Assembly: GCA_951406725.2 (NCBI GenBank)
Contig: OX597823.1
Span: forward strand, 43,586,001-43,650,000
Direction of reading: 5' to 3'
DNA: 64,000 nucleotides
Origin: Octopus vulgaris
Lineage: Eukaryota
Translations under genes and position numbers: made by a program
In this document: positions 1 through 64,000 of the stretch, one piece after another
How the letters are laid out: each line of letters begins with the position of its first letter
How positions within the stretch are numbered: position 1 is the stretch's first letter
The notes under the pieces: model-generated
The model's database searches: none
Told to the model about the DNA's origin: nothing
The model's input: the letters and a program-made list of their open reading frames with translations, nothing else

Positions 1-2272
1 AATTTACTGATCTATGCAGGAAGGGTAGTAGTCACCAGAAGGTTAGATATCTCACAGAGAAAGATTTAAAGAGAGCAAATGTGGAAAGGGAGACTACGAA
101 ATAAAGTGAAGACTTTAAGACAAGAACTGAGTAAAATAGAAGCCTGAAAACTGAACAAGTTAGGAAACGCAAGTTGCAAATCTTCCCTCGAGAAAAGATA
201 CTTAGTCAAAGATAAAGGATTTGGGACAGTAATAGCAGGGATAAAACAGCGTATCATAGCAGTAGCAGGCAAGCTCTCCTCATATCAGAAAATAATAGAT
301 CAGCATCAACGGAAAAGATTATTTGGGACAGAACAGAGGAGATTTAATAATGAAACAAATAGTGGAGAACGAAGTACTGAAGATGAGAAACCCAACGCAG
401 AAAAAAACTAGAAAGTATTGGAGTAATATTGTGGATAAACCAGTCAATCATAATGAAGATGCAGTATGGTTAAAGAAAGTGACGGAAGAAGTAGAAGTGA
501 GAAGCAGCCAGATCTAAGACTAACTAGTGCATTAATGAAGAAATTATTAAGAAAAATGCCGAATTATAAGGGGCCCAAGGCGAATTTTAGTGCAATGGTA
601 CTAGCTAGAGAAATTTAATAGTTTACATGGAAGGCCGGGGGAACAAATTCAAGATTGTCTTAATGGACGAAGAATAGCAGATTGGATTAATAGAAGGAGG
701 ACAATAATCATCATGAAAGATAAGAGTAAGGGTAATACAGCTAGCAACTATAGAAGAATCACTTGCTTACCATTGATGTGGAGGTTTTCAGGAGCTTTCA
801 TAAGCTTTTACGAGCACTCTAGCAAGCAGAATTTACTGCTAGAAGAACAGAAGGGTTGCAGGAAGAAGGCTAGAAGAACGCATGATCTATTATACATAAA
901 CAAGGCAGTTCTAAATGAAGTAAATGCTAGAAAGAAAAATCTAATAATAGCATAGATAGACTATAGAAAAGCCTATGACATGATCTAACACTCATGTATA
1001 ATTATATGTTTGAGTATATTCAGTATAGCAGACAACATAAGAGAATTAATTAGCTGTAGCATGAAGAAATGGTAAGTAGATCTCTATTCAGGTGACACAC
1101 TTTTCGGGAAATAATATCAAAAGAGGAATTTTCCAGGAGGACTCGTTGTACCCTTTAATATTTGTTTTGGTTGATCCTCCTCAGGTTAGTACTAAGGAAG
1201 ACAAAGGTAGGGTATCAATTCAGAAATAGTAGGGGGGAAATGAACCATTTGCTCTACATGGATGATATGAAGGTTTTTAGTAAGAATGAAAAAGAGATAG
1301 ATTCCTTAATACAAACTGTAAGACTCTTCAGCAAAGATATAGGCATGGAATTTGGTATAGATAAGTTTGAAATATTAGTCATGAGAAGGGGACAGGTATC
1401 AACAGCTAAGGCATCCAATTACCAGATGACCAGACATTAAAATCATTGAAAGAAGGATAGAGTTACAAATATATAGGAGTATTATAATCTGATAGAGTAC
1501 AGAAATGAAAACGAAAATTGAGGAGTACATCAGAAGGGTGAGAAAGCTAATGAAGTCAAAGCTAAATGGTCCGAATCTAGTGACGGCTGTAAATACTTGG
1601 GCAGTATCATTACTTAGATACTCAACAGCTTTTGTAGATTGAACAAAAACTGAATTAGCAAAGGTAAACAGAAGTGGGGAACAAACCAATATGAATGGAG
1701 GACTCCACCCAAGGGCAGGAGTAACAAGATTATAACTACCTAGATAGGAAGGCAGAGTTTTAATATAAGTATAAGACTGCGTGAAGTTAGCTAAGTATGG
1801 ACTCCTATGCAGTTAATAGTGAAGAAAGTTTATTAAAATCTGCTTCAGTCACAGCAAGACATAGGGAAACCAAACATCCAAACGAACTTAAAAACTAGAA
1901 AAAAGAACAGAAATTATCTGACTGGATTGAGTTGCATGGTAGATTCCCAAACATAGTTGCAGCAAATGATAGTAGTGAGACATGGTTATGGTTGCAGAAA
2001 AGAAAATGTGAAGTTGGAATCAGAAAGTTTGTTAGTAGCTGCACAAGATCAAGCATTAAGGACTAATTAGATAAAAGCCAAGATAGACCAAAAAGAAGTA
2101 GATTCCCAATGTAGATTACTCAAATGAAAAGAGGAAAGCGTTACTGATATAGTAAGTGACAGTAGCGTGCTGGCACAGAAAGAATACAAGAATAGACATG
2201 ACAATCTATCAAGAGTAACCCACTGAGAGCTATGTAGACAGCTAGGATTTGAACATATTGATAAACGGTATT
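1..2272 (+). mobile_element. Decayed R4/Dong-like (RLE-type) non-LTR retrotransposon, RT and C-terminal region, many stops and frameshifts
   Basis: Fragments NYRRITCLPLMW, EEQKGCRK, IDYRKAYD, NHLLYMDDMKVF and IGMEFGIDK, then AAQDQALRTN, a degenerate Cys knuckle and KEYKNRHD. A (TAA)n tract lies just downstream. Confidence 0.8.
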
Positions 2273-2436
2273 TAATAAGGGAGCACTGAGGTTAAAGAAC
2301 ATGTTAACTATATACTAATTTAATTAAATTGAATTATTTCAAGTTGCGGAGATACCGGTATTACCTTATATAAGCTGAGTATGAATTAATAGTGGTACAA
2401 ATATTAGATTTATTTAAGGTCACTATAAAATAATCA

Positions 2437-2441
2437 TAATA

Positions 2442-2524
<83 letters not shown>

Positions 2525-2525
2525 T
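2437..2525. repeat. (TAA)n microsatellite
   Basis: Direct reading. Confidence 0.97.
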
Positions 2526-3255
2526 TCTTATTTAAGCACAAGCCCGGGAAAAAGCTGGAAAGAGATTTTATTCGATACTTTCGGCCCTGTTGCATAATTA
2601 GTACATTGTTTTATAGAGGAATGACTGAAAATTGGCAAGGTTAACTTCGACGATATTTGAAGGCAGAACACAAAAGGTTTCATACAAGAAGTAATATGGT
2701 GTCGTATATCTTATAATATTGTGGAGATAAGAGCAGTATTTATGTATGCTTTTATATGTGTATGTCAGTCTATATGTGTATGAGAGTGTGTGCGTGTGTG
2801 TACATGTGTGTATGTATATAAGTATGCATGTATATATGTAATATGTATCTCTCTCTCTCTCACATATGATTACAAGATTATAATAAGGGCAACTACGAAT
2901 TCTTGGTACATACCAGAAGAAGACGCTAAATGGCTCTAAACTACTTTCTCACATAGATACTCGCTGAAAGCGAGGAAATGAACAAAAGAGATTTTTTTGA
3001 AAATGTTTAGCCATATATCGATCGTTTTCAGTTTTAGTGATGTAACACCACTATATCATCATCAGTATTACATAACCAAACTACACAATTATAAACAATT
3101 ATATATGTTGTACGAACACAACGTACCCACAGTGCATATACAAATGTTCGCACTTATATACAAGCTAAAAATATAGTTCATTCACCTCAGCGACGTTTGA
3201 ATTTGTTTATTCCCTCGCCTTCAGCGCGTGTCTATGTTATACATAAAGTAGTTTA

Positions 3256-3259
<4 letters not shown>

Positions 3260-3298
<39 letters not shown>

Positions 3299-3397
3299 TA
3301 TATATATCCTTCTTCCCTTCTTTCCTGAGCGTCCAATAATACTTTATTTGTTCCACATCCTTGCGTTGTTGTCTTTTTGTTTTCTTGTTTGGATTAA

Positions 3398-3441
<44 letters not shown>

Positions 3442-3673
3442 TATATACACACATATATATATATAAACCCATATGCAAAGACGTGTCTGCAGAAAGGCAC
3501 CCAGAAGTCATGACCTGGATTTGGCCCAGTTCACTTACAGTGTAAGAAGTTAAAGGCCAAAACACTTGCCGAAGTGTGGGAGGCTTCACTGGAACCTGCT
3601 GTTCAGCTCTCTTGATAGCTTCTTACCGCTATGTGTTTGTGTGTGTGTATGTGTGTGTCTGTCTCTGTGTGTG

Positions 3674-3710
<37 letters not shown>
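3260..3710. repeat. Cluster of (TA)n and (TG)n microsatellites
   Basis: (TA)n at ~3260-3307 and ~3400-3465; (TG)n at ~3632-3710. Confidence 0.95.
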
Positions 3711-3713
<3 letters not shown>

Positions 3714-4498
3714 GGCAAGTATATGTTTATATGTGTTATGATATTTTTATTGTATCTGTGTGTGAATATGTACGCGAGATGGCATTAAAAAATTTGTCTA
3801 ATATTTGCAGTCATCAAATATTTATCCTTCCCATATTTACACGAACCAGTATTTCAAAATAACATTTTTGTCCACTTGAACATATGCTTGGAAAGCAACC
3901 TGCCAACAAACAAAGTAAAAACAGAGAACATGACCTTATTTGACCTGTAACCCCACATAAATTTAAACTCACGCATCTGTATTAATGTACACGCGTGAAT
4001 GAACCCAAACAGAAATAGAAAAACCGATCATTGACTTCACTAAATATAACTATTCTAAGTGGATGATAGCTTAGTTTATCTTGAAATAAACTAAGACACC
4101 CACCCAAGCGGAACAATGTTTCATTACCTTGTTCTTCTTTTTTACTGACACCTCCCTTTTACCCGCTTTTTCTTCTCCCACTCCTTAGCTTAGACTTCTT
4201 TATTCTTCTCCCACTTCTTTCATTTCTTGATAACATATTTCTGCTCATCAAATGAAATTGTCCATAAAGATATTTCTTCATTTGTCACCAAAAAATGCAC
4301 TGTTAAACCACAACTAGCATGTAATCACTATACCACATCTGTAGGAAATAGCAAAACTTATAGGAAAACGCTTGGAAATCCAAAGAAATCGTACAGACTG
4401 ATGAATAGGCAACTACGACGAAACCTTGATGTTATTTCAAGTTCTTTCAGTTAGTTAACTTTCGTCATGTTGTCTGACGAATGTTAGAAACCAAAAGT

Positions 4499-4499
<1 letters not shown>

Positions 4500-4537
<38 letters not shown>
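4500..4537. repeat. (TG)n microsatellite
   Basis: Direct reading. Confidence 0.95.
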
Positions 4538-4539
<2 letters not shown>

Positions 4540-7127
4540 GTAATGCCATTCAATAGCGATTTGATTACTATTTCTAGAACCTTTTTTGATAGCATAGAAG
4601 CAAGAAAAGACAAATCTATGCCTTCTTACCCAGTTCTCTTTCACGCAGTATATTATGTCATATTATCAACAAAAGCCTTCTCATTTGCTATTGTGATGGC
4701 TACTGTTGCTACTATTTCTGGTCATTTTTGTTGTTGACGCTGTAATGGAAAGCTTACATAAGTTTTGAAGAACCTCACAGTAGGACTGGATGCTTTATAC
4801 TTTTGATGTTTTGCGTTTATATAGTATTTCTCTTCATGTTATCAGTTTGTTTTTATTCTCTTCCAAACAGACGAAACGTAAACACGAATTTTCTTCACTT
4901 ACTTCAAGCATCACAAAGACACAAACAGGATGCGTAGAGAATTAACTACTTTTTCTTCCCTAATATTTTCCTTAGTTATATTCATTTACATTTACATACA
5001 TGTACGTACGAACATATGGTTTTCTTGTCATCATCACCATATGCTGCAACCAAATTTTATCATATATTAAATTATACGTTATCCCCTTATTTAGTTATAT
5101 CTGAAATTTTTTTCTAGCCTTTATATATCTATATATTTACATTTTGCTTTAACGGTATAAGTAAACTAAGGTTAAAACTTACTACTTCAATTTATATTCC
5201 ACCCGTAATCTTTTAATAGGTATTCGTTTTAACAGTTCACTTTTTCTTACCCTTTAAGATGACAATCAAAATATCTTTTATTGGCCATCCTTGTCCCCAC
5301 TTCTCTTTGTCTTATATCACCACTCCCCCATCAGACATTCTCGTTTACCACCTCATGACCGATCCTTTTTGTGTTGATATAGCCGGAGGTAAAATTCCAT
5401 TTTCTCAGACAGTAATGATGATACTAATTAACTTGTAACTTCCTAAGCATCTAATTTTAGATGTTTTGAGACGTCATTCTCTCTATTGTCTTCGATATGT
5501 ATATAACGCGGTTACTACTCTCATTCATCGCTCTTCGCCCCCTCCCTCACTCTAGCCTATGCTAATTACCTGCTTGTCTGTCGCCGTACTGTCCTTTTTT
5601 CCATTCTGTCAAAATATTTAGCAGCGGAATCATTGTAAATATTTGCTATATTGATGCCATGAATATGCTTAAATATGTTTAAATAGCTAACTTGTCCTTT
5701 ATGTTTGAGGTCTCTGCGGTCATCGGATGTGAACGGCTTTCTTTGTAATGATGTAATGCTTCCATTGATCAATTTGAGGAGTCGCTCGAAACGGACGTAA
5801 TGAATTGACACTTACACATCTGTGTTACTCATTTATATTTTACCCACCTAGCCTGGAATCTGAACTTTGGAATTATTTGGAATATATAAAGTACATGCTT
5901 GAACAAACAAGAGCGGATTTATTCACTAAGTTGGATAGTGTCATTTGCATACACGACGAAAAATTTCAACAATAAGTATGAAGTTAAAGCAATAATGTAC
6001 GTCAGATGGTAGACCAAACTTGTAAGCCGAACCACGTTTCAGATATGCACAAAAGCTCATAAATAGTTATGATTTGACACTGGCATGATCAGGTGAACAG
6101 TGTTCCACCAATGAAATTCAAAATCAAAGAATTGATTGGACGGGCTCATTACAGTGGAAAATCAATACTGTTCACGTGCATAGGTCAAAGGTCATGTTCA
6201 CAGTTCACCTCTTATTGGCAGACTGTTGACATATTGTCATTAAGGAAGAGGGTGGTGGAAAGGAGGGGCATTATGATCGTCGGCGATAATAGGGGAGGGG
6301 AAGTGGATAAACACTAGGGACGTGGTAAAAGCATTCATTCACACCAAATAAGAGGTTGAAGTGTGAGGGACATCAATAACGGGGGTGGGGTTAGTAGACA
6401 CTAATGTACACATATCAAAAAAGAGGGTGCGCATTAATAGTTTTCATACCCAAATGTCAAAGGCTATGTTCACAGTTCACCCTGTGTTATCACACCATGG
6501 GCGGAAGGAAATTAAAGAAAATTTGTGCTGGAGTGGTGAAGGTGGGGACATAATGACCATAGGCAATTATGAGGTGGGGTTAAGTAAACACTAATGTACA
6601 CATATGAAATCAACGAGACAAAACTGCCTCACAATACTCGACGCGTGAGTAAACGGCAGAAATCGTAAGCAAAAAACTAAGTTTAATCCAGTAAATAACA
6701 AATTTAATGCGAATAAACTTGACAAAACATTAGTTCAAAGCAGTCAAATTAGCATGGATAATATTCTTGTCAAATTTGGAGCGAATCGGGTTTTGGTTAC
6801 ACGCAGGAGGTCTGGAAAATATAAAGTAGGTCATGACCACCCTTAGAGCATAAGCTATCCGTGTGTCAAGTTTGAGCGAAATCGATTGAAAAATGTGGAA
6901 ATGCATAACGTGCATACTCACACAGACGACTATTTTAATATATAGATATATATACATACATATATACATATACACATATACATGGTTGTGTGCTTGATTT
7001 CAGAGTTCGTTTTCATTGTTATGCAGTTCCATTTTTAAAAATGCTTTATATCACACTCTCTAGTTGACTAAAACATTATTCATGAAATTTGTTAGAAGAA
7101 AACTGTAATCTGAATATATACGGTGGT

Positions 7128-7245
7128 ATACATATATATTGTGTGTGTGTGTGTGTCTGTGTGTGTGTCTGTGTGTGTATGTGGGTGTGTGTGTGTGCGT
7201 GTATATATACATACATATATATATATATGTATATATATATACACG

Positions 7246-7281
<36 letters not shown>

Positions 7282-7509
7282 AGATACATATATAGGGTAG
7301 CGAATATTCGTTAGAAATATCACCACTAGTGGCCTAACATGTATAAATAATCAATAGACAACATATTCTTATTTTAAAATAGTGTACATTTAAACACAAG
7401 AGAAAACTACCCTTTGACAGGTAATTTCTACATGCTAGAAGAAGCAGCGAAAACGGCCAAAACCCCAATTTAATAGCAATTTTCGAAGGAAATGAAAATT
7501 TTGAACATA

Positions 7510-7550
<41 letters not shown>
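7128..7550. repeat. Compound (TG)n/(TA)n microsatellites
   Basis: Tracts at ~7130-7280 and ~7515-7550. Confidence 0.9.
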
Positions 7551-7555
<5 letters not shown>

Positions 7556-7686
7556 TTGAGTTGTGGGGTATCGCACGAGTGGGATTATATAAGAAAAAAG
7601 GTTTGAAAATGCAATTTAAACGATGTTTATTTACTTAACCGGTTTCACTCTTTGGTAAAAGATTGTCAAAAGTTACATTTAAGGAA

Positions 7687-7915
7687 ACATTGAATAATAT
7701 GGGTTCAAAAAAGTTTTTTACATAATTGTCACATTGAATATTATGCATTCAAAAAAGTTTTTTACATAATTGTCACATTGGATATTATGGGTTCAAAAAA
7801 GGTTTTTTACATAATTGTCACATTGAATATTATGCATTCAAAAAAGTTTTTTACATAATTGTCACATTGGATATTATGAATTCAAAAATGTTTTTTTATA
7901 CATAATTGTCACATT
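7687..7915. repeat. 44-bp minisatellite, ~5 copies
   Basis: Unit acattgRatattatgVRttcaaaaaagttttttacataattgtc starts at ~7687, 7731, 7775, 7820 and 7864. Confidence 0.92.
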
Positions 7916-8274
7916 ATTTGGGAAAATTTGGCAGAAAAGGATAAAACAAATATATTATTGGGAATTGGTTGCGTTAATTATTGGTTGTCGCAAATTGTCA
8001 CATTACATGTATATATATACAATCTTTGGTATATATATACAGCGTTTTGACAGCAAAAATTAAAATGGATTTTTTGTACATCTCAGAATATTTTAAGTAT
8101 GTTTTTACTGACCTGTCAGTATTAGCAGAAAGGCTGAACTGAGAGAACAGAAGAAGTAGCCAATGTGGTGTATACTTCCCCTTTATGCATGAATGATTTT
8201 GGGGTTATCAGGAGGTTAGTATGCGGGTGTGAATAGATGTGTCCGTGCCTGCTGGTCAGACAGCGTCTGTTTGT

Positions 8275-8490
8275 CACACACATATATATACACACAAACA
8301 CACACACACACAACACACACACACACACACATAGTATACAAACACACACCACATACAAACAACACACACACACACAGAACACACACACCCACACACAACG
8401 CACCCACATATATCACATATACACACAGCACACAAATATAACATGTATCTATATATAACATACACAGATATATAACACACATACACACAC

Positions 8491-8521
<31 letters not shown>

Positions 8522-9095
8522 CACACGCACACATACATACATAATATAAATATCACACAAATACACCTAGCATATATATACACACATACAATACACACAT
8601 ACAGCATGTAAGTAATATACATACACAATATATGCATGCAATATACATACGCAATACATACATATAATATATATATATATAGACAATGCATATACATATA
8701 TACACATATACATATAAATAGTGTTTACATACACATACATAGATGTACCACATATACACACAACACACATACATACAATGCATACACATACACGTACGCA
8801 TACATATAATATATATATACACACACACACACATAACATACATACACACACAATGCATACATATATATACACGCAATGCATATACATGTATTCATGCACA
8901 TATAGCACACCTACAATATACATATATACAGTGCACACATACACACAAATATATACACTTAATTGTACACGTACATATACAATACACATACATACAATAT
9001 ACATATACACAATGCGCATGCAAATAATGTACATGTTTATACACACATAAACATGCAAATAAATATACACACACACACACATACACACACACACA
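8275..9095. repeat. Degenerate CA/TA-rich simple repeat
   Basis: Long imperfect (CA)n/(CATA)n tract running into the gap. Confidence 0.95.
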
Positions 9096-9195
9096 NNNNN
9101 NNNNNNNNNNNNNNNNNNNNNNNNNNNNNNNNNNNNNNNNNNNNNNNNNNNNNNNNNNNNNNNNNNNNNNNNNNNNNNNNNNNNNNNNNNNNNNN
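9096..9195. other. Assembly gap (100 N)
   Basis: Run of N. Confidence 1.
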
Positions 9196-12118
9196 GGAAG
9201 TTGTCCAGTGTCTTCGGCTCGAACGTACGTCGGAACAGACTGGCCAGCTGATTATCGTCGAGACCTAGGGTTTCCCCCAAGGTATCTTCACATTCCGCCT
9301 CTACCAACCCTCTATAGAAGAATGTGGTGGAACCCCCACCGCAGGCGTTGCCCGAGCGACGGAATAGCAGGAGAGCCTTGCGACACTCCATGTACCATGT
9401 GCCTATTTTCGATCTACGATTCAGCCAGGTTTCCCATCCACCGAAACTAGTGAACTTGGGAAACATCAGTTTTGCTAGCGGAGACCACACCCGTTCACCA
9501 TCCAGGTAGAGCCACAGATGTCTTAACCTCAGCGCATGTCTGCGCATCATCAGCCAAGGCATCCCTAGCCCACCCTTTAACGGTTGTTGATAGCAAGTAG
9601 AGCGTTTCACAAGTGGTTTCCCGCCCTTCCACAAGAAGTAGAAGAGCTGTCTTTCCAACTTGATCAACCACGAATCGGGGCAAGGAACGACGGAAAGGCG
9701 GTAGGTGATAACCGATGCGATAAACATATTGGCTACCTCCGCCCTCCCTTTCAGGGATAGCCACCGCCAAGACCAGGTCTTGGTTACTGCAGCCACCCTG
9801 CTCGATACCTCGTCCCAATTCTTCTCTATTTGGAGGTCTGGACCGAACCAAACCCCTAGCAACTTAATCGGACCCTCCGTCCAACGTCCCACGACGCTGT
9901 CAGGAGGCATCGACTTGCCTCTCCAGGTGCCGAGTTGCAAGCCGACTGACTTTTCGCGATTAACTTTTGCTCTTGTCACCGTCTCGTAAACCTCTATGGC
10001 CTTGCCTACTTTACATAGGTGGTCCATTTCGGTTACGATGATGGTGATGTCGTCCGCGTACGCTGACACTGATTTTCCATTACCTGGCTGTCTCGGGATG
10101 CCGCTCAGTTTTCGCAGTAATGGCTCAAGAGCCATCACGTACAAAAGCGGGGAGAGCGGACACCCTTGACAAACCGAGCGCTTGATGTTGAACGGCTTCG
10201 ACAAGAAGCCGTTCACCCGAACTACCGAGTCGATGTTGTCGTAAATTTGGATAATCCACCTGAGGAAGCCAAGGCTCAGCCCGAACTGTGCCAGGGCAGA
10301 TACCAGGTAGCGATGGTCGACCCTATCGAATGCTTTAGATTAGTCTAAATGGACCAGTGCCCCACCCTTGCCAGAATCGCTATTAAACCCCTCTATAGTG
10401 TACCGCATTAGATGGAGATTATCCTGAATGGTTCTGCCAGGAACGGCACATGTCTGTGCCTCCCCGATCAGACCATCCGCGACACGCGCCAATCTTTTCG
10501 ATAACACTTTGGCCAAAATCTTCAACTCTGTGTTTAGCAGAGTGATGGGCCTGAAATTATCAATGCACTCCCCCTTGCTCGGGTCCTTTCTGACGAGTGT
10601 CACTACTCCCCGGCGCACAGATCTGGGTATGAGCCCGTTCTGCTGCCAGTTCGCATAGACCTCCGCCAGTAGGTGCCCGAACAAGTCTGGCATACTCTTA
10701 TATAACTTATAGGGTAGACCATCTAAACCCGGCGCCTTGCCCGCGCCGCAGTCCGCCATCGCCTCAACCACCTCCCCAGGCGTGATTGGCCCTTCACAGC
10801 CCTCCGCATCTCGCCCCGATAAGCGCGGCAGCCCGTCGAGGAGGCCCTCCTCCTATCCAGTCCGCCGCACTCACCGAAAAGCTGAGCGAAGTGCTCCTGA
10901 AAGGCCTCGCACATCTCCTCGGGCTCGTTTAACAACTCACCTTGTTGGTTCGTCAAAGATCGAATCGTGGCATCGTTACCACGCTGAGCTTCCACCACTC
11001 GGGCCCATCTCACGGCGTTGATTCCTTCACAACCCATATGGCGGATCCTAGCCCTGACAATGCAGCCCATGTGTTTGGCCTCGAGGTGCTGGTTTAACAC
11101 CAGTCTCTTGGACGACACCTGAGCCGCAGAGCCAGTTTTCAAGGCTTCCTCTAATTCCTTAACTAGAGTAGTTTCCCTCCTAGCCTCTCTAGCCACTACT
11201 CCTATGCTATATCTAATTGACTCGAACTTGATGGCTCGTTTGAGGGCGTACCACCATTTGTTATTAATGATGGTACCAGATAGTGCCCTCTGAATTATAT
11301 TCCTAATCCGGTCTTTGTACTCCTTAATCCGGTCTTTGTACTCCTTAATCCGGTCTTTGTACTCCTTAATTAAGTTTCCAATAACCGGATCCTCTATTTT
11401 TAACCTTATCTATGTCAAGCTTACAAGTGACCATTTTATGATCACTGTAGCTGACCGGGTAAAACTGTGGACACTTAGCTATTTTACTGTCTACTTTTCT
11501 AATTAGTATTCTATCTAAATATGACCTGGAAGATCCGTCGCTGTTTGACCATGTCCACAATGGAGCGTTCGGAAATTCCAGCCTATAAGGATCTGCTAGC
11601 TCAAAGCGGCTTAGCGGTTCCATGAAGCCACTGTTACCTTTTCTATCTGAACGCGAGCCAACACAATCTACATCCGCTTTGCAAATTGTGTTAAAGTCTC
11701 CTAGCACAACTAATGAATGCGAAGTACCAAGAAAGTTTTCTTGTACACGAAAATAATCACTTTGCCCTGTACTGTTGGGTGCGTAAATTACAACCAGTCT
11801 GATAACTTTACCGTTACTGAACGTCAAATCCATGACGACCAGCCTACCTTCTGGATCTGCAAAAATTAACTTTTTCTCAGAAACCCGGTTTCTTTTTAAT
11901 AGGACCAACACCCCACTCCCGCCCGTAGGACTGCCAGGAGAGAAAAAACTCTCGTAGCCGTCAAACAGCGTGAGCAGACCTCTTGGCCCCTCTAACCGGG
12001 TTTCTGTAGCAACAATAACATCTAAATTACGCGACCTGATATCATGCAGGAAGCGACCTTGCTTCCAGCCTGCTCCCAGGCCGCGCACATTCAAACAACC
12101 AACATAAATGTAATCTAT
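9196..12118 (-). pseudogene. ORF2 (APE endonuclease-RT), disrupted
   Basis: NVRG/GDFN/SDH endonuclease motifs and QGCPLSP/YADD RT motifs. The start ATG is mutated, there is a 22-bp triplication plus deletion near 11305-11370, and further frameshifts and a stop. Confidence 0.9.
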
Positions 12119-12127
12119 TACTTACCT

Positions 12128-13442
12128 TTATATCAGTGATTCGGTTTTTTCTTTTTCTTCTTTGTTTATCTCTTTTTCTGGGCCTCGTGGGGGAGTCTGA
12201 CGTAGGCCCTCGAATATATATGGAGATGTTAAATCCATTCTGAGCGGGCCTGCGTCATGAAAGAATTCGGACTTTATCCACCCGTAATCCTTCCGGCCTA
12301 TTCTGTAAACTATATAGTCATTCTTTTTTCCTATTTTTTCCACTTTGGCCATAGCTGCCAACACGTTCCCGAGTCTGTTGTTTGATGCCTTAACGGCCAT
12401 ATATGAGTTCATCGACTCTCTTTTCTTTTTTAAGTTCACTCTGGGAGGGGTGGTTTCCGTTTTTCTTTTTTTCCTGGTGATTTTTGACCACCCCTCCTCA
12501 TTGCTCTTTTTTTCCTCTGCTGATGGTTCTGCTGCCTCTGTCACCTCCACACCTTCAGTCGTCCCTTCTGGGCCGCCCGGCGCTGCTTCTGGTGACACTT
12601 CATCTTCTTTTCCACCTGGCTGAGGTGCTTCCTGCAGTTTGGGTTGGGGTTGGCATTCCGCCCTTACATGACCCTTCTTGCCGCAGCCGAAGCACCTCGG
12701 CTTTCTGCCCTCTACGAAAACTGTTACTCTATCTTCTTCACTTATTTTTAGAGTTTCTGGAATCTCCTCCAGTGTTTGAATTTCTGCCTGAATGGCTATT
12801 ACTATCCGCTGCCCTTTCCAGAATTCCTCCTCCTCTACTGTGGCCTGGAGGATGTTTATTTTTTCCTCCAGGCCTACCATGACTGCTGCCACCAGACATT
12901 CGGCATCTGCCTCTGGCGGAATGTTATTCATCGTGATTTTTGATGTTCTTTTTCCTCTATACAAGGGGAGGAGAATAATGTTCTCCGCTTTTATTGGCTC
13001 CATAGACAGTTTTTTTAGCTATCTCCTCTGTTGTGAAACGCACCTCTACTGTGCCGTATCTCTTTCCTATGATGTTTGTGATCTTGTCCATTAATGGTTT
13101 TAAGCAATTCTCGATTTTTTTTTTCCTCAATTTTTTGTATCATTTTGCTTGTCGTATTAAAGGTCTTATAGATTATTCTTCTTTTTTCGATTTCATCGTG
13201 TTTTTGGACGTTTGTGACCACTGTCACTTCCGTGCCCTCTTTTGTAACACAGTCCGCATATTTCTTTAAGTCATCTACGTTTATTTTTTTGATTTTCTTA
13301 CCAGCTACTTCTGAGAATTTTTTCGCTGGTGCTGGTGCAGGGGTTTCCTTTTTCTTTGGCGCCACCGCCTCTTTTTTCTTTGGCGACACCGCCGGAGATT
13401 CTTCTTCACTAGTCACGGGAGAATATGAGATGGGGATTCCAT
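12128..13442 (-). pseudogene. ORF1 gag-like protein (CCHC knuckle), frameshifted
   Basis: CFGCGKKGHVRAEC; split across ORFs 13015-13578 and 12128-13003. Confidence 0.88.
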
Positions 13443-13668
13443 CTCGAACAACTGGCTTAATAAGCCCTTGGTAAATCCAAGATAAATGGTATTTTTCCCC
13501 CACGGAGGGGGGAACACCACCACGAAGTCCTCGCACGAAGGCTGACTTCAACAGTTGTACAGCAATGAACAAAGACAAATAGACACACAGTAGAAAATAA
13601 CGTAGAAAATATACACTAAGGAAAATTGTAATAACTCACTACACATGTGGATTGCGTTCCGCCATGTT

Positions 13669-14244
13669 GTTTTATTATTACCCACAAGGGGCGAACATAG
13701 ATGGGACAATACAATCGGGAAAAATGAATAATGAATTATGAAGTTTGTACAATGTGATGTAATGCCCACTCGATCCACGAAATCGAGCGGTTACATTTCG
13801 TCATTTGTTTTTTATTCGTCAACAATATTTTCCAAATAAAACATTTTACACATTTTCAACATACATTTCAAAAATTTTACAAAGTTCAACATTTTTCTTT
13901 CTTCAGAATTTAAAGTTCTTTTTATCATTTCCAAATTAAAGTTTTCACAATACCTTTTCTTTTATATATACTCCATTATCTCTACCAAATCTTGGTAAAT
14001 TTCCATCGTTCGTGGCCACCTTGTAAGTCGGCATTTCATATGTTTTGTCACGTACTTGACAGCTGCCTCGATGAACGCCTCAGCGTCGTTCTCGTGGACG
14101 AGTGCACCTGTTTCTTTCCATTCGGTGCCCATCCTGACCCACGTATATCCATTTGTAACGTTTATTAAATCTTCCATCTCCTCACAGTGCCTGTGATGGA
14201 TCAACGTTCCATAGTATTTGAATTTTCTATTCGTACCTACGTTT
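13669..14244 (-). mobile_element. 3' part of a divergent A-like ORF1-only element (A2); unit 9
   Basis: C-terminal peptide HCEEMEDL...EIMEYI aligns with family A FCPEMKDL...TMIEYV. It has the A-type 3'UTR hairpin (ctcgat..atcgag) and the shared terminus. Confidence 0.8.
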
Positions 14245-16888
14245 TCTGGGAGGGGTGGTTTCCGTTTTTCTTTTTTTCTGGTAATTTTTGCCCACCCCTC
14301 CTCATTTATCTTTTCCTCGCTCTTACTTTACTCCGCCGCTGGTTCTGCTGTCACCGTCACCTCCACACCTTCAGTCTTCCGTTCTGGGCCGTCCGGCGCT
14401 GCTTCTGGTGACACATTATCTTCTTTTCTCTTGGCTTAGGTGCTTCCTGCGGTTGGGGTTGGCATTCCGCCCTTACATGACCCTTCTTGCCGCAGCCGAA
14501 GCACCTCGGCTTCCTGCCCTCCACGAAAACTGTTATTTTCTCGTCTTCACTAATTTTTAACGTTTCTGGAATTTCTTCCAGTATTAAGTTTCCAGTAACC
14601 GGATCCTCTATTTTTAACCTTATCTATGTCAAGCTTACAAGTGACCATTTTATGATCACTGTAGCTGATCGGGTAAAACTGTGGACACTTAGCTATTTTA
14701 CTGTCTACTTTTCTAATTAGAATTCTATCTAAATATGACCTGGAAGATCCGTCGCTGTTTGACCATGTCCACAATGGAGCGTTCGGAAATTCCAGCCTAT
14801 AAGGATCTGCTAGCTCAAAGCGGCTTAGCAGTTCCATGAAGCCACTGTTACCTTTTCTATCTGAACGCGAGCCAATACAATCTACATCCGCTTTGCAAAT
14901 TGTGTTAGTCTCCTAGCACCACTAATGAATGCGAAGTACCAAGAAAGTTTTCTAGTTCACGAAAATAATCACTTTGCCCTGTACTGTTGGGTGCGTAAAT
15001 TGCAACCAGTCTGATAACTTTACCGTTACTGAACGTCAAATCCATGACGACCAGCCTACCTTCTGGATCTGCAAAAATTAACTTTTTCTCAGAAACCCGG
15101 TTTCTTTTTAATAGGACCAACACCCCACTCCCGCCCGTAGGACTGCCAGGAGAGAAACTCTCGTAGCCGTCAAACAGCGGGAGTAGACCTCTTGGCCCCT
15201 CTAACCGGGTTTCTGTAGCAACAATAACATCTAAATTACGCGACCTGATATCATGCAGGAAGCGACCTTGCTTCCAGCCTGCTCCCAGGCCGCGCACATT
15301 CAAACAACCAACATAAATGCAATCCATTACTTACCTTTATATCAGTGGTTCGGTTTTCTCTTGTTCTTCTAACTCTTTTTCTGTGCCTCGTGGGGGAGTC
15401 TGACGTAGGCCCTCGAATATATGTGGAGATGTCACCTCCAATCTAAGTGGGCCTACGTCGTGGAAGAATTCGGATTTTATCCGCCCGTAATCCTTCCGGC
15501 CTATTCTGTAGATTACAAAGTCATTTTTCTTTTCCACTTTCTCCATTTTGGCCATAGCAGCCAACACGTTTCCTAGTCTGCTATTTGCTGCCTTTACGGC
15601 CATATATGAGTCCATTGTCTCCCTTTTCTTTTTTAAAATTATTCTGGGAGGGGTGGTTTCCGTTTTTTCTTTTTTTCTGGTAATTTTTGCCCACCCCTCC
15701 TCATTTATCTTTTCCTCGCTCTTACTTTACTCCGCCGCTGGTTCTGCTGTCACCGTCACCTCCACACCTTCAGTCTTCCGTTCTGGGCCGTCCGGCGCTG
15801 CTTCTGGTGACACATTATCTTCTTTTTCTCTTGGCTTAGGTGCTTCCTGCGGTTGGGGTTGGCATTCCGCCCTTACATGACCCTTCTTGCCGCAGCCGAA
15901 GCACCTCGGCTTCCTGCCCTCCACGAAAACTGTTATTTTCTCGTCTTCACTAATTTTTAACGTTTCTGGAATTTCTTCCAGTGTTTGCACCTCCGCCTGA
16001 ATGGGTATCACTATTTTCTGCCCTTTCCAAAACTCCTCTTCCTCCACTGTGGCCTGGAGGATGTTTATTTTTTTCCTCCAGGCCTACCATCACTGCTGCC
16101 ACCAGACATTCTGCATCTGCCTCTGGCGGTATGTTGTTCATTGAAATTTTCGACGTCCTTTTCCCTCTATACAATGGTAGTAAAACAATGTTTTCTGCTT
16201 TGATCGGCTCCATCGATAGTTTTTTCGCTATCTCCTCAGTAGTAAAACGCACCTCCACTGTGCCGTATCTTTTTCCTCTGCTTATATAGGTTATTTTATC
16301 CATTAAAGGTTTTAGAGAAAACTCTATTTTTTTTTTCTTCGATTTTTTTAAATCATTTTTGTCGTTGTGTTGTAAGTTTTATATATTATTTTTTTTTTCT
16401 ATATCGTCATGTTTTTGTATGTTTGTGACCACAGTCACTTCTGTGCCCTCTTTTTTTACACAGTCTGCAAATTTTTCTAAATTTTCTACATTTATTTTTT
16501 TAATCTTTTTCCCAGCTACTTCAGCGAATTTTTTCGCTGGAGTTGATGCTGGTGCTGGTTTTTCCATTTTCTTGGGCGACGCCGCCTCTTTTTTCTTCGG
16601 CGACAACGCCTCTTTTTTCTTGGCGACAACGCCGGGTATTCATCCTCGCTCGTCACGGGCGAATAAGAGATGGGGGACTCCATCTTGAACAAATGGCTTT
16701 AACAAGCCTTTGGTAAATCCAAATTAATTGTAGTTTTCCCCCACGGTGGGGGGAACACCAACGCGAAGTCCTCGCGCGAAGGCTGACTTCGTCAGTTACA
16801 CAACAATGAACAAAACAGGTAGACAGACAGTATAGAATAACAGAGATAACAATACGAGAGCAAAAATATATCAACTTTCCGCCATGTT
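14245..16888 (-). mobile_element. Rearranged Tx1 element (type E2): 5'UTR, ORF1 (16683-15337), EN domain only (15327-14583), then a re-copied ORF1 segment (14582-14245); unit 8
   Basis: 14245-14582 duplicates ~15643-15982; ORF2 stops at GYWKLNT. Confidence 0.87.
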
Positions 16889-17869
16889 GTTTTAATATTA
16901 CCCACAAGGGGCGAACATAGATGGGACAATACAATCTGATGATGGGGTCAGACACACGAATGGGTTTTTACAATAAAACGAATTTAAAAATTTTCATGAA
17001 ATTACAATAAATGGACAGAAATCGAATGATGTAACAGACCGGAAGACATTACGGGTGGAGTGGGTGCGGGTTTAGCTCGGACCCCACGAGCCCCGCCTCC
17101 CCACTGATACTTTTGGTTACGCTTGGTCTTACATTTATGTTTTCTGCTTTGAAAGTCTCCATCGATAGTTTTTTCGCTATCTCTTCAGTGGTAAAACGCA
17201 CCTCCACTGTGCCGTGTCTTTTACCTCTGTTTATATATGTTATTTTGTCCATTATCGGTTTCAGACAAAATTCTATTTTATTTTCCTCGATTTTCTGTAT
17301 CATTTTTGTTGCTGTGTTGTAAGTTTTATATATAATTCTTTTCTTCTCTATATCGTCTTGTTTCTGTATGTTTGTGACCACAGTCACCTCTGTGCCCTCT
17401 TTCTTTACACTGTCTGTGCAAATTTTTCCAGATTTTCAACATTTATTGTTTTAATCTTTTTCCCAGCTACTTCAGCGAATTTTTTCGCTGGAGTTGATGC
17501 TGGTATTGATTTTTCTATTTTTTTGGGCGACGCCGCCTCCTTTTTCTTCGGCGATAACGCCTCTTTTTTTCTTGGCGACAACGCCTCTTTTTTTCCTGAT
17601 GTCAACGCTGGGTATTCGTCCTCGCTCGTCACGGGCGAATAAGAGATGGGGGACTCCATCTTAAACAAATGGCTTTAACAAGCCTTTGGAGATTCCAAAA
17701 TAATTGTAGTTTTCCCCCACGGAGGGGGGACACCAAGCGCGAAGGCTGACTTCTTCAGTTAAACAACAATAAACAAACAGGTATACAGACAATATAGAAA
17801 AACAGATAACACTATGAGAGCAAAATATATAAACTTACTAACAGACGCAAAAATAGCTTTCCACCATGT
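16889..17869 (-). mobile_element. ~1 kb internally deleted E-type element (5'UTR and ORF1 N-terminus fused to the E 3'UTR); unit 7
   Basis: ORF1 runs to KAENI, then continues directly into taaatgta and the 3'UTR seen at 21286-21530. Confidence 0.88.
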
Positions 17870-19632
17870 GATTTTATTACTACCCACAAGGGGCGAACAT
17901 AGATGGGACAATACAATCGGGGAACTTAAAATAAGAAAGCGAATGACAAGAAAAGGAAAAAATAAAAGTAAAAAATGACATATGAAAGAATATTTACAAT
18001 GAGATGTAAATGCCCACTCGATCCCCGGAATCGAGAGGTTACATTTTCGTCACATATATTTCAACAAAATTTTCTTTTTTCTCTTTTTTTTTTCTTCTCA
18101 CAATTCTATACATATTCTATCATAGTTTCCACTTCTCTGAAGTCCATCACTGAGCCCTCAAGCAGCCGCTCTCTCACTCGAACCTTCGTGTAAAATATTA
18201 CACTCTCTCCGGCAGCTCTGAGGAACTCAGCGACTCTTTCTTCGGGGATTAGAGCAGTCTCCTGCCACTGATCGGTCATCCTGTTGATCCATATATGTCC
18301 CTCCGTATTACATGTCAAGTCTTTCATTTCAGGGCAGAAATGGAAGGTTACTAACTTGTAGTAGTAGTAATCTTGTTTCCGTCCTACGTTTTCCTTCATT
18401 TTCCTTTTCGGGCTTATTTCTTCCTTGTTCTCCTCTCTTTGTTTCTCTCTTTCTTTCTTTTTGCCTTTTCTTTCTCCTTCCTTCTCTTGTCTTTTTGGTT
18501 CTTTGTCTGTTCTCTCTTTCTCTCGTGTTTTATGTTCCTTTTCTTTTTCCTTTTGTGTGCTGTCTTTTCTTTTCGTTTGATTCTGATCTCTCTTGTTTTT
18601 TTCCTATTGTTTCTTTTTCCTTTTTTTTTTCCTGACTCTGTTTTGGTTCTATTTCTTTTTCTTTTATTTCTTTTTCCTTCATTGACTTATTATTTCCTTT
18701 CTCTTGTTGTTTTGTTTCCTTTTCTGTTTTCTTTCTCATTTACAGTATTCTTCTTTTCTTCAAGTTCCTGCTCGCACTCCGCTACGAATTCGTATAACGG
18801 GCACTCTTTTTTAATGTGCCCCCTTGTCCCACACAAGTAACAGTTTGGTTTTCTCCCCTCTACAATTACGCTGAGGGTTTTTTCCTCTTCAATTTCAATT
18901 CTGTATGGGAACCTTTCAATATCCTCTTTTGTGGCCATCAACCACAATTCTACCCCATATCCTCTCCAGTTTACCGCGTTGGACTCCTTAATTGATTCCA
19001 CCTCCACTTCCTCTTCTGCTGCTCCTAGAATAGCTGTTCCCAGCCATTCTGTTTTCACTTCTGGGGGTATATTCGGGATTTTAACCCGGACCCCTCTTCT
19101 TCCCTTGTATGAGGGCCACATTGTGAATTTTTCGGCTCTTAGTACGGTGGTAGCCAGTGAGGCCGCAATTTCTTCCGTTGCACATCTCACCTCCACCGTA
19201 CCAAATTTCTTGCCTCTACTCACGTAGGTTATTTTCCCCATTATGTCTCCCAGACATTTTTCAATTTCGACTCTCCACTCTTGCCAGTTTCTTCGTATTT
19301 TTGTCTTTGGTTCTGTATGTCACTGTCTTGCTTTCTTTATCCTCTTTTGCTTTCGCGGGGGGGATTAGCTTCACGCTATCACCCTCCCTTTTGAAGAGCT
19401 TTTCATATTCTTTGAGTTTATCCTTCTCAAAGAAAACCTCCTTTATGATTATCGACGAATCGTTATTTTTCCCGGTGACCCCCGCGTAAGTCGCCATGAC
19501 TAGAGGGTCAATTCACCTTCTTCGAAAGGTTTCCACACGTGGAGGCAAACGCCTCGCGCGATATCAAATCAATTTACACAGAAAAAATTTCACCGTCTAG
19601 TCACAGATAACACACATAGCTTTCCTCCATGT
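17870..19632 (-). mobile_element. ORF1-only element, family A; unit 6
   Basis: ORF1 19497-18106 (MATYAGV...CYLCGTRGHIKKEC...MIEYV, frameshifted); no ORF2; flanked by a 16-bp near-direct repeat. Confidence 0.9.
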
Positions 19633-21285
19633 AATTTCTTTATTACCCACCAGGGGCTACGAAGAATGGCGGACATAACAAAACATGGGGGACATAGAAC
19701 AATATGATTAAATTTATGAGCAAATGAATATTAAAATGAAAGCGATGCTAACGGCCCCCTCCGCTAGCATCACTTACCTGTCCTTTTGTTTTCACTGTCT
19801 CCTGAATGTTCATTCCCAATACGAAGACCATCCATATCCATTCTTACTCCGAAACTGTCCTCCATATATTCCACGAATTCATCGCTCATTCTTGTATCTT
19901 TCACCTCCCAATTCTCCCTTTCACACCTCAACACAAACTCATCTATATTCTTCTTTTCCAGCACTGTATATCTGGTCCCATCCATTTCATACCATTCATA
20001 CTCCTCCATTATCCTTTTAACTTCTTTCTGTTCAGTCACAATATAAATGTTCGGCCTGGGTTCGTTTTCAAACTCTTGTCTGTGTGTATTTTTCTTTTCT
20101 TTTCTTGTTGGAGGGGAGCGGGTGGGTTCACTGTCTGCAGCGGAAGGGTGGGATTCAGAGGGTGCGGGTGGGTTGGGGCTTCGCACAGTTTTTCTTTTTC
20201 TTTCTTTTTCTCTTTTCTTCCTTCTTCCCACTCTTGTTGCATCTCCTCTTCTATCGTTTCTTTTTCCCTTTGGTTCTCTTTGGTTTCTTCCTCTTTTGGA
20301 GCTTCCGCGACGATTTCCTTTTCTTTTTCCTTTGGTGGGGGAGGGCAGTAGGCTCTTATGTGACCCCTTTGGCCACACTTGTAGCACCTGGGCGCCCTAC
20401 CCTCCACCCACACTCTCATAATAATATTTCCAGTTTTTATACTGTCCGTAAGCTTTTCTATAACTTCCGCCTCCGTCTGTATGTTCATTACTAGTGTGGC
20501 ACCTCTCACGCCTTCATATTTCATAATGGCGTGGAGGATGTCCACTTTATCTTCATTTCCTTTGATAACCGCAGCCGTTATTAATTCGCCCTCTAGGTGT
20601 GGAGGTATTCCTTCCACCCTAATTCTGGTGGTCCTTCTATTCAAATACGAGGGGAACAAGTAAAACTTTTCTGTACTCACCACCTTGGCTGCTATATTCC
20701 TGGCTGCTTTCTCACTTTTAAATTGTACCGTTATGGTTCCATATTGTAATCCTTTTGTCATGTACACAATTTCTTCTGTCTGTTTGAAAGCCTCTTCAAT
20801 TGCTTCCATGTTAATCACTTCCATTTTTCTACCTCCATTCAGAAATACTTTATATTTAATGGTTCTACGATGGAACCAGTCTCCGCGCCCTGCTAGAGGC
20901 AACAGCTCAACCTCACCGTTCTCCTCCTCCTTCATGAACTCCTGGAAGTCCGTCAACTTAGCCAGGTCTATCTCTTTTTCTGTTGACTTCTTCGTTATAC
21001 CTGCATAGGTGCTTTCCATTTTTTTCACCGCCAACTCCTCCTCAGATGTCGACGAAATTTCAGAGAAATTTCTCCCTTGCATCTCATCCGTTTGGTAGAG
21101 GCGGCTCATAGTCGCCTCAGACCGAAAAACGGCCTCCCGAACCGAATAAGTGCAACGCGCAGAACCAGTGAAACGCGAAACCGCATCAACGACGCTCAAA
21201 ATTTCACCACAACAACCACAATACTTTTTGTTCTTATTTCTTTTTTAACCGAATTTTACAGAGCGCAAAAAAACACGACCGCCGA
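19633..21285 (-). mobile_element. ORF1-only element with B-type N-terminus and C-type C-terminus; unit 5
   Basis: ORF1 21109-19770 (CYKCGQRGHIRAYC...RTGK), apparently one frameshift; short 3'UTR with the shared terminus. Confidence 0.88.
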
Positions 21286-24200
21286 TATTTCTTTATTACC
21301 CACTAGGGGCCACATAGAGGGGACAATACAATCTGATGATGGGGTCACACACAAATGGGTTTTACAAAAAAAGCGAATTTTAAAAATTTACAGAAATTTA
21401 CAAAAATAGCAAGAAATCGAATGTTGGAACAGACCGGAAGACATTACGGGTGGAGTGGGTGCGGGTTTAGCTCAGACCCCACGAGCCCCGCCTCCCCACT
21501 GATACTTTTGGTTTCGTTTGGTGTTACATTTATGTTGTATCATTCACTCGCAACTTTCGTGCTACATCTTTCCATCGTTCTTCATACACTCTCTTAGTCA
21601 GGCATATTCTCTCCAGCCCTATCTTCCTTTTCAGGTGAAAGATGAAATAATTCATCAAACCAGGGCCGGAGATGAACTTGCCTGACTGTAGACCTTTCAT
21701 TCTCGTCTTCCATATCACCTCTTTCGCAATTGCTACTACAACGAGAAAACGAAACTTACCTTCATTCGCGAGGAAATCCGGTGGGTCAATTTTTGTAATC
21801 GACTCAGTCGACAGCTGTACTCTTCGTGTACTTGACAACAGCTGTTCGGCATAAACCCATGCCTCAGACACGTCCGGACAATGAACAATAGCCTGCGGGA
21901 CGGTTTCCCTATGCCGCTCGCATCTTGGACATATCGGACTGTCTTGGCCACCGTGCCTTGCGAGTTTATCCCGAACAGGTAGAGCTCCTCTGTAGCATTG
22001 CCATGCCAGAGACTTCTGTTAATTGTCCAGTGTCATCGGCTTGAACGTACGTCGGAACAGACTGGCCAGCTGATTATCGTCGAGACCTAGGGTTTCCCCC
22101 CAAGGTATCTTCACATCCCGCCTCTACCAACCCTCTATAGAAGAATGTGGTGGAACCCCCCACCGCAGCCGTTGCCCGAGCGACGGAATAGCAGGAGAGC
22201 CTTGCGACACTCCGTGTACCAAGTACCAAGTTTCGATCTACGATTCAGCCAGGTTTTCCATCCACCGAAACTAGTGAACTTGGGAAACATCAGTTTTGCT
22301 AGCGGAGGCCACACCCGTTCACCATCCAGGTAGAGCCACAGATGTCTTAACCTCAGCGCATGTCTGCGCATCATCAGCCAAGGCATCCCTAGCCCACCCT
22401 TTAACGGTTGTTGACAGCAAGTAGAGCGTTTCACAAGTGGTTTCCTGCCCTTCCACAAGAAGTAGAAGAGCTGTCTTTCAAACTTGATCAACCACTAATC
22501 AGGGCGAGGAACGACGGAAAGGCGGTAGGTGATAACCGATGCGATAAACGCATTGGCTACCTCCGCCCTCCCTTTCAGGGATAGCCACCGCCAAGACCAG
22601 GTCTTGGTTTCTGCAGCCACCCTGCTCGATACCTCGCCCCAATTCTTCTCTATTTGGAGGTCTGGACCGAACCAGACCCCTAGCAATTTAATCGGACCCA
22701 ACGTCCCACGACGCTGTCAGGAGGCATCGACTTGCCTCTCCAGGTGCCGAGTTGCAAGCCGACTGACTTTTCGCGATTAACTTTTGCTCCTGTCACCGTC
22801 TCGTAAAACTCTATGGCCTTGCCTACTTTACGTAGGTGGTCCATTTCGGTTACGATGATGATGTCATCCGCGTACGCTGACACCGATTTTCCACTACCTG
22901 GCTGTCTCGGGATGCCGCTCAGTTTTCGCAGTAATGGCTCAAGAGCCATCACATACAAAAGCGGGGAGAGCGGACACCCTTGACGAACCGAGCGCTTGAT
23001 TTTGAACGGCTTCGACAAGAAGCCGTTCACCCGAACTACCGAGTCGATGTTATCGTAAATTTGGATAATCCACCCGAGGAAGCCAAGGCTCAGCCCGAAC
23101 TGTGCCAGGGCAGGTACCAGGTAACGATGGTCGACCCTATCAAATGCTTTAGATTGGTCTAAATGGACCAGTGCCCCACCCTTGCCAGAATCGCTATTAA
23201 ACCCCTCTATAGTGTACCGCATTAGATGGAGATTATCCTGAATGGTTCTGCCAGGAACGGCACATGTCTGTGCCTCCCCGATCAGACCATCCGCGACACG
23301 CGCCAATCTTTTCGATAACACTTTGGCCAAAATCTTCAACTCTGTGTTTGGCAGAGATAGGCCTGAAATTATCAATGCACTCCCCCTTGCTCGGGTCCTT
23401 TCTGACGAGTGTCACTACTCCCCGGCGCACAGATCTGGGTATAAGCCCGTTCTGCTGCCAGTTCGCATAGACCTCCGCCAGTAGGTGCCCGAACAAGTCT
23501 GGCATACTCTTATATAACTCATAGGGTAGACCATCCAAACCCGGCGCCTTGCCCGCACCGCAGTCCGCCATTGCCTCAACCACTTCCTCAGGCGTGATTG
23601 GCCCTTCACAGCCCTCCGCATCTCGCCCCGATAAGCGCGGCAGCCCGTCGAGTAGGTCCGTAAAGGCCCTCCTCCTATCCAGTCCGCCGCACTCACCGAA
23701 AAGCTGAGCGAAGTGCTCCTGAAAGGCCTCACACATCTCCTCGGGCTCGTTTATCAACTCACCTTGTTGGTTCGTCAAAGATCGAATCGTGACATCGTTA
23801 CCATGCTGAGCTTCCACCACTCGGGCCCATCTCACGGCGTTGATTCCTTCACAACCCATATGGCGGATCCTAGCCCTGACAATGCAGCCCATGTGTTTGG
23901 CCTCGAGGTGCTGGTTTAAAACCAGTCTCTTGGACTCCACCTGAGCCGCAGAGCCAGTTTTCAAGGCTTCCTCTAATTCCTTAACTAGAGTAGTTTCCCT
24001 TCTAGCCTCTCTAGCCACAACTCCTATGCTATATCTAATTGACTCGAACTTGATGGCTCGTTTGAGGGCGTACCACCATTTGTTATTAATGATGGTACCA
24101 GATAGTGCCCTCTGAATTATATTCCTAATCCGGTCTTTGTACTCCTTAATCGCCAAAAGGGACGTATTAAGTTTCCAGTAACCGGATCCTCTATTTTTAA

Positions 24201-26467
24201 CCTTATCTATGTCAAGCTTACAGGTGACCATTTTATGATCACTGTAGCTGATCGGGTAAAACTGTGGACACTTAGCTATTTTTCTGTCTACTTTTCTAAT
24301 TAGTATTCTATCTAAATATGACCTGGAAGATCCGTCGCTGTTTGACCATGTCCACAATGGAACGTTCGGAAATTCCAGCCTATAAGGATCTGCTAGCTCA
24401 AAGCGGCTTAGCAGTTCCATGAAGCCACTGTTACCTTTTCTATCTGAACGCGAGCCAACACAATCTACATCCGCTTTGCAAATTGTGTTAAAGTCTCCTA
24501 GCACAACTAATGAATGCGAAGTACCAAGAAAGTTTTCTAGTTCACGAAAATAATCACTTTGCCCTGTACTGTTGGGTGCGTAAATTGCAACCAGTCTGAT
24601 AACTTTACCGTTACTGAACGTCAAATCCATGACGACCAGCCTACCTTCTGGATCTGCAAAAATTAACTTTTTCTCAGAAACCCGGTTTCTTTTTATTAGG
24701 ACCAACACCCCACTTCCGCCTGTAGGACTGCCAGGAGAGAAAAGACTCTCGTAGCCGTCAAACAGCGGGAGTAGACCTCTTGGCCCCTCTAACCGGTTTT
24801 CTGTAGCAACAATAACATCTAAATTACGCGACCTGATATCATGCAGGAAGCGACCTTGCTTCCAGCCTGCTCCCAGACCGCGCGCATTCAAACAACCAAC
24901 ATAAATGTAATCCATTACTTACCTTTATATCAGTGGTTCGGTTTTTCTTTTTCTTCTTTCTTTATCTCTTTTTCTGGGCCTCGTGGGGGAGTCTGACGTA
25001 GGCCCTCGAATATATATGGAGATGTTAGATCCATTCTGAGCGGGCCTACGTCATGAAAGAATTCGGATTTTATCCGCCCGTAATCCTTCCGGCCTATTCT
25101 GTAAACTATATAGTCATTCTTTTTTCCTATTTTTTCCACTTTGGCCATAGCTGCCAACACGTTCCCGAGTCTGTTGTTTGATGCCTTAACGGCCATATAT
25201 GAGTTCATCGACTCTCTTTTCTTCTTTTGGATCACTCTGGGAGGGGTGGTTTCCGTTTTTCTTTTTTTCTGGTGATTTTTGACCACCCCTCCTCATTGCT
25301 CTTTTTTTCCTCTGCCGCTGGTTCTGCTGCCTCTGTCACCTGCACACCTTCAGTCGTCCCTTCTGGGCCGCCCGGCGCTGCTTCTGGTGACACTTCATCT
25401 TCTTTTTCACCTGGCTGAGGTGCTTCCTGCGCTTTGGGTTGGGGTTGGCATTCCGCCCTTACATGACCCTTCTTGCCGCAGCCGAAGCACCTCGGCTTTC
25501 TGCCCTCTACGAAAACTGTTATTCTCTCTTCTTCACTTATTTTAAGGGATTCTGGAATCTCCTCCAGTGTTTGGATTTCTGCCTGAATGGCTATTACTAT
25601 CCGCTGCCCTTTCCAGAATTCCTCCTCCTCTACTGTGGCCTGGAGGATGTTTATTTTTTCCTCCAGACCTACCATGACTGCTGCCACCAGACATTCGGCA
25701 TCTGCCTCTGGCGGAATGTTATTAATCGTGATTTTCGATGTTCTTTTTCCTCTATACAAGGGGAGGAGAACAATGTTCTCCGCTTTTATTGGCTCCATCG
25801 ACAGTTTTTTTTTGCTATCTCCTCTGTTGTGAAACGCACCTCTACTGTGCCGTATCTCTTTCCTCTGTTGATGTATGTAATCTTGTCCATTAATGGTTTT
25901 AAACAATTCTCGATTTTTTTTCCTCAATTTTTTGTATCATTTTGGTTGTCGTATTAAAGGTCTTATAGATTATTCTTCTTTTTTCGATTTCTTCATGTTT
26001 TTGGGCGTTTGAGACCACTGTCACTTCCGTGCCCTCTTTTGTAACACAGTCCGCATATTTCTTTAAGTCATCTACGTTTATTTTTTTGATTTTCTTACCA
26101 GCTACTTCTGAGAATTTTTTTCGCTGGTGCTGGTGCAGGGGTTTCCTTTTTCTTTGGCGCCACCGCCTCTTTTTTCTTTGGCGACACCGCCGGAGATTCT
26201 TCTTCACTAGTCACGGGAGAATATGAGATGGGGGATTCCATCTCGAACAACTGGCTTAATAAGCCCTTGGTAAATCCAAGATAAATGGTATTTTTCCCCC
26301 ACGGAGGGGGGAACACCACCACGAAGTCCTCGCACGAAGGCTGACTTCAACAGTTGTACAGCAATGAACAAAGACAAATAGACACACAGTAGAAATTAAC
26401 GTAGAAAATATACACTAAGGAAAATTGTAATAAATCACTACACATGTAGATTGCGTTCCGCCATGTT
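21286..26467 (-). mobile_element. Full-length Tx1-clade element (type E1), ~5.2 kb; unit 4
   Basis: 5'UTR, ORF1 ~26241-24926, ORF2 24915-21530 and 3'UTR; several small indels. Confidence 0.95.
21530..24915 (-). pseudogene. ORF2 APE-RT-Zn finger, frameshifted
   Basis: ORFs 23233-24915, 22680-23375, 22495-22701, 22135-22491 and 21530-21871 are collinear with the intact ORF2. Confidence 0.92.
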
Positions 26468-28152
26468 GATTCTTTATTACCCACTAGGGGCTACATAGAG
26501 GGGGCGTTACAAACATTGGGGACATAGAACATCACAATTACATAGATATGAGTAAAATGAATTATGAAAATGATATGAAAGCGGTGCCAACGGCCCCATC
26601 CGCTAGCACCACTTACCTGTCCTTTTGTTTTCACTGTCACCTGAATGTTCATTCCCAATACGAAGACCATCCATATCCATTCTTACTCCGAAATACTCCT
26701 CCATATTTTCCACGAATTCATCGCTCATTCTTGTATCTTTCACCTCCCAATTCTCCCTTTCACACCTCAACACAAACTCTCCCTTTCACACCTCAACACA
26801 AACTCATCTATATTCTTCTTTTCCAGCACTGCATATCTGGTCTCACCTATTTCATACCATTTATACTCTTCCATTACCCTTTTAACTTCTTTCTGTTCAG
26901 TCATAATATAAATGTTCGGCCTGGGTTCGTTTTCAAACTCTTGTCTGTCTGTATTATTTTTTTTCTTTTGTTTTCTTGTTGGAGGGGAGCGGGTGGGTTC
27001 ACTGTCTGTAGGGATAGGGTGGGTCTCAGAGGGTGTGGGTGGTGTTGGGGTGGATTGGTGTTCTGTTATTTTCTTTTCCTCGTATTCTCCTCTTCCTCTT
27101 ATTCCCAGCTTCTTTCCATTTCTGTGAATTCTTCTTCTACCGTCTCCTTCTCCTCTGGTTTCTGCTTCTCTCTCTCTGGTTCGGAATCCATTTCTTTCAC
27201 TGGGGGAGGGCAGAAGGCTCTTATGTGACCCCTCAGGCCACACTTGTAACAACGTGGAGCTCTGCCCTCCACACACACTCTCATGATCACGTCTCCCAAT
27301 CTGATGCTTTCCGCCAGGTCCACCAGTACATCGTTCTCTGCCTGCACGTTCAGATCCACTGTTACGCCTCTCCAGCCCTCGGTCTTAACCGAGGCATGGA
27401 GAATATCCACTTCCTCCTCGTGGCCGCTAATCACAGCCGCCACTATCCACTCAGCCTCAACGTTTGGTGGCACTCCCTCGACCCTTACTCGTGTAATTTT
27501 TCTGTTTAAATACGTAGGCAAAAGTGTTACCTTTTCGGATTTCACCGCCTTCGCCGCCATCTTCCTTGCTGCATTCTCACTTTTAAAATGTACCACTACA
27601 GTACCATACTTTGATCCTCGAGTCAGAAAATTAAATTCCTCCTCCGTTCTTCTCAGCGCCTCCTCTATCCACTCCATGTTTACAACTTCTATCTTCTTCC
27701 TTTCGTTTGCGAACACCCTGTATATAATGGTCCTTTTATCATACCATTCCTTTCTCTTGGGTGTCGGTGCTAGTTCCACCTCACCGCTATCCTTTTTCAT
27801 ATATTTCTGGTAACTTGGCAGCTTGGCCAAGTCGACCCCTTTCTCTTCCGCCTTCTTGGTTACACCGGCATAGGTATAACCCAGCTTTCGATCCATCATT
27901 CTCACTGCCTGTTCCAGTTCCTCCTCAGACGTAGACAAGTCTGATAGGGAATCAAAGTCCATTTCCTTCTGTCTGACAGACCGCAAACGGCCGCCCGAAC
28001 AGAAAGTGTAACTCGCAGAACCAGTGCAACGCGAAACCGCATCAACGACGTTCAAAATTTCTACAACAACCACAATACTTTTTGTTCTTTTTTCTTTTTT
28101 AACCGAATTTTACAGAGTGCAAAAAAACACGACCGCCTGTGTGAAAATCTGA
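26468..28152 (-). mobile_element. ORF1-only element, family C; unit 3
   Basis: ORF1 from 27962 (MDFDSL...CYKCGLRGHIRAFC); frameshift and a 26-bp tandem duplication at 26753-26804; shared terminus. Confidence 0.9.
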
Positions 28153-29823
28153 TTTCTTTATTACCCACTAGGGGCTACATAGAGGGGACGTTACAAACAT
28201 TGGGGACATGGAACATCACAATTACATATATATGAGCAAAATGGAATATGAAAATGATATATGAGAGTGATACCGACGGCCCCATCCGCCAGCATCACTT
28301 ATCTGTCCTTCTTCACCCATTTCCAATTAGTATTCCTGTTTTATCTATCACAACATTCGTTTTTCTTTTAGCCCTCTCTATCCATTCCTCTTTCATTTCC
28401 ACTGACTTCCAACACACACCCTCTTCCTCAAACCTTGTCGCCAATATACCCGTATCATCACTATCCACAGCCGTGTAGCTCCAATCTTCGTGTTCGTACC
28501 ACTTGGTTAACACCAGTTTTTTAACGTTTTGTATGTCTTTCCCATGTATAACACATAAAAAATGGGTCTTGGGACTTTCTTTGCTCTGTGTGTCTGTTTT
28601 TATTTTTCTTGTAGGCGGGGAGTGGGTGGAATTACTGTTTGCAGGGGAAGGATGGGACTCCAAGGGTATGGGTGGTGTCGGGGTGGGTTGGGGCTTCGCA
28701 CAGTTTTTCTTTTTCTTTCTTTTTCTCTTTGTTCCCCCTTCTTTCCACTCTTGTTGCATCTCCTCTTCTTCTGTCGTTTCCCTCTCTGTTTGTTTCTGTT
28801 TATTTTCTTCCTCTCTTGAGGCTTCCTCAACGCTTTCCTTTTCTTTTTCCTTTGGTGGGGGAGGGCAGTAGGCTCTTATGTGACCCCTTTGGCCACACTT
28901 GTAGCACCTGGGCGCCCTACCCTCCACCCACACTCTCATAATAATATTTCCAGTTTTTATGCTGTCCGTAATCCTCTCTATAACATCCGCCTCCGTTTGA
29001 ATGTTCATAACTAGTGTGGCACCTCTCACGCCTTCATACTTCATAATGGCGTGGAGGATGTACACTTTATCTTCATTTCCTTTTATAACCGCAGCCGTTA
29101 TTAATTCGCCCTCTAGGTGTGGAGGTATTCCCTCCACCCTAATTCTGGTTGTCCGCCTATTCAGATACGAGGGTAACAAGTAAATCTTTTCTGTACTCAC
29201 CACCTTGGCTGCTACATTCCTGGCTGCTTTTTCACTTTTAAATTGCACCGTTACGGTTCCGTATTGTAATCCTTTTGTCATGTACACAATTTCCTCTCCT
29301 GTCTGCTTGAGAGCCTCTTCAATTGCTTCCATGTTAATTACTTCCATCTTTCTACCTCCATTCATAAATACTTTATATTTAATGGTTCTACGATGGAACC
29401 AGTCTCCGCACCCTACTGGATGCAGCAGCTCAACTTCACCGTTCTCGTCCTCCTTCACAAACTCCTGGAGGCCCGCCAACTTCGCCAGGTCTATCTCTCT
29501 TTCCGTTGACTTCTTCGTTACACCTGCGTAGGTGCCTTCCATCTTTTTCACCACCACCAACTCCTCCTCAGATGTCGATACTTCCGTCGAAATTTCAGAG
29601 TAAATTCTCCCTTCCATCTCCTCCGCTTGATGGAGGCGGCTCATAGTCGCCTCAGACCGAAAAACGGCCTCCCGAACCGAAAAAGTGCAACGCGCAGAAC
29701 CAGTGAGACGCGAAACCGCATCAACTATGTTCAAAACTTTACAACAACAACCATTCACTTTTTGTTCTTTTTTCTTTTTACCGAATTTTACAGAGCGCAA
29801 AAAAACACGACCGTTCAATCTGA
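28153..29823 (-). mobile_element. ORF1-only element, family B; unit 2
   Basis: One intact ORF plus the shared 3' module. Confidence 0.9.
28313..29644 (-). CDS. Intact gag-like ORF1 protein (443 aa from the ATG), RRM-like region plus CCHC knuckle
   Basis: MSRLHQ...YAGVT...YGTVTVQF...CYKCGQRGHIRAYC, a K/E-rich linker and a distinct C-terminal domain; uninterrupted. Confidence 0.85.
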   Translation of the reverse strand: MSRLHQAEEMEGRIYSEISTEVSTSEEELVVVKKMEGTYAGVTKKSTEREIDLAKLAGLQEFVKEDENGEVELLHPVGCGDWFHRRTIKYKVFMNGGRKMEVINMEAIEEALKQTGEEIVYMTKGLQYGTVTVQFKSEKAARNVAAKVVSTEKIYLLPSYLNRRTTRIRVEGIPPHLEGELITAAVIKGNEDKVYILHAIMKYEGVRGATLVMNIQTEADVIERITDSIKTGNIIMRVWVEGRAPRCYKCGQRGHIRAYCPPPPKEKEKESVEEASREEENKQKQTERETTEEEEMQQEWKEGGTKRKRKKKKNCAKPQPTPTPPIPLESHPSPANSNSTHSPPTRKIKTDTQSKESPKTHFLCVIHGKDIQNVKKLVLTKWYEHEDWSYTAVDSDDTGILATRFEEEGVCWKSVEMKEEWIERAKRKTNVVIDKTGILIGNG

Positions 29824-31566
29824 TTTCTTTATTACCCACTAAGGGGCTACGAAGAATGGCGGACATAACAAAACATGGGGACATAGAACATTATAATTAA
29901 ACTTTATGAAAATGAATTGTTAAACGAAAAAATGATAAAATGAAAGCGATACCAACGGCCCCGTCCGTCAGCATCACTTACCTGTCCTTTGTTTTTCATA
30001 GTCACTTGAATGTTCTTTGCCAATACGAATAAATTCCATATCCATTCTTACTCCGAAATACTCATTCATATTTTCCACGAATTCATCGCTCATTCTTATA
30101 TCTTTCACCTCCCAATTCTCCCTTTCACACCTCCCCATAAACTCACCTATGTTCTTCTTTTCAATCACAGCATACCTAGTCTCTCCAACATCATACCATT
30201 TATACTCTTCCATTAGACTTTTAACTTCCCTCTGTTCAGTCATAGTACAAATGTACGGCCTGGGTTCGATTTCAATCTCTTGTGTGTGTGTATTCTTTTT
30301 TTTTCTTTTGTTTTCTTGTTGGGGGGGAGCGGGTGGGTTCAATGTCTGCATGGATAGGGTGGGACTCAGAGGGTGTGGGTGGTTTTGGGGTAGATTGGAG
30401 TTCCATATTATTTTCTTTTCCACGTATTCTTCTCTTCCTCTTACTTCCAGCTTCCTTCCATTTCTGTGTATTCTCTTCCTCTGTTTCCTTCTCCTCTGGT
30501 TTCTGCTTCTCTCTCTCTGGTTCGGAATCCATTTCTTTCCCTGGGGGAGGGCAGAAGGCTCTTTTGTGACCCCTCAGGCCACACTTGTAACAACGTGGAG
30601 CCCTGCCCTCCACCCACACTCTCATGATCACGTCTCCCAGTCTGATGCTTTCCGTCAGGTCCACCAGCACCTCGGTCTCCGCCTGTACGCTCAGCTCCAC
30701 CGCTACGCCTCTCCAGCCCTCGGACCTAACCGAGGCATGGAGAACATCCACCTCGTCCTCGCGGCCGCCGATCACAGCCGCCACAATCCACTCTGCCTCC
30801 ACGCCCGGTGGCACTCCCTCCACCCTCACTCGTGCAATCCTCCTGTTTAAATACGTAGGTAATAGGGTTACCTTTTCTGACTTCACCGCCTTCGCCGCCA
30901 TCTTCCTCGCTGCAGACTCAGTTTTGAAATGCACAACTACGGTACCGTACTTGGATCCTCGAGTCAGAAAATTTATTTCCTCCTCAGTTCTTCGCAGGGC
31001 TTCCTCTATCCATTCCATGGTTACAACTTCTACCCTCTTCTTTTCGTTTGCGAACACCCTGTAAATAATGGTCCTCTTATCATACCATTCTTTTCTCCTG
31101 GGTGTCGGTGATAGTTCCACCTCACCGCTTTCCTTTTTCATGTATTTCTGGTAACTTGCCAACTTGGCCATGTCGACCCCTTTCTCTTCCGCCTTCTTGG
31201 TTACACCGGCATAGGTATAACCCAGCTTCTCTTCCAAGTTCCTTGCTGCCATTTCTAGCTCCTTCTCAGACGTAGGCAGGTCTGATAAAGACTCGAAAAC
31301 TCCAGCCTTTTCTTCCATCAGCTTCATTGCAATTGCCTGTTCCAGTTCCTCATCTGTCGTGGACAAGTCTGTTAGAGACTCATAGTCCATTTCCTTTCTG
31401 TCTGACAGACCGAAAACGGCCGCCAAAACAGAAAAAGTGTAACGCGCTGAACGAGCGAAAGGCGAAACCGCGTCAACGCCGTTCAGAATTTCCACAAAAA
31501 CAACAACGCTTTTTGTTCTTTTTTACCGAATTTTACAGAGCGCAAAAAAACACGACCGTTCAATCT
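29824..31566 (-). mobile_element. ORF1-only element, family C; unit 1 (5'-most of array 1)
   Basis: ORF1 31390-29974 (CYKCGLRGHKRAFC...RTGK) with one frameshift near 30420. Confidence 0.9.
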
Positions 31567-31779
31567 TCTTTTTTCTCTACATTGAATACTTTATAGACAA
31601 TAGTCTTTTCTTTAATTTAATTTTTTATTATCCATCTGGACTATTCCATTTCTGCACGCTAATTTTATTTTTAATTTATTCATGTAATACTGAAATAGTG
31701 GAGAAGATATGATATTGCTATGGGCTCGCTCTAGGCAAGAAGTTGAACATTTTTTTTTTTTTGCCGATGACACTCCCCG

Positions 31780-31870
31780 GACCCTTAGTAAGGCATGTGT
31801 AAAATTTGAATGAAATTGGTTGTGTAGTTCTCAAGTTTTAGGGAAACACAGACAGGCACACATTCTCAGT
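31780..31870 (+). repeat. Dispersed repeat fragment (also at ~62568-62650)
   Basis: tgtgtaaaatttgaatgaaattggttgtgtagttctcaagttttagggaaacaca is identical at both places. Confidence 0.85.
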
Positions 31871-32177
31871 TTTATATATATAAAGATACCTGTCGTAAAC
31901 CCGAGAGTTGCTAAGCAGATTGCACTGTGAGACACGATTTTTGTCCTTGGGTAGTAATTTTTATCTCCTGTTTGCTTACCCCTGGAAAGTATGAAAAATG
32001 GCTAATATTTCCTTCAAACTTTGCTTTTGCTACATTTATTCAAACCCCAAAGAATTCCTCTCAACACATGGCTAAGATGCTCCCCCACTCCTCCTGCTTA
32101 TGATCAGATATGAACTTTATTGTCAGCCTACAAAGGGACATCTTCAAATGGTTAATGTCAAGCAACTGACATACAAA

Positions 32178-32185
32178 TCTATATC

Positions 32186-32216
<31 letters not shown>

Positions 32217-32588
32217 CTGAAGGTGTATGGCAGGTTTGGTAGCCTTCAACTAACACTATCTCCTCCGAGACCCTGCGGCGCAAGTTGACCAAAATTGAGA
32301 GTATGATAGAAGAAGGCTTGTTCTTCCTTCCGTAGAAGAAAAACTTCAAATCGGACCATGTTAACACCAAAAATTATTTACATCAAAAAGGTGCTTTTTT
32401 TTTCAATGAAAATCCCTACTTTTTACAACTTTTTGACTGCTGTGTTGCCATTTTTTTGGTGTATTTCAACCAGAAAAATGTTCACTTAAAGAGAATAACA
32501 AGTTACATAATGCAAAATTTTTACTATTCAAAAATTCCAATTCTAAAGGGTCGAAACAAATCCGAGCAACGCCGGGCGATACTGCTAG
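32178..32588 (+). mobile_element. Non-autonomous Helitron-like element
   Basis: Starts TC(TA)n, ends gagcaacgccgggcgatactgCTAG, and sits between A and T. Confidence 0.55.
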
Positions 32589-33364
32589 TCTGTGATATTG
32601 AGAAAAATGTTTGCTATAACGATATTTCTTCTTCAGCAACTCAGCGCTAAATATGTCTAAAATGTAATGGAAAATAGGTCAGCTTCGAAACATTGATGTC
32701 CGGATCACAAAAGTAAAGTGTGAAGGGAATAGTAGTCATTTCCTTTGATCTCTAGGCAGATGCAAATAGGAAATAACACTTACTGACCAAAGACAAGAAA
32801 AAAAATTTTGTAAGTGCTATTCCCCACCCCCGCTTTCTCTCTCTTCTCTCCTCTCTCTCCCTTTCTCTCTCAATCTCTCTCTCTTTCTCTCTCTTTTCTT
32901 TTTTTTCTTTTTCATCCACCTTGCCTATAGGCATCGGCGACCATAGACTGCCGTGCCAATGTCTGAAGATTCATGATTTTTCTTCAGAAAGAAACAGTAG
33001 CAGTTTCCCGTTATTTCTGTCGACGGTTGATTTGCAACTTACTCTTATTAGTCTCCTACCCACCCGAGTTTGCCCTTGGGGCACAGGGTCACTTTCACTA
33101 TTAGGCAAGGTGACTTGTACTCGTAAAATCAGGGCATGTTCACGCACCAGTGGGTTTGGGTGGCACATACATATCTAGGGGACAGCTTTCCCTTAAGTCC
33201 AATATATCTTAGCCCCAATACTATACTCTAATAGTTGACCCATAACTGAGGATCTTGGTAAGTACTGCAATCCCGGCTGTGAGTGGGCCCGGGAGGCTGA
33301 ATTCCTGAGCAGGTGCCTTACCACCCGATGCAGTTTAATGTCAAGATTATTTTATCGTTTATCT

Positions 33365-33570
33365 TTATTTTTTTACTTTTTTCAGTCATTTGTCTGCGGC
33401 CATGTTGGGGCACTGCCTTGATGAGTTTTAGTCGAGCAAAGTGACCCTAGGCTTATTTTTTAAGCCTAGTACTTACTCTATCGGTCTTTATTGAACCACT
33501 AAGTTACAGGGACGTAAACACGCCATGACCGGTTGTCAAGTGGTTGTGGAGGACAGACACAAAGACACGC
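33365..33570. mobile_element. SINE-like repeat fragment
   Basis: gcggccatgttggggcactgcc...aagttacagggacgtaaacac resembles a common octopus SINE; recognised from memory, not searched. Confidence 0.55.
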
Positions 33571-33621
33571 ACGCACGCACATGCACACACACACACACAC
33601 ACACACAATATATATATATAT

Positions 33622-33901
33622 CACGTCACTTGACCGACCATGCTATCAGATGTTGCTACACACCGCTGGTCACAATGCGCTTGGCATTGTTTTAGCCTTC
33701 AAATGATGCCACCCCGCTGGCTAAGCGAGCAAGCCAACAGAAGAAAGAATGAGAGAAAGTTGTGGCGGAAGAGTACAGCAGGGGTCACCACCACCTCCTG
33801 CCGGAGCCTCGTGGAGCTTTTTAGGTGTTTTCGCTCAGTAAACACTCACAACGATCCTACGACCGCGAGTCCGCTGCCCTTACCACTGGGCCATTGCGCT
33901 T

Positions 33902-33903
<2 letters not shown>
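33622..33903 (-). mobile_element. tRNA-derived SINE
   Basis: Minus strand begins ggaagcgcaatggcccagtggtaagggcagcggactcgcggtcg (tRNA-like head with A box TGGCCCAGTGG); no B box recognised. Confidence 0.7.
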
Positions 33904-33944
<41 letters not shown>

Positions 33945-34305
33945 CACTGTCGTAACATACGGCGTTTCTTGGACATCTAAACCGAGCGAAACCTAGCGCT
34001 CTCCAGATCGAACCAGAGACAATTCCTCCGAGAAGAGAGAGAGGTGGGGAGAGAGAAAGGTGGGGGAGAACAAATGAACCCCAATACTGAACTAGTATTT
34101 TATTGAAATAATGAAAGACAAAGTTGACCTAGGTAGGATTTGAACTCAGAGCGCAGTGAACCACTGAAACTAATCAGTCCGATTCCCAATAGTTTGCCAA
34201 TTTGCCGTTTTAAATTTCTTCAGTGGTTCAGAGTGTATACAGATTATTTAATATCGTGTGCTCACTATATGTCTAATTCTATAGATGCATTTTGTGCTTA
34301 AAGTC

Positions 34306-34471
34306 GCATATTCACTCTGTTTAATGCCGTGTACTCATTCTGTTTAATGCCCGTACTCACTATGTTTAATGCCGAGCACTCACTGTTTGATAACGTGTAC
34401 TCACTCTGATTAATACCATGTACTTACAATATTTTATGCCGTGTACTCACTCACTTTAATGCTGTGTACTC
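34306..34471. repeat. ~23-bp degenerate minisatellite, ~7 copies
   Basis: Unit gtgtactcactctgtttaatgcc. Confidence 0.85.
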
Positions 34472-34835
34472 GTGGTCATACTCTGGAATTTCTCGATGTT
34501 TAGAACTAACTTTTAGTCCGGAGAGAGGGTTAGTGCCCATGGTCCTTTACAAGGCCTCCAAGAGTGATGAACGAGAAGGAAGAAGGTATTTTCAAACTGG
34601 GGGTCTGGTCTGAATGCTTGCAACAGAGTAGAATCCGCTAAAAGCACTTAAGGTGCCGGGTGGTGGTGTAAAGCGGATAGATTAGTCACCCAAGTAGTCC
34701 ATGGGAGGATCTGAACTCAGAACGCAAAGAAGTGAAACATATACTGCAAGTGATCCAGTCCAACATTGTTACAGTTCTGTCAATCTACCGTCCTGAATTG
34801 GTACTTTTATCGACCCGAAACGATGAACAATAACA

Positions 34836-37800
34836 TGTTTTATTATTACCCACAAGGGGCAAACAAAGAGGGGACAATACAACCTGATGTGGGGTCAGAT
34901 TCTCGGATGGGGTTACAAAAAGGATGAGATTAAAAATTCAAAAATTCACAAAAATTGCAAAAATTATAAAATCGAATGAATAACAGACCGGAAGACATTA
35001 CAGGTGGAGTGTGGGCGGGTTCAGCTCGGACCCCACGAGCCCCGCCTCCCCACTGATACTTTGGATTCGTCCTGGTTTACATTTATGTGGTGTCATCCAT
35101 TCGCAACTTCCGTGCTACATCCTTCCATCGTTCTTCATACACTTTTTTAGTCAGGCATTTTCTCTCCAGCCCTATCTTCCTTTTCAGGTGGAAGATGAAG
35201 TAATTCATCAACCCAGGGCCGGAGATGAACTTGCCTGACCGTATACCTTTCATTCTCGTCTTCCATATCACCTCTTTCGCAATTGCTACCACAACGAGAA
35301 AACAATTCTTACCTTCTTTCGCGAGGAAATCTGGTGGGTCAATTTTTTTAATACACTCAGTCGACAGCTGTACTCTTCGTGTGCTTGACAACAGCTGTTC
35401 GGCATAAACCCACACCTCAGACACGACCGAACAATGAACAATAGCGTGCGGGACGGTTTCCCTATCCCGCCCGCATCTTGGACACATTTCCGAGCGACGG
35501 AATAGCAGGAGAGCCTTGCGACACTCCGTATACCATGTACCCAGTTTCGATCTACGATTCAACCAGGTTTCCCATCCACCGAAACTTGGGAAACATCAGT
35601 TTTGCTAGAAGACCACACCCGTTCACCATCCAGGTAGAGCCACAGATGTCTTAACCTCAGCGCATGTTTGCGCATCATCAGCCAAGGCATCCCTAGCCCA
35701 CCCTTTAACGGTTGTTGACAGCAAGTAGAGCGTTTCACAAATGGTTTCCCGCCCTTCCACAAGAAGTAGAAGAGCTGTCTTTCCAACTTGATCAACCACG
35801 AATCAGGGCATGGAACGACGGAAAGGCGGTAGGTGATAACCGATGCGATAAACACATTGGCCACCTCCGCCCTCCCTTTCAGGGATAGCCACCGCCAAGA
35901 CCAGGTCTTGGCTACTGCAGCCACCTTGCTCGTTACCTCGCCCCAATTCTTCTATTTGGAGGTCTGGACCGAACCAGACCCCTAGCAGTTTAATCGGACC
36001 CTCCGTCCAACGTCCCACGACGCTGTCAGGAGGCATCGACTTGCCTCTCCAGGTGCCGAGTTGCAAGCCGACTGACTTTTCGCGATTAACTTTTGCTCCT
36101 GTCACCGTCTCGTAATCCTCTATGGCCTTGCCTACTTTACGTAGGTGGTCCATTTCGGTTACGATGATGGTGATGTCGTCCGCGTACGCTGACACTGATT
36201 TTCCATTACCTGGCTGTCTCGGGATGCCGCTCAGTTTTCGCAGTAATGGCTCAAGAGCCATCACGTACAAAAGCGGGGAGAGCGGACACCCTTGACGAAC
36301 CGAGCGTTTGATTTTGAACGGCTTCGACAAGAAGCCGTTCACCCGAACTACCGAGTCGATGTTGTCATAAATTTGGATAATCCACCTGAGGAAGCCAAGG
36401 CTCAGCCCGAACTGTGCCAGGGCAGATACCAGGTAACGATGGTCGACCCTATCAAAAGCCTTGGATTGGTCTAAATGGACCAGTGCCCCACCCTTGCCAG
36501 AATCACTATTAAACCCCTCTATAGTGTACCGCATTAGATGGAGATTATCCTGAATGGTTCTGCCAGGAACGGCACATGTCTGTGCCTCCCCGATCAGACC
36601 ATCCGCGACACGCGCCAATCTTTTCGATAACACTTTGGCCAAAATCTTCAACTCTGTGTTTAGCAGAGTGATGGGCCTGAAATTATCAATGCACTCCCCC
36701 TTGCTCGGGTCCTTTCTGACGAGAGTCACCACTCCCCGGCGCACAGATCTGGGTATAAGCCCGTTCTGCTGCCAGTTCGCATAGACCTCCGCCAGTAGGT
36801 GCCCGAACAAGTCTGGCATACTCTTATATAACTCGTAGGGTAGACCATCCAAACCCGGCGCCTTGCCCGCGCCGCAGTCCGCCATTGCCTCAACCACCTC
36901 CTCAGGCGTGATTGGCCCTTCACAGCCCTCCGCATCTCGCCCGATAAGCGCGGCAGCCCGTCGAGTAGGTCCGTAAAGGCCCTCCTCCTATCCAGCCCGC
37001 CGCACTCACCGAAAAGCTGAGCGAAGTGCTCCTGAAAGGCCTCACACATCTCCTCGGGTTCGTTTATCAACTCACCTTGTTGGTTCTTCAAAGATCGAAT
37101 CGTGGCATCGTTGCCATTCCGAGCTTCCACCACTCGGGCCCATCTCACGGCGTTGATTCCTTCACATCCCGTATGACGGATTCTAGCCCTGACAATGCAG
37201 CCCATGTGTTTGGCCTCGAGGTGCTGGTTTAACACCAGTCTCTTGGACTCCACCTGAGCCGCAGAGCCAGTTTTCATGGCTTCCTCTAATTCCTTAACTA
37301 GAGTAGTTTCCCTTCTAGCCTCTCTAGCCACTACTCCTATGCTATATCTAATTGACTCAAACTTGATGGCTCGTTTGAGGGCGTACCACCATTTGTTATT
37401 AATGATGGCACCAGACAGCGCCCTCTGAATTATAGTCCTAATCCGGTCTCTGTACTCCTTAATCGCCAAAAGAGACGTATTAAGTTTCCAGTAACCGGAT
37501 CCTCTATTTCTAACCTTATCTATGTCAAGCTTACAAGTGACCATTTTATGATCACTGTAGCTGATCTGGTAAAACTGTGGACACTTAGCTATTTTACTGT
37601 CTACCTTTCTAATTAGAATTCTATCTATGTATGACCTGGAAGATCCGTCGCTGTTTGACCATGTCCACAATGGAGCGTTCGGAAATTCCAACCTATAAGG
37701 ATCTGCTAGCTCAAAGCGGCTTAGCAGTTCCAGGAAGCAATAGTTACCTTTTCTATCTGCATTCGAGCCAACACAATCTACATCCGCTTTGCAAATAGTG

Positions 37801-39806
37801 TTAAAGTCTCCTAGCACCACTAATGAATGCGAAGTACCGAGAAATTTTTCTAGATCACGAAAATAATCACTTTGCCCTGTATTGGGTGCGTAAATTGCAA
37901 CCAGTCTGATAACTTTACCGTTACTGAACGTCAAATCCATGACGACCAGCCTACCTTCTGGGTCTGAAAAAATTAACTTTTTCCCAAAAACCCGGTTTCT
38001 TTTTAATAGGACCAACACCCCACCCCCGCCTGTAGGACTGGCCGGAGAGAAAAAACTCTCGTAGCCGTCAAACAGCGGGAGTAGACCTCTTGGCCCCTTT
38101 AACCGGGTTTCTGTAGCAACAATAACATCAAATTACGCGACCTGATATCATTTAGGAAGCGACCTTGCTTCCCGCTTGATCCCAGGCCGCGCACATTTAA
38201 ACAACCAACATAAATGTAGTCCATAACTTACCTTATATCAGTGGTTCGACTTGTTCGACTGGTTCGCCTTGTTTTCCGTCGTCTTCTTCGCTTTTATTTT
38301 TTTCCTTGGCTCGTGGGGGAGTCCGACGCAGGCCCTCGTATAGGTATGGAGACATGTCCAGTCTCAGAGGGCCCACGTCGTGGAAGAATTCGGATTTTAT
38401 CCGCCTGTCGTCCTTCCGGCCTATTTTGTACACAATAGTCTTTCGTTTTCCTTACTCTCTCCACTTTGGCCATGGCTGCCAACACATTGACTAGTCTATT
38501 GTTGGTAGCCTTAATGGCCATAAATGAATTGGTTACTTCTTTTCTCTTCTTCTGGTTTTCTTCTTCTTGAGGGTGGTTTCTGTTTTCCGTTTTTTTTTGG
38601 TAACTTTTGACCACCCCTCCTCTTTTTCTTTTTCTTTTTCTGCACCACTCGATGATTTTTCTACCTCTTTGGTTTCCTCTGTTTTCTTTTCTGTTTCAGT
38701 TTCTTCCTTTTCCGACGGTGCTTCTACCTGCGGTTTAGGTTGACACTCTGCTCTTACGTGTCCCTTTTTTCCGCAGCCGAAGCACCTCGGCTTTCTTCCT
38801 TCTACGAAAACCAACACTCTCTCCTCCTCATCGAGCCTCAGCACCTCTGGTATTTCCTCCAGTGTCTGGACCTCCGCTTGGATTGCCATAGTGATGCTCT
38901 GGCCCTGCCAAAACCCCTCCTCCTCCACTGTAGCTTGGAGGATATTGATTTTGTCCTTCAGGCCTAGCATCACTGCCGCCACCAGGCATGTGGCGTCCGC
39001 CTCTGGGGGAATATTCCTCATAACTATTTTTGAGGTCCTTCTGCCTCTGTACAAGGGTAGGACTATGTTCCCTGCTTTTTGTGGTTCGGTAGATAGCCTC
39101 TTTGCTATTTCCTCGGTCCTAAACCTCACCTCTACCGTTCCGAACCTTCTTCCTCTGTTTATATAAGTTACGTCCTTTCTAATTGCCTTCAGGCACTCTT
39201 CTATTTTATTTTCTTCTACTTTTTGGATACTTTTTGTTGTTGTACAGTATGTTTTATAAATTATCCTTTTCTTCTCTATCTCTTCTTTTTTTTCAACATC
39301 TGCTTTTACTGCTATCTCATTTCCTTCTTTTTTCAGAAGGACTTCGTATTTTTCCAGATTATCTATATTTATACTTTTTTGTTTACGCCCTGCAACTTCC
39401 GCGAACTTCTTCGCTGGGGCCTTTTTTTCTGGCGTTACCGCCGGGTTTTTTTCCGGCGTCACCGCCGGTGAGCTTTCTTCACCTGAGGCTTGAGAGCTTC
39501 CATCACCTGAGATTGGTGAATAAGAGATGGGGAATTCCATTTCGAGCTTTTTCAGTTGGCATTCACCGCCTTCCGAAGACATTTTGGCTTTGCAAGCCGT
39601 TTGTAGAAAAATTTTTTTTTAATTGTTCCACACACAATAATTCCCCCGCGAGGGGGGAACTAAGTACGCAGCCTTCGCACGAAGGCCACTAACAGTCTTA
39701 TAGAAAAGACACCAAAACAACAGTGATTAAGTTAACAAAGTAGCAGTAATTTACTAACCAAGCAGGCACTCGTATTCAGTCGGTCAAAGTTCAGTTTTTG
39801 AGTATC
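34836..39806 (-). mobile_element. Near full-length Tx1 element (type E3); array 2 unit 12
   Basis: ORF1 39582/39540-38233 and ORF2 38224-35083, with frameshifts and a ~0.3 kb deletion near 35488; shared terminus. Confidence 0.94.
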
Positions 39807-40054
39807 TGTTTTATTATTACCCACAAGGGGCCAACAAAGAGGGGACAATACAACCTGATGTGGGGTCAGATTCTCGGATGGGGTTACAAAAAGGATGAGA
39901 TTAAAAATTCAAAAATTCACAAAAATGCAAAAATTATAAAATCGAATGAAAAAACAGACCGGAAGACATTACAGGTGGAGTGGGGGCGGGTTCAGCTCGG
40001 ACCCCACGAGCCCCGCCTCACCACTGATACTTTTGGTTTCGTTCTGATTTACAT

Positions 40055-43000
40055 TTATGTGGTGTCATCCATTCTCAACTTCCGTGCTACATCCTTCCAT
40101 CGTTCTTCATACACTCTTTTAGTCAGGCATTTTCTCTCCAGCCCTATCTTCCTTTTCAGGTGGTAGATGAAGTAATTCATCAACCCAGGGCCGGATATGA
40201 ACTTGCCTGACCGTGTACCTTTCATTCTCGTCTTCCATATCACCTCTTTCGCAATTGCTACCACAACGAGAAAACAATTCTTACCTTCTTTCGCGAGGAA
40301 ATCTGGTGGGTCAATTTTTTTAATACACTCAGTCGACAGCTGTACTCTTCGTGTGCTTGACAACAGCTGTTCGGCATAAACCCACACCTCAGACACGACC
40401 GAACAATGAACAATAGCGTGCGGGACGGTTTCCCTATCCCGCCCGCATCTTGGACACATCGGACTGTCCCGGCCACCGTGCCTTGCGAGTTTATCCCGAA
40501 CAGGTAGAGCTCCTCTGTAGCATTGCCATGCCAGAGACTTCTGGAAGTTGTCCAGTGTCTTCGGCTCGAACGTACGTCGGAACAGACTGGCCAGCTGATT
40601 ATCGTCGAGACCCAGGGTTTCCCCCAAGGTGTCTTCACATTTCGCCTCTACCAACCCTCTATAGAAGAATGTGGTGGAACCCCCACCGCAGGCGTTGCCC
40701 GAGCGACGGAATAGCAGGAGAGCCTTGCGACACTCCGTATGCCATGTACCGGGTTTCGATCTACGATTCGGCCAGGTTTTCCGTCCACCGAAACTAGTGA
40801 ACTTGGGAAACATCAGTTTTGCTAACGGAGACCACACCCGTTCACCATCCAGGTAGAGCCACAGATGTCTTAACCTCAGCGCATGTCTGCGCATCATCAG
40901 CCAAGGCATCCCTAGCCCACCCTTTAACGGTTGTTGACAGCAAGTAGAGCGTTTCACAAGTGGTTTCCCGCCCTTCCACAGGAAGTAGAAGAGCTGTCTT
41001 TCCAACTTGGTCAACCACGAATCGGGGCATGGAACGACGGAAAGGCGGTAGGTGATAACCGATGCGATAAACACATTGGCCACCTCCGCCCTCCCTTTCA
41101 AGGATAGCCACCGCCAAGACCAGGTCTTGGCTACTGCAGCCACCTTGCTCGTTACCTCGCCCCAATTCTTCTCTATTTGGAGGTCTGGACCGAACCAGAC
41201 CCCTAGCAGTTTAATCGGACCCTCCGTCCAACGTCCCACGACGCTGTCAGGAGGCATCGACTTGCCTCTCCAGGTGCCGAGTTGCAAGCCGACTGACTTT
41301 TCGCGATTAACTTTTGCTCCTGTCACCGTCTCGTAATCCTCTATGGCCTTGCCTACTTTACATAGGTGGTCCATTTCGGTCACGATGATGGTGATGTCGT
41401 CCGCGTACGCTGACACTGATTTTCCATTACCTGGCTGTCTCGGGATGCCGCTCAGTTTTCGCAGTAATGGCTCAAGAGCCATCACGTACAAAAGCGGGGA
41501 GAGCGGACACCCTTGACGAACCGAGCGTTTGATTTTGAACGGCTTCGACAAGAAGCCGTTCACCCGAACTACCGAGTCGATGTTGTCGTAAATTTGGATA
41601 ATCCACCTGAGGAAGCCAAGGCTCAGCCCGAACTGTGCCAGGGCAGACACCAGGTAACGATGGTCGACCCTATCAAAAGCTTTGGATTGGTCTAAATGGA
41701 CCAGTGCCCCACCCTTGCCAGAATCACTATTAAACCCCTCTATAGTGTACCGCATTAGATGGAGATTATCCTGAATGGTTCTGCCCGGAACGGCACATGT
41801 CTGTGCCTCCCCGATCAGACCATCCGCGACACGCGCCAATCTTTTCGATAACACTTTGGCCAAAATCTTCAACTCTGTGTTTAGCAGAGTGATGGGCCTG
41901 AAATTATCAATGCACTCCCCCTTGCTCGGGTCCTTTCTGACGAGAGTCACCACTCCCCGGCGCACAGATCTGGGTATAAGCCCGTTCTGCTGCCAGTTCG
42001 CATAGACCTCCGCCAGTAGGTGCCCGAACAAGTCTGGCATACTCTTGTATAACTCGTAGGGTAGACCATCCAAACCCGGCGCCTTGCCCGCGCCGCAGTC
42101 CGCCATTGCCTCCACCACCTCCTCAGGCGTGATTGGCCCTTCACAGCCCTCCGCATCTCGCCCCGATAAGCGCGGCAGCCCGTCGAGTAGGTCCGTAAAG
42201 GCCCTCCTCCTATCCAGCCCGCCGCACTCACCGAAAAGCTGAGCGAAGTGCTCCTGAAAGGCCTCACACATCTCCCCGGGTTCGTTTATCAACTCACCTT
42301 GTTGGTTCTTCAAAGATCGAATCGTGGCGTCGTTGCCATTCCGGGCTTCCACCACTCGGGCCCATCTCACGGCGTTGATTCCTTCACATCCCATATGACG
42401 GATTCTAGCCCTGACAATGCAGCCCATGTGTTTGGCCTCGAGGTGCTGGTTTAACACCAGTCTCTTGGACGCCACCTGAGCCGCAGAGCCAGTTTTCATG
42501 GCTTCCTCTAATTCCTTAACTAGAGTAGTTTCCCTTCTAGCCTCTCTAGACACTACTCCTATGCTATATCTAATAGACTCAAACTTGATGGCTCGTTTGA
42601 GGGCGTACCACCATTTGTTATTAATGATGGCACCAGACAGTGCCCTCTGAATTATGGTCCTAATCCGGTCTCTGTACTCCTTAATCGCCAAAAGGGACGT
42701 ATTAAGTTTCCAGTAACCGGATCCTCTATTTCTAACCTTATCTATGTCAAGCTTACAAGTGACCATTTTATGATCACTGTAGCTTATCGGGTGAAACTGT
42801 GGACACTTAGCTATTTTACTGTCTACCTTTCTAATTAGAATTCTATCTATGTATGACCTGGAAGATCCGTCGCTGTTTGACCATGTCCACAATGGAGCGT
42901 TCGGAAATTCCAACCTATAAGGATCTGCTAGCTCAAAGCGGCTTAGCAGTTCCAGGAAGCCTGAGTTACCTTTTCTATCTGCATTCGAGCCAACACAATC

Positions 43001-43453
43001 TACATCCGCTTTGCAAATTGTGTTAAAGTCTCCTAGCACAACTAATGAATGCGAAGTACCGAGAAAGTTTTCTAGATCACGAAAATAATCACTTTGCCCT
43101 TTTATACTGTTGGGTGCGTAAATTGCAACCAGTCTGATAACTTTACCGTTACTGAACGTCAAATCCATGACGACCAGCCTACCTTCTGGGTCTGAAAAAA
43201 TTAACTTTTTCTCAAAAACCCGGTTTCTTTTTAGTAGGACCAACACCCCACCCCCGCCTGTAGGACTGGCCGGAGAGACAAAACTCTCGTAGCCGTCAAA
43301 CAGTGGGAGTAGACCTCTTGGCCCCTTTAACCGGGTTTCTGTAGCAACAATAACATCCAAATTGCGCGACCTGATATCATTAAGGAAGCGACCTTGCTTC
43401 CCGCTTGATCCCAGGCCGCGCACATTTAAACAACCAACATAAATGTAGTCCAT
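40055..43453 (-). CDS. Intact L1/Tx1-clade ORF2p, 1132 aa: APE endonuclease, reverse transcriptase and C-terminal CCHC Zn finger
   Basis: LNVRG, ATET, GDFN, IDRI, SDH, WKLN, APGLDG, RPITLLN, DQSKAFD, QGCPLSP, YADD, GGLG and CPRCGRDRETVPHAIVHC, with no interruption. Confidence 0.96.
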   Translation of the reverse strand: MDYIYVGCLNVRGLGSSGKQGRFLNDIRSRNLDVIVATETRLKGPRGLLPLFDGYESFVSPASPTGGGGVLVLLKRNRVFEKKLIFSDPEGRLVVMDLTFSNGKVIRLVAIYAPNSIKGQSDYFRDLENFLGTSHSLVVLGDFNTICKADVDCVGSNADRKGNSGFLELLSRFELADPYRLEFPNAPLWTWSNSDGSSRSYIDRILIRKVDSKIAKCPQFHPISYSDHKMVTCKLDIDKVRNRGSGYWKLNTSLLAIKEYRDRIRTIIQRALSGAIINNKWWYALKRAIKFESIRYSIGVVSREARRETTLVKELEEAMKTGSAAQVASKRLVLNQHLEAKHMGCIVRARIRHMGCEGINAVRWARVVEARNGNDATIRSLKNQQGELINEPGEMCEAFQEHFAQLFGECGGLDRRRAFTDLLDGLPRLSGRDAEGCEGPITPEEVVEAMADCGAGKAPGLDGLPYELYKSMPDLFGHLLAEVYANWQQNGLIPRSVRRGVVTLVRKDPSKGECIDNFRPITLLNTELKILAKVLSKRLARVADGLIGEAQTCAVPGRTIQDNLHLMRYTIEGFNSDSGKGGALVHLDQSKAFDRVDHRYLVSALAQFGLSLGFLRWIIQIYDNIDSVVRVNGFLSKPFKIKRSVRQGCPLSPLLYVMALEPLLRKLSGIPRQPGNGKSVSAYADDITIIVTEMDHLCKVGKAIEDYETVTGAKVNREKSVGLQLGTWRGKSMPPDSVVGRWTEGPIKLLGVWFGPDLQIEKNWGEVTSKVAAVAKTWSWRWLSLKGRAEVANVFIASVITYRLSVVPCPDSWLTKLERQLFYFLWKGGKPLVKRSTCCQQPLKGGLGMPWLMMRRHALRLRHLWLYLDGERVWSPLAKLMFPKFTSFGGRKTWPNRRSKPGTWHTECRKALLLFRRSGNACGGGSTTFFYRGLVEAKCEDTLGETLGLDDNQLASLFRRTFEPKTLDNFQKSLAWQCYRGALPVRDKLARHGGRDSPMCPRCGRDRETVPHAIVHCSVVSEVWVYAEQLLSSTRRVQLSTECIKKIDPPDFLAKEGKNCFLVVVAIAKEVIWKTRMKGTRSGKFISGPGLMNYFIYHLKRKIGLERKCLTKRVYEERWKDVARKLRMDDTT

Positions 43454-43461
43454 CACTTACC

Positions 43462-44565
43462 TTATATCAGTGGTTTGGTTTGTTCGACTGGTTCGCCTTG
43501 TTCTTCTTCGCTTTTATTTTTTTCCCTGGCTCGTGGGGGAGTCCGACGCAGGCCCTCGTATAGATATGGAGACATGTCCAGTCTCAGAGGGCCCACGTCG
43601 TGGAAGAATTCGGATTTTATCCTCCTGTAGTCCTTCCGGCCTATTTTGTATATGATAAAGTCTTTCATTTTTCTTATTCGTTCCACCTTGGCCATGGCTG
43701 CCAACACATTGACTAGTCTGTTGTTGGTAGCCTTAATGGCCATAAATGAAGAAGTAACATCTTTTCTTTTCTTCAGGTTTTCTTCTTCTTGAGGGGTGGT
43801 TTCTGTTTTCCGTTTTTTTTTGGTAACTTTAGACCACCCCTCCTCTTTTTCGTTTTCTTTTTCCTTTTCTGCACCACTTGCTGTTTTTTCCACCTCTTTG
43901 GTTTCCTCTGTTTTCTTTTTCTTCTCCGCTTCTTCTTTTTCCGACGGTGCTTCTACCTGCGGTTTAGGTTGACACTCCGCTCTTACGTGTCCCTTTTTTC
44001 CGCAGCCGAAGCACCTCGGTTTTCTTCCTTCTACAAATACCAATACTCTCTCCTCCTCATCGAGCCTCAGCACCTCTGGTATTTCCTCCAGTGTCTGGGC
44101 CTCCGCTTGTATTGCCATTGTGATAATCTGGCCCTGCCAAAATCCCTCCTCCTCCACTGTAGCTTGGAGGATATTGATTTTTTCCTTCAGGCCCAGCATC
44201 ACTGCCGCCACCAGGCATGAGGCGTCCGCCTCTGGGGGAATATTCCTCATCACTATTTTTGAAGTCCTTCTTCCTCTGTACAAGGGTAGAAGGACTATGT
44301 TTCCTGCTTTTTGAGGTTCTGTACATAGCCTCTTTGCTATTTCTTCGGTCCTGAACCTCACTTCTACCGTTCCGAACCGTCTTCCTCTGTTTATATATGT
44401 GATGTCCTTTCTAATTGCCTTCAGGCACTCCTCTATTTTACACTCTTCCACTTTTTGTATACTTTTTGTTATCATGCTGTATGTCTTGTAAATTATTCTT
44501 TTCTTTTCAATCTCTTCCTTTTTTTCCACATCTTTTTTAACTGCAATTTCATTTCCTTCTTTTTT
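43462..44565 (-). CDS. ORF1p (partial, N-terminus missing)
   Basis: FGTVEVRF and CFGCGKKGHVRAEC. The first ~60 aa of the track ORF come from the inverted arm and are spurious. Confidence 0.8.
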   Translation of the reverse strand, partial: KKEGNEIAVKKDVEKKEEIEKKRIIYKTYSMITKSIQKVEECKIEECLKAIRKDITYINRGRRFGTVEVRFRTEEIAKRLCTEPQKAGNIVLLPLYRGRRTSKIVMRNIPPEADASCLVAAVMLGLKEKINILQATVEEEGFWQGQIITMAIQAEAQTLEEIPEVLRLDEEERVLVFVEGRKPRCFGCGKKGHVRAECQPKPQVEAPSEKEEAEKKKKTEETKEVEKTASGAEKEKENEKEEGWSKVTKKKRKTETTPQEEENLKKRKDVTSSFMAIKATNNRLVNVLAAMAKVERIRKMKDFIIYKIGRKDYRRIKSEFFHDVGPLRLDMSPYLYEGLRRTPPRAREKNKSEEEQGEPVEQTKPLI

Positions 44566-47500
44566 AGAGGAGATAAAATTGCAGTTAAAAGATAATGAAA
44601 AAGGAAAATTGAAAAGAATATTTACCAAGACATAAATTATTCTACCCTTGTACAGAGGAAGAAGGACATCAAGAAATAGAAGTAATGAATATTCCCCCAG
44701 AGACGCCTCATGCCTGGTGGCGGCTGAACTGAAAGAAAAAATCACATCCTCCAAGCTACAGTGGAGGAGGAGGGATTTTGGCAGAGATCATAACAATGGC
44801 TATACAAGCAGAGGCCCAGACTCTGAAGAAATACCAGAGGTGCTGAGGCTAGATGAGGAGGATAGTTCTAGTATTTAGAAGGAAGAAAACCGAGGTGCTT
44901 CGGCTGCGGAAAAAGGCACGTAAGAGCAGTGTCAACCGAAACCGCAGACAGAAGCACCGTCGGAGAAAGAAGAAACGGAGGAAAAAAAGGAAACCAAAGA
45001 GGTGGAAAAATCTACAGAGTTGCAAGAAAAAAAAAAAAAAAAAAGAGGAGGGGTGGTCACAGTTACCCAAAAAAAACGGAAGGCGGCTGAAACCACCCCT
45101 CAAGAAGAGAAAACCTGAAAAAGGAAAGAGGTTACTTCTTCATTTATGGCCATTAAGGCTACCAACAACAGACTTGTCAATGTGTTGGCAGCCATGGCCA
45201 AGGTGGAATAAGGAAAAAGACTTCATCATATATAAATAGGCCGGAAGGACTACAGGAGGATAAAATCCAGTTCTTCCACGACCCCTCTGAGACTGGACAT
45301 GTCTCCATATCTACGAGGGCCTACGTCGGACTCCCCCAGAGCCAAAGAAATAAAAACGTGAAGAAGAAGGCGAAAGGCTGTGTCGCCAAACTGATCGATA
45401 TAAGGTAAGTGATGAACTACATTTATGTTGGTTGTTTAAATGTGCGCGGCCTGGGATCAAGCGGGAAGCAAGGTCGCTTCCTTAATGATATCTTCAGGTC
45501 GCGCAATTTGGATGTTAATTGTTTACAGAAACCCGGTTAAAGGAGGGCCAAGAGTACTCCCACTGTTTGACGGCTAGAGTTTTTTCTCTCCTGGCAGTCC
45601 TGCAGGCGGAGAGTGGGGTGTTGGTCCTACAAAAGAGAAACCGGGTTTTTTGAGAAAGTTGGGCAATTTTTCCAGAAATTAGGCTGGTCGTCATGGATTT
45701 GACGTTCAGTAACGGTAAAGTTATCAGACTGGTTGCAATTTACGCACCCTGCAGTATAATGGGCAAAGTGATTATTATCGTGATCTAGAGAACTTTCTCG
45801 GTACTTCGCATTCAATAGTTGTGCTAGGAGACTTTAACACAATTTGCAAAGCGTGGATGTAGATTGTGTTGGCTCGAATGGATAGAAAAGGTAACTCAGG
45901 CTTCCTTGCCAAGCCGCTTGAGCTAGCAGATCCTTATAGGTTGGAATTTCCACGCTCCATTGTGGACATGGTCAAACAGCGACGGATCTTCCAGGTCATA
46001 GATAGAATTCTAATTAGAAAGGTAGACAGTAAAATAGCTAAGCGTCCACAGTTTTCATCAGCTACAGTGATCATAAAATGGTCACCTGTAAGCTTGACAT
46101 AGATAAGGTTAGTAAAGAGAGGATCAGTTACACTTCACCTCCTTTTGGCAGATTAAGGAGTACAGACCGGATTAGGACCATAATTCAGAGGGCGCTGTCT
46201 GGTGCCATCATTAATAACAAATGGTGGTACGCCCTCAAACGAGCCATCAAGTTTGAGTCTATTAGATATAGCATAGGAGTAGTGTCTAGAGAGGCTAGAA
46301 GGGTAACTACTCTAGTTAAGGAATTAGAGGAAGCCATGAAAACTGGCTCTGCGGCTCAGGTGGCGTCCAAGAGACTGGTGTTAAACCAGCACCTCGAGGC
46401 CAAACACATGGGCTGCATTGTCAGGGCTAGAATCCGTCATATGGGATGTGAAGGAATCAACGCCGTGAGATGGGCCCCGAGTGGTGGAAGCCTGGAATGG
46501 CAACGATGCCACGATTCGATCTTTGAAGAACCAACAAGGTGAGTTGATGGACGAACCCGAGGAGATGTGTGAGGCCTTTCAGGAGCACTTCGCTCAGCTT
46601 TTCGGTGAGTGCGGCGGACTGGATAGGAGGAGGGCCTTTACGGACCTACTCGACGGGCTGCCGCGCCTATCATCGGGGCGAGATGCGGAGGCTGTGAAGG
46701 GCCAATCACGCCTGAGGAGGTGGTGGAGGGCAATGGCGGACTGCGGCGACGGGCAAGGCGCCGGGTTTGGATGGTCTACCCTACGAGTTATATAAGAATA
46801 TGCCAGACTTGTTCGGGCACCTACTGGCGGAAGTCTATGCGAACTGGCAGCAGAACGGGTTGATACCCAGATCTGTGCGCCGGGGAGTGGTGACTCTCGT
46901 CAGAAAGGACCCGAGCAAGGGGGAGTGCATTGATAATTTCAGGCCCATCACTCTGCTAAACACAGAGTTGAAGATTTTGGCCAAAGTGTTATCGAAAAGA
47001 TTGGCGCGTGTCGCGGATGGTCTGATCGGGGAGGCACAGACATGTGCCGTTCCGGGCAGAACCATTCAGGATAATCTCCATCTAATGCGGTACACTATAG
47101 AGGGGGTTTAATAGTGATTCTGGCAAGGGTGGGGCACTGGTCCATTTAGACCAATCCAAAGCTTTTTGATAGGGTCGACCATCGTTACCTGGTGTCTGCT
47201 CTGGCACAGTTCGGGACTGGGCCTTGGCTTCCTCAGGTGGATTATCCAAATTTACGACAACATCGACTCGGTAGTTCTGGTGAACGGCTTCTTGTCGAAG
47301 CCGTTCAAAATCAAACGCTCGGTTCGTCAAGGGTGTCCGCTCTCCCCGCTTTTGTACGTGATGGCTCTTGAGCCATTACTGCGAAAACTGAGCGGCATCC
47401 CTGAGACAGCCAGGTAATGGAAAATCAGTGTCAGCGTACGCGGACGACATCACCATCATCGTGACCGAAATGGACCACCTATGTAAAGTAGGCAAGGCCA

Positions 47501-49046
47501 TAGAGGATTACGAGACGGTGACAGGAGCAAAAGTTAATCGCGAAAGTCAGTCGGCTTGCAACTCGGCACCTGGAGAGGCAAGTCGATGCCTCCTGACAGC
47601 GTCGTGGGACGTTGGACGGAGGGTCCGATTAAACTGCTAGGGGTCTGGTTCGGTCCAGACCTCCAAATAGAGAAGAATTGGGGCGAGGTAACGAGCAAGG
47701 TGGCTGCAGTAGCCAAGACCTGGTCTAGGCGGTGGCTATCCTTGAAAGGAGGGCGGAGGTGGCCAATGTGTTTATCGCATCGGTTATCATCTACCGCCTT
47801 TCCGTCGTTCCATGCCCTTGATTCGTGGTTGACCAAGTTGGAAAGACAGCTCTTCTACTTCCTGTGGAAGGGCAGGGGAAACCACTTGTGAAACGCTCTA
47901 CTTGCTGTCAACAACCGTTAAAGGGTGGGCTAGGGATGCCTTGGTTGATGATGCGCAGACATGCGCTGAGGTTAAGACATCTGTGGCTCTACCTGGATGG
48001 TGAACGGGTGTGGTCTCCGTTAGCAAAACTGATGTTTCCCAAGTTCACTAGTTTCGGTGGATGGGAAACCTGGTTGAATCGTAGATCGAAACTCGGTACA
48101 TGGTATACGGAGTGTCGAAAGGCCCTCCTGCTATTCCGTCGCTCGGGCTCAACGCCTGCGGTGGGGGTTCCACCACATTCTTCTATAGAGGGTTGGTAGA
48201 GGCGGAATGTGAAGACACCTTGGGAGAAACCCTGGGTCTCGACGATAATCAGCTGGCTAGTCTGTTCCGACGTACGTTCGAGCCGAAGACTCTGGACAAC
48301 TTCCAGAAGTCTCTGACATGGCAATGCTTACAGAGGAGCTCTACCTGTTCGGGATAAACTCGCAAGGCACGGTGGCCAAGACAGTCCGATGTGTCCAAGA
48401 TGCGGGCGGGATAGGGAAACCGTCCAGCACGCTGTTGTTCATTGTTCGGACGTGTCTGAGGTGTGGGTTTATGCCGAACAGCTGTTGTCAAGCACACGAA
48501 GAGTACAGCTGTCGACTGAGTGTATTAAAAAAATTGACCCACCAGATTTCCTCGCGAAAGAAGGTAAGACTTGTTTTCTCGTTGTGGTAGCAATTGCGAA
48601 GGAGGTGATATGGAAGACGAGAATGAAAGGTATACGGTCAGGCAAGTTCATATCCGGCCCTGGGTTGATGAATTACTTCATCTACCACCTGAAAAGGAAG
48701 ATAGGGCTGGAGAGAAAATGCCTGACTAAAAAGAGTGTATGAAGAACGATGGAAGGATGTAGCACGGAAGTTGAGAATGAATGACACCACATAAATGTAG
48801 ATCAAAACGAAACCAAAAGTATCAGTGGTGAGGCGGGGTACGTGGGGTCCGAGCTGAACCCGCCCCCACTCCACCTGTAGTGTCTTCCGGTCTGTTTTTT
48901 TCTCATTCGATTTTTATAATTTTTGCAATTTTTGTAAATTTTTGAAATTTTTAAACTCATCTTTTGTAACCTCATACGTGAATCTGACCCCACATCAGGT
49001 TGTATTGTCCCCTCTTTGTTGGCCCCTTGTGGGTAATAATAAAACA
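44566..49046 (+). mobile_element. Tx1 element (type E4), 5'-truncated and indel-riddled; array 3 unit 13
   Basis: Collinear with 49047-54345 but broken by frequent indels, densest in 44566-46150. Confidence 0.9.
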
Positions 49047-52000
49047 CCTGATAGGACGTCACTTTGACTTATTCATTGATTCTCAAAAACGAAACGTGAG
49101 TTTTTTGTCTGAAATAGTGTTGTTGAAAGTTAGTAGTTTATTGTTGCTGTGTTAATATTGTTATTTTGTGTCTTTTCAATAAGACGGTGAGTGGCCTTCG
49201 CGCGAAGGTTGTGTACGTAGTTCCCCCCCCGCGGGGGAATTATTGTGTGCCTTCGTGTACGAAACACATCCCAAAAAAAAACAAAAAAAAAAAAAAAAAA
49301 CAAAAAATATTTTCTACTAACGGCTGCAAAGCCAGAATGTCTTTGGAAGGCAGTGAATACAAACTGGAAGGAAAATTCGAAATGGATTTCCCCATTACCT
49401 ATTCACCCATTTCAGGTGATGAAGAATCTCAAACCTCGGGTGAGAGAAGCACGCCGGCGGTGACACCGGAAAAAGAATCGGCGGTAACGCCAGAACAAAA
49501 GGCCCCAACAAAGAAGTTTGCGGAAGTTGTTGGACGCAAACAGAAAGATATAGATATAGAAAACCTAGAGAAATATGAAGACCTTCTAAAGAAAGAAGGA
49601 AATGAAATTGCAGTGAAAAAAGATATGGAAAAAAAGGAAGAGATAGAAAAGAAAAGAATTATATACAAGACATACAGCACGACTACAAAAAGCATACAAA
49701 AAGTGGAAGAATGCAAAATAGAGGAGTGCCTGAAGACAATCAGAAAAGATATCACTTACATCAATAGAGGAAGACGGTTCGGAACAGTAGAAGTGAGGTT
49801 CAGAACCGAAGAAATAGCTAAGAAGCTATCCACAGAACCTCAGAAAGCGGGAAATCTAGTCCTTCTACCCTTGTACAAAGGAAGAAGGACTTCAAAGATA
49901 GTAATGAGAAATATTCCCCCAGAGGCAGACGCCTCATGCCTGGTGGCGGCAGTGATGCTGGGCCTGAAAGAAAAAATCAACATCCTCCAAGCTACAGTGG
50001 AGGAGGAGGGATTTTGGCAGGGCCAGATCATAACAATGGCTATACAAGCAGAGGCCCAGACTCCTGGAAGAAATACCAGAGGTGCTGAGGCTAGATGAGG
50101 AGGAGCGAGTTCTAGTATTTGTAGAAGGAAGAAAACCGAGGTGCTTCGGCTGCGGAAAGAAGGGGCACGTGAGAGCGGAGTGTCAACCGAAACCGCAGGC
50201 AGAAGCACCGTCGGAGAAAGAAGAAACGGAGGAAAAAAAGGAAACCAAAGAGGTGGAAAAAGCTGCAGAAAAGGAAAAAGAAAACGAAAAGAGGAGGGGT
50301 GGTCTAAAGTTACCAAAAAAACGGAAAACTGAAACCACCCCTCAAGAAGAAGAAAACCTAAAGAAAAGGAAAGAGGTTACTTCTTCATTTATGGCCATTA
50401 AGGCTACTAACAACAGACTTGTCAATGTGTTGGCAGCCATGGCCAAGGTGGAACGTATAAGGAAGATGAAAGACTTCATCATATATAAAATAGGCCGGAA
50501 GGACTACAGGAGGATAAAATCCGAGTTCTTCCACGACGTGGGCCCTCTGAGACTGGACATGTCTCCATATCTATGACGAGGGCCTACGTCGGACTCCCCC
50601 ACGAGCCAAAGAAAAAAATGAAGAAGAAGGCGAAACTGCCGAAAAAGCCAAACTACCGATATAAGGTAAGTGATGAACTACATTTATGTTGGTTGTTTAA
50701 ATGTGCGCGGCCTGGGATCAAGCGGGAAGCAAGGTCGCTTCCTTAATGATATCAGGTCGCGCAATTTGGATGTTATTGTTGCTACAGAAACCCGGTTAAA
50801 GGGGCCAAGAGATCTACTCCCACTGTTTGACGGCTACGAGAGTTTTTTCTCTCCTGGCAGTCCTGCAGGCGGGAGTGGGGTGTTGGTCCTACTAAAAAGA
50901 AACCGGGTTTTTGAGAAAAAGTTAATTTTTTCAGACCCAGAAGGTAGGCTGGTCGTCATGGATTTGACGTTCAGTAACGGTAAAGTTATCAGACTGGCTG
51001 CAATTTACGCACCCTGCAGTAATAATGGGCAAAGTGATTATTATCGTGATCTAGAGAACTTTCTCGGTACTTCGCATTCAATAGTTATGCTAGGAGACTT
51101 TAACACAATTTGCAAAGCGGATGTAGATTGTGTTGGCTCGAATGATAGAAAAGGTAACCCAGGCTTCCTGGAACTGCTAAGCCGCTTTGAGCTAGCAGAT
51201 CCTTATAGGTTGGAATTTCCGAACGCTCCATTGTGGACATGGTCAAACAGCGACGGATCTTCCAGGTCATACATAGATAGAATTCTAATTAGAAAGGTAG
51301 ACAGTAAAATAGCTAAGCGTCCACAGTTTTACCCGATCAGCTACAGTGATCATAAAATGGTCACCTGTAAGCTTGACATAGATAAGGTTAGAAAGAGAGG
51401 ATCCGGTTACTGGAAACTTAATACGTCCCTTTTGGCGATTAAGGAGTACAGAGACCGGATTAGGACCATAATTCAGAGGGCGCTGTCTGGTACCATCATT
51501 AATAACAAATGGTGGTACGCCCTCAAACGAGCCATCAAGTTTGAGTCTATTAGATATAGCATAGGAGTAGTGTCTAGAGAGGCTAGAAGGGAAACTACTC
51601 TAGTTAAGGAATTAGAGGAAGCCATGAAAACTGGCTCTGCGGCTCAGGTGGCGTCCAAGAGACTGGTGTTAAACCAGCACCTCGAGGCCAAACACATGGG
51701 CTGCATTGTCAGGGCTAGAATCCGTCATATGGGATGTGAAGGAATCAACGCCGTGAGATGGGCCCGAGTGGTGGAAGCCCGGAATGGCAACGATGCCACG
51801 ATTCGATCTTTGAAGAACCAACAAGGTGAGTTGATAGACGAACCCGAGGAGATGTGTGAGGCCTTTCAGGAGCACTTCGCTCAGCTTTTCGGTGAGTGCG
51901 GCGGACTGGATAGGAGGAGGGCCTTTACGGACCTACTCGACGGGCTGCCGCGCCTATCGGGGCGAGATGCGGAGGGCTGTGAAGGGCCAATCACGCCTGA

Positions 52001-54345
52001 GGAGGTGGTGGAGGCAATGGCGGACTGCGGCGCGGGCAAGGCGCCGGGTTTGGATGGTCTACCCTACGAGTTATATAAGAATATGCCAGACTTGTTCGGG
52101 CACCTACTGGCGGAAGTCTATGCGAACTGGCAGCAGAACGGGTTGATACCCAGATCTGTGCGCCGGGGAGTGGTGACTCTCGTCAGAAAGGACCCGAGCA
52201 AGGGGGAGTGCATTGATAATTTCAGGCCCATCACTCTGCTAAACACAGAGTTGAAGATTTTGGCCAAAGTGTTATCGAAAAGATTGGCGCGTGTCGCGGA
52301 TGGTCTGATCGGGGAGGCACAGACATGTGCCGTTCCGGGCAGAACCATTCAGGATAATCTCCATCTAATGCGGTACACTATAGAGGGGTTTAATAGTGAT
52401 TCTGGCAAGGGTGGGGCACTGGTCCATTTAGACCAATCCAAAGCTTTTGATAGGGTCGACCATCGTTACCTGGTGTCTGCTCTGGCACAGTTCGGACTGG
52501 GCCTTGGCTTCCTCAGGTGGATTATCCAAATTTACGACAACATCGACTCGGTAGTTCGGGTGAACGGCTTCTTGTCGAAGCCGTTCAAAATCAAACGCTC
52601 GGTTCGTCAAGGGTGTCCGCTCTCCCCGCTTTTGTACGTGATGGCTCTTGAGCCATTACTGCGAAAACTGAGCGGCATCCCGAGACAGCCAGGTAATGGA
52701 AAATCAGTGTCAGCGTACGCGGACGACATCACCATCATCGTGACCGAAATGGACCACCTATGTAAAGTAGGCAAGGCCATAGAGGATTACGAGACGGTGA
52801 CAGGAGCAAAAGTTAATCGCGAAAAGTCAGTCGGCTTGCAACTCGGCACCTGGAGAGGCAAGTCGATGCCTCCTGACAGCGTCGTGGGACGTTGGACGGA
52901 GGGTCCGATTAAACTGCTAGGGGTCTGGTTCGGTCCAGACCTCCAAATAGAGAAGAATTGGGGCGAGGTAACGAGCAAGGTGGCTGCAGTAGCCAAGACC
53001 TGGTCTAGGCGGTGGCTATCCCTTGAAAGGGAGGGCGGAGGTGGCCAATGTGTTTATCGCATCGGTTATCATCTACCGCCTTTCCGTCGTTCCATGCCCT
53101 GATTCGTGGTTGACCAAGTTGGAAAGACAGCTCTTCTACTTCCTTGTGGAAGGGCAGGAAACCACTTGTGAAACGCTCTACTTGCTGTCAACAACCGTTA
53201 AAGGGTGGGCTAGGGATGCCTTGGCTGATGATGCGCAGACATGCGCTGAGGTTAAGACATCTGTGGCTCTACCTGGATGGTGAACGGGTGTGGTCTTCTC
53301 CGTTAGCAAAACTGATGTTTCCCAAGTTCACTAGTTTCGGTGGATGGGAAACCTGGTTGAATCGTAGATCGAAACTCGGTACATGGTATACGGAGTGTCG
53401 AAAGGCCCTCCTGCTATTCCGGTCGCTCGGGCAACGCTCGTGGGGGTTCCTGCGGTGGGGTTCCACCACATTCTTCTATAGAGGGTTGGTGGTAGAGGCG
53501 GAATGTGAAGACACCTTGGGAGAAACCCTGGGTCTCGACGATAATCAGCTGGCTAGTCTGTTCCGACGTACGTTCGAGCCGAAGACTCTGGACAACTCCA
53601 GAAGTCTCTGACATGGCAATGCTACAGAGGAGCTCTACCTGTTCGGGATAAACTCGCAAGGCACGGTGGCCAAGACAGTCCGATGTGTCCAAGATGCGGG
53701 CGGGATAGGGAAACCGTCCAGCACGCTGTTGTTCATTGTTCGGACGTGTCTGAGGTGTGGGTTTATGCCGAACAGCTGTTGTCAAGCACACGAAGAGTAC
53801 AGCTGTCGACTGGAGTGTATTAAAAAAATTGACCCACCAGATTTCCTCGCGAAAGAAGGTAAGACTTGTTTTCTCGTTGTGGTAGCAATTGCGAAGGAGG
53901 TGATATGGAAGACGAGAATGAGGTAACACGGTCAGGCAAGTTCATATCCGGCCCTGGGTTGATGAATTACTTCATCTTACCACCTGAAAAGGAAGATAGG
54001 GCTGAAAGACCTGAAAATGCCTGACTAAAAGAGTGTATGAAGAACGATGGAAGGATGTAGCACGGAAGTTGAGAATGAATGACACCACATAAATGTAGAT
54101 CAAAACGAAACCAAAAGTATCAGTGGTGAGGCGGGGCTCGTGGGGTCCGAGCTGAACCCGCCCCCACTCCACCTGTAGTGTCTTCCGGTCTGTTTTTTTC
54201 ATTCGATTTTTATAATTTTTGCAATTTTTGTAAATTTTTGAAATTTTTAAACTCATTCTTTTGTAACCTCATACGTGAATCTGACCCCACATCAGGTTGT
54301 ATTGTCCCCTCTTTTGTTGGCCCCTTGTGGGTAATAATAAAACAC
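49047..54345 (+). mobile_element. Full-length Tx1 element (type E4); unit 14
   Basis: 5'UTR, ORF1 49337/49382-50664, ORF2 50673-54092 and 3'UTR. Confidence 0.95.
50673..54092 (+). pseudogene. ORF2, open through the EN and RT domains, frameshifted after ~53020
   Basis: 810-aa ORF with YADD, followed by collinear fragments. Confidence 0.9.
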
Positions 54346-54361
54346 CCGATAGGACGTTACT

Positions 54362-54412
54362 CCCCGATTGTATTGTCCCCTCTATGTGGCCCCTAGTGGG
54401 TAATAAAGAAAT
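54362..54412 (+). mobile_element. 51-bp 5'-truncated insertion of a family A 3' end; unit 15
   Basis: Matches 56143-56193 with one mismatch; flanked by perfect ccgataggacgttact repeats. Confidence 0.88.
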
Positions 54413-56194
54413 CCGATAGGACGTTACTTCTATGCGTGTTGTTATCTGTGACTAGACGTTGAAATTTTGTTGTGTAAAGTGATTAATATCGCGCGAGGCA
54501 TTTGCCTCCACGTTTGGAAACCTTCCGAAGAAGGTGAATTGACCCTCTAGTCATGGCGACTTACGCGGGGGTCACGGGAAAGAATAATAATGATTCGGCA
54601 ATAATCGTGAAGGATGTTTTCTTTGAGAAGAGTAAACTCAAAGAATATGAAAAACTATTCAAAAGGGAGGGTGATAGCGTGAAGCTAATCCCCCCGCGAA
54701 AGCAAAAGAGGACAAAGAAAACAAAACTGTAACGTATAGAACCCAGGACAAAAGTACAAAGAAACTGGCAAGAGTGGAGATAGCAGAGATCGAAAAATGT
54801 CTGGGAGACATAATGGATAAATCGACCTACGTGAGTAGAGGAAAAAATTTGGTACGGTGGAGGTGAGATGTGCAACGGAAGAAATTGCAGCCTCACTGGC
54901 TACCACTGTTCTAAGAGCGGAAACATTTATAATGTGGCCCTCATACAAGGGAAGAAGAGGGGTCCGGGTTAAAATCCCGAATATACCCCCAGAAGTAAAA
55001 ACAGAATGGCTGGCAACAGCTATTCTAGGAGCAGCAGAAGAGGAAGTGGAGGTGGAATCCTTTAAGGAGTCCAACGCAGTAAATTGGAGAGGATATGGGG
55101 TAGAACTGTGTTTGATGGCCACAAAAGAGGACATTGAAAGGTTCCCTATAGAATAGAAATCGAAGACGAGAAAACCCTCAGTGTAATTGTAGAGGGAAGA
55201 AAACCAAACTGTTACTTGTGTGGGACAAGGGGGCACATTAAAAAAGAGTGCCCGTTATACGAATTCGTAGCGGAGTGCGAGCAGGAACTTGAAGAAAAGA
55301 AGAATACTGTAAATGAAAAAGAAAACATAGAAAAGGAAACAAAACAACAAGAGAAAGGAAATAATAAGTCAACGAAGGAAAAAGAAATAAAAGAAAAGAA
55401 AGAAATAGAACCAAAACAGAGTCAGGAAAAGAAAAAGGAAAAAGAAACAACAGGAAAAAAACAAGAGAGAGATCAGAACCAAACGAAAAGAAAAGACGGC
55501 ACACAAAAAGAAAAAGAAAAGGAACATAAAACACGAGAGAAAGATAGAACAGACAAAGAACCAAAAAGACAAGAGAAGGAAGAAGAAAGAAAAGAAAAAA
55601 AGAGAGAAAGAGAGAAACAAAGAGAGGAGAACAAGGAAGAAGTAAGCCCGAAAAGGAAAACGAGAGAAAACGTAGGACGGAAACAAGATTACTACTACTA
55701 CAAGTTAATAACCTTCCATTTCTGCCCTGAAATGAAAGACTTGACATGGAATATGGAGGGACATATATGGTCAACAGGATGACTGATCAGTGGCAGGAGA
55801 CTGCTCTGATCCCCGAAGAAAGAGTCGCTGAGTTCCTCAGAGCAGCTGGAGAGAGTGTAATATTTCACACGAAGGTTCGAGTAAGAGAGCGGCCGCCTGA
55901 GGGCTCAGTGATTGACTTTAGAGAATTGAAAGCTATTATGGAATACGTATAAAATTGTGAGAAGAGAGAGAAGAAAGAAGAGAAAATAGAAAATTATTGT
56001 GAAATATATGTGACGAAAATGTAACCTCTCGATTCCGGGGATCGAGTGGGCATTTGCATCTCATTGTAAATATTCTTTCATTTGTCATTTTTTTTTTTTT
56101 TTTTTTTTCCTTTTCTTGTCATTCGCTTTCTTATTTTAAGTTCCCCGATTGTATTGTCCCCTCTATGTGGCCCCTAGTGGGCAATAAAGAAATA
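54413..56194 (+). mobile_element. ORF1-only element, family A; unit 16
   Basis: ORF1 54553-55952, frameshifted; shared terminus. Confidence 0.9.
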
Positions 56195-58008
56195 CTGATA
56201 GGAGGTTTGGTTCGGTAGGAACACGTGTCGGAAATCTATGCGTGTTGTTATCTGTGACTTGACGGTGAAATTTTTTCTGTGTAAATTGATTTGATATCGC
56301 GCGAGGCGTTTGCCTCCACGTGTGGAAACCTTCCGAAGAAGGTGAATTGACCCTCTAGTCATGGCGACTTACGCGGGGGTAACCGGGAAAAATAACGATT
56401 CGTCGATAATCATAAAGGAGGTTTTCTTTGAGAAGGATAAACTCAAAGAATATGAAAAGTTTTTCAAAAGGGAGGGTGATAGCGTGAAGCTAATCCCCCC
56501 CCCCGCGAAAGCAAAAGAGGATAAAGAAAGCAAGACAGTGACATACAGAACCCAAGACAAAAATACGAAGAAACTGGCAAGAGTGGAGATAGCCGAAATT
56601 GAAAAATGTCTGGGAGACATAATGGGGAAAATAACCTACGTGAGTAGAGGCAAGAAATTTGGTACGGTGGAGGTGAGATATGCAACGGAAGAAATTGCGA
56701 CCTCACTGGCTACCACCGTACTAAGAGCCGAAAAATTCACAATGTGGCCCTCATACAAGGGAAGAAGAGGGGTCCGGGTTAAAATCCCGAATATACCCCC
56801 AGAAGTGAAAACAGAATGGCTGGCAACAGCTATTCTAGGAGCAGCAGCAGAGGAAGTGGAGGTGGAATCTATTAAGGAGTCCAACGCGGTAAACTGGAGA
56901 GGATATGGGGTAGAATTGTGGTTGATGGCCACAAAAGAGGATATTGAAAGGTTTCCATACAGAATTGAAATTGAAGAGGAAAAAACCCTCAGCGTAATTG
57001 TAGAGGGGAGAAAACCAAACTGTTACTTGTGTGGGACAAGGGGGCACATTAAAAAAGAGTGCCCGTTATACGAATTCGTAGTGGAGTGCGAGCAGGAACT
57101 TGAAGAAAAGAAGAATACTGTAAATGAGAAAGAAAACATAGAAAAGGAAACAAAACAACAAGAGAAAGGAAATAATAAGTCAATGAAGGAAAAACAAATA
57201 AAAGAAAAGAAAGAAATAGAACCAAAACAGAGTCAGGAAAAAAAAGGAAAAAGAAACAATAAGAAAAAAACAAGAGAGGGATCAGAATCAAACGAAAAGA
57301 AAAGACGGCACACAAAAGGAAAAAGAAAAGGAACATAAAACACGAGAGAAAGAGAGAACAGAGAAAGAACCAAAAAGACAAGAGAAGGAAGGAGAAAGAA
57401 AAGAAGACAAAAAGAGAGAAAGAGAGAAACAAAGAGAGGAGAACAAGGAAGAAATAAGCCCGAAAAGGAAAATGAAGGAAAACGTAGGACGGAAACAAGA
57501 TTACTATTACTACAAGTTAGTAACCTTCCATTTCTGCCCTGAAATGAAAGACTTGACATGTAAAACGGAGGGACATATATGGGTCAACAGGATGACCGAT
57601 CGGTGGCAGGAGACTGCTCTAATCCCCGAAGAAAGAGTCGCTGAGTTCCTCAGAGCTGCCGGAGAGAGTGTAATATTTTACACGAAGGTTCGAATGAGAG
57701 AGCGGCTGCCTGAGGGCTCAGTGATAGACTTCAGAGAAGTGGAAACTATGATAGAATACGTATAGAATTGTGAGAAGAAAAAAAAAGAAAAAAAAAGAGA
57801 AAAAAGAAAATTTTGTGAAATATATGTGACGAAAATGTAGCCTCTCGATTCCGGGGATCGAGTGGGCATTTACATCTCATTGTAAATATTCTTTCATATG
57901 TCATTTTTACTTTTATTTTTTCCTTTTCTTGTCATTCGCTTTCTTATTTTAAGTTCCCCGATTGTATTGTCCCATCTATGTTCGCCCCTAGTGGGTAATA
58001 AAGAAATA
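56195..58008 (+). mobile_element. ORF1-only element, family A; unit 17
   Basis: ORF1 56361-57765 with one apparent frameshift in an A-run near 57240. Confidence 0.92.
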
Positions 58009-58190
58009 CCGATAGGATGTTACTTATTCATCGATACTCAAAAACTGAACTTTCACCAACTGAATACTCGTCATGTAGTGCCTTACTGCTTTCTGCTGGA
58101 TTTTACCTCGAGAAAGGAACCCTGAGGAAGGAGGGCTGAATTTCGAATACTTCGTACAAAAAACGGCTGCAGGTTAGGAAAAAAAATTAA
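58009..58190 (+). mobile_element. 5'UTR remnant of an E3/E4-like element terminating array 3
   Basis: gatactcaaaaactgaacttt matches the 5' end of unit 12 (reverse complement of 39786-39806). Confidence 0.65.
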
Positions 58191-58255
58191 TCGCCTCTTT
58201 CAATTTAGGTTTTCATTTTTCATGTTTTTATTTGTATTTCATTGTTATGTTTATA

Positions 58256-58738
58256 TTGGGTTGTCCGGAAAGTTCGTTCCGATTTTTAAAGGAAAGTACA
58301 TGGTCACTAAATACTCTTCCCAGAATTGGGGTGGTTTCAAGGCAGATAATTCATCAAGGTATCTTTTTACGTCATCTAAGGAATTGAAATTTTCACCATT
58401 AAGACTATTCTGCAAAGACCTGAATAAGTGGAAATCCGAAGGAGTAATATCTGGTGAATATGGAGGGTGGGGTAAGTCACCCCAGCCAAGCTGCAGCAAT
58501 TTTTGTCTGGTTCCCAAAGCATCAAATGCCGATAATGAATTTTTCTCATCTTTTAATTTAAAGGGTTACAGAATTAACACAGGTTATTGGAACATAAACC
58601 TTCTTCCACGAAAAGATAGATTAAACTGTGCTCCAAATGGAGGTGTAGTCAAATCCTATTTTATGGACTCAAACATGTTCTAAAATAAGTCGAAAGATAA
58701 GCTACTATAAATCTGCAAGAACTTTCCGGACAACCCAA
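58256..58738 (-). mobile_element. Internally deleted mariner element
   Basis: TIRs ttgggttgtccggaaagttc / gaactttccggacaacccaa, TA duplications and transposase remnant HPPYSPDITPSDFHLF. Confidence 0.93.
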
Positions 58739-59138
58739 TATTTCTATATTTTTATCATGAAATTCTTAATATAAATATGTGGATATTCGTATGGAATAAT
58801 ACCTCATGTGCTACATCTGAATTTTCTTGTCTGAATGTTTTAAGACAAATATCCGAAATTTTTATCGTATACCACATTTTATTAATACTTAGCTCATATA
58901 CGGAGACAAAAATGTTGTACTATATACTGCAGGTTATCTCCATTAAAATTATATTTAGCATTAGAATTCTTCAAGTAGTATAAAAATGGTTATTGTCTGC
59001 ATCATTCGAAAGCGAAATAAATTTTGCATAAGGTGTAAAAGATAAAAAATAATTTGTATGGTGTTAGTAACAAAATATTTTGTAAGAAATAGAACTTTTA
59101 TCGTCTGTCTTAAATATATTTTCGCCAGTGTATATATC

Positions 59139-61700
59139 TCAGGTCATCCCATAAGTTCTGTCTGAATTTTGGATAAAGAATACAAGTGATCAAATGTTAT
59201 ATTCAATTGAAAGTTAATCATCAATGTACTTTCCCTAATTATCTATGACTTACCTCCATCTATTTACAAGCTTTTTAATCCCATCAACGTAAAACTCTTT
59301 TGGTTTGAAAGCGAAGAACTCTGAAATGTCAGGTTCGACCTCCCCCTGGCTTGCGAAAGTTGTATCCCCCTACTAATTCTGTAAACTATGAAACAAATGG
59401 TATCCTGAAGGAGTAAGGTCGGGAGAATAAGTTGGATGAAGAAATTTTTCCAAACCGACCCCTTCGATCTTCTGTGATGTGATCTTTGCAGTATGGGGTT
59501 GCGCATTGTCCTGATGAAACATCACTCGTTTTCGACTCACTAAAGCGGCTCTTTTTTCCTTCAAAGCTTGGTTCAAACACTCTAATTGCTGACAGTAGAC
59601 TTGAGCATTGATTGTTGCATTAGGTGGTAACAATATAAAGTGAATTACGCCTTTGCAATCGCACCAGATAGAGAGTAGAACCTTTTTCCCATGAAGTTCC
59701 CTTCTCGGTTGTGGTTGAGAATTTTCCCTTTTACCAAGCCACTGTTTACGACGTCTAACATTTCGATAGAAAATCCATTTTTCATCACAAGTCTATCGAA
59801 AAAGGGTGAAATGAGTTTGCGAGAATGGAGAGAAGAGCAGATGCCAACTCGGGATTTGCGGTTGCTTTCGGACAATACATAAGGCACCTATTTTCCAAGT
59901 TTAGGAACCTTTCCACGTTGTTGAAGATGACGATGAACTGTTGTATGGTTTGAAGTAAGCTTTATTGTCAATTCTTCAACTGATAATGACGGATTTTCTT
60001 CAAGTAATGCCTCAAGGAGCTTGTCAAACTCAACTGGACATCCTGTTCGATATTCATCTTCAATTTTGCAGACGATCTCCTGCAAGTTCTTTCATTCGAG
60101 CACTTTGCTATAAACTGAGTGTATGTTTCGAGTCACTTCGGCATCAGAGTTACCTTTATTGTACTCATAAAGAATTATATGTGCCTTAAATGCTCCTTGG
60201 ATACTTCCATGTTGAAAGGGTTTTAATCAAAGCAATTTTAGGGTGTCCACGAAGTCTGGGTTTATGGAATAAAATCATGACATAAACAAATAAATATAAG
60301 AAATAATAATTTTCCTTTTTTACTTTTGTTTAAATTAAATTTAAAAAATACTTTACTTTTCTAAATTTATTTGTTATTTTTTCTACAGATGATCGAATGA
60401 TGGCTCTGTCTAAAGAAGAAAGAATCCCAGATCGAATGATGAATCTGTCTAAAGAAGAAAGAATCGAGTTAGTATTATTAAGTGGACGAGAGGGATGGTC
60501 TTATCGCAAAATTGCGGAAGAATTTAATCTTCCACACCCTTGTAGGTAACCTATTTATTTTACTGCCGTCAGGAAATTGATCAAGAAATTTAAAGAAACA
60601 AGCAGTGTTTCGGATAAACCCCGTTCCGGGCGACCAAAGACTTCAGATGAAACTAAAGAGGCTGTCGAGGCTAAAGTTTCTGCTAGCTAGCCCCAAAAAT
60701 CACTTCGTCGGACATCTACGGTGTTAGGTGTTCCAAAACCAACCATCCACAAAATGCTGGTTGAGGAAAAGTTTCATCGATACAACCTACAGATATTGCA
60801 TCACTTAAATTAAGACGATCCTGATAGACGAATAAATTGGATGAAAATATCAATTTTACGAAAAACTTTGTGTTGTTCAGTGACAAAGCTACGTTTTATG
60901 TAAATGGTGAGGTCAACAGACAGAATCTTCTATACTGGTCTCGAGGTAATCCACATTGGATGGATCTATCCAAACAGCAAGACAGCAAAAAGGTGATGGT
61001 GTGGTGTGGTTTTTGGAAAGCTCATGTTCTAGGACCCTTCTTCATTGAACATGTAACGGATGAGACTTATGCAAATATATTGAGAGACAAATTAATATCT
61101 TAAATTGAGCGCCTAGGCGAGGACCTTCCGAATTGGTTTCAGCAGGATGGGGCCCCTACCCATTTTGCCACAACTGTTAGAGATTGATTTAATGACACTT
61201 TTCCTCCTCACTAGATTGGAAGAAGGGGTCATATGGAATGGTCCCCTCGTTCACCAGACCTTTCTCCCCTTGATTTCTTTTTCTGTGGTATGTTGAAAGA
61301 GAAAGTTTACTCAATAAAGATTACAGATTTAAAACACATGAGAGAACGCATTACCAGTCAGTGTGCTTAAATTGATGGCAATGTAGACTTATTTAATCAA
61401 GTTCACCTGAATTTTGCAAGGCGCATCAAGTTATGCATTGAAAATGATGGAAATCACTTTGAAAATATTATTTATTATAATTAAATAAAATTGATTTGTT
61501 TTAAAAGTATGTGTTAATTCCCATGTACGCAGACTTTGTGGACACCGTCTATTATTTTGTAAAACAATATTGAATTAGTTTAAACGTACACAAATGCATA
61601 AAAATAATTTTTAATTGAATTAGACATTTGCAAATACTATTAAATTTCATTCAACTCTAAAAAACATGTAAAATTGGACAGAACTGACTGGATGACTTGA
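59139..61700 (-). mobile_element. Decayed mariner element, interrupted by a Tc1-superfamily insertion
   Basis: Imperfect TIRs tcaggtcatcccataagttctgtc / gacagaactgactggatgacttga; transposase pseudogene ~60210-59200 (MEVSKEHLRH, HQDNA, YSPDLTPS). Confidence 0.85.
60241..61549 (+). mobile_element. Tc1/mariner superfamily element, DD41D (rosa/VS)-like pseudogene
   Basis: TIRs gggtgtccacgaagtctg / cagactttgtggacaccg; RSGRP, FSDKATF and FQQDGAP...SPDLSPLDFF, with 41 codons counted between the second and third Asp. Confidence 0.83.
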
Positions 61701-62405
61701 TATATATATTCTATGATATTCTAGTAAGTTTCAAGTTTATAACACCTTGATATCTCATGTTATTTCATTTTATATGCCTAAGACGTTTATTTTCTATTCT
61801 GGTTTTTATATATTTCTATACATTATATTTGTATCTATAATTTATTTTAAGCCGAAACATAATACGATCCTTGTACGAACGAAAGAACAAGAATGTCCTC
61901 TGGAACGTTTATCTTCCACCGGCGTTTGTAATCGATGGTGACATGTGCGATGATTTTGCGACTATCTTATATTTTACAGAGAAATTGGAAGCCCCGAATG
62001 TAAGTCAGCGCTTTATGCATAATTCAATATTTATAGTTCTCTATTTCTAACAGAAATTCTGTCCTCAATAACTATAGATCTATTTCTAAATGTATTTCTT
62101 TTCCTTCATGCACTCCCGTCTGTCTCTTGACAAAGCTTTCTTTCTCCAGCGTTCACCACGTCACCTCGTTAGGGTTAAACAGCCCTTAGCGAAAATTTTG
62201 ACTGTCCTGATTTTGTTAGCAGCTTTGACGTTCCACGTATCTCAAATTTTATCTAATTTGGTTTGGGAGAGCAATTGCTTTGACGAAGACACATCTTGTT
62301 GCAATGCGGAGCAAGTAAAGTTGCCAACATCTGAGGAAGAGTTGTTTGTTTTTTTTTTATATTCTGCCTTCACGCTATAGTTCTCTATGTAATTAAGATT
62401 CTTCT

Positions 62406-62448
62406 GCCAAGCCAAGCCAAGCCAAGCCAAGCCAAGCCAAGCCAAGCC
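62406..62448. repeat. (GCCAA)n pentanucleotide repeat
   Basis: Direct reading. Confidence 0.95.
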
Positions 62449-63044
62449 TTCTGTTAATAGTGGTACGACCACAGCCATAGCGCTCACTGTGGTCTCGTAG
62501 CCGTGGACAGTGTGCCCAATGTCGCCCAGAGCCCAGCTCAACACACTCCTTATACCCTAAGTAAGTCATGTGTAAAATTTGAATGAAATTGGTTGTGTAG
62601 TTCTCAAGTTTTAGGGAAACACACAGACAGACAGACACACATTCTCAGATACATAAAAGAATGAGAGTGGGTGATGTTTTGTTTGTTGGACCAATGTATT
62701 AAGGTTGTATTGTTTTATTGTTTTAAAACGAAAGAGGCAATGTGTTCGTTTCAAAAATAAAAAAGACAAACGTCCGCCAATGGGAAGACAGTTCATATTC
62801 GATTAGAGCACTCTGGGTATAATCATAAAAGTGAAAAATGGAATTTTTAGGCAAATCAAACAGTGAAAAACCAAAAACAAAAACATTAAAAAAATATATA
62901 ATATAGAAAATATAAAATTGAAAAATTTAAATTAAATTGAAAATAAAAATTATTAAATTATATTTATAATTTGTTTAAAAATATATATAACTATGAAAAA
63001 GTATGAGAAAGTTTAATATACATAACTACAGATATATACACTTT

Positions 63045-63220
63045 GTATATATACATTATATATACATATTTATATATAGAACACACACACACATACATTA
63101 TATATACATATTTATATATAGAACACACACATACATTATATATACATATTCATATATAGAACACACACACACACATACATTATATATACATATTTATATA
63201 TAGAACACACACATACATAT
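63045..63220. repeat. ~42-46-bp AT/CA minisatellite, ~4 copies
   Basis: Unit catacattatatatacatatttatatatagaacacacac. Confidence 0.85.
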
Positions 63221-64000
63221 AAATGAATGCAAGAATATCTGATTCATAATATTTGTTCTCATGCTCGTGTGTTGTTGGTGACAGACAGATACGTAAAAGA
63301 ACGCCGATGTAATGGGAAGGTAAGAAACAGAGTGAGTGAAAAAGAGAGGAAATAGCGAGAGTGACAGATACTTTAAATAACGGTAGTGGAATCTATCAAA
63401 GTTATAGATAAAGGGGAGTGAGAGGGTACTGGAGGAAATAGCTGAGTGAGGAAGATGGCCCCTAGCAACCACACCTTTTAAGATAGGGATTTCTAAGGTA
63501 GCCCACGAGCTTCGTCACCTATTTCTACATGTCCCTGTAAATTTTGGAGCGAATCGGACGGGACGTAGTGGCATTGAAAGCGATCCGAGCGGTATATATA
63601 TATATATATATATCTTATTATAAAAGGCAGATTTTATCTGCCTCCCTTTGTCTCTTATAGAAATCTACAATATAGGATTTCTTCAATTACAATTTACCTA
63701 GCATTTTTAAGAGTAGAATGCATCGGGTCATGCCAGGTCCAGTTTTTAAAATTTCAACCCCAATTAAGCAAAATTTAGAGAAAACTCACATTGTGGTGTG
63801 TAAGTCAAGTGCTTTTCTTATTGTGGGCTAGAGCACACGCACACACACACACACACACACAAAAACGGAGCGATCTGATTCACTCACGCTATCACTCTAA
63901 TTTCTACTCCTTTCTCTTTGTAAGTGTGCAACGATTAAAGTGAAACTATTTCTATAAAACGAGAGAAGTGTACCTTAATAAACAACTAAAAAAAAACACA

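Follow-up and report, generated by a model that had tools for sequence, protein, structure and literature searches.

Chains of Tx1-type retrotransposons and ORF1-only partners in Octopus vulgaris: evidence for seeding at a fixed repeat site and addition at the 5' end

The window analyzed here, a stretch of 64,000 nucleotides of Octopus vulgaris DNA, contains 17 retrotransposon units in three arrays, each of them co-oriented. We propose, with a probability of about 0.78, that these are site-seeded, re-targeted, 5'-growing chains of Tx1-type elements, accompanied by ORF1-only partners that borrow ORF2. Target-primed reverse transcription would place Tx1-type elements (A1, A2 and relatives) at a favored site, which is mainly a single position within a Helitron-like repeat. 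Each insertion would leave a target duplication, and because the 5' ends of the elements also resemble the target, the site would be rebuilt ahead of the newest unit. Later copies would strongly favor the rebuilt site over empty ones, resulting in mainly 5' growth. At least five ORF1-only families, keeping a selected ORF1 and the shared tail, would use ORF2 in trans, and unequal exchange would afterwards duplicate, delete and mix units.

Array 1 (minus strand, 31565->9197) reads B1, B2, B3, A1, B4, C, an A-deletion unit, A', the 3' half of D and A0, and it ends at a 100-N gap (9097-9196). About 3.2 kb of other DNA (31566-34835) keeps it apart from array 2 (minus strand, 44570->34836), which consists of two A2 elements, while array 3 (plus strand, 44571->58007) comprises two A2 elements, a ~65-nt stub and two C units (Table 1). 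The A-deletion unit joins the 5' part of ORF1 to the end of ORF2 and the 3' UTR. The tail motif occurs 15 times in the window and 0 times in 50 shuffles. The initial annotation had described ~18 units abutting without spacers; the arrays and their co-orientation held up, but we count 17 units, and most junctions carry short spacers, at most ~35 nt long, in which target sequence is repeated. It was right that ORF1-only elements of clearly different families are interspersed with two-ORF elements and have a common tail.

Table 1. Features of the window (window coordinates).
Position	Strand	Feature
9097..9196	.	Assembly gap, 100 N
9197..13667	-	A0, two-ORF, runs into assembly gap
13668..14584	-	Repeated 344 nt of A' ORF1, with ORF1-only family D (3' half)
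14585..16887	-	A', two-ORF, cut off after endonuclease region; near full length in C15 copy
16888..17869	-	~980-nt internal-deletion derivative of A; present in C15 copy too
17870..19632	-	C, ORF1-only, gamma subtype
19633..21285	-	B4, ORF1-only; B2-type N-terminus plus B1-type C-terminal module
21286..26466	-	A1, two-ORF, frameshifted ORF2; absent from C15 copy
26467..28149	-	B3, ORF1-only; its 5' junction adjoins Helitron-like repeat in C15 copy
28150..29820	-	B2, ORF1-only; open 443-aa ORF1 (29644->28316); absent from C15 copy
29821..31565	-	B1, ORF1-only, 5'-most unit; absent from C15 copy
31566..31882	-	5' half of ~1.02-kb non-autonomous Helitron-like repeat, internally deleted here; holds target site
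34836..39806	-	W, two-ORF A2, 3'-most in array 2, inside old SINE-like sequence
39807..44570	-	X, A2 lacking first ~540 nt; open 1131-aa ORF2 (43453->40061)
44571..49046	+	Y, A2, indel gradient from 5' end
49047..54344	+	Z, full-length two-ORF A2, frameshifted ORF2
54345..54412	+	5'-truncated stub, tail only; target T2 duplicated (14 bp) on both sides
54413..56193	+	ORF1-only C unit, mosaic leaning to alpha
56194..58007	+	ORF1-only C unit of gamma subtype; last (3') unit of array 3
58008..64000	+	T2, second low-copy long repeat, downstream half

The spacers in the window recur in a small number of forms: ACATGG.GGAA at 26466, 19632, 17869, 16887 and 13667, GATT.. at 31565, 29820 and 28149, and GATAGGA at 49050, 54348, 54415, 56197 and 58011. 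They are either duplications of the target or mimics of it. Locus-specific duplications were found at other arrays, with the same 18 bp at every junction of the 5 units at C2:158.83M, 15 bp at every junction at C10:73.27M, and a rare target variant seen three times at C1:108.57M. Occupied sites were also re-targeted: the 10 occupied copies among the first 30 of 371 repeat matches listed hold 1, at least 2, 1, 10, 4, 6, 1, 2, 5 and 1 units, respectively, and 6 of the 10 are thus multi-unit, against ~6% expected by chance (p=9e-6). Among the first 100 LINE-type tails listed, 56 fall into 22 clusters, all 22 of which are co-oriented (0.3% expected). Head-to-tail chains are therefore the rule for the long elements, as the initial annotation had supposed.

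Array 1 occupies a fixed position within a Helitron-like repeat of ~1 kb. Non-autonomous Helitrons begin with 5' TC, end with a 3' hairpin followed by CTAG and lack terminal inverted repeats; inspected by eye at its printed ends, the repeat has a 5' TC start and a 3' hairpin then CTAG, and no terminal inverted repeats. The target site itself falls within a decayed ORF1 relic that the repeat carries. Exact-pattern matches of the site across the genome comprised 121 occupied and 899 empty copies, and among the first 30 of the 371 repeat matches listed, 10 were occupied at the same base. At many loci, a whole array splits one copy of the repeat into halves. Downstream of the first 30 LINE-type tails listed, we found the 3' half of the repeat in 8 cases, the 5' end of another element in 15 and other DNA in 7. 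Rather than all insertions occurring at element-element junctions, the chains start from a fixed position within a different multicopy repeat. Such fixed-site preference in multicopy sequence, with target duplication, is a Tx1-like feature. Further targets are the T2 and T3 repeats and look-alike single sites; T2 also hosts A2, A1 and C units elsewhere in the genome, and a search for a coding relic near the insertion sites in T2 or T3 gave no match.

A ~45-nt 3' tail is common to the ORF2 elements, the ORF1-only families and a SINE. The tail pattern had 23,219 matches genome-wide, and the first 30 listed were all dispersed SINE copies; the motif was dropped as an array marker, and the tally of tail motifs suggested in the initial annotation as a test for arrays would mislead. 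A LINE-specific tail pattern was used instead, which gave 349 matches and misses the B and E tails. The single junction form checked for the SINE at the main site had 0 matches, and thus the tail alone does not explain targeting. The head of the SINE has Pol III box-like motifs, recognized by eye only, and no Rfam match at E<=5. An Rfam search of the window likewise matched nothing, so neither search identified a small-RNA gene as target.

At least five ORF1-only families are present (B1/B3, B2/B4, C, D and E), and the ORF1 cores of A, B1, B2 and C are 28-58% identical. Open ORF1s of 442, 471 and ~465 aa occur in units of 1.65-1.8 kb, and six comparisons of close B and C copies gave dN/dS values of 0.09-0.22, showing purifying selection on ORF1. 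The B2 ORF1 combines tandem RRM-like folds, a CCHC knuckle and a C-terminal module specific to the family. A zf-CCHC domain was found in ORF1, which also matched a ZCCHC3-type cluster in the atlas (0.90), and a predicted ORF1 model resembles tandem RRMs, with low TM-scores. We take an ORF1 with RRM-type folds and a ZCCHC3-like CCHC knuckle to be a Tx1 trait. HAL1 proper has an L1-clade ORF1 of the coiled coil-RRM-CTD type; the octopus ORF1, in contrast, is of the RRM-RRM-CCHC type and matched no L1 ORF1 family in Pfam. A single-protein search with the B2 ORF1 returned no match, and a profile search with ORF1 returned one protein, uncharacterized, from Octopus sinensis. The ORF1-only units have their own target duplications and 5' truncations. 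Because they share both the tail and the insertion sites with ORF2 elements, we infer that these families may be mobilized in trans via the tail.

The open ORF2 of unit X encodes Exo_endo_phos, RVT_1 and zf-RVT domains, and its best relative of solved structure is L1 ORF2p (E 3e-68). By hand count, ~58 of 150 endonuclease matches lie in open frames of 1128-1134 aa. The initial annotation had one ORF2 mobilizing all partners, but at least three ORF2 families exist (A1, A2 and a third). In a quick RT tree of 89 rows, containing no named Tx1 reference, the elements fall outside a 45-row clade with an L1-named match (95) and side with a fish element that has ZCCHC3-type domains (83).

The direction of growth can be read at one locus. 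Window positions 9197-44570 are nearly duplicated at a C15 locus, where the series B4, C, A-deletion, A', D and A0 is common to both copies at 0.04-1.6% divergence, with flanks at 0.7%. The C15 copy opens at B3's own 5' junction, without B2 and B1, and its A0 ends against the Helitron-like repeat's 3' half; the 15-bp target duplication of W is visible there as well. The 3' core is common to both copies, but the two 5'-most units of the window are missing from C15, so array 1 gained units at its 5' end. D is full length at C15, and by this comparison, the junction within 13668..14584 is a ~4-kb deletion or misjoin. Growth had been expected at any junction; where it could be read, it took place at the junction between the repeat and the 5'-most unit instead.

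As a general rule, 5' growth seems probable to us, although other indicators of polarity vary. Neighbors of different types are ordered E/B>C>A in 14 of 17 cases, the direction having been picked after looking. An age gradient based on the nearest cross-locus relative was not apparent in 17 arrays, the 3'-most unit being more diverged than the 5'-most in 9 and less diverged in 8, and many A1 copies in 3'-terminal position are very young (0.3-0.5%). Outgroup polarization of the C subtypes opposes 5' growth, with alpha (5') the more ancestral at 26 sites versus 15; private changes number 9.1 in gamma (3') versus 3.7 in alpha. The polarity proof comes from one locus, and the window there has assembly faults.

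Units mostly moved singly. The nearest relative of 38 of 88 units lies at another locus, and the next unit matches too in just 7 of these 38 cross-locus pairs, on which ground block transposition was mostly rejected. Local block duplication contributes as well. Expansion mostly by unequal crossing-over or gene conversion from a dimer made by double insertion, as in a Drosophila R1 array, would account for the 50 of 88 units whose nearest relative is in their own array, for the identical blocks in the two longest B2 arrays (C10:47.67M, units 5-7 = 9-11; C8:9.6M, units 2-3 = 10-11), for the mosaic C units at subtype boundaries and for the window-C15 difference from inside B3 to the start of B4, which requires recombination. 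We nevertheless regard it as unlikely, given the 38 relatives at other loci, the presence of up to four families per array with proteins 28-58% identical, and the unique A>G-changed units, which suggest passage through RNA.

These A>G-changed units make up 5 of 116 and carry a sense-strand excess of 81, 118, 17, 17 and 25 changes, respectively. A 5' G is avoided in 4 of the 5, an ADAR-like context (p 9e-3 to 4e-14), and their closest parent is in the same array in 2 cases and elsewhere in 3. Within the window, a cluster of 16 sense-strand A>G changes lies in B1, at 30668-30835. Such patterns point to passage through RNA, and ADAR may be their cause; the octopus lineage is known for heavy RNA editing.

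It is very improbable that whole chains arose in one event, from a multi-unit read-through RNA or by template jumping, with a 3' A providing ORF2 in cis. That A is often 3'-most (6 C>A and 2 B>A junctions), that a 5'-truncated C lies immediately upstream of A1 at two loci and that next units match in 7 of 38 cross-locus pairs would fit such an event. However, the next unit differs in 8 of the 8 listed non-B2 cross-locus pairs, inner junctions have locus-specific duplications and several arrays contain no A at all.

Part of the window is misassembled. At 44570, the head-to-head junction is probably a low-coverage contig end or a misjoin, with 12-13 indel openings per 400 columns of Y near it and 2-7 further in. 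Duplication or assembly error does add units, because the closest relative of 50 of the 88 units belongs to their own array and identical blocks occur. The noisy 44570 junction, the gap at one end of array 1, the near-duplication of 9197-44570 at C15 and the gaps touched by other arrays could even suggest that the chains are artefacts of collapsed or expanded repeats. We give this hardly any credence, since arrays elsewhere run without gaps between unique flanks and include the target repeat's two halves, divergence among units is 0.1-9%, and the tail-to-5' B junction was found in contigs from an independent run. Among the short contigs of four sequencing runs, none spanned an array.

Under the proposed site-seeded growth, a site rebuilt ahead of the newest unit may explain the preference for occupied sites. 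HeT-A is known for Gag-directed targeting. A tentative and rather doubtful extension is that the octopus chains could be an interstitial counterpart of HeT-A/TART, in which ORF1p or RNA homology would guide copies to sites already filled, whereas the SINE, which has the tail but no ORF1, scatters; the target would be the ORF1 of a rival ancestral family, amplified about a thousand-fold by Helitrons, and the chains would be time-ordered, with ADAR-edited copies at the growing end. If this is true, the chains would be records of retrotransposon succession. The same tail on ORF2 elements, at least five ORF1-only families and an ORF1-less SINE, with differing insertion patterns, makes a natural experiment on the role of ORF1p in target choice, and about 120 or more polar arrays offer a view of the origins of LINE-derived satellites. 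As many as 118 A>G changes in a genomic copy would directly attest RNA editing written back into the germline genome. Many open ORF2 frames and a short, defined target place the system within reach of biochemistry.

Each ingredient has precedent, and the combination appears undescribed: a literature search, with Repbase and Dfam outside its scope, found no description of it. In a repeat annotation of octopus, 421 insertions are assigned to 13 L1-Tx1 families with recent activity (Bonar et al. 2026, PMC13282606); the accessible part of its main text does not contain "array", "target" or "nested", and its repeat library or supplements may hold these families. Tx1-Mar and SINEU in crocodilians and Tx1L in Tx1D in Xenopus are described as systems in which a Tx1-group LINE prefers a fixed site in another transposon, with tandem copies flanking the target duplication that arise from sequential insertion (Kojima 2015, PMC4494074). 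The octopus elements resemble them in having a fixed target in a transposon and a non-autonomous partner with the same target. Unlike those systems as described in that source, the octopus target lies in the captured ORF1 relic of a Helitron-like repeat, the partners are protein-coding and ORF1-only, and the chains are mixed, contain 10 to >23 units and, at one locus, have gained units at the 5' end.

HAL1, HeT-A and Ag-Sponge have ORF1 but no ORF2 and share their 3' end with an autonomous LINE; in the accessible sections of a summary of such elements, ORF1-present non-autonomous LINEs are listed for the L1, Jockey and CR1 clades, and Tx1 is not among them (Kojima 2018, PMC5786205). The octopus units have HAL1-like traits, namely an intact, selected ORF1, no ORF2 and a tail shared with an autonomous LINE, but differ from all three in that at least five families coexist, with swapped C-terminal modules and common target sites. 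The HeT-A/TART/TAHRE arrays of Drosophila telomeres, built by consecutive insertion (10.1101/158386), likewise mix elements with ORF1 only and elements bearing ORF2 in head-to-tail order; they gain new copies at the 5' side, as array 1 did by comparison with its C15 copy. Unlike them, the octopus arrays are interstitial, lying mid-contig in a dispersed repeat at some 120 loci or more, depend on a target for the endonuclease, have target duplications and encode an L1/Tx1-like ORF2 rather than one of the Jockey clade. Drosophila R1 is a site-specific LINE that inserts twice, leaving a target duplication between units, and expands by unequal exchange (McGurk and Barbash, 10.1101/158386). Repeat insertion at one site with a target duplication between units is common to R1 dimers and the octopus arrays; whereas R1 involves one family and, as described there, mostly exchange, many octopus loci gained several families unit by unit.

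The head-to-tail arrays belong to a real, genome-wide system that is a new form of target-specific Tx1 biology. In the window, 17 units delimited by their tails form three arrays, each co-oriented, with 15 tails against none in 50 shuffles. Across the system, the main kinds of unit are two-ORF Tx1-type elements (A, A1, A2, A′ and A0) and ORF1-only elements of 1.65 to 1.9 kb (B1/B3, B2/B4, C, D and E), which retain ORF1 and lack ORF2. ORF2 encodes endonuclease, RT and zf-RVT domains and has L1 ORF2p as its nearest solved structure, while the ORF1 proteins carry two RRM-like folds followed by a CCHC knuckle and have a single named relative, an uncharacterised Octopus sinensis protein. Both architectures are consistent with the Tx1 group; the RT tree contained no named Tx1 reference.

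The window makes an imperfect example, and the biology described here is based on gap-free arrays at other loci. Array 1 terminates in a gap, the A′/D junction lacks ~4 kb that contig C15 has, and the A2 element Y decays toward the head-to-head point at 44570. Contigs from four public runs covered 26000 to 32200 in 30 of 30 bins, with a tail-to-5′ B junction in one; none of those contigs spanned an array.

The terminal motif put forward in the initial annotation failed as an array marker. It had 23,219 exact matches in the 2.8-Gb genome, and the first 30 listed (L001 to L030) were all copies of one SINE-like element, ~230 nt long and flanked by target duplications. The SINE tail was followed by GGTA in 19 and by SINE-like sequence in 14 of these 30; the element prefers GGTA sites and frequently inserts into itself, yielding 184-bp tandem units. 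At a median of 6.9% apart, the SINE copies are older. A tail pattern specific to the LINEs gave 349 matches. Among the first 100 listed, 56 lay in 22 clusters (0.3% expected), usually spaced by ~1.8 or ~5.2 kb, and all 22 were co-oriented, which bears out the head-to-tail chains.

The proposed guild of ORF1-only partners also stands: several families have in common with the ORF2 elements, and with the SINE, the last ~45 nt only. Their ORF1 cores are 28 to 58% identical between families, C-terminal modules have been exchanged (B4 joins the front of B2 to the end of B1), and close B and C copies have dN/dS values of 0.09 to 0.22. For ORF2, 146 of 150 endonuclease matches were at least 88% identical to that of the window, and about 58 of the 150 (hand count) lay within open frames of 1128 to 1134 aa. 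We infer that the ORF1-only partners moved in trans. Additional families include E, D at full length, one more B-like ORF1 (57% to B1) and a third family with ORF2 (~77% to A2). Two A1 ORF1 subtypes show synonymous saturation (dS about 3, dN 0.05) within elements more than 90% alike overall, which suggests that ORF1 has been swapped. Elements of the A′ subtype share one break position at two loci, ~nt 2307, where the endonuclease region ends, and in one in-array B1 unit the 3′ half is duplicated in inverted orientation over ~940 bp.

Downstream of the first 30 LINE-type tails listed, we found the 5′ end of another element in 15, one repeated sequence in 8 and other DNA in 7. In those 8, the tail runs into the 3′ half of a repeat ~1.02 kb long whose ends are Helitron-like. 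This repeat was interrupted at one identical base in 10 of the first 30 matches listed, and exact patterns gave, as lower bounds, 121 occupied and 899 empty main sites. Retrieved arrays divide a single copy into halves, window array 1 beginning within the 5′ half; B and E joins often lie ~9 to 12 bases upstream of the A/C site. The repeat bears a frameshifted relic of an ORF1 from the superfamily to which the ORF1s of these elements belong (scored by the profile at up to 38.7 bits, versus 1.5 for the best of 200 shuffles), and the insertion site lies within the relic. One target variant was present at 86 of 100 occupied versus 31 of 100 empty sites listed (hand counts; odds ratio, 14), reflecting either sequence preference or conversion by incoming RNA. 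A search for the SINE at the main site, with one junction form, gave 0 matches; the SINE may simply be older, or may use another ORF2. A second target, T2, lies downstream of array 3; 4 of 4 pattern matches were occupied, and T2 also bears further A2 arrays. It contains fragments that, by their motifs, look RTE-like and mariner-like. A T2 copy at C10:34.73M has the same junction series as array 3, but its C unit is 5% different.

Locations of arrays, targets and other features (window positions unless a contig, C, or retrieved genome stretch, L, is given)
Feature	Location	Description
Array 1	31565 to 9197	minus strand
Array 2	44570 to 34836	minus strand; includes A2 elements X and W
Array 3	44571 to 58007	plus strand
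Y	44571 to 49046	A2 element of array 3
T2	58008 to 64000; L145-L152	low-copy repeat >12 kb, copies 96-99% identical
Fragment within T2	59376 to 59792	minus strand; resembles a mariner transposase by motif
T3	L185-L190	third multicopy target, three loci; X/W-type A2 elements; duplications up to ~25 bp
Further families	L075:1-1760; L042; L163:7153-8145; L188:1263-1696	
A1 ORF1 subtypes	L075:7109-8101; L070:4885-5787	
A′ break	14585; L066 (C1:115.85M)	
B1 inverted duplication	C1:74.68M (L170-L171)	
A2-only arrays	C27:32.96-32.99M; C30:10.43-10.45M; C22:14.18-14.24M	

Sites already occupied draw further copies. The ten occupied sites among the first 30 repeat matches, taken without selection for size, held 1, at least 2, 1, 10, 4, 6, 1, 2, 5 and 1 units. 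If insertions were independent, 6% of sites would be multi-unit at an occupancy of 12% (excess, p = 9e-6). Arrays found via a B2 search had 12, 15 and more than 23 units. Single-copy look-alike sites also hold arrays, with a locus-specific 18- or 15-bp duplication at every junction. Because occupied and look-alike sites accumulate units, the suggested self-assembly is true once a site has been seeded; the chains are seeded at a target that the initial annotation, correct on guild and chains, overlooked along with the SINE and the probable editing. Some arrays consist purely of full-length A2 (3 to 5 or more units), with many ORF2 frames open.

Units arrive mainly singly and via RNA. We compared 116 units of >300 nt from 23 arrays, with shorter stubs and tail-less units excluded. 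For the 88 with a same-family array mate, the nearest relative was at another locus in 38 and in the same array in 50, and the match extended to the following unit in 7 of 38 close cross-locus pairs. In five of the 116, A>G changes were in excess on the sense strand (81, 118, 17, 17 and 25 of them). Adenosines after G were avoided in four of them, including window B1 (30668 to 30835; p from 9e-3 to 4e-14 across the four), and weakly in the fifth (p = 0.07), a combination we take to be the ADAR pattern; four of the five are 5′-most in the assembled sequence. Identical blocks recurring in the two longest B2 arrays count against a pure one-by-one model.

Parts of this behavior have precedents. 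One study describes Tx1 elements with other transposons as their targets, as well as tandem copies that arise through sequential insertion around a duplication (PMC4494074); in another, R1 and other elements insert twice at a site before unequal exchange acts on the pair (10.1101/158386). Jockey, L1 and CR1 are the clades listed with ORF1-present non-autonomous LINEs in PMC5786205. An octopus annotation gives 13 active L1-Tx1 families, its main text being without arrays or targets (PMC13282606), and the passages searched in PMC4758252 and PMC8869645 gave nothing on the system seen here. Our literature search, with Repbase, Dfam and most subscription journals outside its reach, returned no guild of ORF1-only Tx1 elements, no target in a Helitron or an ORF1 relic, and no genomic LINE copies edited by ADAR.

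Window positions 9197 to 44570 have a second copy at C15:65.717-65.75M, with flanks 0.7% and common units 0.04 to 1.6% different. Given this small divergence, the C15 copy is the other allele or a recent duplicate. Positions 9197 to 44570, which lie between a gap and a noisy junction, are probably either a second haplotype that was left uncollapsed and assigned to C10 or the product of recent duplication; the near-duplicate locus is C15:65.715-65.751M (L197-L199, L182 and L183). The order on C15 is repeat 5′ half, B3′, B4, C, A-deletion, A′, D, A0, repeat 3′ half. In front of B3 the window adds B1 and B2, with the B2 tail joined to the very 5′ junction of B3 which on C15 abuts the repeat, and on the simple reading both were gained at the array's 5′ end. 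Their exact loss, the alternative, requires a crossover within 4 to 7 bases. The two copies are unlike in A1 and in most of B3 as well, and this difference requires recombination. We give growth at the 5′ end about three chances in four of being the general rule. Against it count the young terminal A1 copies and an outgroup test with the opposite direction, and an age test divided 9 versus 8 arrays. C subtypes alpha, beta and gamma stand in 5′-to-3′ order at four loci, and the order E/B>C>A holds in 14 of 17 mixed neighbours.

Follow-up and report, generated by a model that had tools for sequence, protein, structure and literature searches.

The window analysed here is a 64,000-nucleotide stretch of the Octopus vulgaris genome (GCA_951406725.2, contig OX597823.1, positions 43,586,001 to 43,650,000 of the forward strand), and it holds three arrays of retrotransposons; all positions below are those of the window. 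Array 1 lies on the minus strand and begins directly behind the upstream (5') part of a copy of a non-autonomous Helitron-like repeat, here called repeat X (31567-31886; 82-98% by blastn to empty copies, with a TC start after a host A). First behind this anchor, and probably newest, stands unit 1 (29826-31566), a C-type element with ORF1 at 30272-31522. Like unit 1, unit 2 (28152-29825; C9, with a zinc knuckle below the Pfam cut-off), unit 3 (26467-28151; B8) and unit 5 (19633-21285; B5) are ORF1-only elements, and unit 4 (21286-26466) is an E-type LINE with ORF1 and ORF2 in broken frames. Unit 6 (17870-19616) is an ORF1-only element of family A with a zinc knuckle and a frameshifted ORF, and it branches early on the ladder-shaped tree of that family. 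Then come an E-type element with an internal deletion (unit 7, S type; 16888-17853), a rearranged E-type element with a G-type 3' end (unit 8; 13668-16887) and an E-type LINE (unit 9; 9196-13667), which runs into an assembly gap at 9096-9195; no downstream Helitron half of array 1 was seen within the window. We use the term leader for the short sequence at the start of a unit, for example 26451-26466 in unit 4 and 16872-16887 in unit 8.

Array 2 (34838-44568, minus strand) consists of two D-type LINEs and includes an open ORF2 of 1,133 amino acids (40055-43456, minus strand) with APE endonuclease, reverse transcriptase (RT) and zf-RVT domains. Array 3, on the plus strand, has two further D-type LINEs in its upstream part (44640-54345), a 5'-truncated 51-bp insertion between two identical 16-bp leaders (54346-54428) and two family A units (54429-58008), the second with a composite leader that encloses a leader of the site-1 type described below. 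It ends at repeat Y (58009-58255, plus strand), a second dispersed target repeat (181 candidates, 40 scored) and the source of the array-3 leader. At 44568-44640, array 2 abuts array 3 in head-to-head orientation; the loss of both 5' ends there points to an inversion or rearrangement. A short element with terminal inverted repeats, which we take to be Tc1/mariner-like, is nested in repeat Y at 58250-58740. The region 9196-42258 (arrays 1 and 2 and their spacer) has a second copy, 97-99.7% identical, on contig 15 (G000:C15:65.72-65.75 Mb; L060, L031, L061), either a segmental duplicate or an unresolved haplotype.

The long units can be identified as non-LTR retrotransposons of the L1/Tx1 type. 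The array-2 ORF2 matches PF03372 (1.6e-15), PF00078 (5.1e-31) and PF13966 (1e-8), that is, an N-terminal APE endonuclease, an RT and a C-terminal zinc-binding domain, and its best PDB match is human L1 ORF2p (2.6e-68; R2 proteins 1e-18 to 1e-25). The elements have no LTRs, truncated 5' ends are present among the copies, and at unrelated sites the target-site duplications measure 14-19 bp in 13 of 15 cases and exactly 16 bp in 6 of 15 (15 cases chosen from 40 loci, each with an upstream copy adjoining the element's 5' end). A CCHC zinc knuckle in ORF1 is a feature of the Tx1 clade, and the family A ORF1 scores above the cut-off for PF00098. In an RT tree built from 108 of 121 RT domains and without named Tx1 references, the nearest named neighbours are fish elements, at a node that carries no support value, and three of these neighbours have ZCCHC3-type ORF1 domains. 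The ORF1 also groups with a ZCCHC3 cluster at 0.90 in the Atlas, which we treat as a lead only, and the database matches for Tx1 relatives are all named "hypothetical protein". Strict membership of the Tx1 clade is likely for the LINEs.

The A, B and C units (1.65-1.75 kb) encode just an ORF1-like protein with a zinc knuckle, and their likeness to the LINEs is confined to the last 40-55 bp. With ORF1 only, no ORF2 and a 3' end in common with a LINE, they are HAL1-like. Folding of three tails gave one that was better than its shuffles (z -2.5; the others -0.65 and -0.33), and we make no claim of a conserved fold. Contigs of four putative RNA runs cover parts of a solo A locus, and transcript starts are not readable from them.

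The preliminary description had proposed that unit 6 is bracketed by a 16-bp duplication, and this is borne out: 17854-17869 (the leader of unit 7) and 19617-19632 (the leader of unit 6), both on the minus strand, agree at 15 of 16 bases on either side of a 1,747-bp family A unit. In the look-alike on contig 15 (L031), both copies are identical, so the single mismatch in the window is probably a later mutation. The Helitron site from which the leader derives (site 1, below) accounts for 14 of the 16 bases; the final two coincide with the start of the A and S bodies, which places the true duplication at 14-16 bp. The duplication is real, its length is usual for target-site duplications of this retrotransposon family, and reading it as a product of target-primed reverse transcription is supported. 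With up to three mismatches allowed, the 16-mer occurs at five places in the window (13652, 16872, 17854, 19617 and 26451), all five at junctions between the 3' tail of one element and the head of the next. The further proposal that the tail upstream is the constant feature of junctions holds for internal junctions only; the first unit of an array has Helitron DNA before it.

Where the leaders come from became apparent from other arrays that contain A units, whose last tails run into one common repeat, X. Helitrons start with TC after a host A, have neither terminal inverted repeats nor a duplication, and end in a hairpin followed by CTAG and a host T. Among 30 loci of repeat X, the hairpin is present in 25, followed in 22 of them by CTAG and a T (counted by hand), and the 5' end could be located in 19, with TC clear in about half and the rest blurred by TA runs. 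The 3' ends, and the 5' ends where they are clear, are those of a Helitron, and we describe X as a non-autonomous Helitron-like repeat. The docking sequence within it, site 1, has at least 1,093 exact copies; the first 30 comprise 24 empty sites, five with a LINE-family tail directly upstream and one with another insertion. Site 1 lies inside a decayed ORF1 remnant, which is 24-35% identical to the ORF1s of the window (E to 8e-21), and in a long form of X (L073, L080) a related Tx1-type element is represented by its 5' UTR and the decayed beginning of its ORF1.

A sample of 70 of the 245 LINE 3' ends gave 28 that run straight into repeat X, four into repeat Y (a fifth Y match being a TA-repeat artefact), eight into the head of another element and one into a SINE. 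PMC4494074 recognises a Tx1 target preference when more than 20% of flanks fall in one repeat, a share that the 28 of 70 in X exceed. The other 28 of the 70 have no match to any target in the comparison library, so targeting is leaky and family-dependent. Of 33 E-type 3' ends, 27 (counted by hand) lead into the site, 21 of them into site 1 itself and six into a leader of the site-1 type. The leader of array 3 belongs to arrays docked in repeat Y. The leaders go back to fixed sites in X and Y, both of them dispersed repeats.

Several junctions depart from this pattern. E and A copies with a B/C-like tail end (21286-21310, 56171-56194 and 57985-58008 in the window; L107, L123, L161 and L271 elsewhere) mostly sit in other targets, namely repeat Y, B heads and a SINE, which suggests that tail swaps re-target an element. 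The cuts of the B and C types are spread over several positions, as much as about 40 nt upstream of site 1, and where C-type elements sit on C-type elements (L069, L228, L277), the first 15-17 bases of the head are duplicated and there is no Helitron leader. A host RNA gene was also considered as a target and rejected: the window contains no tRNA gene or Rfam match.

To order the units within arrays, we aligned 104 full-length A units from 43 stretches and built a tree, which has the shape of a ladder. Rooted on A-prime, it places the upstream unit as more derived in 13 arrays, less derived in one and tied in three (p=0.002), and adjacent A pairs favour a more derived upstream member by 19:1, with 42 ties. 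Rooting on the distant G family puts the root mid-ladder and reverses the ratio (4:11), a result that we judged unreliable because the outgroup branch is about 43-45% long. The order of the A units is therefore independent of the root, while its direction depends on it. Copies towards the far end of the ladder tend to have nearer relatives in other places (over all units, rho -0.51; when each array contributes a single unit, -0.25, p=0.12). The growth direction that we propose rests on the A-prime root, such proxies of copy age and the logic of the leaders.

This logic is as follows. A case is informative if two or more of 10 bases in the downstream leader depart from the Helitron, and there are 56 such cases. 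In 39 of the 56, the upstream leader is identical to that of its downstream neighbour; in 8 of 56 it is identical to that of its nearest relative in another array. Between neighbours of different families or subfamilies, the leader is closer to the neighbour's in 16 of 19 cases, to the Helitron in two and tied in one (hand count, leaving out three Y-docked cases). These matches exclude entry at the last tail, whose Helitron flank is unaltered, and leaders handed on from the downstream neighbour would look array-specific. The tree and the leader comparison thus uphold the earlier proposals that the leader is not fixed by family but tends to go with the array (array 3 has another leader before family A) and that each insertion leaves a usable site. 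Solo copies (e.g., L039, C8_58) have an upstream leader that differs from the downstream site, which suggests that a leader probably also arrives with the donor RNA and that leaders are mosaics of resident and donor. The contig 15 look-alike agrees with the window over 9196-21276 (98.6-99.7%) and differs only at the upstream end, with one different unit, versus four in the window, between unit 5 and the Helitron. Altogether, new copies likely enter at the upstream end, the front of the stack.

What sets the position of insertion is best seen in a deletion variant of X, in which about 320 bp are removed and a second sequence (site 2) is moved to the position of site 1. Empty copies of this variant number 111 by exact match to the commoner spelling (the first pattern tried gave 0). 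All seven site-2 arrays with a visible upstream Helitron flank are in the deletion variant (L046, L052, L055, L289, L291, L325, L329; hand count). Intact X has the same local site-2 sequence and is itself roughly ten times commoner, as judged from exact counts of different patterns. In these seven arrays site 2 is thus used at its new distance and not in its native place, which suggests that targeting is positional, and in two further arrays (L323, L328) still different downstream sequences occupy the place of site 1. A TATA-like word stands 36 or 39 nt before all 27 filled sites for which the distance was measured and before 11 of the 23 empty sites so measured (a further 16 filled and two empty sites gave no value, and the pattern may mirror Helitron subfamily). 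In repeat Y, such a word lies 31-38 nt upstream of the hot spot (by eye), and none was found upstream of the 15 off-target sites. The word falls inside the decayed ORF1 coding remnant and may be incidental. Between two Helitron variants the spacing differs by 3 nt with the cut base unchanged, which indicates that local sequence matters too. A brief start typical of the family is retained in off-target copies, most of which are truncated: 24 of 27 on-target copies are full length versus at most 7 of 33 off-target (hand count, with part of the loci chosen by class; p=1e-7). The position is likely set by the upstream Helitron DNA and not by the tail of the previous copy.

We propose, at a probability of about 0.75, that unit 6 is an ORF1-only derivative of an L1/Tx1-type LINE family which stacks at a single place within repeat X, and that it was copied by the LINE's ORF2p into the place before the then-first element, duplicating its leader, with the Helitron DNA upstream dictating the position. 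What the arrays themselves display is the site, how long the duplication is, their polarity and the leaders that neighbours have in common; the following steps would connect these. The RNA of the element would be recognised through the common 3' tail, and ORF2p would nick the bottom strand 36-39 nt downstream of the TATA-like word of the Helitron, each family weakly favouring particular bases in the first 3-4 positions. The top strand would be cut about 16 nt further on, and a cDNA end with a target-like leader would anneal to the overhang, which would yield mosaic leaders and on-target copies that are mostly full length. Reuse would be confined to the junction that retains Helitron DNA upstream, so that the newest copy stands first and older ones are pushed downstream. 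Candidates for the reader of the upstream DNA are ORF2p itself and a promoter-bound host factor.

A more specific version, which we put forward only tentatively, has an APE-type LINE tethered to a promoter inside the Helitron and inserting at the transcription start; a new full-length copy would take over the promoter and displace the previous one, and the 5' leader of its RNA would complete the junction. If this were so, each array would be an ordered record of the evolution of its family, and the target sequence could change without a change in the endonuclease.

It is rather unlikely that recognition is instead of the classical Tx1L kind, with the endonuclease of each subfamily reading its own site of roughly 20-30 bp and the upstream junction being reused because most of these bases lie upstream. 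The Tx1L endonuclease alone does nick its own site specifically, according to the part of PMC1950540 on which we draw, and in the octopus the off-target sites keep the family-specific first 3-4 bases, mostly with a pyrimidine before the nick, and the 3-nt change in spacing leaves the cut base where it was. However, the bases flanking the nick at site 2 do not differ between intact and deleted X, and yet use of this site is seen only in the rarer deleted form; leaders with 3-5 changes are still usable; and the cuts of several families fall on different bases, all within about 40 nt of one anchor.

Some arrays contain long homogeneous A runs (22 units on contig 7 and 8 on contig 22, many of them 0% apart), which may have come from unequal exchange, not transposition, and may inflate the 56 leader cases. 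The contig 7 run (G000:C7:100.087-100.126 Mb; L212-L216; about 39 kb) looks like an incipient satellite. Identical neighbours of this kind would be expected if order came from selection and not from targeting, with insertion at any junction, transcription confined to the copy that adjoins the Helitron DNA upstream, and lengthening of arrays mainly by unequal exchange; so would the mostly full-length state of on-target copies, if transcription needs the flank. We nevertheless regard such selection as very unlikely, because neighbours of different families, or of subfamilies 5-14% apart on the tree, are still ordered, and because a bias in transcription would act on the donors and not on the position of the new copy.

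This leaves the central proposal of the preliminary description, that ORF2p nicks just behind the 3' tail of a resident element and duplicates whatever follows. A LINE-family tail does precede 152 of 217 element heads, the others following upstream DNA of X (40), Y (2), a SINE tail (0) or other sequence (23, including several false motif matches; the loci were mostly chosen for LINE content), leaders are shared by units of the same array, and the tail is common to all families. The LINE tail end also belongs to an abundant SINE-like repeat: among 22,872 exact copies of the tail, the first 30 are all SINEs. No element head follows any of the 89 distinct SINE tails despite the same tail end, which means that the most abundant tail of the genome draws no insertions. 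First insertions need no tail upstream, the last tail runs into a fixed repeat site and not random flank, and neither polarity nor leader inheritance is compatible with growth at the last tail, so nicking behind a resident tail is scarcely credible. Self-targeting by the tail falls with it, as the leaders trace to fixed repeat sites and arrays grow at the upstream end, away from the tails. The alternative offered at the time, that the 5' ends of E-type elements are the target, is right in that copies land before the newest head, and wrong in that a head of any family serves and upstream Helitron DNA is needed. The SINE-like repeat itself (about 225 bp; L001-L030, e.g., L014, L017, L023) is often followed by its own copy from one internal position, and this self-joining gives 184-bp tandems at 36 of the 89 tails, an apparent targeting of SINE into SINE.

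Target choice by APE-type LINEs is usually credited to an endonuclease that reads its site; the natural deletion and the strictly one-sided reuse described here point to an upstream and possibly positional determinant. The ordered arrays also offer a rare built-in chronology of retrotransposon subfamilies and a route from dispersed elements to 40-kb tandem arrays. Self-tail targeting would have been the bigger surprise, and it does not hold.

The octopus arrays can be set beside several known systems. The Drosophila telomeric elements HeT-A and TART form polar head-to-tail arrays of ORF1-only and complete elements, in which a new copy joins before the previous 5' end and 5' tags are carried over; they add to chromosome ends without a duplication. 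The octopus arrays are like them in polarity, mixed element types, joining at the front and 5' tags, and unlike them in being internal and made by endonuclease-type insertions with a duplication.

Much is already known, so far as the portions of the sources cited here go: Tx1 families that target transposons, tandems around a duplication, arrays from double insertion, ORF1-only riders and tandems placed relative to an anchor. What we add is the refutation of tail targeting, one-sided growth with hand-over of the leader, and the deletion-variant test. Our literature searches, which did not extend to Repbase Reports or subscription journals, found no paper on a Tx1 family that docks in or targets a Helitron, and the section of PMC13282606 at hand gives counts of L1-Tx1 and Helitrons only.

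HAL1 (half-L1) elements are non-autonomous, encode ORF1 only and arose several times (PMC5753468), and the octopus A, B and C units are alike in these respects. HAL1s are mammalian L1 derivatives, unlike the octopus stacks, and the available part of that source does not mention site-specific stacking. In Dictyostelium, TRE5-A inserts at a fixed distance from an anchor, new copies enter between anchor and resident, and its ORF1 protein binds TBP in vitro (PMC5391098, in the part at hand). The octopus arrays would be similar in that a non-LTR element probably sits at a fixed distance from an anchor, enters on the anchor side and forms tandems. The TRE5-A anchor, however, is a tRNA gene with A and B boxes, and the octopus window has no tRNA gene or Rfam match that could act as a Pol III anchor. 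The R1 and P tandems of Drosophila, in the part of 10.1101/158386 that we cite, arise because the duplication preserves the target, by repeat insertion, and can expand through unequal exchange. Double insertion at a regenerated site is common to both, whereas the octopus arrays reuse only one of the two regenerated junctions and stack several families in order.

Further counterparts, within the portion of PMC4494074 considered, are Tx1-clade LINEs that target other transposons: Xenopus Tx1L targets Tx1D (piggyBac), crocodilian Tx1-Mar and SINEU-3 target Mariner-N4_AMi, and Tx1-9_AMi targets a Harbinger. As in the octopus, an APE-RT LINE uses a fixed site in a multicopy non-autonomous transposon, makes a duplication of about 16 bp, forms tandem copies that sandwich a duplication and has non-autonomous riders. 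The octopus arrays differ in that the repeat which hosts them is Helitron-like, a kind of target that this portion of the source does not name, and the riders encode ORF1, and in that they reach up to 22 units, show polarity and pass a mutable leader from unit to unit.

Follow-up and report, generated by a model that had tools for sequence, protein, structure and literature searches.

LINE RNAs need to remain unspliced and to avoid premature polyadenylation. Splice donors within them are thought to be harmful (PMC5860796), and positive use of the splicing machinery has so far been shown for one LTR element and for retroviruses. In the Arabidopsis Ty1/Copia element EVD, U1 at a donor located at the end of GAG blocks premature termination (PMC5580714). 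At the major splice donor of foamy virus, U1 suppresses polyadenylation without splicing, and RNA structure turns the block off at the 3′ copy (PMC3694450). A donor in the 5′UTR of human L1, G98U99, is kept for a RUNX3 site and gives rise to the spliced retrocopies described as SpIREs, at about 2% (PMC5860796).

Here we describe a sequence of the 5′ splice-site type that one L1/Tx1-type clade in the genome of Octopus vulgaris conserves where ORF1 ends, and that apparently goes unspliced. Like the EVD donor, it matches U1 and ends the structural gene upstream of the enzyme genes, and a role in full-length RNA is proposed. However, EVD belongs to the LTR elements, has a genuine intron and makes plenty of a spliced GAG RNA that terminates early, whereas the octopus element is a non-LTR element in which we found no conserved acceptor and saw no spliced product. 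The stem-masked site that precedes AATAAA in the ORF1-only B and C units resembles the foamy virus 3′ copy, although the latter belongs to a retroviral LTR whose donor is also spliced and whose mechanism is experimental, while here we infer it. With human L1 the locus shares a long-conserved, rarely used LINE donor, possibly sequestered by structure as has been suggested there, but the human donor lies in the 5′UTR and ours at the end of ORF1, where no spliced retrocopies were found. The short ORF1-ORF2 junction, with structure near the ORF2 start, recalls the UAAUG coupling of SART1 (PMC3894237), except that the overlap is not conserved here and the spacer measures 8-50 nt. Finally, HAL1, the ORF1-only telomeric Jockey elements (PMC5753468, PMC13534243) and the Tx1 clade (PMC4494074) resemble the octopus elements in having ORF1-only units with the 3′ tail of an autonomous partner, head-to-tail arrays and, possibly, a target preference; the available text of these three papers does not mention a retained donor, and our B and C units are old lineages rather than derivatives of the present E.

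In the full-text literature (subscription journals, Repbase and supplements lying outside its scope) we came across no paper describing a conserved donor between ORF1 and ORF2 of a LINE. The class of mechanism is already familiar; a non-LTR element that used it would be new. Selection has kept this donor at the ORF1 end although silent sites in the clade are close to saturated, which suggests that a non-LTR element puts the splicing machinery to positive use, and the natural series of free, stem-masked, lost and second (ORF2-stop) sites offers tests of how U1 position and accessibility act in 3′-end choice.

Array organization and its donor-like sites

In the window, that is, the whole stretch of 64,000 nt that was analysed (contig C10 of a 2.8-Gb assembly), non-LTR retroelements form an array that extends from about 9 to 58 kb. 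Its E units (about 5.3 kb) encode ORF1 and an ORF2 with endonuclease, reverse transcriptase and zf-RVT domains (Pfam). The A, B and C units (1.7-1.8 kb) have ORF1 alone and a terminal TGTCCC...GTGGGTAATAAA tail in common with E, an ORF1-only organization with the 3′ tail of an autonomous partner that is HAL1-like. An ORF2 with APE, RT and a C-terminal zinc motif, along with an ORF1 zinc knuckle, places the elements in the L1/Tx1 group, the knuckle (Pfam) scoring near or just above the cut-off and in A and B only; the Tx1 label itself is that of the initial annotation, as the matches obtained here include no named Tx1 reference. The best PDB match of the E ORF2 is human LINE-1 ORF2p, which is the nearest solved structure to the intact 1132-aa ORF2 of the window (40055..43453, minus strand; APE endonuclease, reverse transcriptase and zf-RVT). 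Young E arrays occur on other contigs with a period of 5.27-5.29 kb, and the order C...C-B-(A)-E recurs at unlinked loci (C1, C2, C3 and C4 of genome G000). The two halves of the array face opposite directions, and a degenerate inverted E copy (44640-49063, plus strand) adjoins a 5′-truncated E (minus strand) head to head (44640-45100 and 39807-49063). In the E 3′UTR (54090-54260; 39900-40040) a long hairpin rich in GC comes before repeats of AATTTTTG, presumably similar to Sm-binding sites, and A, B and C have unrelated hairpins in the equivalent position. Past the array end, at 58222-59600, lies a separate degenerate repeat with coding remnants.

The initial annotation had placed AG/GTAAGT between the ORF1 stop and the ORF2 ATG of the E copies, and this was confirmed, with correct coordinates, at all seven junctions (7/7). 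The full-length E element that bears the named site (49063..54344, plus strand) has both ORF1 and ORF2 broken; its E1 junction (50662..50675, plus strand) consists of TAA at 50662-50664, AG/GTAAGT with GT at 50666-50667, one free base and ATG at 50673-50675. The other E1 junction motifs are at 43455..43462 (minus strand), where the motif precedes the intact 1132-aa ORF2, and at 45403..45410 (plus strand). At 38226..38233 (minus strand) the E motif is followed by T and then ATG, so that no TGATG is formed. The E2 motifs, all on the minus strand, are at 24917..24924 (TAA AG/GTAAGT A ATG), 15329..15336 and 12120..12127, the last with a mutated ORF2 ATG. The E ORF1 stop lies 4 or 5 nt upstream of the GT. 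Altogether the window has 12 copies of AGGTAAGT, where 2.3 would be expected (maximum 6 in 100 shuffles), including two matches absent from the initial annotation, one at 21754 within ORF2 and a chance one at 59248, outside the array in the degenerate repeat; this excess reflects repeat copy number only, and the evidence of constraint comes from other lineages. Genome-wide, a pattern with a free spacer gave 152 E junctions, although it missed most young E1 arrays, which have G before the ATG; among the 100 listed the motif was perfect in 92, and the base preceding the ATG was A in 72, C in 15, T in 7 and G in 6.

The B/C coordinates were likewise correct, including the mutated copy at 28297, but the statement that the motif ends ORF1 in these units holds for two of the four (GGT AAG TGA), since the copy at 26611 lacks a stop and ORF1 stops 13 nt earlier at 28297. 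These 3′ modules are all on the minus strand. In one B unit (19740..19779) CAG/GTAAGT closes ORF1, positions +3 to +17 lie in a 15-bp hairpin and AATAAA follows after about 130 nt; in one C unit (29944..29983) the donor closes the ORF1 frame. The second C module (26579..26618) reads GTAAGTGG, without a stop and with a compensatory G-C pair in the stem, and the second B module (28265..28304) has the mutated donor AG/ATAAGT 13 nt past the ORF1 stop. We counted 313 B/C modules genome-wide; of the 100 listed, 96 have a perfect motif. From a B/C donor to AATAAA the distance is about 130-150 nt. In family A, no donor was found at the ORF end in any of the three window units (17871..19660, minus strand; 54386-56193 and 56230-58007, plus strand). 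Identity of the motif within a family, whether E or B/C, is expected from descent and proves nothing alone.

The initial annotation had also suggested that B/C arose by loss of ORF2. This is plausible in general, as in HAL1-like elements, though not with the E of today as the source. Between B and C the ORF1 cores share 56-59% identity, between B/C and E 33-40%, and a tree of these cores gave no supported sister relation of B/C and E (basal bootstrap 23-39). The low identity and the weak basal support indicate old HAL1-like lineages and not deletions of the present E. Nor were B/C made by splicing at this donor, since they retain the GT. The B/C motif frame matches the ancestral ORF1 end; its context (GGACAG/GTAAGTG, hairpin, U-rich tract and tail) also resembles the ORF2-stop donor of a sister lineage, and the motif could equally derive from that second donor.

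Conservation across lineages and match to U1

To sample other lineages, a motif-blind pattern on the ORF2 start (GCLNVRGL) gave 616 matches, and among the 100 listed we took 40 non-E loci chosen for varied codons. GTAAG lies at most 60 nt before the ORF2 ATG at 32 of these 40 loci and at none of them (0/40) on the antisense strand of the same 60-nt window. When clustered at 85% identity, with E as one cluster, 15 of 19 clusters have GTAAG and two more have GTAGG; six control windows upstream reached 0-2 of 19, and one window within ORF2 reached 5/19. A second, independent pattern gave 26 loci, 14 of them with the endonuclease, and GTAAG was present in 11/14 (one being an E copy; 10/13 for the non-E loci only) compared with 0-1/14 in control windows. 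The motif is thus kept in related families, where its non-conservation had been named in the initial annotation as evidence against a role.

Comparison of 29 lineages gave 55% identity at four-fold silent sites and 30-33% in the spacer flanks. The distance from motif to ATG varies from 7 to 49 nt. The ORF1 stop ranges from -9 to +5 relative to the GT, being either at +5 or 4-9 nt upstream; a stop at +5 reads xGT AAG TAG, where the preceding codon is TGT, AGT or GGT (Cys, Ser or Gly). Since frame, stop and ATG spacing all vary, the constraint is on nucleotides and not on protein, stop codon or start context. Metagenomes supplied 45 clusters of distant relatives, at 27-37% protein identity, from the 51 loci of 80 that could be used (29 were dropped because no endonuclease start was found or because they were too near a contig end); the motif occurs in three of these clusters, which is background and indicates a clade-specific gain. 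We consider it very likely that the motif has some function.

The U1 genes of this genome start with ATACTTACCTG, to which the motif is complementary, with an invariant GT. At positions that were not used in choosing the motif, 24 lineages have -2A in 16, -1G in 12, +6T in 19 and +7A in 15, whereas at 83 other GTAAG sites in the same elements the corresponding counts are 28, 22, 10 and 23; as the lineages are related, p-values for these positions are optimistic. The +6T is kept in 11 of 12 lineages without -1G compared with 9 of 15, which as a sign of exon/intron compensation is suggestive only (p = 0.075, hand-made table). In the same 24 lineages, A[AT]TAAA hexamers number 55 sense and 23 antisense in the 1.2 kb upstream (the A-rich ORF1), and 21 sense and 24 antisense in the 1.2 kb downstream (early ORF2).

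Further donor-like sites occur within these elements. In the L096 lineage a second perfect CAG/GTAAGT overlaps the stop of ORF2, with AATAAA about 230 nt further on; it is kept although the bases that follow it diverge. We also observed a perfect ORF2-stop donor in L097, L105, L106, L113, L115-L117, L120, L122, L126, L128, L129 and L131-L133. E and L099 have a strong donor-like site within ORF2, about 460 nt upstream of the poly(A) signal; in the window it is found at 21754..21761 (minus strand, E-G-K codons), with the homologous GAAGGTAAG at 40280-40288, 35308-35316, 48560-48568 and 53855-53863. No strong second donor was found in the L098 lineage.

RNA structure and evidence on splicing

Behind four different ORF1 tails, 25 distinct B/C modules hardly vary between -8 and +12, and positions +3 to +17 are paired in the stem in 23-25 of the 25, with several one-sided changes and one two-sided change. 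In the E lineage, a hairpin is predicted at 50650..50696 (plus strand, z -1.6), in which the ORF1 end and part of the donor would pair with the ORF2 start and the ATG would lie near the loop. It is predicted in 19/19 E junction variants, is modest (z -0.9 to -1.6) and is absent from other lineages; a junction of the L114 type is predicted to be open. The predicted cost of opening the site in E and B/C is 5.6-8.3 kcal/mol, compared with -11 to -13 for the U1 duplex. A clade-wide hairpin was considered as the cause of conservation and rejected, as none was found in 25 sequences (z -2.0 to +2.1). According to these models, structure may mask the donor in E and B/C, and it does not explain the clade-wide conservation.

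Our evidence on RNA comes from assembled contigs of runs guessed to be RNA, which may hold DNA or intronic RNA. At the E2 donor, the single crossing contig is unspliced in 4/4 runs from two studies, and neither a joint nor a loose end was found there in any row of the four runs. In a C-B-E stretch, contigs span the C and E donors, and the rows listed, 15 of 37 joints and 24 of 364 loose ends, include none that falls on any of the three donors. Spliced retrocopies were also sought in the genome. All 67 copies at the L096 ORF1-end donor are unspliced (67/67), and at the L096 ORF2-end donor 108 copies are intact and one is a point mutant, with no spliced retrocopy. The B/C search gave six matches against five with a control pattern (counts only), and 22 candidate spliced E retrocopies, from a pattern that forced the exon G, were rejected, four being point mutants of E and 18 lacking an E ORF1 upstream. 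The GAACCACTG ends of an unrelated abundant repeat (L135-L139, L144-L156), which we take to be inverted-repeat-like, mimic the E ORF1 end in pattern searches. The initial annotation's proposal that ORF1 is spliced to downstream units is not supported, as no joint or loose end was found at the donor and no spliced retrocopy at four donors. Still, a spliced form with A at the third base would escape the exclusion patterns, rare forms are lost from contigs and a spliced RNA without the 3′ hairpin might not be copied, so that low-level splicing would be compatible with these results.

We saw no acceptor conserved across lineages; AG candidates are present in some lineages only, and E, A and the L096 lineage have an AG after a pyrimidine-rich stretch close to their 3′ tail. 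The ORF1 stop lies downstream of the donor in many lineages, and splicing would therefore delete it. Two candidate introns were rejected: a 130-nt intron in the B/C 3′UTR, whose candidate TAG varies to TCG and TGG among copies; and a micro-intron in the spacer that would fuse ORF1 to ORF2, since AG precedes the ATG in few lineages only and a U-rich spacer equally characterises distant relatives that lack the motif. A high-copy family (L098, L103, L114) combines a 674-aa ORF1 with a pyrimidine spacer of 44-49 nt and forms tandem arrays of 5.9 kb. In two of these, L103 and L114, an AG stands two bases before the ATG, and a putative intron of 42-46 nt, an unlikely size, would join ORF1 and ORF2 in frame.

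Possible roles of the conserved site

The explanation that we prefer, tentatively and with somewhat less than even confidence, is that the motif is an orphan docking site for the U1 snRNP that guards the bicistronic RNA against premature cleavage and polyadenylation. U1 would bind the donor co-transcriptionally, and the donor would stay unspliced for want of a usable acceptor, helped by partial hairpin masking in E and B/C. Bound U1 would suppress nearby cryptic poly(A) sites, letting the polymerase reach the end of ORF2 and the 3′ tail on which copying depends. For units with ORF1 alone the donor would have become superfluous, in keeping with its absence from A and its burial in the B/C stem. 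Several observations argue against this role. The poly(A) hexamers are upstream of the donor with no excess downstream, and U1 protection is mostly described downstream of a U1 site. The donor is predicted to be partly paired in E and B/C, the near-invariant B/C block does not look like a dispensable site, and the L096 ORF2-stop donor is not explained by protection of ORF2. Distant relatives do without the motif, as only 3/45 carry it, and in human L1 a donor that is conserved but seldom used is retained because it contains a transcription-factor site (PMC5860796). Protection from HUSH was considered and rejected, since that protection is reported to be independent of the 5′ splice site (PMC8770142). 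In a wider form, which we hold to be more doubtful still, a LINE clade could have domesticated the host U1 snRNP as an anti-terminator, with unspliced orphan 5′ splice sites at ORF ends and access tuned by hairpins balancing ORF1-only, full-length and read-through RNAs in mixed arrays.

A minor or tissue-specific donor, yielding an ORF1-only mRNA by removal of ORF2 in the manner of copia/EVD or joining ORF1 to downstream units, is in our opinion unlikely. The consensus donor and the pyrimidine-preceded AG near the 3′ tail of E, A and L096 are what such splicing would use, and neither the absence of retrocopies (spliced forms losing the 3′ hairpin might escape copying) nor that of rare variants lost from contigs disproves it; yet the E2 donor showed no joint or loose end in 4/4 runs, the retrocopy searches were negative at four donors, the donor is upstream of the ORF1 stop in many lineages and no acceptor conserved across them was seen. 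We judge it improbable that GTAAG(T) is bound by another factor, such as a host protein, ORF1p or a promoter factor, with an incidental likeness to a splice site. The RUNX3 site of human L1 (PMC5860796) is a precedent; moreover, +3 is A in 24/24 lineages, never GTGAG (in part a result of motif selection), and -1 is G in only 12/24. Against it, the profile from -3 to +7 tracks U1 complementarity at unselected positions, and the motif is strand-specific (0/40 antisense).

A little less probable again is that U1 binds for another outcome, namely nuclear retention, elongation or read-through past the element's own poly(A) signal to reach a following unit or the target. This would suit the position of the donors shortly before AATAAA (about 130-150 nt in B/C, about 230 nt at the L096 ORF2 stop), the 3′ junctions, none of which (0/63 distinct) has a run of at least eight A, and the contigs linking a unit end to the next unit start. 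The runs that join units were guessed to be RNA, however, and may contain DNA or intronic RNA, varied junctions and a target-site duplication suggest that units were added one at a time, and masking by a stem, as in B/C, is the arrangement that turns polyadenylation on in the foamy virus 3′ LTR (PMC3694450). Tuning of ORF2 translation by stop-start coupling of the SART1 type (UAAUG/UGAUG; PMC3894237) is very improbable. TGATG does occur in E1 and TAATG in some E2 copies, and the predicted E hairpin keeps the ATG near its loop, but all four bases occur before the ATG, the true E ORF1 stop is 4-5 nt before the GT, the ATG is up to 49 nt away in other lineages and the motif is present where no ORF follows (B/C and the L096 ORF2 stop). 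The TGATG-type reinitiation of ORF2 put forward in the initial annotation is therefore not supported, the overlap not being conserved, with a variable base before the ATG and a spacing of 7-49 nt. That the motif is a functionless by-product of stop codons and common descent seems least credible of all. Although GTAAG contains TAA, and identity within families (92/100 E and 96/100 B/C listed) is expected from descent, this TAA is out of frame in intact ORF1s, whose stop is at +5 or upstream, and the core is kept where its flanks are randomised, so that the lineage comparisons largely refute it.

The elements stop about 5 nt past AATAAA, and no poly(A) run was found at the 3′ end in any of 63 distinct junctions from the window and loci L001-L156. 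Thirteen of these 63 adjoin ACAT[GA], five adjoin [CT]GATAGG and many adjoin B/C 5′ ends, as counted without a control set. A 14-nt duplication, CCGATAGGACGTTA, flanks a 5′-truncated A-type tail at 54330-54420, just past an E 3′ end, and as a target-site duplication it indicates the insertion of a single unit. The 5′ end of the next unit frequently carries ACATGGCGG, which we assume to resemble a YY1 site. L096-type elements end in AATAAAG plus about 12 nt matching a very common short repeat, into which most of them have inserted, with the cut within a GGTAAG/TAGC site.

Follow-up and report, generated by a model that had tools for sequence, protein, structure and literature searches.

A long-range loop pairing and a terminal hairpin in the 3′UTRs of octopus L1/Tx1-type retroelements: a possible two-tier module for ORF2p recognition

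Why should otherwise dissimilar retroelement 3′UTRs share a hairpin with a G-rich loop and a complementary C-tract just before the element end? The question was raised by a 64,000-nt stretch of Octopus vulgaris DNA (the whole of it is called the window here), whose content is head-to-tail retroelement units on both strands, with L1/Tx1-type LINEs and ORF1-only partners clustered together. An earlier note had proposed that loop and tract pair as a pseudoknot or kissing interaction, and that this pairing is the ORF2p recognition signal which licenses the partner elements. The pairing itself is backed by cross-lineage covariation; the licensing role is not supported in the form proposed.

In family E, ORF1 is accompanied by ORF2, whose domains are APE endonuclease, RT and zf-RVT. 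The ORF2 stop codon of E (54090-54092) was placed by comparison with a 1133-aa frame at 40055-43456 on the minus strand, for which a domain search returned Exo_endo_phos, RVT_1 and zf-RVT and whose nearest solved structure was human L1 ORF2p (E 2.5e-68). The closest named relative of family E ORF2 was from Argonauta (53-64% identity), and no labelled Tx1 protein stood among the relatives listed in the protein searches with ORF2. Families A and B are units of ~1.7-1.8 kb with ORF1 alone. In the domain search zf-CCHC exceeded the cut-off in family A ORF1, and a CCHC motif was visible in the translations of E and B ORF1. A CCHC zinc knuckle in ORF1 is typical of Tx1. The combination of APE, RT and a C-terminal zinc domain in ORF2 with a CCHC ORF1 would place these elements as L1/Tx1-type LINEs, the Tx1 label being read from architecture. 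The ORF1-only partners are multi-copy, with ORF1 present and ORF2 absent, and target-site duplications of 16-18 nt flank several truncated copies. 3′UTRs appear to be swapped between elements as modules. The features are collected in Table 1.

Table 1. Positions of the retroelement features in the window, with the autonomous loci that have no G-loop
Feature	Position	Strand	Remark
ORF2 of family E (APE endonuclease, RT, zf-RVT)	50670..54092	+	interrupted in window copy
E 3′UTR hairpin	54122..54168	+	outer stems, inner stem 54136-54140/54148-54152, G-rich loop 54141-54147
E spacer	54171..54276	+	52% T, weakly folded; would be looped out by the long-range helix
E partner hairpin	54278..54298	+	7-bp stem, -4.4 kcal/mol; C-tract in loop 54285-54291, putative kissing partner
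Near-invariant single-stranded motif TGTCCCCTCT (hinge)	54303..54312	+	common to LINEs, ORF1-only partners and SINE
E terminal hairpin, 4 bp	54320..54332	+	covarying across lineages; best candidate ORF2p signal, jointly with hinge
AATAA-rich element end	54333..54344	+	no poly(A) tract after
A-type 3′ fragment, ~65 nt (C-tract, hinge, terminal hairpin)	54361..54425	+	sits between two units
Family A ORF1-only unit (zinc knuckle ORF1, no ORF2)	56235..58021	+	second copy 54429-56207
A hairpin	57844..57862	+	loop 57850-57856
A partner tract CCCCG	57956..57960	+	
A terminal hairpin	57984..57996	+	
B3 3′UTR	29835..29964	-	loop ACGGGG from 29964, partner CCCCAT from 29880, fixed C-A mismatch at pair 5
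B1 3′UTR	28163..28285	-	loop ATGGGG, partner CCCCA; another B1 copy with loop at 26599
B2 3′UTR	19645..19760	-	loop AGGGGG, partner CCCCC
D-type 3′UTR (unit 9)	13680..13781	-	private G-to-T change in loop
G-loop-less autonomous loci	L179, L180, L182, L197, L204, L220, L275; L251, L256, L257; L300, L303; L308		

Element ends usually lie directly before the 5′ region of another element, and young array junctions often start ACAT. Long arrays of a single family occur elsewhere in the same genome: an A array (C7:100088719-100126149) with at least 21 hairpins among the matches listed at ~1.78 kb spacing, and a tandem array of family E (C27:32.95-32.99 Mb) at ~5.3 kb spacing. At 44500-44640 of the window the minus-strand and plus-strand arrays meet inverted within ORF1-like sequence, and both E copies are cut there. 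Unit 9 (13675-16890, minus strand) is an E2-type ORF1 with part of the endonuclease fused to a D-type 3′UTR, and the unit ending near 16900 has an E-type 3′UTR attached to a partial ORF1. At loci L181-L310, ORF1-only elements form many deep clades apart from the autonomous ORF1.

The hairpin with its downstream C-tract was found in all complete 3′UTRs of the window (14/14), as had been claimed for every family; the tail match at 54389, the 15th, belongs to a 3′ fragment of ~65 nt. The coordinates previously given for family E (GTGGGGTC at 54140-54147, GACCCCAC at 54283-54290) and family A (CGGGG at 57852-57856, CCCCG at 57956-57960) were exact. The 8-nt match described for E has its positions right, but its first G belongs to the stem, which leaves 7 nt in the loop; pairing over all 7-8 bp requires opening of the partner stem. 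Unit 1 does keep only 4 bp, as reported, but it is no stray: the whole B3 subfamily has this state (40/100 among the matches listed of 487), with the C-A mismatch at pair 5 in 13/13 distinct B3 copies examined. Unit 9, described as degenerate, has an odd loop through a private mutation, seen once among the matches listed (100 of 150); the loop of its family reads TTCGGGG. The G-C variant of the fifth pair is consistent across copies: a pattern excluding A at the fifth position gave 55/55 matches with C there, and the matching GGGGG loop was present in 25/27 fetched copies with an intact hairpin. In contigs of four sequencing runs, no change at loop or partner was seen among the matches listed, 14 rows lying outside the listing, and this observation is given no weight here. 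When the downstream UTR was shuffled, a perfect loop complement arose in 19/20,000 cases for E and 364/20,000 for A. Estimates that leave out pseudoknot loop terms gave a helix gain of -12.0 against a cost of +4.4 kcal/mol for freeing both strands in E, and -8.2 against +5.5 kcal/mol in A. Nested folding of the E 3′UTR alone was unremarkable (z +0.44) and gives no signal; support for the E pairing comes from covariation.

Copies inside one family are near-identical and their comparison shows no covariation; therefore only comparison between lineages is informative. The check proposed in the earlier note, covariation across many copies, thus gave a positive answer between lineages and would mislead within a family. 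Other lineages were sampled with tail patterns from which loop and partner were absent; these matched 685 and 327 times, and 70 and 70 were fetched out of 100 listed each. The full sample comprised 54 clusters with 222 distinct 3′ ends outside the SINE, all from one genome. New loop/partner pairs were AGTGGGG/CCCCACT, TGTGGGG/CCCCACA, GGGGCCAA/TTGGCCCC, TGGGGC/GCCCCA, ATGGGG/CCCCAT, TCGGGG/CCCCGA, TGAGG/CCTCA and GTGGG/CCCAC, some of them known from single copies (L186, L187, L203, L205). Pairs 5, 6 and 7 show double changes, as does the opposite side of the G-run and, in one case, its interior; the compensatory changes earlier described for the fifth pair are real, but they fall at five or six positions rather than at the fifth alone.

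Three tests were applied. In a rule-based test, permuted pairing reached the cognate value in 168 and 299 of 100,000 draws (p about 0.002; here and in the other two tests kinship among lineages inflates the result, and permutation p-values overstate independence). The detection rule admitted 26/56 cluster representatives, the 30 left out being truncated copies, G-loop-less lineages and detection failures. The hinge C-tract was rejected as the partner of the loop, since this control gave 41,446 of 100,000 (p 0.41). In 32 hand-picked rows from 16 lineages, with two mis-anchored rows left in, the longest Watson-Crick helix averaged 5.69 bp for cognate pairs versus 4.63 bp between lineages. With one row per lineage, helix length gave a median p of 0.0005 (the test floor) and a worst of 0.0065, and the energy measure a median of 0.003 and a worst of 0.057. 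The third test counted pairs on a MAFFT alignment in which the E, F, L186 and H rows were out of register: 5/7 pairs had changes on both sides, and the covariation score was 0.164 versus 0.094 shuffled (0/500) and at most 0.109 when slid. In an ORF1 tree (33/36 rows) ORF1-only families fall in several deep clades apart from E, so the pairing changes are spread over distinct lineages. Taken from these comparisons, the long-range pairing appears to be real and old. That it has no function, an inherited G-run and C-run from one ancestor being flanked by chance matches, is very improbable: the four core pairs hardly vary, TGTCCCC-like words abound in the genome and the nested-fold z-score of E is unremarkable, but several flanking and core positions have changed in pairs, and the swap tests and the null control tract likewise speak against it.

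The geometry differs by family, and the alternative of pseudoknot or kissing was correct for each in turn: kissing in E, and in B and others a pseudoknot with an open strand. The E partner lies within the loop of its own 7-bp hairpin in 38/39 copies. A 5-bp kissing contact is predicted, at a cost of only 1.2 kcal/mol to expose the partner; in the predicted 7-bp form the partner stem must open. The partner is open in B (0/55 with a local hairpin) and in the AGTGGGG family (0/19), giving a predicted H-type knot, and in the TGTGGGG family a local stem competes in 13/15; the script that scored partner hairpins missed families A and D. The U-rich spacer, about 55-170 nt, varies about threefold in length, and the partner stays near the invariant tail motif. 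The module is kept in ORF1-only clades that lie deeply apart in the ORF1 tree, and also in autonomous lineages whose ORF2 identity falls as low as about 45-50%. By their ORF1 sequences, the ORF1-only elements would represent an old radiation of non-autonomous coding partners.

The terminal hairpin said to follow the C-tract was present in E and covaries across lineages (16 lineages, median p 0.001), with the variants GCCC/GGGY, TGGC/GCCA, TGCC/GGCA, AACT/GGTT and TGATT/AATCA. It occurs in a SINE and in lineages without the G-loop. TGTCC was invariant in a 29-row tail alignment, this word being in the selecting pattern for most rows. A long terminal stem pairing the TGTCC motif with the final GGG, favoured by MFE, was rejected because it carried no cognate signal (median p 0.82). 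A known ribozyme or Rfam family was likewise dropped as the identity of the 3′UTRs: none was matched by Rfam at E up to 5, self-cleaving ribozymes included, and 0/46 window matches reached the gathering score. Among TSD-flanked truncations, 4/9 break inside the G-loop hairpin, one further row having been dropped as an internal duplication; 5′-truncated copies broken there are found at loci L034, L040, L195, L268 and L280. Stalling of the RT at this hairpin was rejected as an explanation, as 4/9 is too few and truncation is 3′-biased anyway; the hairpin is possibly a pause site.

The terminal motif matched 43,315 times genome-wide (control 0). Among the matches listed, 29/30 of those fetched were a short element with Pol III-like boxes (A box pattern in 23/30 and B box pattern in 27/30), and a tRNA-type SINE appears to make up most of the 43,315. 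The SINE carries the last ~65 nt, without the C-tract and without the G-loop hairpin, and CCCC before the hinge was found in 0/70 distinct SINE tails. Downstream of the SINE body, this tail stands in 72 cases and some other sequence in at least 15; the LINE-derived part is therefore limited to about 65 nt. Many copies are flanked by repeats of up to 19 nt. The SINE (loci L091-L120) is often dimeric, with a fixed internal start for the second unit. The SINE has the same terminal hairpin as family E, and no sampled G-loop-less LINE lineage has that hairpin; from this E-type hairpin we infer which LINE moves the SINE, and the two probably form a pair. SINE insertion sites frequently start GGTA or AGAA, against ACAT at array junctions, and another SINE driver is therefore possible.

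Several autonomous lineages with an ORF2 about 36-68% identical to that of E have the same tail and no G-loop/C-tract pair. A substitute A/U pairing is possible in them; in a microsatellite-flanked lineage, matches of 3-5 bp of A/U type were seen by eye in decayed copies. A related autonomous lineage (L179, L180, L182, L197, L275) ends straight in (CTAT)n repeats, which suggests a microsatellite target or a repeat tail. An ORF1-only family with a G-less loop was dropped as a counter-example, L157 being a single copy.

We favour, at a probability of roughly 45%, a 3′ module with two tiers. The terminal tier would be the last ~55-65 nt, with the single-stranded TGTCC(C)CTCT motif, the covarying 4-6 bp hairpin and the AATAA-rich end; ORF2p would bind it to begin target-primed reverse transcription, and as the minimal signal it would be carried by everything the LINE group mobilises. 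The second tier would be a stable hairpin just 3′ of the last stop codon, whose G-rich loop forms 4-8 bp with a C-tract that lies 5-25 nt ahead of the terminal tier. This pairing would be a kissing of two loops in E and an H-type pseudoknot in families with an open partner strand; it would loop out the U-rich spacer (about 55-170 nt) and dock the hairpin beside the terminal tier. There it would most likely offer ORF2p a second contact, through which long protein-coding RNAs, autonomous and ORF1-only alike, would be better captured or positioned as templates; it would not be strictly required. The sequences, their covariation and their distribution are shown directly, and folding in vivo and any contact with protein belong to the proposal. 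Several observations favour it. Cognate pairing beats swapped pairing and the neighbouring C-tract control does not; the partner stays by the invariant motif despite a roughly threefold range of spacer lengths; the terminal hairpin, which covaries, is also present in the SINE and the G-loop-less lineages; the module is kept across deep ORF1-only clades and divergent autonomous lineages; the helix gain exceeds the cost of freeing the strands in E and A; and, in the accessible text on A-clade R2, the same order of parts binds protein (10.1101/2024.11.11.623112). Against it, the mismatched B3 (pair 5) and A (pair 6) subfamilies have both expanded, the full helix is predicted to compete with the local partner hairpin in E and H, and a role in the mRNA would predict the same distribution.

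Such a role, which we consider somewhat unlikely although it is the strongest of the alternatives, would have the long-range helix act on the mRNA and not on ORF2p, compacting the 3′UTR for protection against 3′ decay, as an aid to translation or 3′ processing, or for ORF1p loading. Coding partners would keep the helix and a Pol III SINE lack it because it acts on mRNA, which fits the split between coding elements and SINE. The hairpin begins no more than about 20-80 nt past the last stop codon, inserted copies have no poly(A) and the spacer is rich in U, all in keeping with this role. However, several autonomous coding lineages have no G-loop, and a partner strand held beside the invariant motif agrees better with a joint binding surface than with a general stabiliser.

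The pseudoknot as an essential ORF2p signal licensing every partner is improbable. The knot is indeed present in 14/14 complete units of the window and in most of the sampled coding clusters with multiple copies, and the available text on R2 reports that disrupting its pseudoknot sharply lowers insertion (10.1101/2024.11.11.623112). But the commonest user of the tail, the SINE (29/30 fetched terminal-motif matches), has neither C-tract (0/70) nor G-loop hairpin. The SINE could depend on an unsampled knot-less LINE hidden among SINE-like tails, but it has the same terminal hairpin as E, which is absent from the sampled G-loop-less LINE lineages, and a search for LINE-type context on a SINE-type tail gave only 6 matches, by pattern alone, in one pattern search. 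The licence is also opposed by the G-loop-less autonomous lineages and by the mismatches fixed in successful young subfamilies, at pair 5 in B3 and pair 6 in A.

Pairing between two RNA molecules, a kissing dimer gathering partner RNAs in one particle and favouring the template jumps that build head-to-tail arrays, is still less probable by a wide distance. The near-universal GGGG/CCCC core does permit 4-5 bp of cross-pairing (mean 4.6 bp between lineages), and mixed arrays, short 3′ fragments and long same-family arrays are all found. But the covariation fits each element's own tract rather than the autonomous E tract, repeated insertion at a preferred site also yields arrays, and cis pairing is favoured by concentration.

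What L1-clade elements are chiefly known for is a relaxed choice of template that relies on poly(A). A tail that is structured, lacks poly(A) and contains a long-range knot points to a possible route to stringent recognition in this clade, and if the terminal tier suffices, an APE-type LINE would have a signal of ~60 nt. The genome offers natural compensatory variants and, in the SINE, a natural deletion control; competition between ORF1-only partners and SINE for ORF2p in trans is therefore directly testable. Tentatively, and at rather less than even odds, an L1/Tx1 APE-type LINE may have independently reached an R2-like order of pseudoknot, hinge and stem, long-range and switching between kissing and open forms, with ORF1-only partners keeping the knot to win ORF2p in trans and the SINE needing the terminal hairpin alone.

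In searches of the open-licence literature, no account of a 3′ pseudoknot in an L1/Tx1 element was found. The available text of an octopod repeat annotation reports recently active L1-Tx1 families and abundant SINEs (PMC13282606) as counts alone, with no 3′ structure, ORF1-only partners or SINE-LINE pairing in that part. Stringent stem-loop recognition is, by the accessible accounts, established for L2-clade LINEs (PMC4176376), and it is proposed for one plant L1 lineage (PMC3747384). As in UnaL2 and ZfL2-1/2-2 (PMC4176376, PMC1636434, PMC3747384), a short 3′ tail with a covarying stem-loop is common to LINE and partners; those are L2-clade single stem-loops, with no long-range loop pairing described in the text available, whereas the octopus clade is of L1/Tx1 type. 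HAL1 (half-L1) elements, as far as the accessible text goes, are ORF1-only, non-autonomous L1 derivatives and resemble the octopus partners in having ORF1p as sole product (PMC5753468). Mammalian L1 partners depend on poly(A), according to the part of the review available (PMC3747384); unlike HAL1, the octopus partners share a structured tail without poly(A) and form many deep clades. The closest likeness is to A-clade R2 of birds and turtles, whose 3′UTR is described in the available text as pseudoknot-hinge-stem with the pairing proven by compensatory mutation (10.1101/2024.11.11.623112). Like it, the octopus module has a pseudoknot, then a short conserved single strand, then a 3′ stem, and the fold is kept while the primary sequence diverges. 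R2, by the same account, has a single ORF, a restriction-like endonuclease, N-terminal zinc fingers, a module of ~65 nt and the hinge GGAAAAG. In contrast, the octopus element is APE-type with two ORFs, a 55-170 nt spacer and a pyrimidine-rich hinge, the protein features of R2 are absent, and its knot appears dispensable for a SINE. The octopus element is not an R2, and the likeness is analogy rather than homology.

Follow-up and report, generated by a model that had tools for sequence, protein, structure and literature searches.

A 51-nt retrotransposon stub bracketed by a 16-bp duplication in an Octopus vulgaris element array

By what event did a 51-nt piece of a retrotransposon come to lie between two identical 16-mers, and were the elements that now stand on either side of it already neighbours when it arrived? 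The locus that raises this question belongs to a 64-kb window, the whole stretch of Octopus vulgaris DNA analysed here (positions 43,586,001 to 43,650,000 of contig OX597823.1). An earlier note, made from the letters of the window, had read the piece as a 5′-truncated product of target-primed reverse transcription (TPRT) that landed at a junction between two elements.

The array and the anatomy of the stub

The window contains three head-to-tail arrays built from 5.3-kb units (B) and from units of 1.5–1.9 kb with homology to ORF1 only, among them the 1.8-kb A units; ORF2 homology is absent from the A, C, D and E units, and all units share a 3′ terminal motif and lack poly(A). The B units carry ORF1 and an ORF2 with an APE endonuclease, a reverse transcriptase (RT) and a C-terminal zinc domain (Pfam Exo_endo_phos, RVT_1 and zf-RVT). 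The best solved relative of B ORF2 is human L1 ORF2p (E 3e-68, versus 5e-25 for R2) and the best named relative, among the 120 matches listed, comes from Argonauta; the B units are L1-group non-LTR retrotransposons. No named Tx1 reference occurs among the 120 ORF2 matches listed, and we call the family Tx1-like on the basis of its architecture and target specificity, not of RT phylogeny.

The stub lies in the third array, all features of which are on the + strand. Unit 13 (44640–49047), a B14-type unit without its 5′ part that stands head to head against array 2, is followed by unit 14 (49048–54345), an autonomous B14-type non-LTR element with an ORF1-like region and an ORF2 with APE endonuclease and RT; its ORF2 is frameshifted, it has no poly(A) tail and it opens with its own copy of the 16-mer (two mismatches). 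Downstream of the stub come unit 15 (54429–56193), an ORF1-only unit of family A with a frameshifted ORF1 and no ORF2 homology, and unit 16 (56194–58008), a further ORF1-only A unit with ORF1 at 56361–57338 and a CCHC knuckle. The array ends at the downstream half of host repeat 2 (58009–62532), a dispersed nested-repeat block that is 94–99% identical to four other copies; this half opens with the native target 16-mer (58009–58024). Arrays 2 and 3 join head to head at 44568–44640, both without 5′ parts; over its first 2.5 kb, array 3 shows 15–19 gap openings per 500 nt against unit 14, compared with 0–8 in the mirror arm, and the join could be a fold-back read or an inversion artefact.

The first 16-mer (54346–54361) and the second (54413–54428), which is the leader opening unit 15, are perfectly identical and enclose 51 nt (54362–54412) directly after the 3′ end of unit 14, exactly as the earlier note had described. 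These 51 nt correspond to the final 51 nt of family A (one mismatch to unit 15's own end) and begin 4 nt ahead of the terminal motif common to A, B and E units. The duplication measures 15–16 bp, since its final T is equally a match to the family A sequence that precedes the stub portion. Direct repeats of 16 bp less than 100 bp apart occur at 12 places in the 64-kb window, so a short repeat alone is not rare; the part not due to chance is that both 16-mers lie exactly at 3′ ends and that what they enclose is the conserved 3′ terminal motif. The 51-mer folds into a weak hairpin only (−8 kcal/mol, calculated without a shuffle control), which we did not use as evidence.

The stub junction was assembled a second time, with small deletions, within a 12-kb duplicate of the block at G000:C10:34.73 Mb. 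The 24 sequencing runs listed all consist of contigs, with none on record for RNA. Contig depth over the first and second 16-mer was 229 and 45 in run X1, 17 and 0 in X4, and 0 and 0 in X10 and X9; among the pieces listed for these four runs none spanned the joint between 16-mer and stub, and no empty-allele joint was seen in their contig joints. We rejected the C10:34.73 Mb copy as a means of dating unit 14: its B unit groups apart from unit 14, yet it has blocks of alleles from the abundant subfamily. Such allele blocks of the most abundant subfamily were seen both in unit 15 (54429–56193) and in the B unit of the duplicate (G000:C10:34.731 Mb), which suggests short-read polishing or gene conversion.

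Host repeats and the identity of the 16-mer

Arrays on several chromosomes share flanks, and their insertion sites lie in dispersed repeats of other kinds. The site in host repeat 1 is fixed and has empty alleles: its upstream flank gave 397 exact matches, the first 30 of which include 29 empty sites that have one copy of the target, and 105 filled 3′ junctions fall at this one site, a target-sequence preference of the Tx1 type. Host repeat 1 is about 1 kb long and has a 5′ Helitron motif in 25 of 30 loci and a 3′ motif in 26 of 30, most copies running from TC to CTAG between A and T. Non-autonomous Helitrons are recognized by a 5′ TC, a 3′ hairpin followed by CTAG, insertion between A and T of the host site, and the absence of a target-site duplication (TSD). 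By these marks host repeat 1 is a Helitron-like non-autonomous element. In copies L068–L097 the repeat carries a decayed ORF1 fragment of the B/A element family that spans the cut site (tblastn E down to 1e-14).

Host repeat 2, in which the stub's array resides, consists of more than 5 kb of nested repeats whose copies are 91–99% alike, with several nearby sites used. Helitron-like pieces occur at 62554–62648 and about 5 kb upstream, and the shared sequence extends beyond both. Just past the window, at about 1040–1400 of locus L218, is a helicase-like fragment, of Helitron/PIF1 type by eye, and the duplicate block ends inside it. Since C/D-type and some B14 units insert tens of nucleotides upstream of the main site (L183, L223, L212, L175/L176), the subfamilies use offset positions within one host flank. 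A small-RNA gene as the target was rejected, the window having zero Rfam matches at the gathering threshold and zero tRNAs.

A degenerate-pattern search of the genome for the 16-mer returned 15 exact matches, seven of which start B14-type units, three start A units, three are the native start of the flanking repeat, one precedes the stub and one is unrelated. (A backwards-pattern control gave counts equal to the forward ones, 8 and 7, and was not used.) From these contexts, the 16-mer is a target sequence captured as a 5′ leader by two lineages, B14 and one A lineage, and not a sequence private to the junction. No empty allele of the site with the exact 16-mer variant was present among the 15 matches. 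The unit 15 leader formed by the second 16-mer also starts, with one mismatch and without a stub, an A copy at G000:C8:99.907 Mb. Because position 10 is C in both stub 16-mers, and thus in the unit 15 leader, and T in the native target of the block (58009), the duplicated copy came from unit 15's leader.

The earlier note had also seen related leaders after the other 3′ ends of the array. The likeness holds at 49048 (two mismatches) and at 58009 (one mismatch) and is limited at 56195 to about the first 13 nt; nor do the three form one class, as 49048 is the leader that B14 carries, 56195 the one carried by an A lineage, and 58009 the native target. The leader of unit 16 is a stack (56195–56236) of a repeat 2 B-type leader followed by the standard A leader, and the same stack recurs at C3:93.39, C8:110.08 and C10:34.73 Mb. 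Pure runs of 5–14 A units (the L186, C1, C7 and C22 arrays) have one array-specific leader each, a pattern that may reflect serial insertion or unequal exchange. Many A copies also carry in the 3′ UTR, about 170 nt before the end (L186), a word resembling the upstream flank of host repeat 2, with a short hairpin after it.

In 18 of 19 repeat-1 flanks a TATA-like word starts 39 nt before the cut, and in five repeat-2 flanks this distance is 38–43 nt; the counts come from copies of two repeats only and have no chance control. We tentatively entertain, as a possibility less likely to be right than wrong, that the family carries its own target: each TSD would be captured as the next 5′ leader, leaders would stack and recombine, and the choice of cut site would depend less on sequence than on position, which in both host repeats is about 39 nt behind a TATA-like box. 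If so, a single endonuclease could take up 16-mers unrelated to one another and build trains that extend in one direction and include ORF1-only passengers, and stubs of 17–51 nt would map the minimal RNA 3′ module engaged by the RT.

Origin of the stub and order of events

Five other truncated copies with TSDs bear on the origin of the stub. Duplications of 16 bp flank a 2.4-kb truncated copy that stands solo in an intact host site (L211), a 1.5-kb truncated copy at C1:64.24 Mb and an off-target truncated copy (L310); an 8-bp duplication flanks a further truncated copy (L232); and a 21-bp duplication, 4 bp of it microhomology, accompanies a 45-bp micro-insert at a bare host site (L304). The last insert consists of the duplication and the final 24–28 nt of an element and is a direct sister of the stub. 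In a search for inserts with the flank and a 16-bp TSD, L211 was the one insert among the 30 examined of 36 matches, the others being empty-site variants. The 16-nt boundary recurs elsewhere: B14 and A15 sequence starts after the 16-mer, and a second host repeat 2 site (L170) likewise gives 16 bp. In the host-repeat-1 set, 18 truncated copies have a readable 5′ joint, and by a count made by eye only 4 of these keep the TSD; most of the others run into deleted or unrelated upstream DNA, and two further stubs in repeat 2, of about 38 and 17 nt, are accompanied by target deletions. The stub itself combines an intact element 3′ end, a 5′ truncation and a TSD of the length typical of the family (15–16 bp). 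On the strength of the TSDs on other truncated copies and of the sister L304, and despite retention in 4 of 18, a target-primed origin of the stub, as the earlier note had proposed, is very probable.

The source RNA is less firmly marked. The match to the last 51 nt of family A stands, and what distinguishes the stub as A-type amounts to 4–5 nt, namely four C's and one shared T; its last 47 nt occur exactly at six places, which are the two stubs, one A end and three ends of ORF2-bearing B units. Derivation from an ORF1-only A RNA is thus probable but thinly marked, and to call the stub the most direct evidence of mobilization in trans, as had been done, overstates it. Better evidence comes from host sites that hold nothing but one full-length A copy (for example, L088, L178, L214 and L233). 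Family A is HAL1-like in having ORF1, lacking ORF2 and sharing its 3′ end with an autonomous partner, and from the solo copies in host sites we infer that it is mobilized in trans by the ORF2 of that partner.

The order in which units joined an array can be approached through its polarity. In 95 regions, drawn from most of the 100 host-repeat-1 junctions listed, a short unit (A and E; C/D ends were not counted) is the immediate upstream neighbour of B in 21 cases and its immediate downstream neighbour in 0; B closes the row of units in 75 of the 95. When leaders were compared with the next unit's leader or with the native target in 55 pairs, the next unit was closer in 34 and the native target in 6, with 15 ties; clear cases of 14–17 nt copied from the B leader are L195, L203, L275 and L307. 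This comparison rejects growth at the native 3′ joint and does not separate 5′-edge growth from internal insertion. Together, the 21:0 polarity and the leader pairs indicate that short units insert upstream of existing leaders and avoid the joint between B end and target, and the polarity suggests that arrays probably grow at their 5′ edge. Several observations stand against a 5′-edge order: the 21:0 count comes from loci of host repeat 1 that may be non-independent, and the stub lies in host repeat 2; array 1 of the window has B upstream of short units; and in L216 a truncated A abuts an upstream A from which the final few bases are absent, so that L216 could be an internal insertion. At the stub locus the order is not directly readable, because array 3 lacks its upstream host flank.

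With these points weighed, we think it somewhat probable that the stub is an aborted target-primed copy of a family A RNA that landed at what was then the 5′ edge of the array, immediately upstream of unit 15 and earlier than the arrival of unit 14, and the simplest order of events would be unit 16, unit 15, stub, unit 14 and unit 13. The ORF2 protein of an autonomous B element would bind the shared 3′ terminal motif of the RNA, nick the bottom strand just before the 16-mer and prime reverse transcription there. Synthesis would halt after 51 nt, just beyond the conserved motif, and a top-strand nick 15–16 nt downstream, with 1 nt of microhomology, would yield the duplication. This would re-create the 16-mer beside the host flank, making the first 16-mer the presumed later landing site of B14 (unit 14) and then of B13.

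The present anatomy fits equally well with retrotransposition of the stub into a unit 14/unit 15 junction that already existed, and this reading has further points in its favour: a B 3′ end lies upstream in both C10 copies, L216 may be just such an internal insertion, and the 6 of 55 leader pairs closer to the native target than to the next unit are compatible with it. We nevertheless regard it as unlikely, given that the arrangement of B end, 16-mer and A that would represent the empty junction is absent among the 15 exact 16-mer matches, that the ratio of 21 short units before B to 0 after its end has p ~1e-6 (only if loci are independent), and that an equivalent micro-insert (L304) sits at a bare host flank. 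The earlier note's landing at element–element junctions is unsupported on these three grounds. A longer A unit between the 16-mers could also have been trimmed by a DNA-level deletion; an A 3′ end followed by the 16-mer and an A body does exist at C8:99.907 Mb, and internal deletions occur in other units. Such a deletion, however, would have to start precisely at the 16-nt boundary used by other insertions, with 1 nt of homology, which makes this origin very improbable.

An equally improbable course is that the transcript of unit 15 began inside the 3′ end of the upstream unit and carried the 51 nt and the 16-mer with it, as HeT-A copies are described to bear short tags of the upstream element (10.1101/782904). 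Read-through is likely in head-to-tail arrays, and near-identical 16-mers stand at both ends of the block that reaches from the stub to unit 16; these outer 16-mers differ at position 10, however, whereas the inner pair is identical. Nor is the 51-mer a fixed part of A 5′ ends: among 83 A starts (123 regions), 55 follow a long unit, 26 a host flank and 2 a stub, and the two are the stub locus and its 12-kb duplicate at C10:34.73 Mb, a copy and not a second event. HeT-A-type tags as a regular feature of A starts were rejected on this count, and genome patterns for two 3′ ends 12–73 nt apart recovered only both stub copies and one unrelated match. Least likely of all is an assembly or polishing artefact of the repeat array, to which the many frameshifts and abundant-subfamily allele blocks in the units and the absence of a spanning contig among those listed would lend themselves: the stub was assembled twice, 9 Mb apart, in copies that otherwise differ, and its sister events lie at unrelated loci. 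The target-primed reading makes the stub a good ruler for cut geometry; it is not evidence for landing between elements.

Relation to known systems

Taken alone, the stub is an ordinary product of a known mechanism. With its sisters it serves as a ruler that puts the nick stagger at about 16 nt and delimits the 3′ RNA module likely recognized by the enzyme, which makes the system testable in vitro and relevant to work on site-specific retrotransposons. The wider system, in which ORF1-only passengers probably stack one-directionally, with leaders they have captured, at fixed positions of Helitron-like repeats, unites behaviours known separately from R1, Tx1-Mar/SINEU and HAL1/HeT-A. HeT-A and the related telomeric elements belong to the Jockey clade, are telomeric and end in poly(A). 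The accounts in PMC13534243 and 10.1101/782904 describe HeT-A and other ORF1-only telomeric Jockey elements as head-to-tail arrays dependent on the ORF2 of another family, with short 3′-end pieces between units, features that recall the octopus arrays; in those accounts HeT-A tags stem from an upstream promoter, whereas the octopus stubs are rare and bracketed by TSDs.

The tandem arrays of Drosophila R1 form, according to PMC2718515, when a new copy inserts into the 5′ TSD of one already in place. As described there, R1 is likewise a site-specific APE-type element with a 14-bp TSD on full-length and 5′-truncated copies, microhomologies and growth from the TSD at the 5′ end. R1, in contrast, resides in 28S rDNA with one TSD sequence, whereas the octopus family resides in dispersed repeats, has leaders that differ from array to array and are in part carried, and includes ORF1-only units in its arrays. 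In crocodilians, tandem copies of SINEU-3 are reported to flank a 16-nt TSD within Mariner-N4_AMi, and Tx1-Mar is the presumed agent of their movement (PMC4494074). This system and Xenopus Tx1 in Tx1D, as presented in the same source, resemble ours in that Tx1-clade elements target a non-autonomous DNA transposon, and SINEU-3 also in its 16-nt TSD and in tandem non-autonomous passengers that sandwich a TSD; the octopus system differs in its Helitron-like host, its ORF1-coding passengers and its arrays of 8–14 units. HAL1 (half-L1; PMC5753468) is, like family A, a non-autonomous L1-group derivative that codes for ORF1p only, and the passage on it reports neither site specificity nor arrays, both of which family A has. 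An octopus repeat library described in PMC13282606 lists 13 recently active L1-Tx1 families. No paper on this combined behaviour was listed in a search that reached only a minority of subscription journals and did not extend to Repbase.

A repeat with a tRNA-like head, recognized by eye, and a tail like the 3′ motif of the elements occurs on the reverse strand of L167 at about 1900–2150 and on the − strand of the window at 34843–34780. The B/A element family may be the LINE partner of this repeat, to which the 3′ flank of array 2 is also similar.
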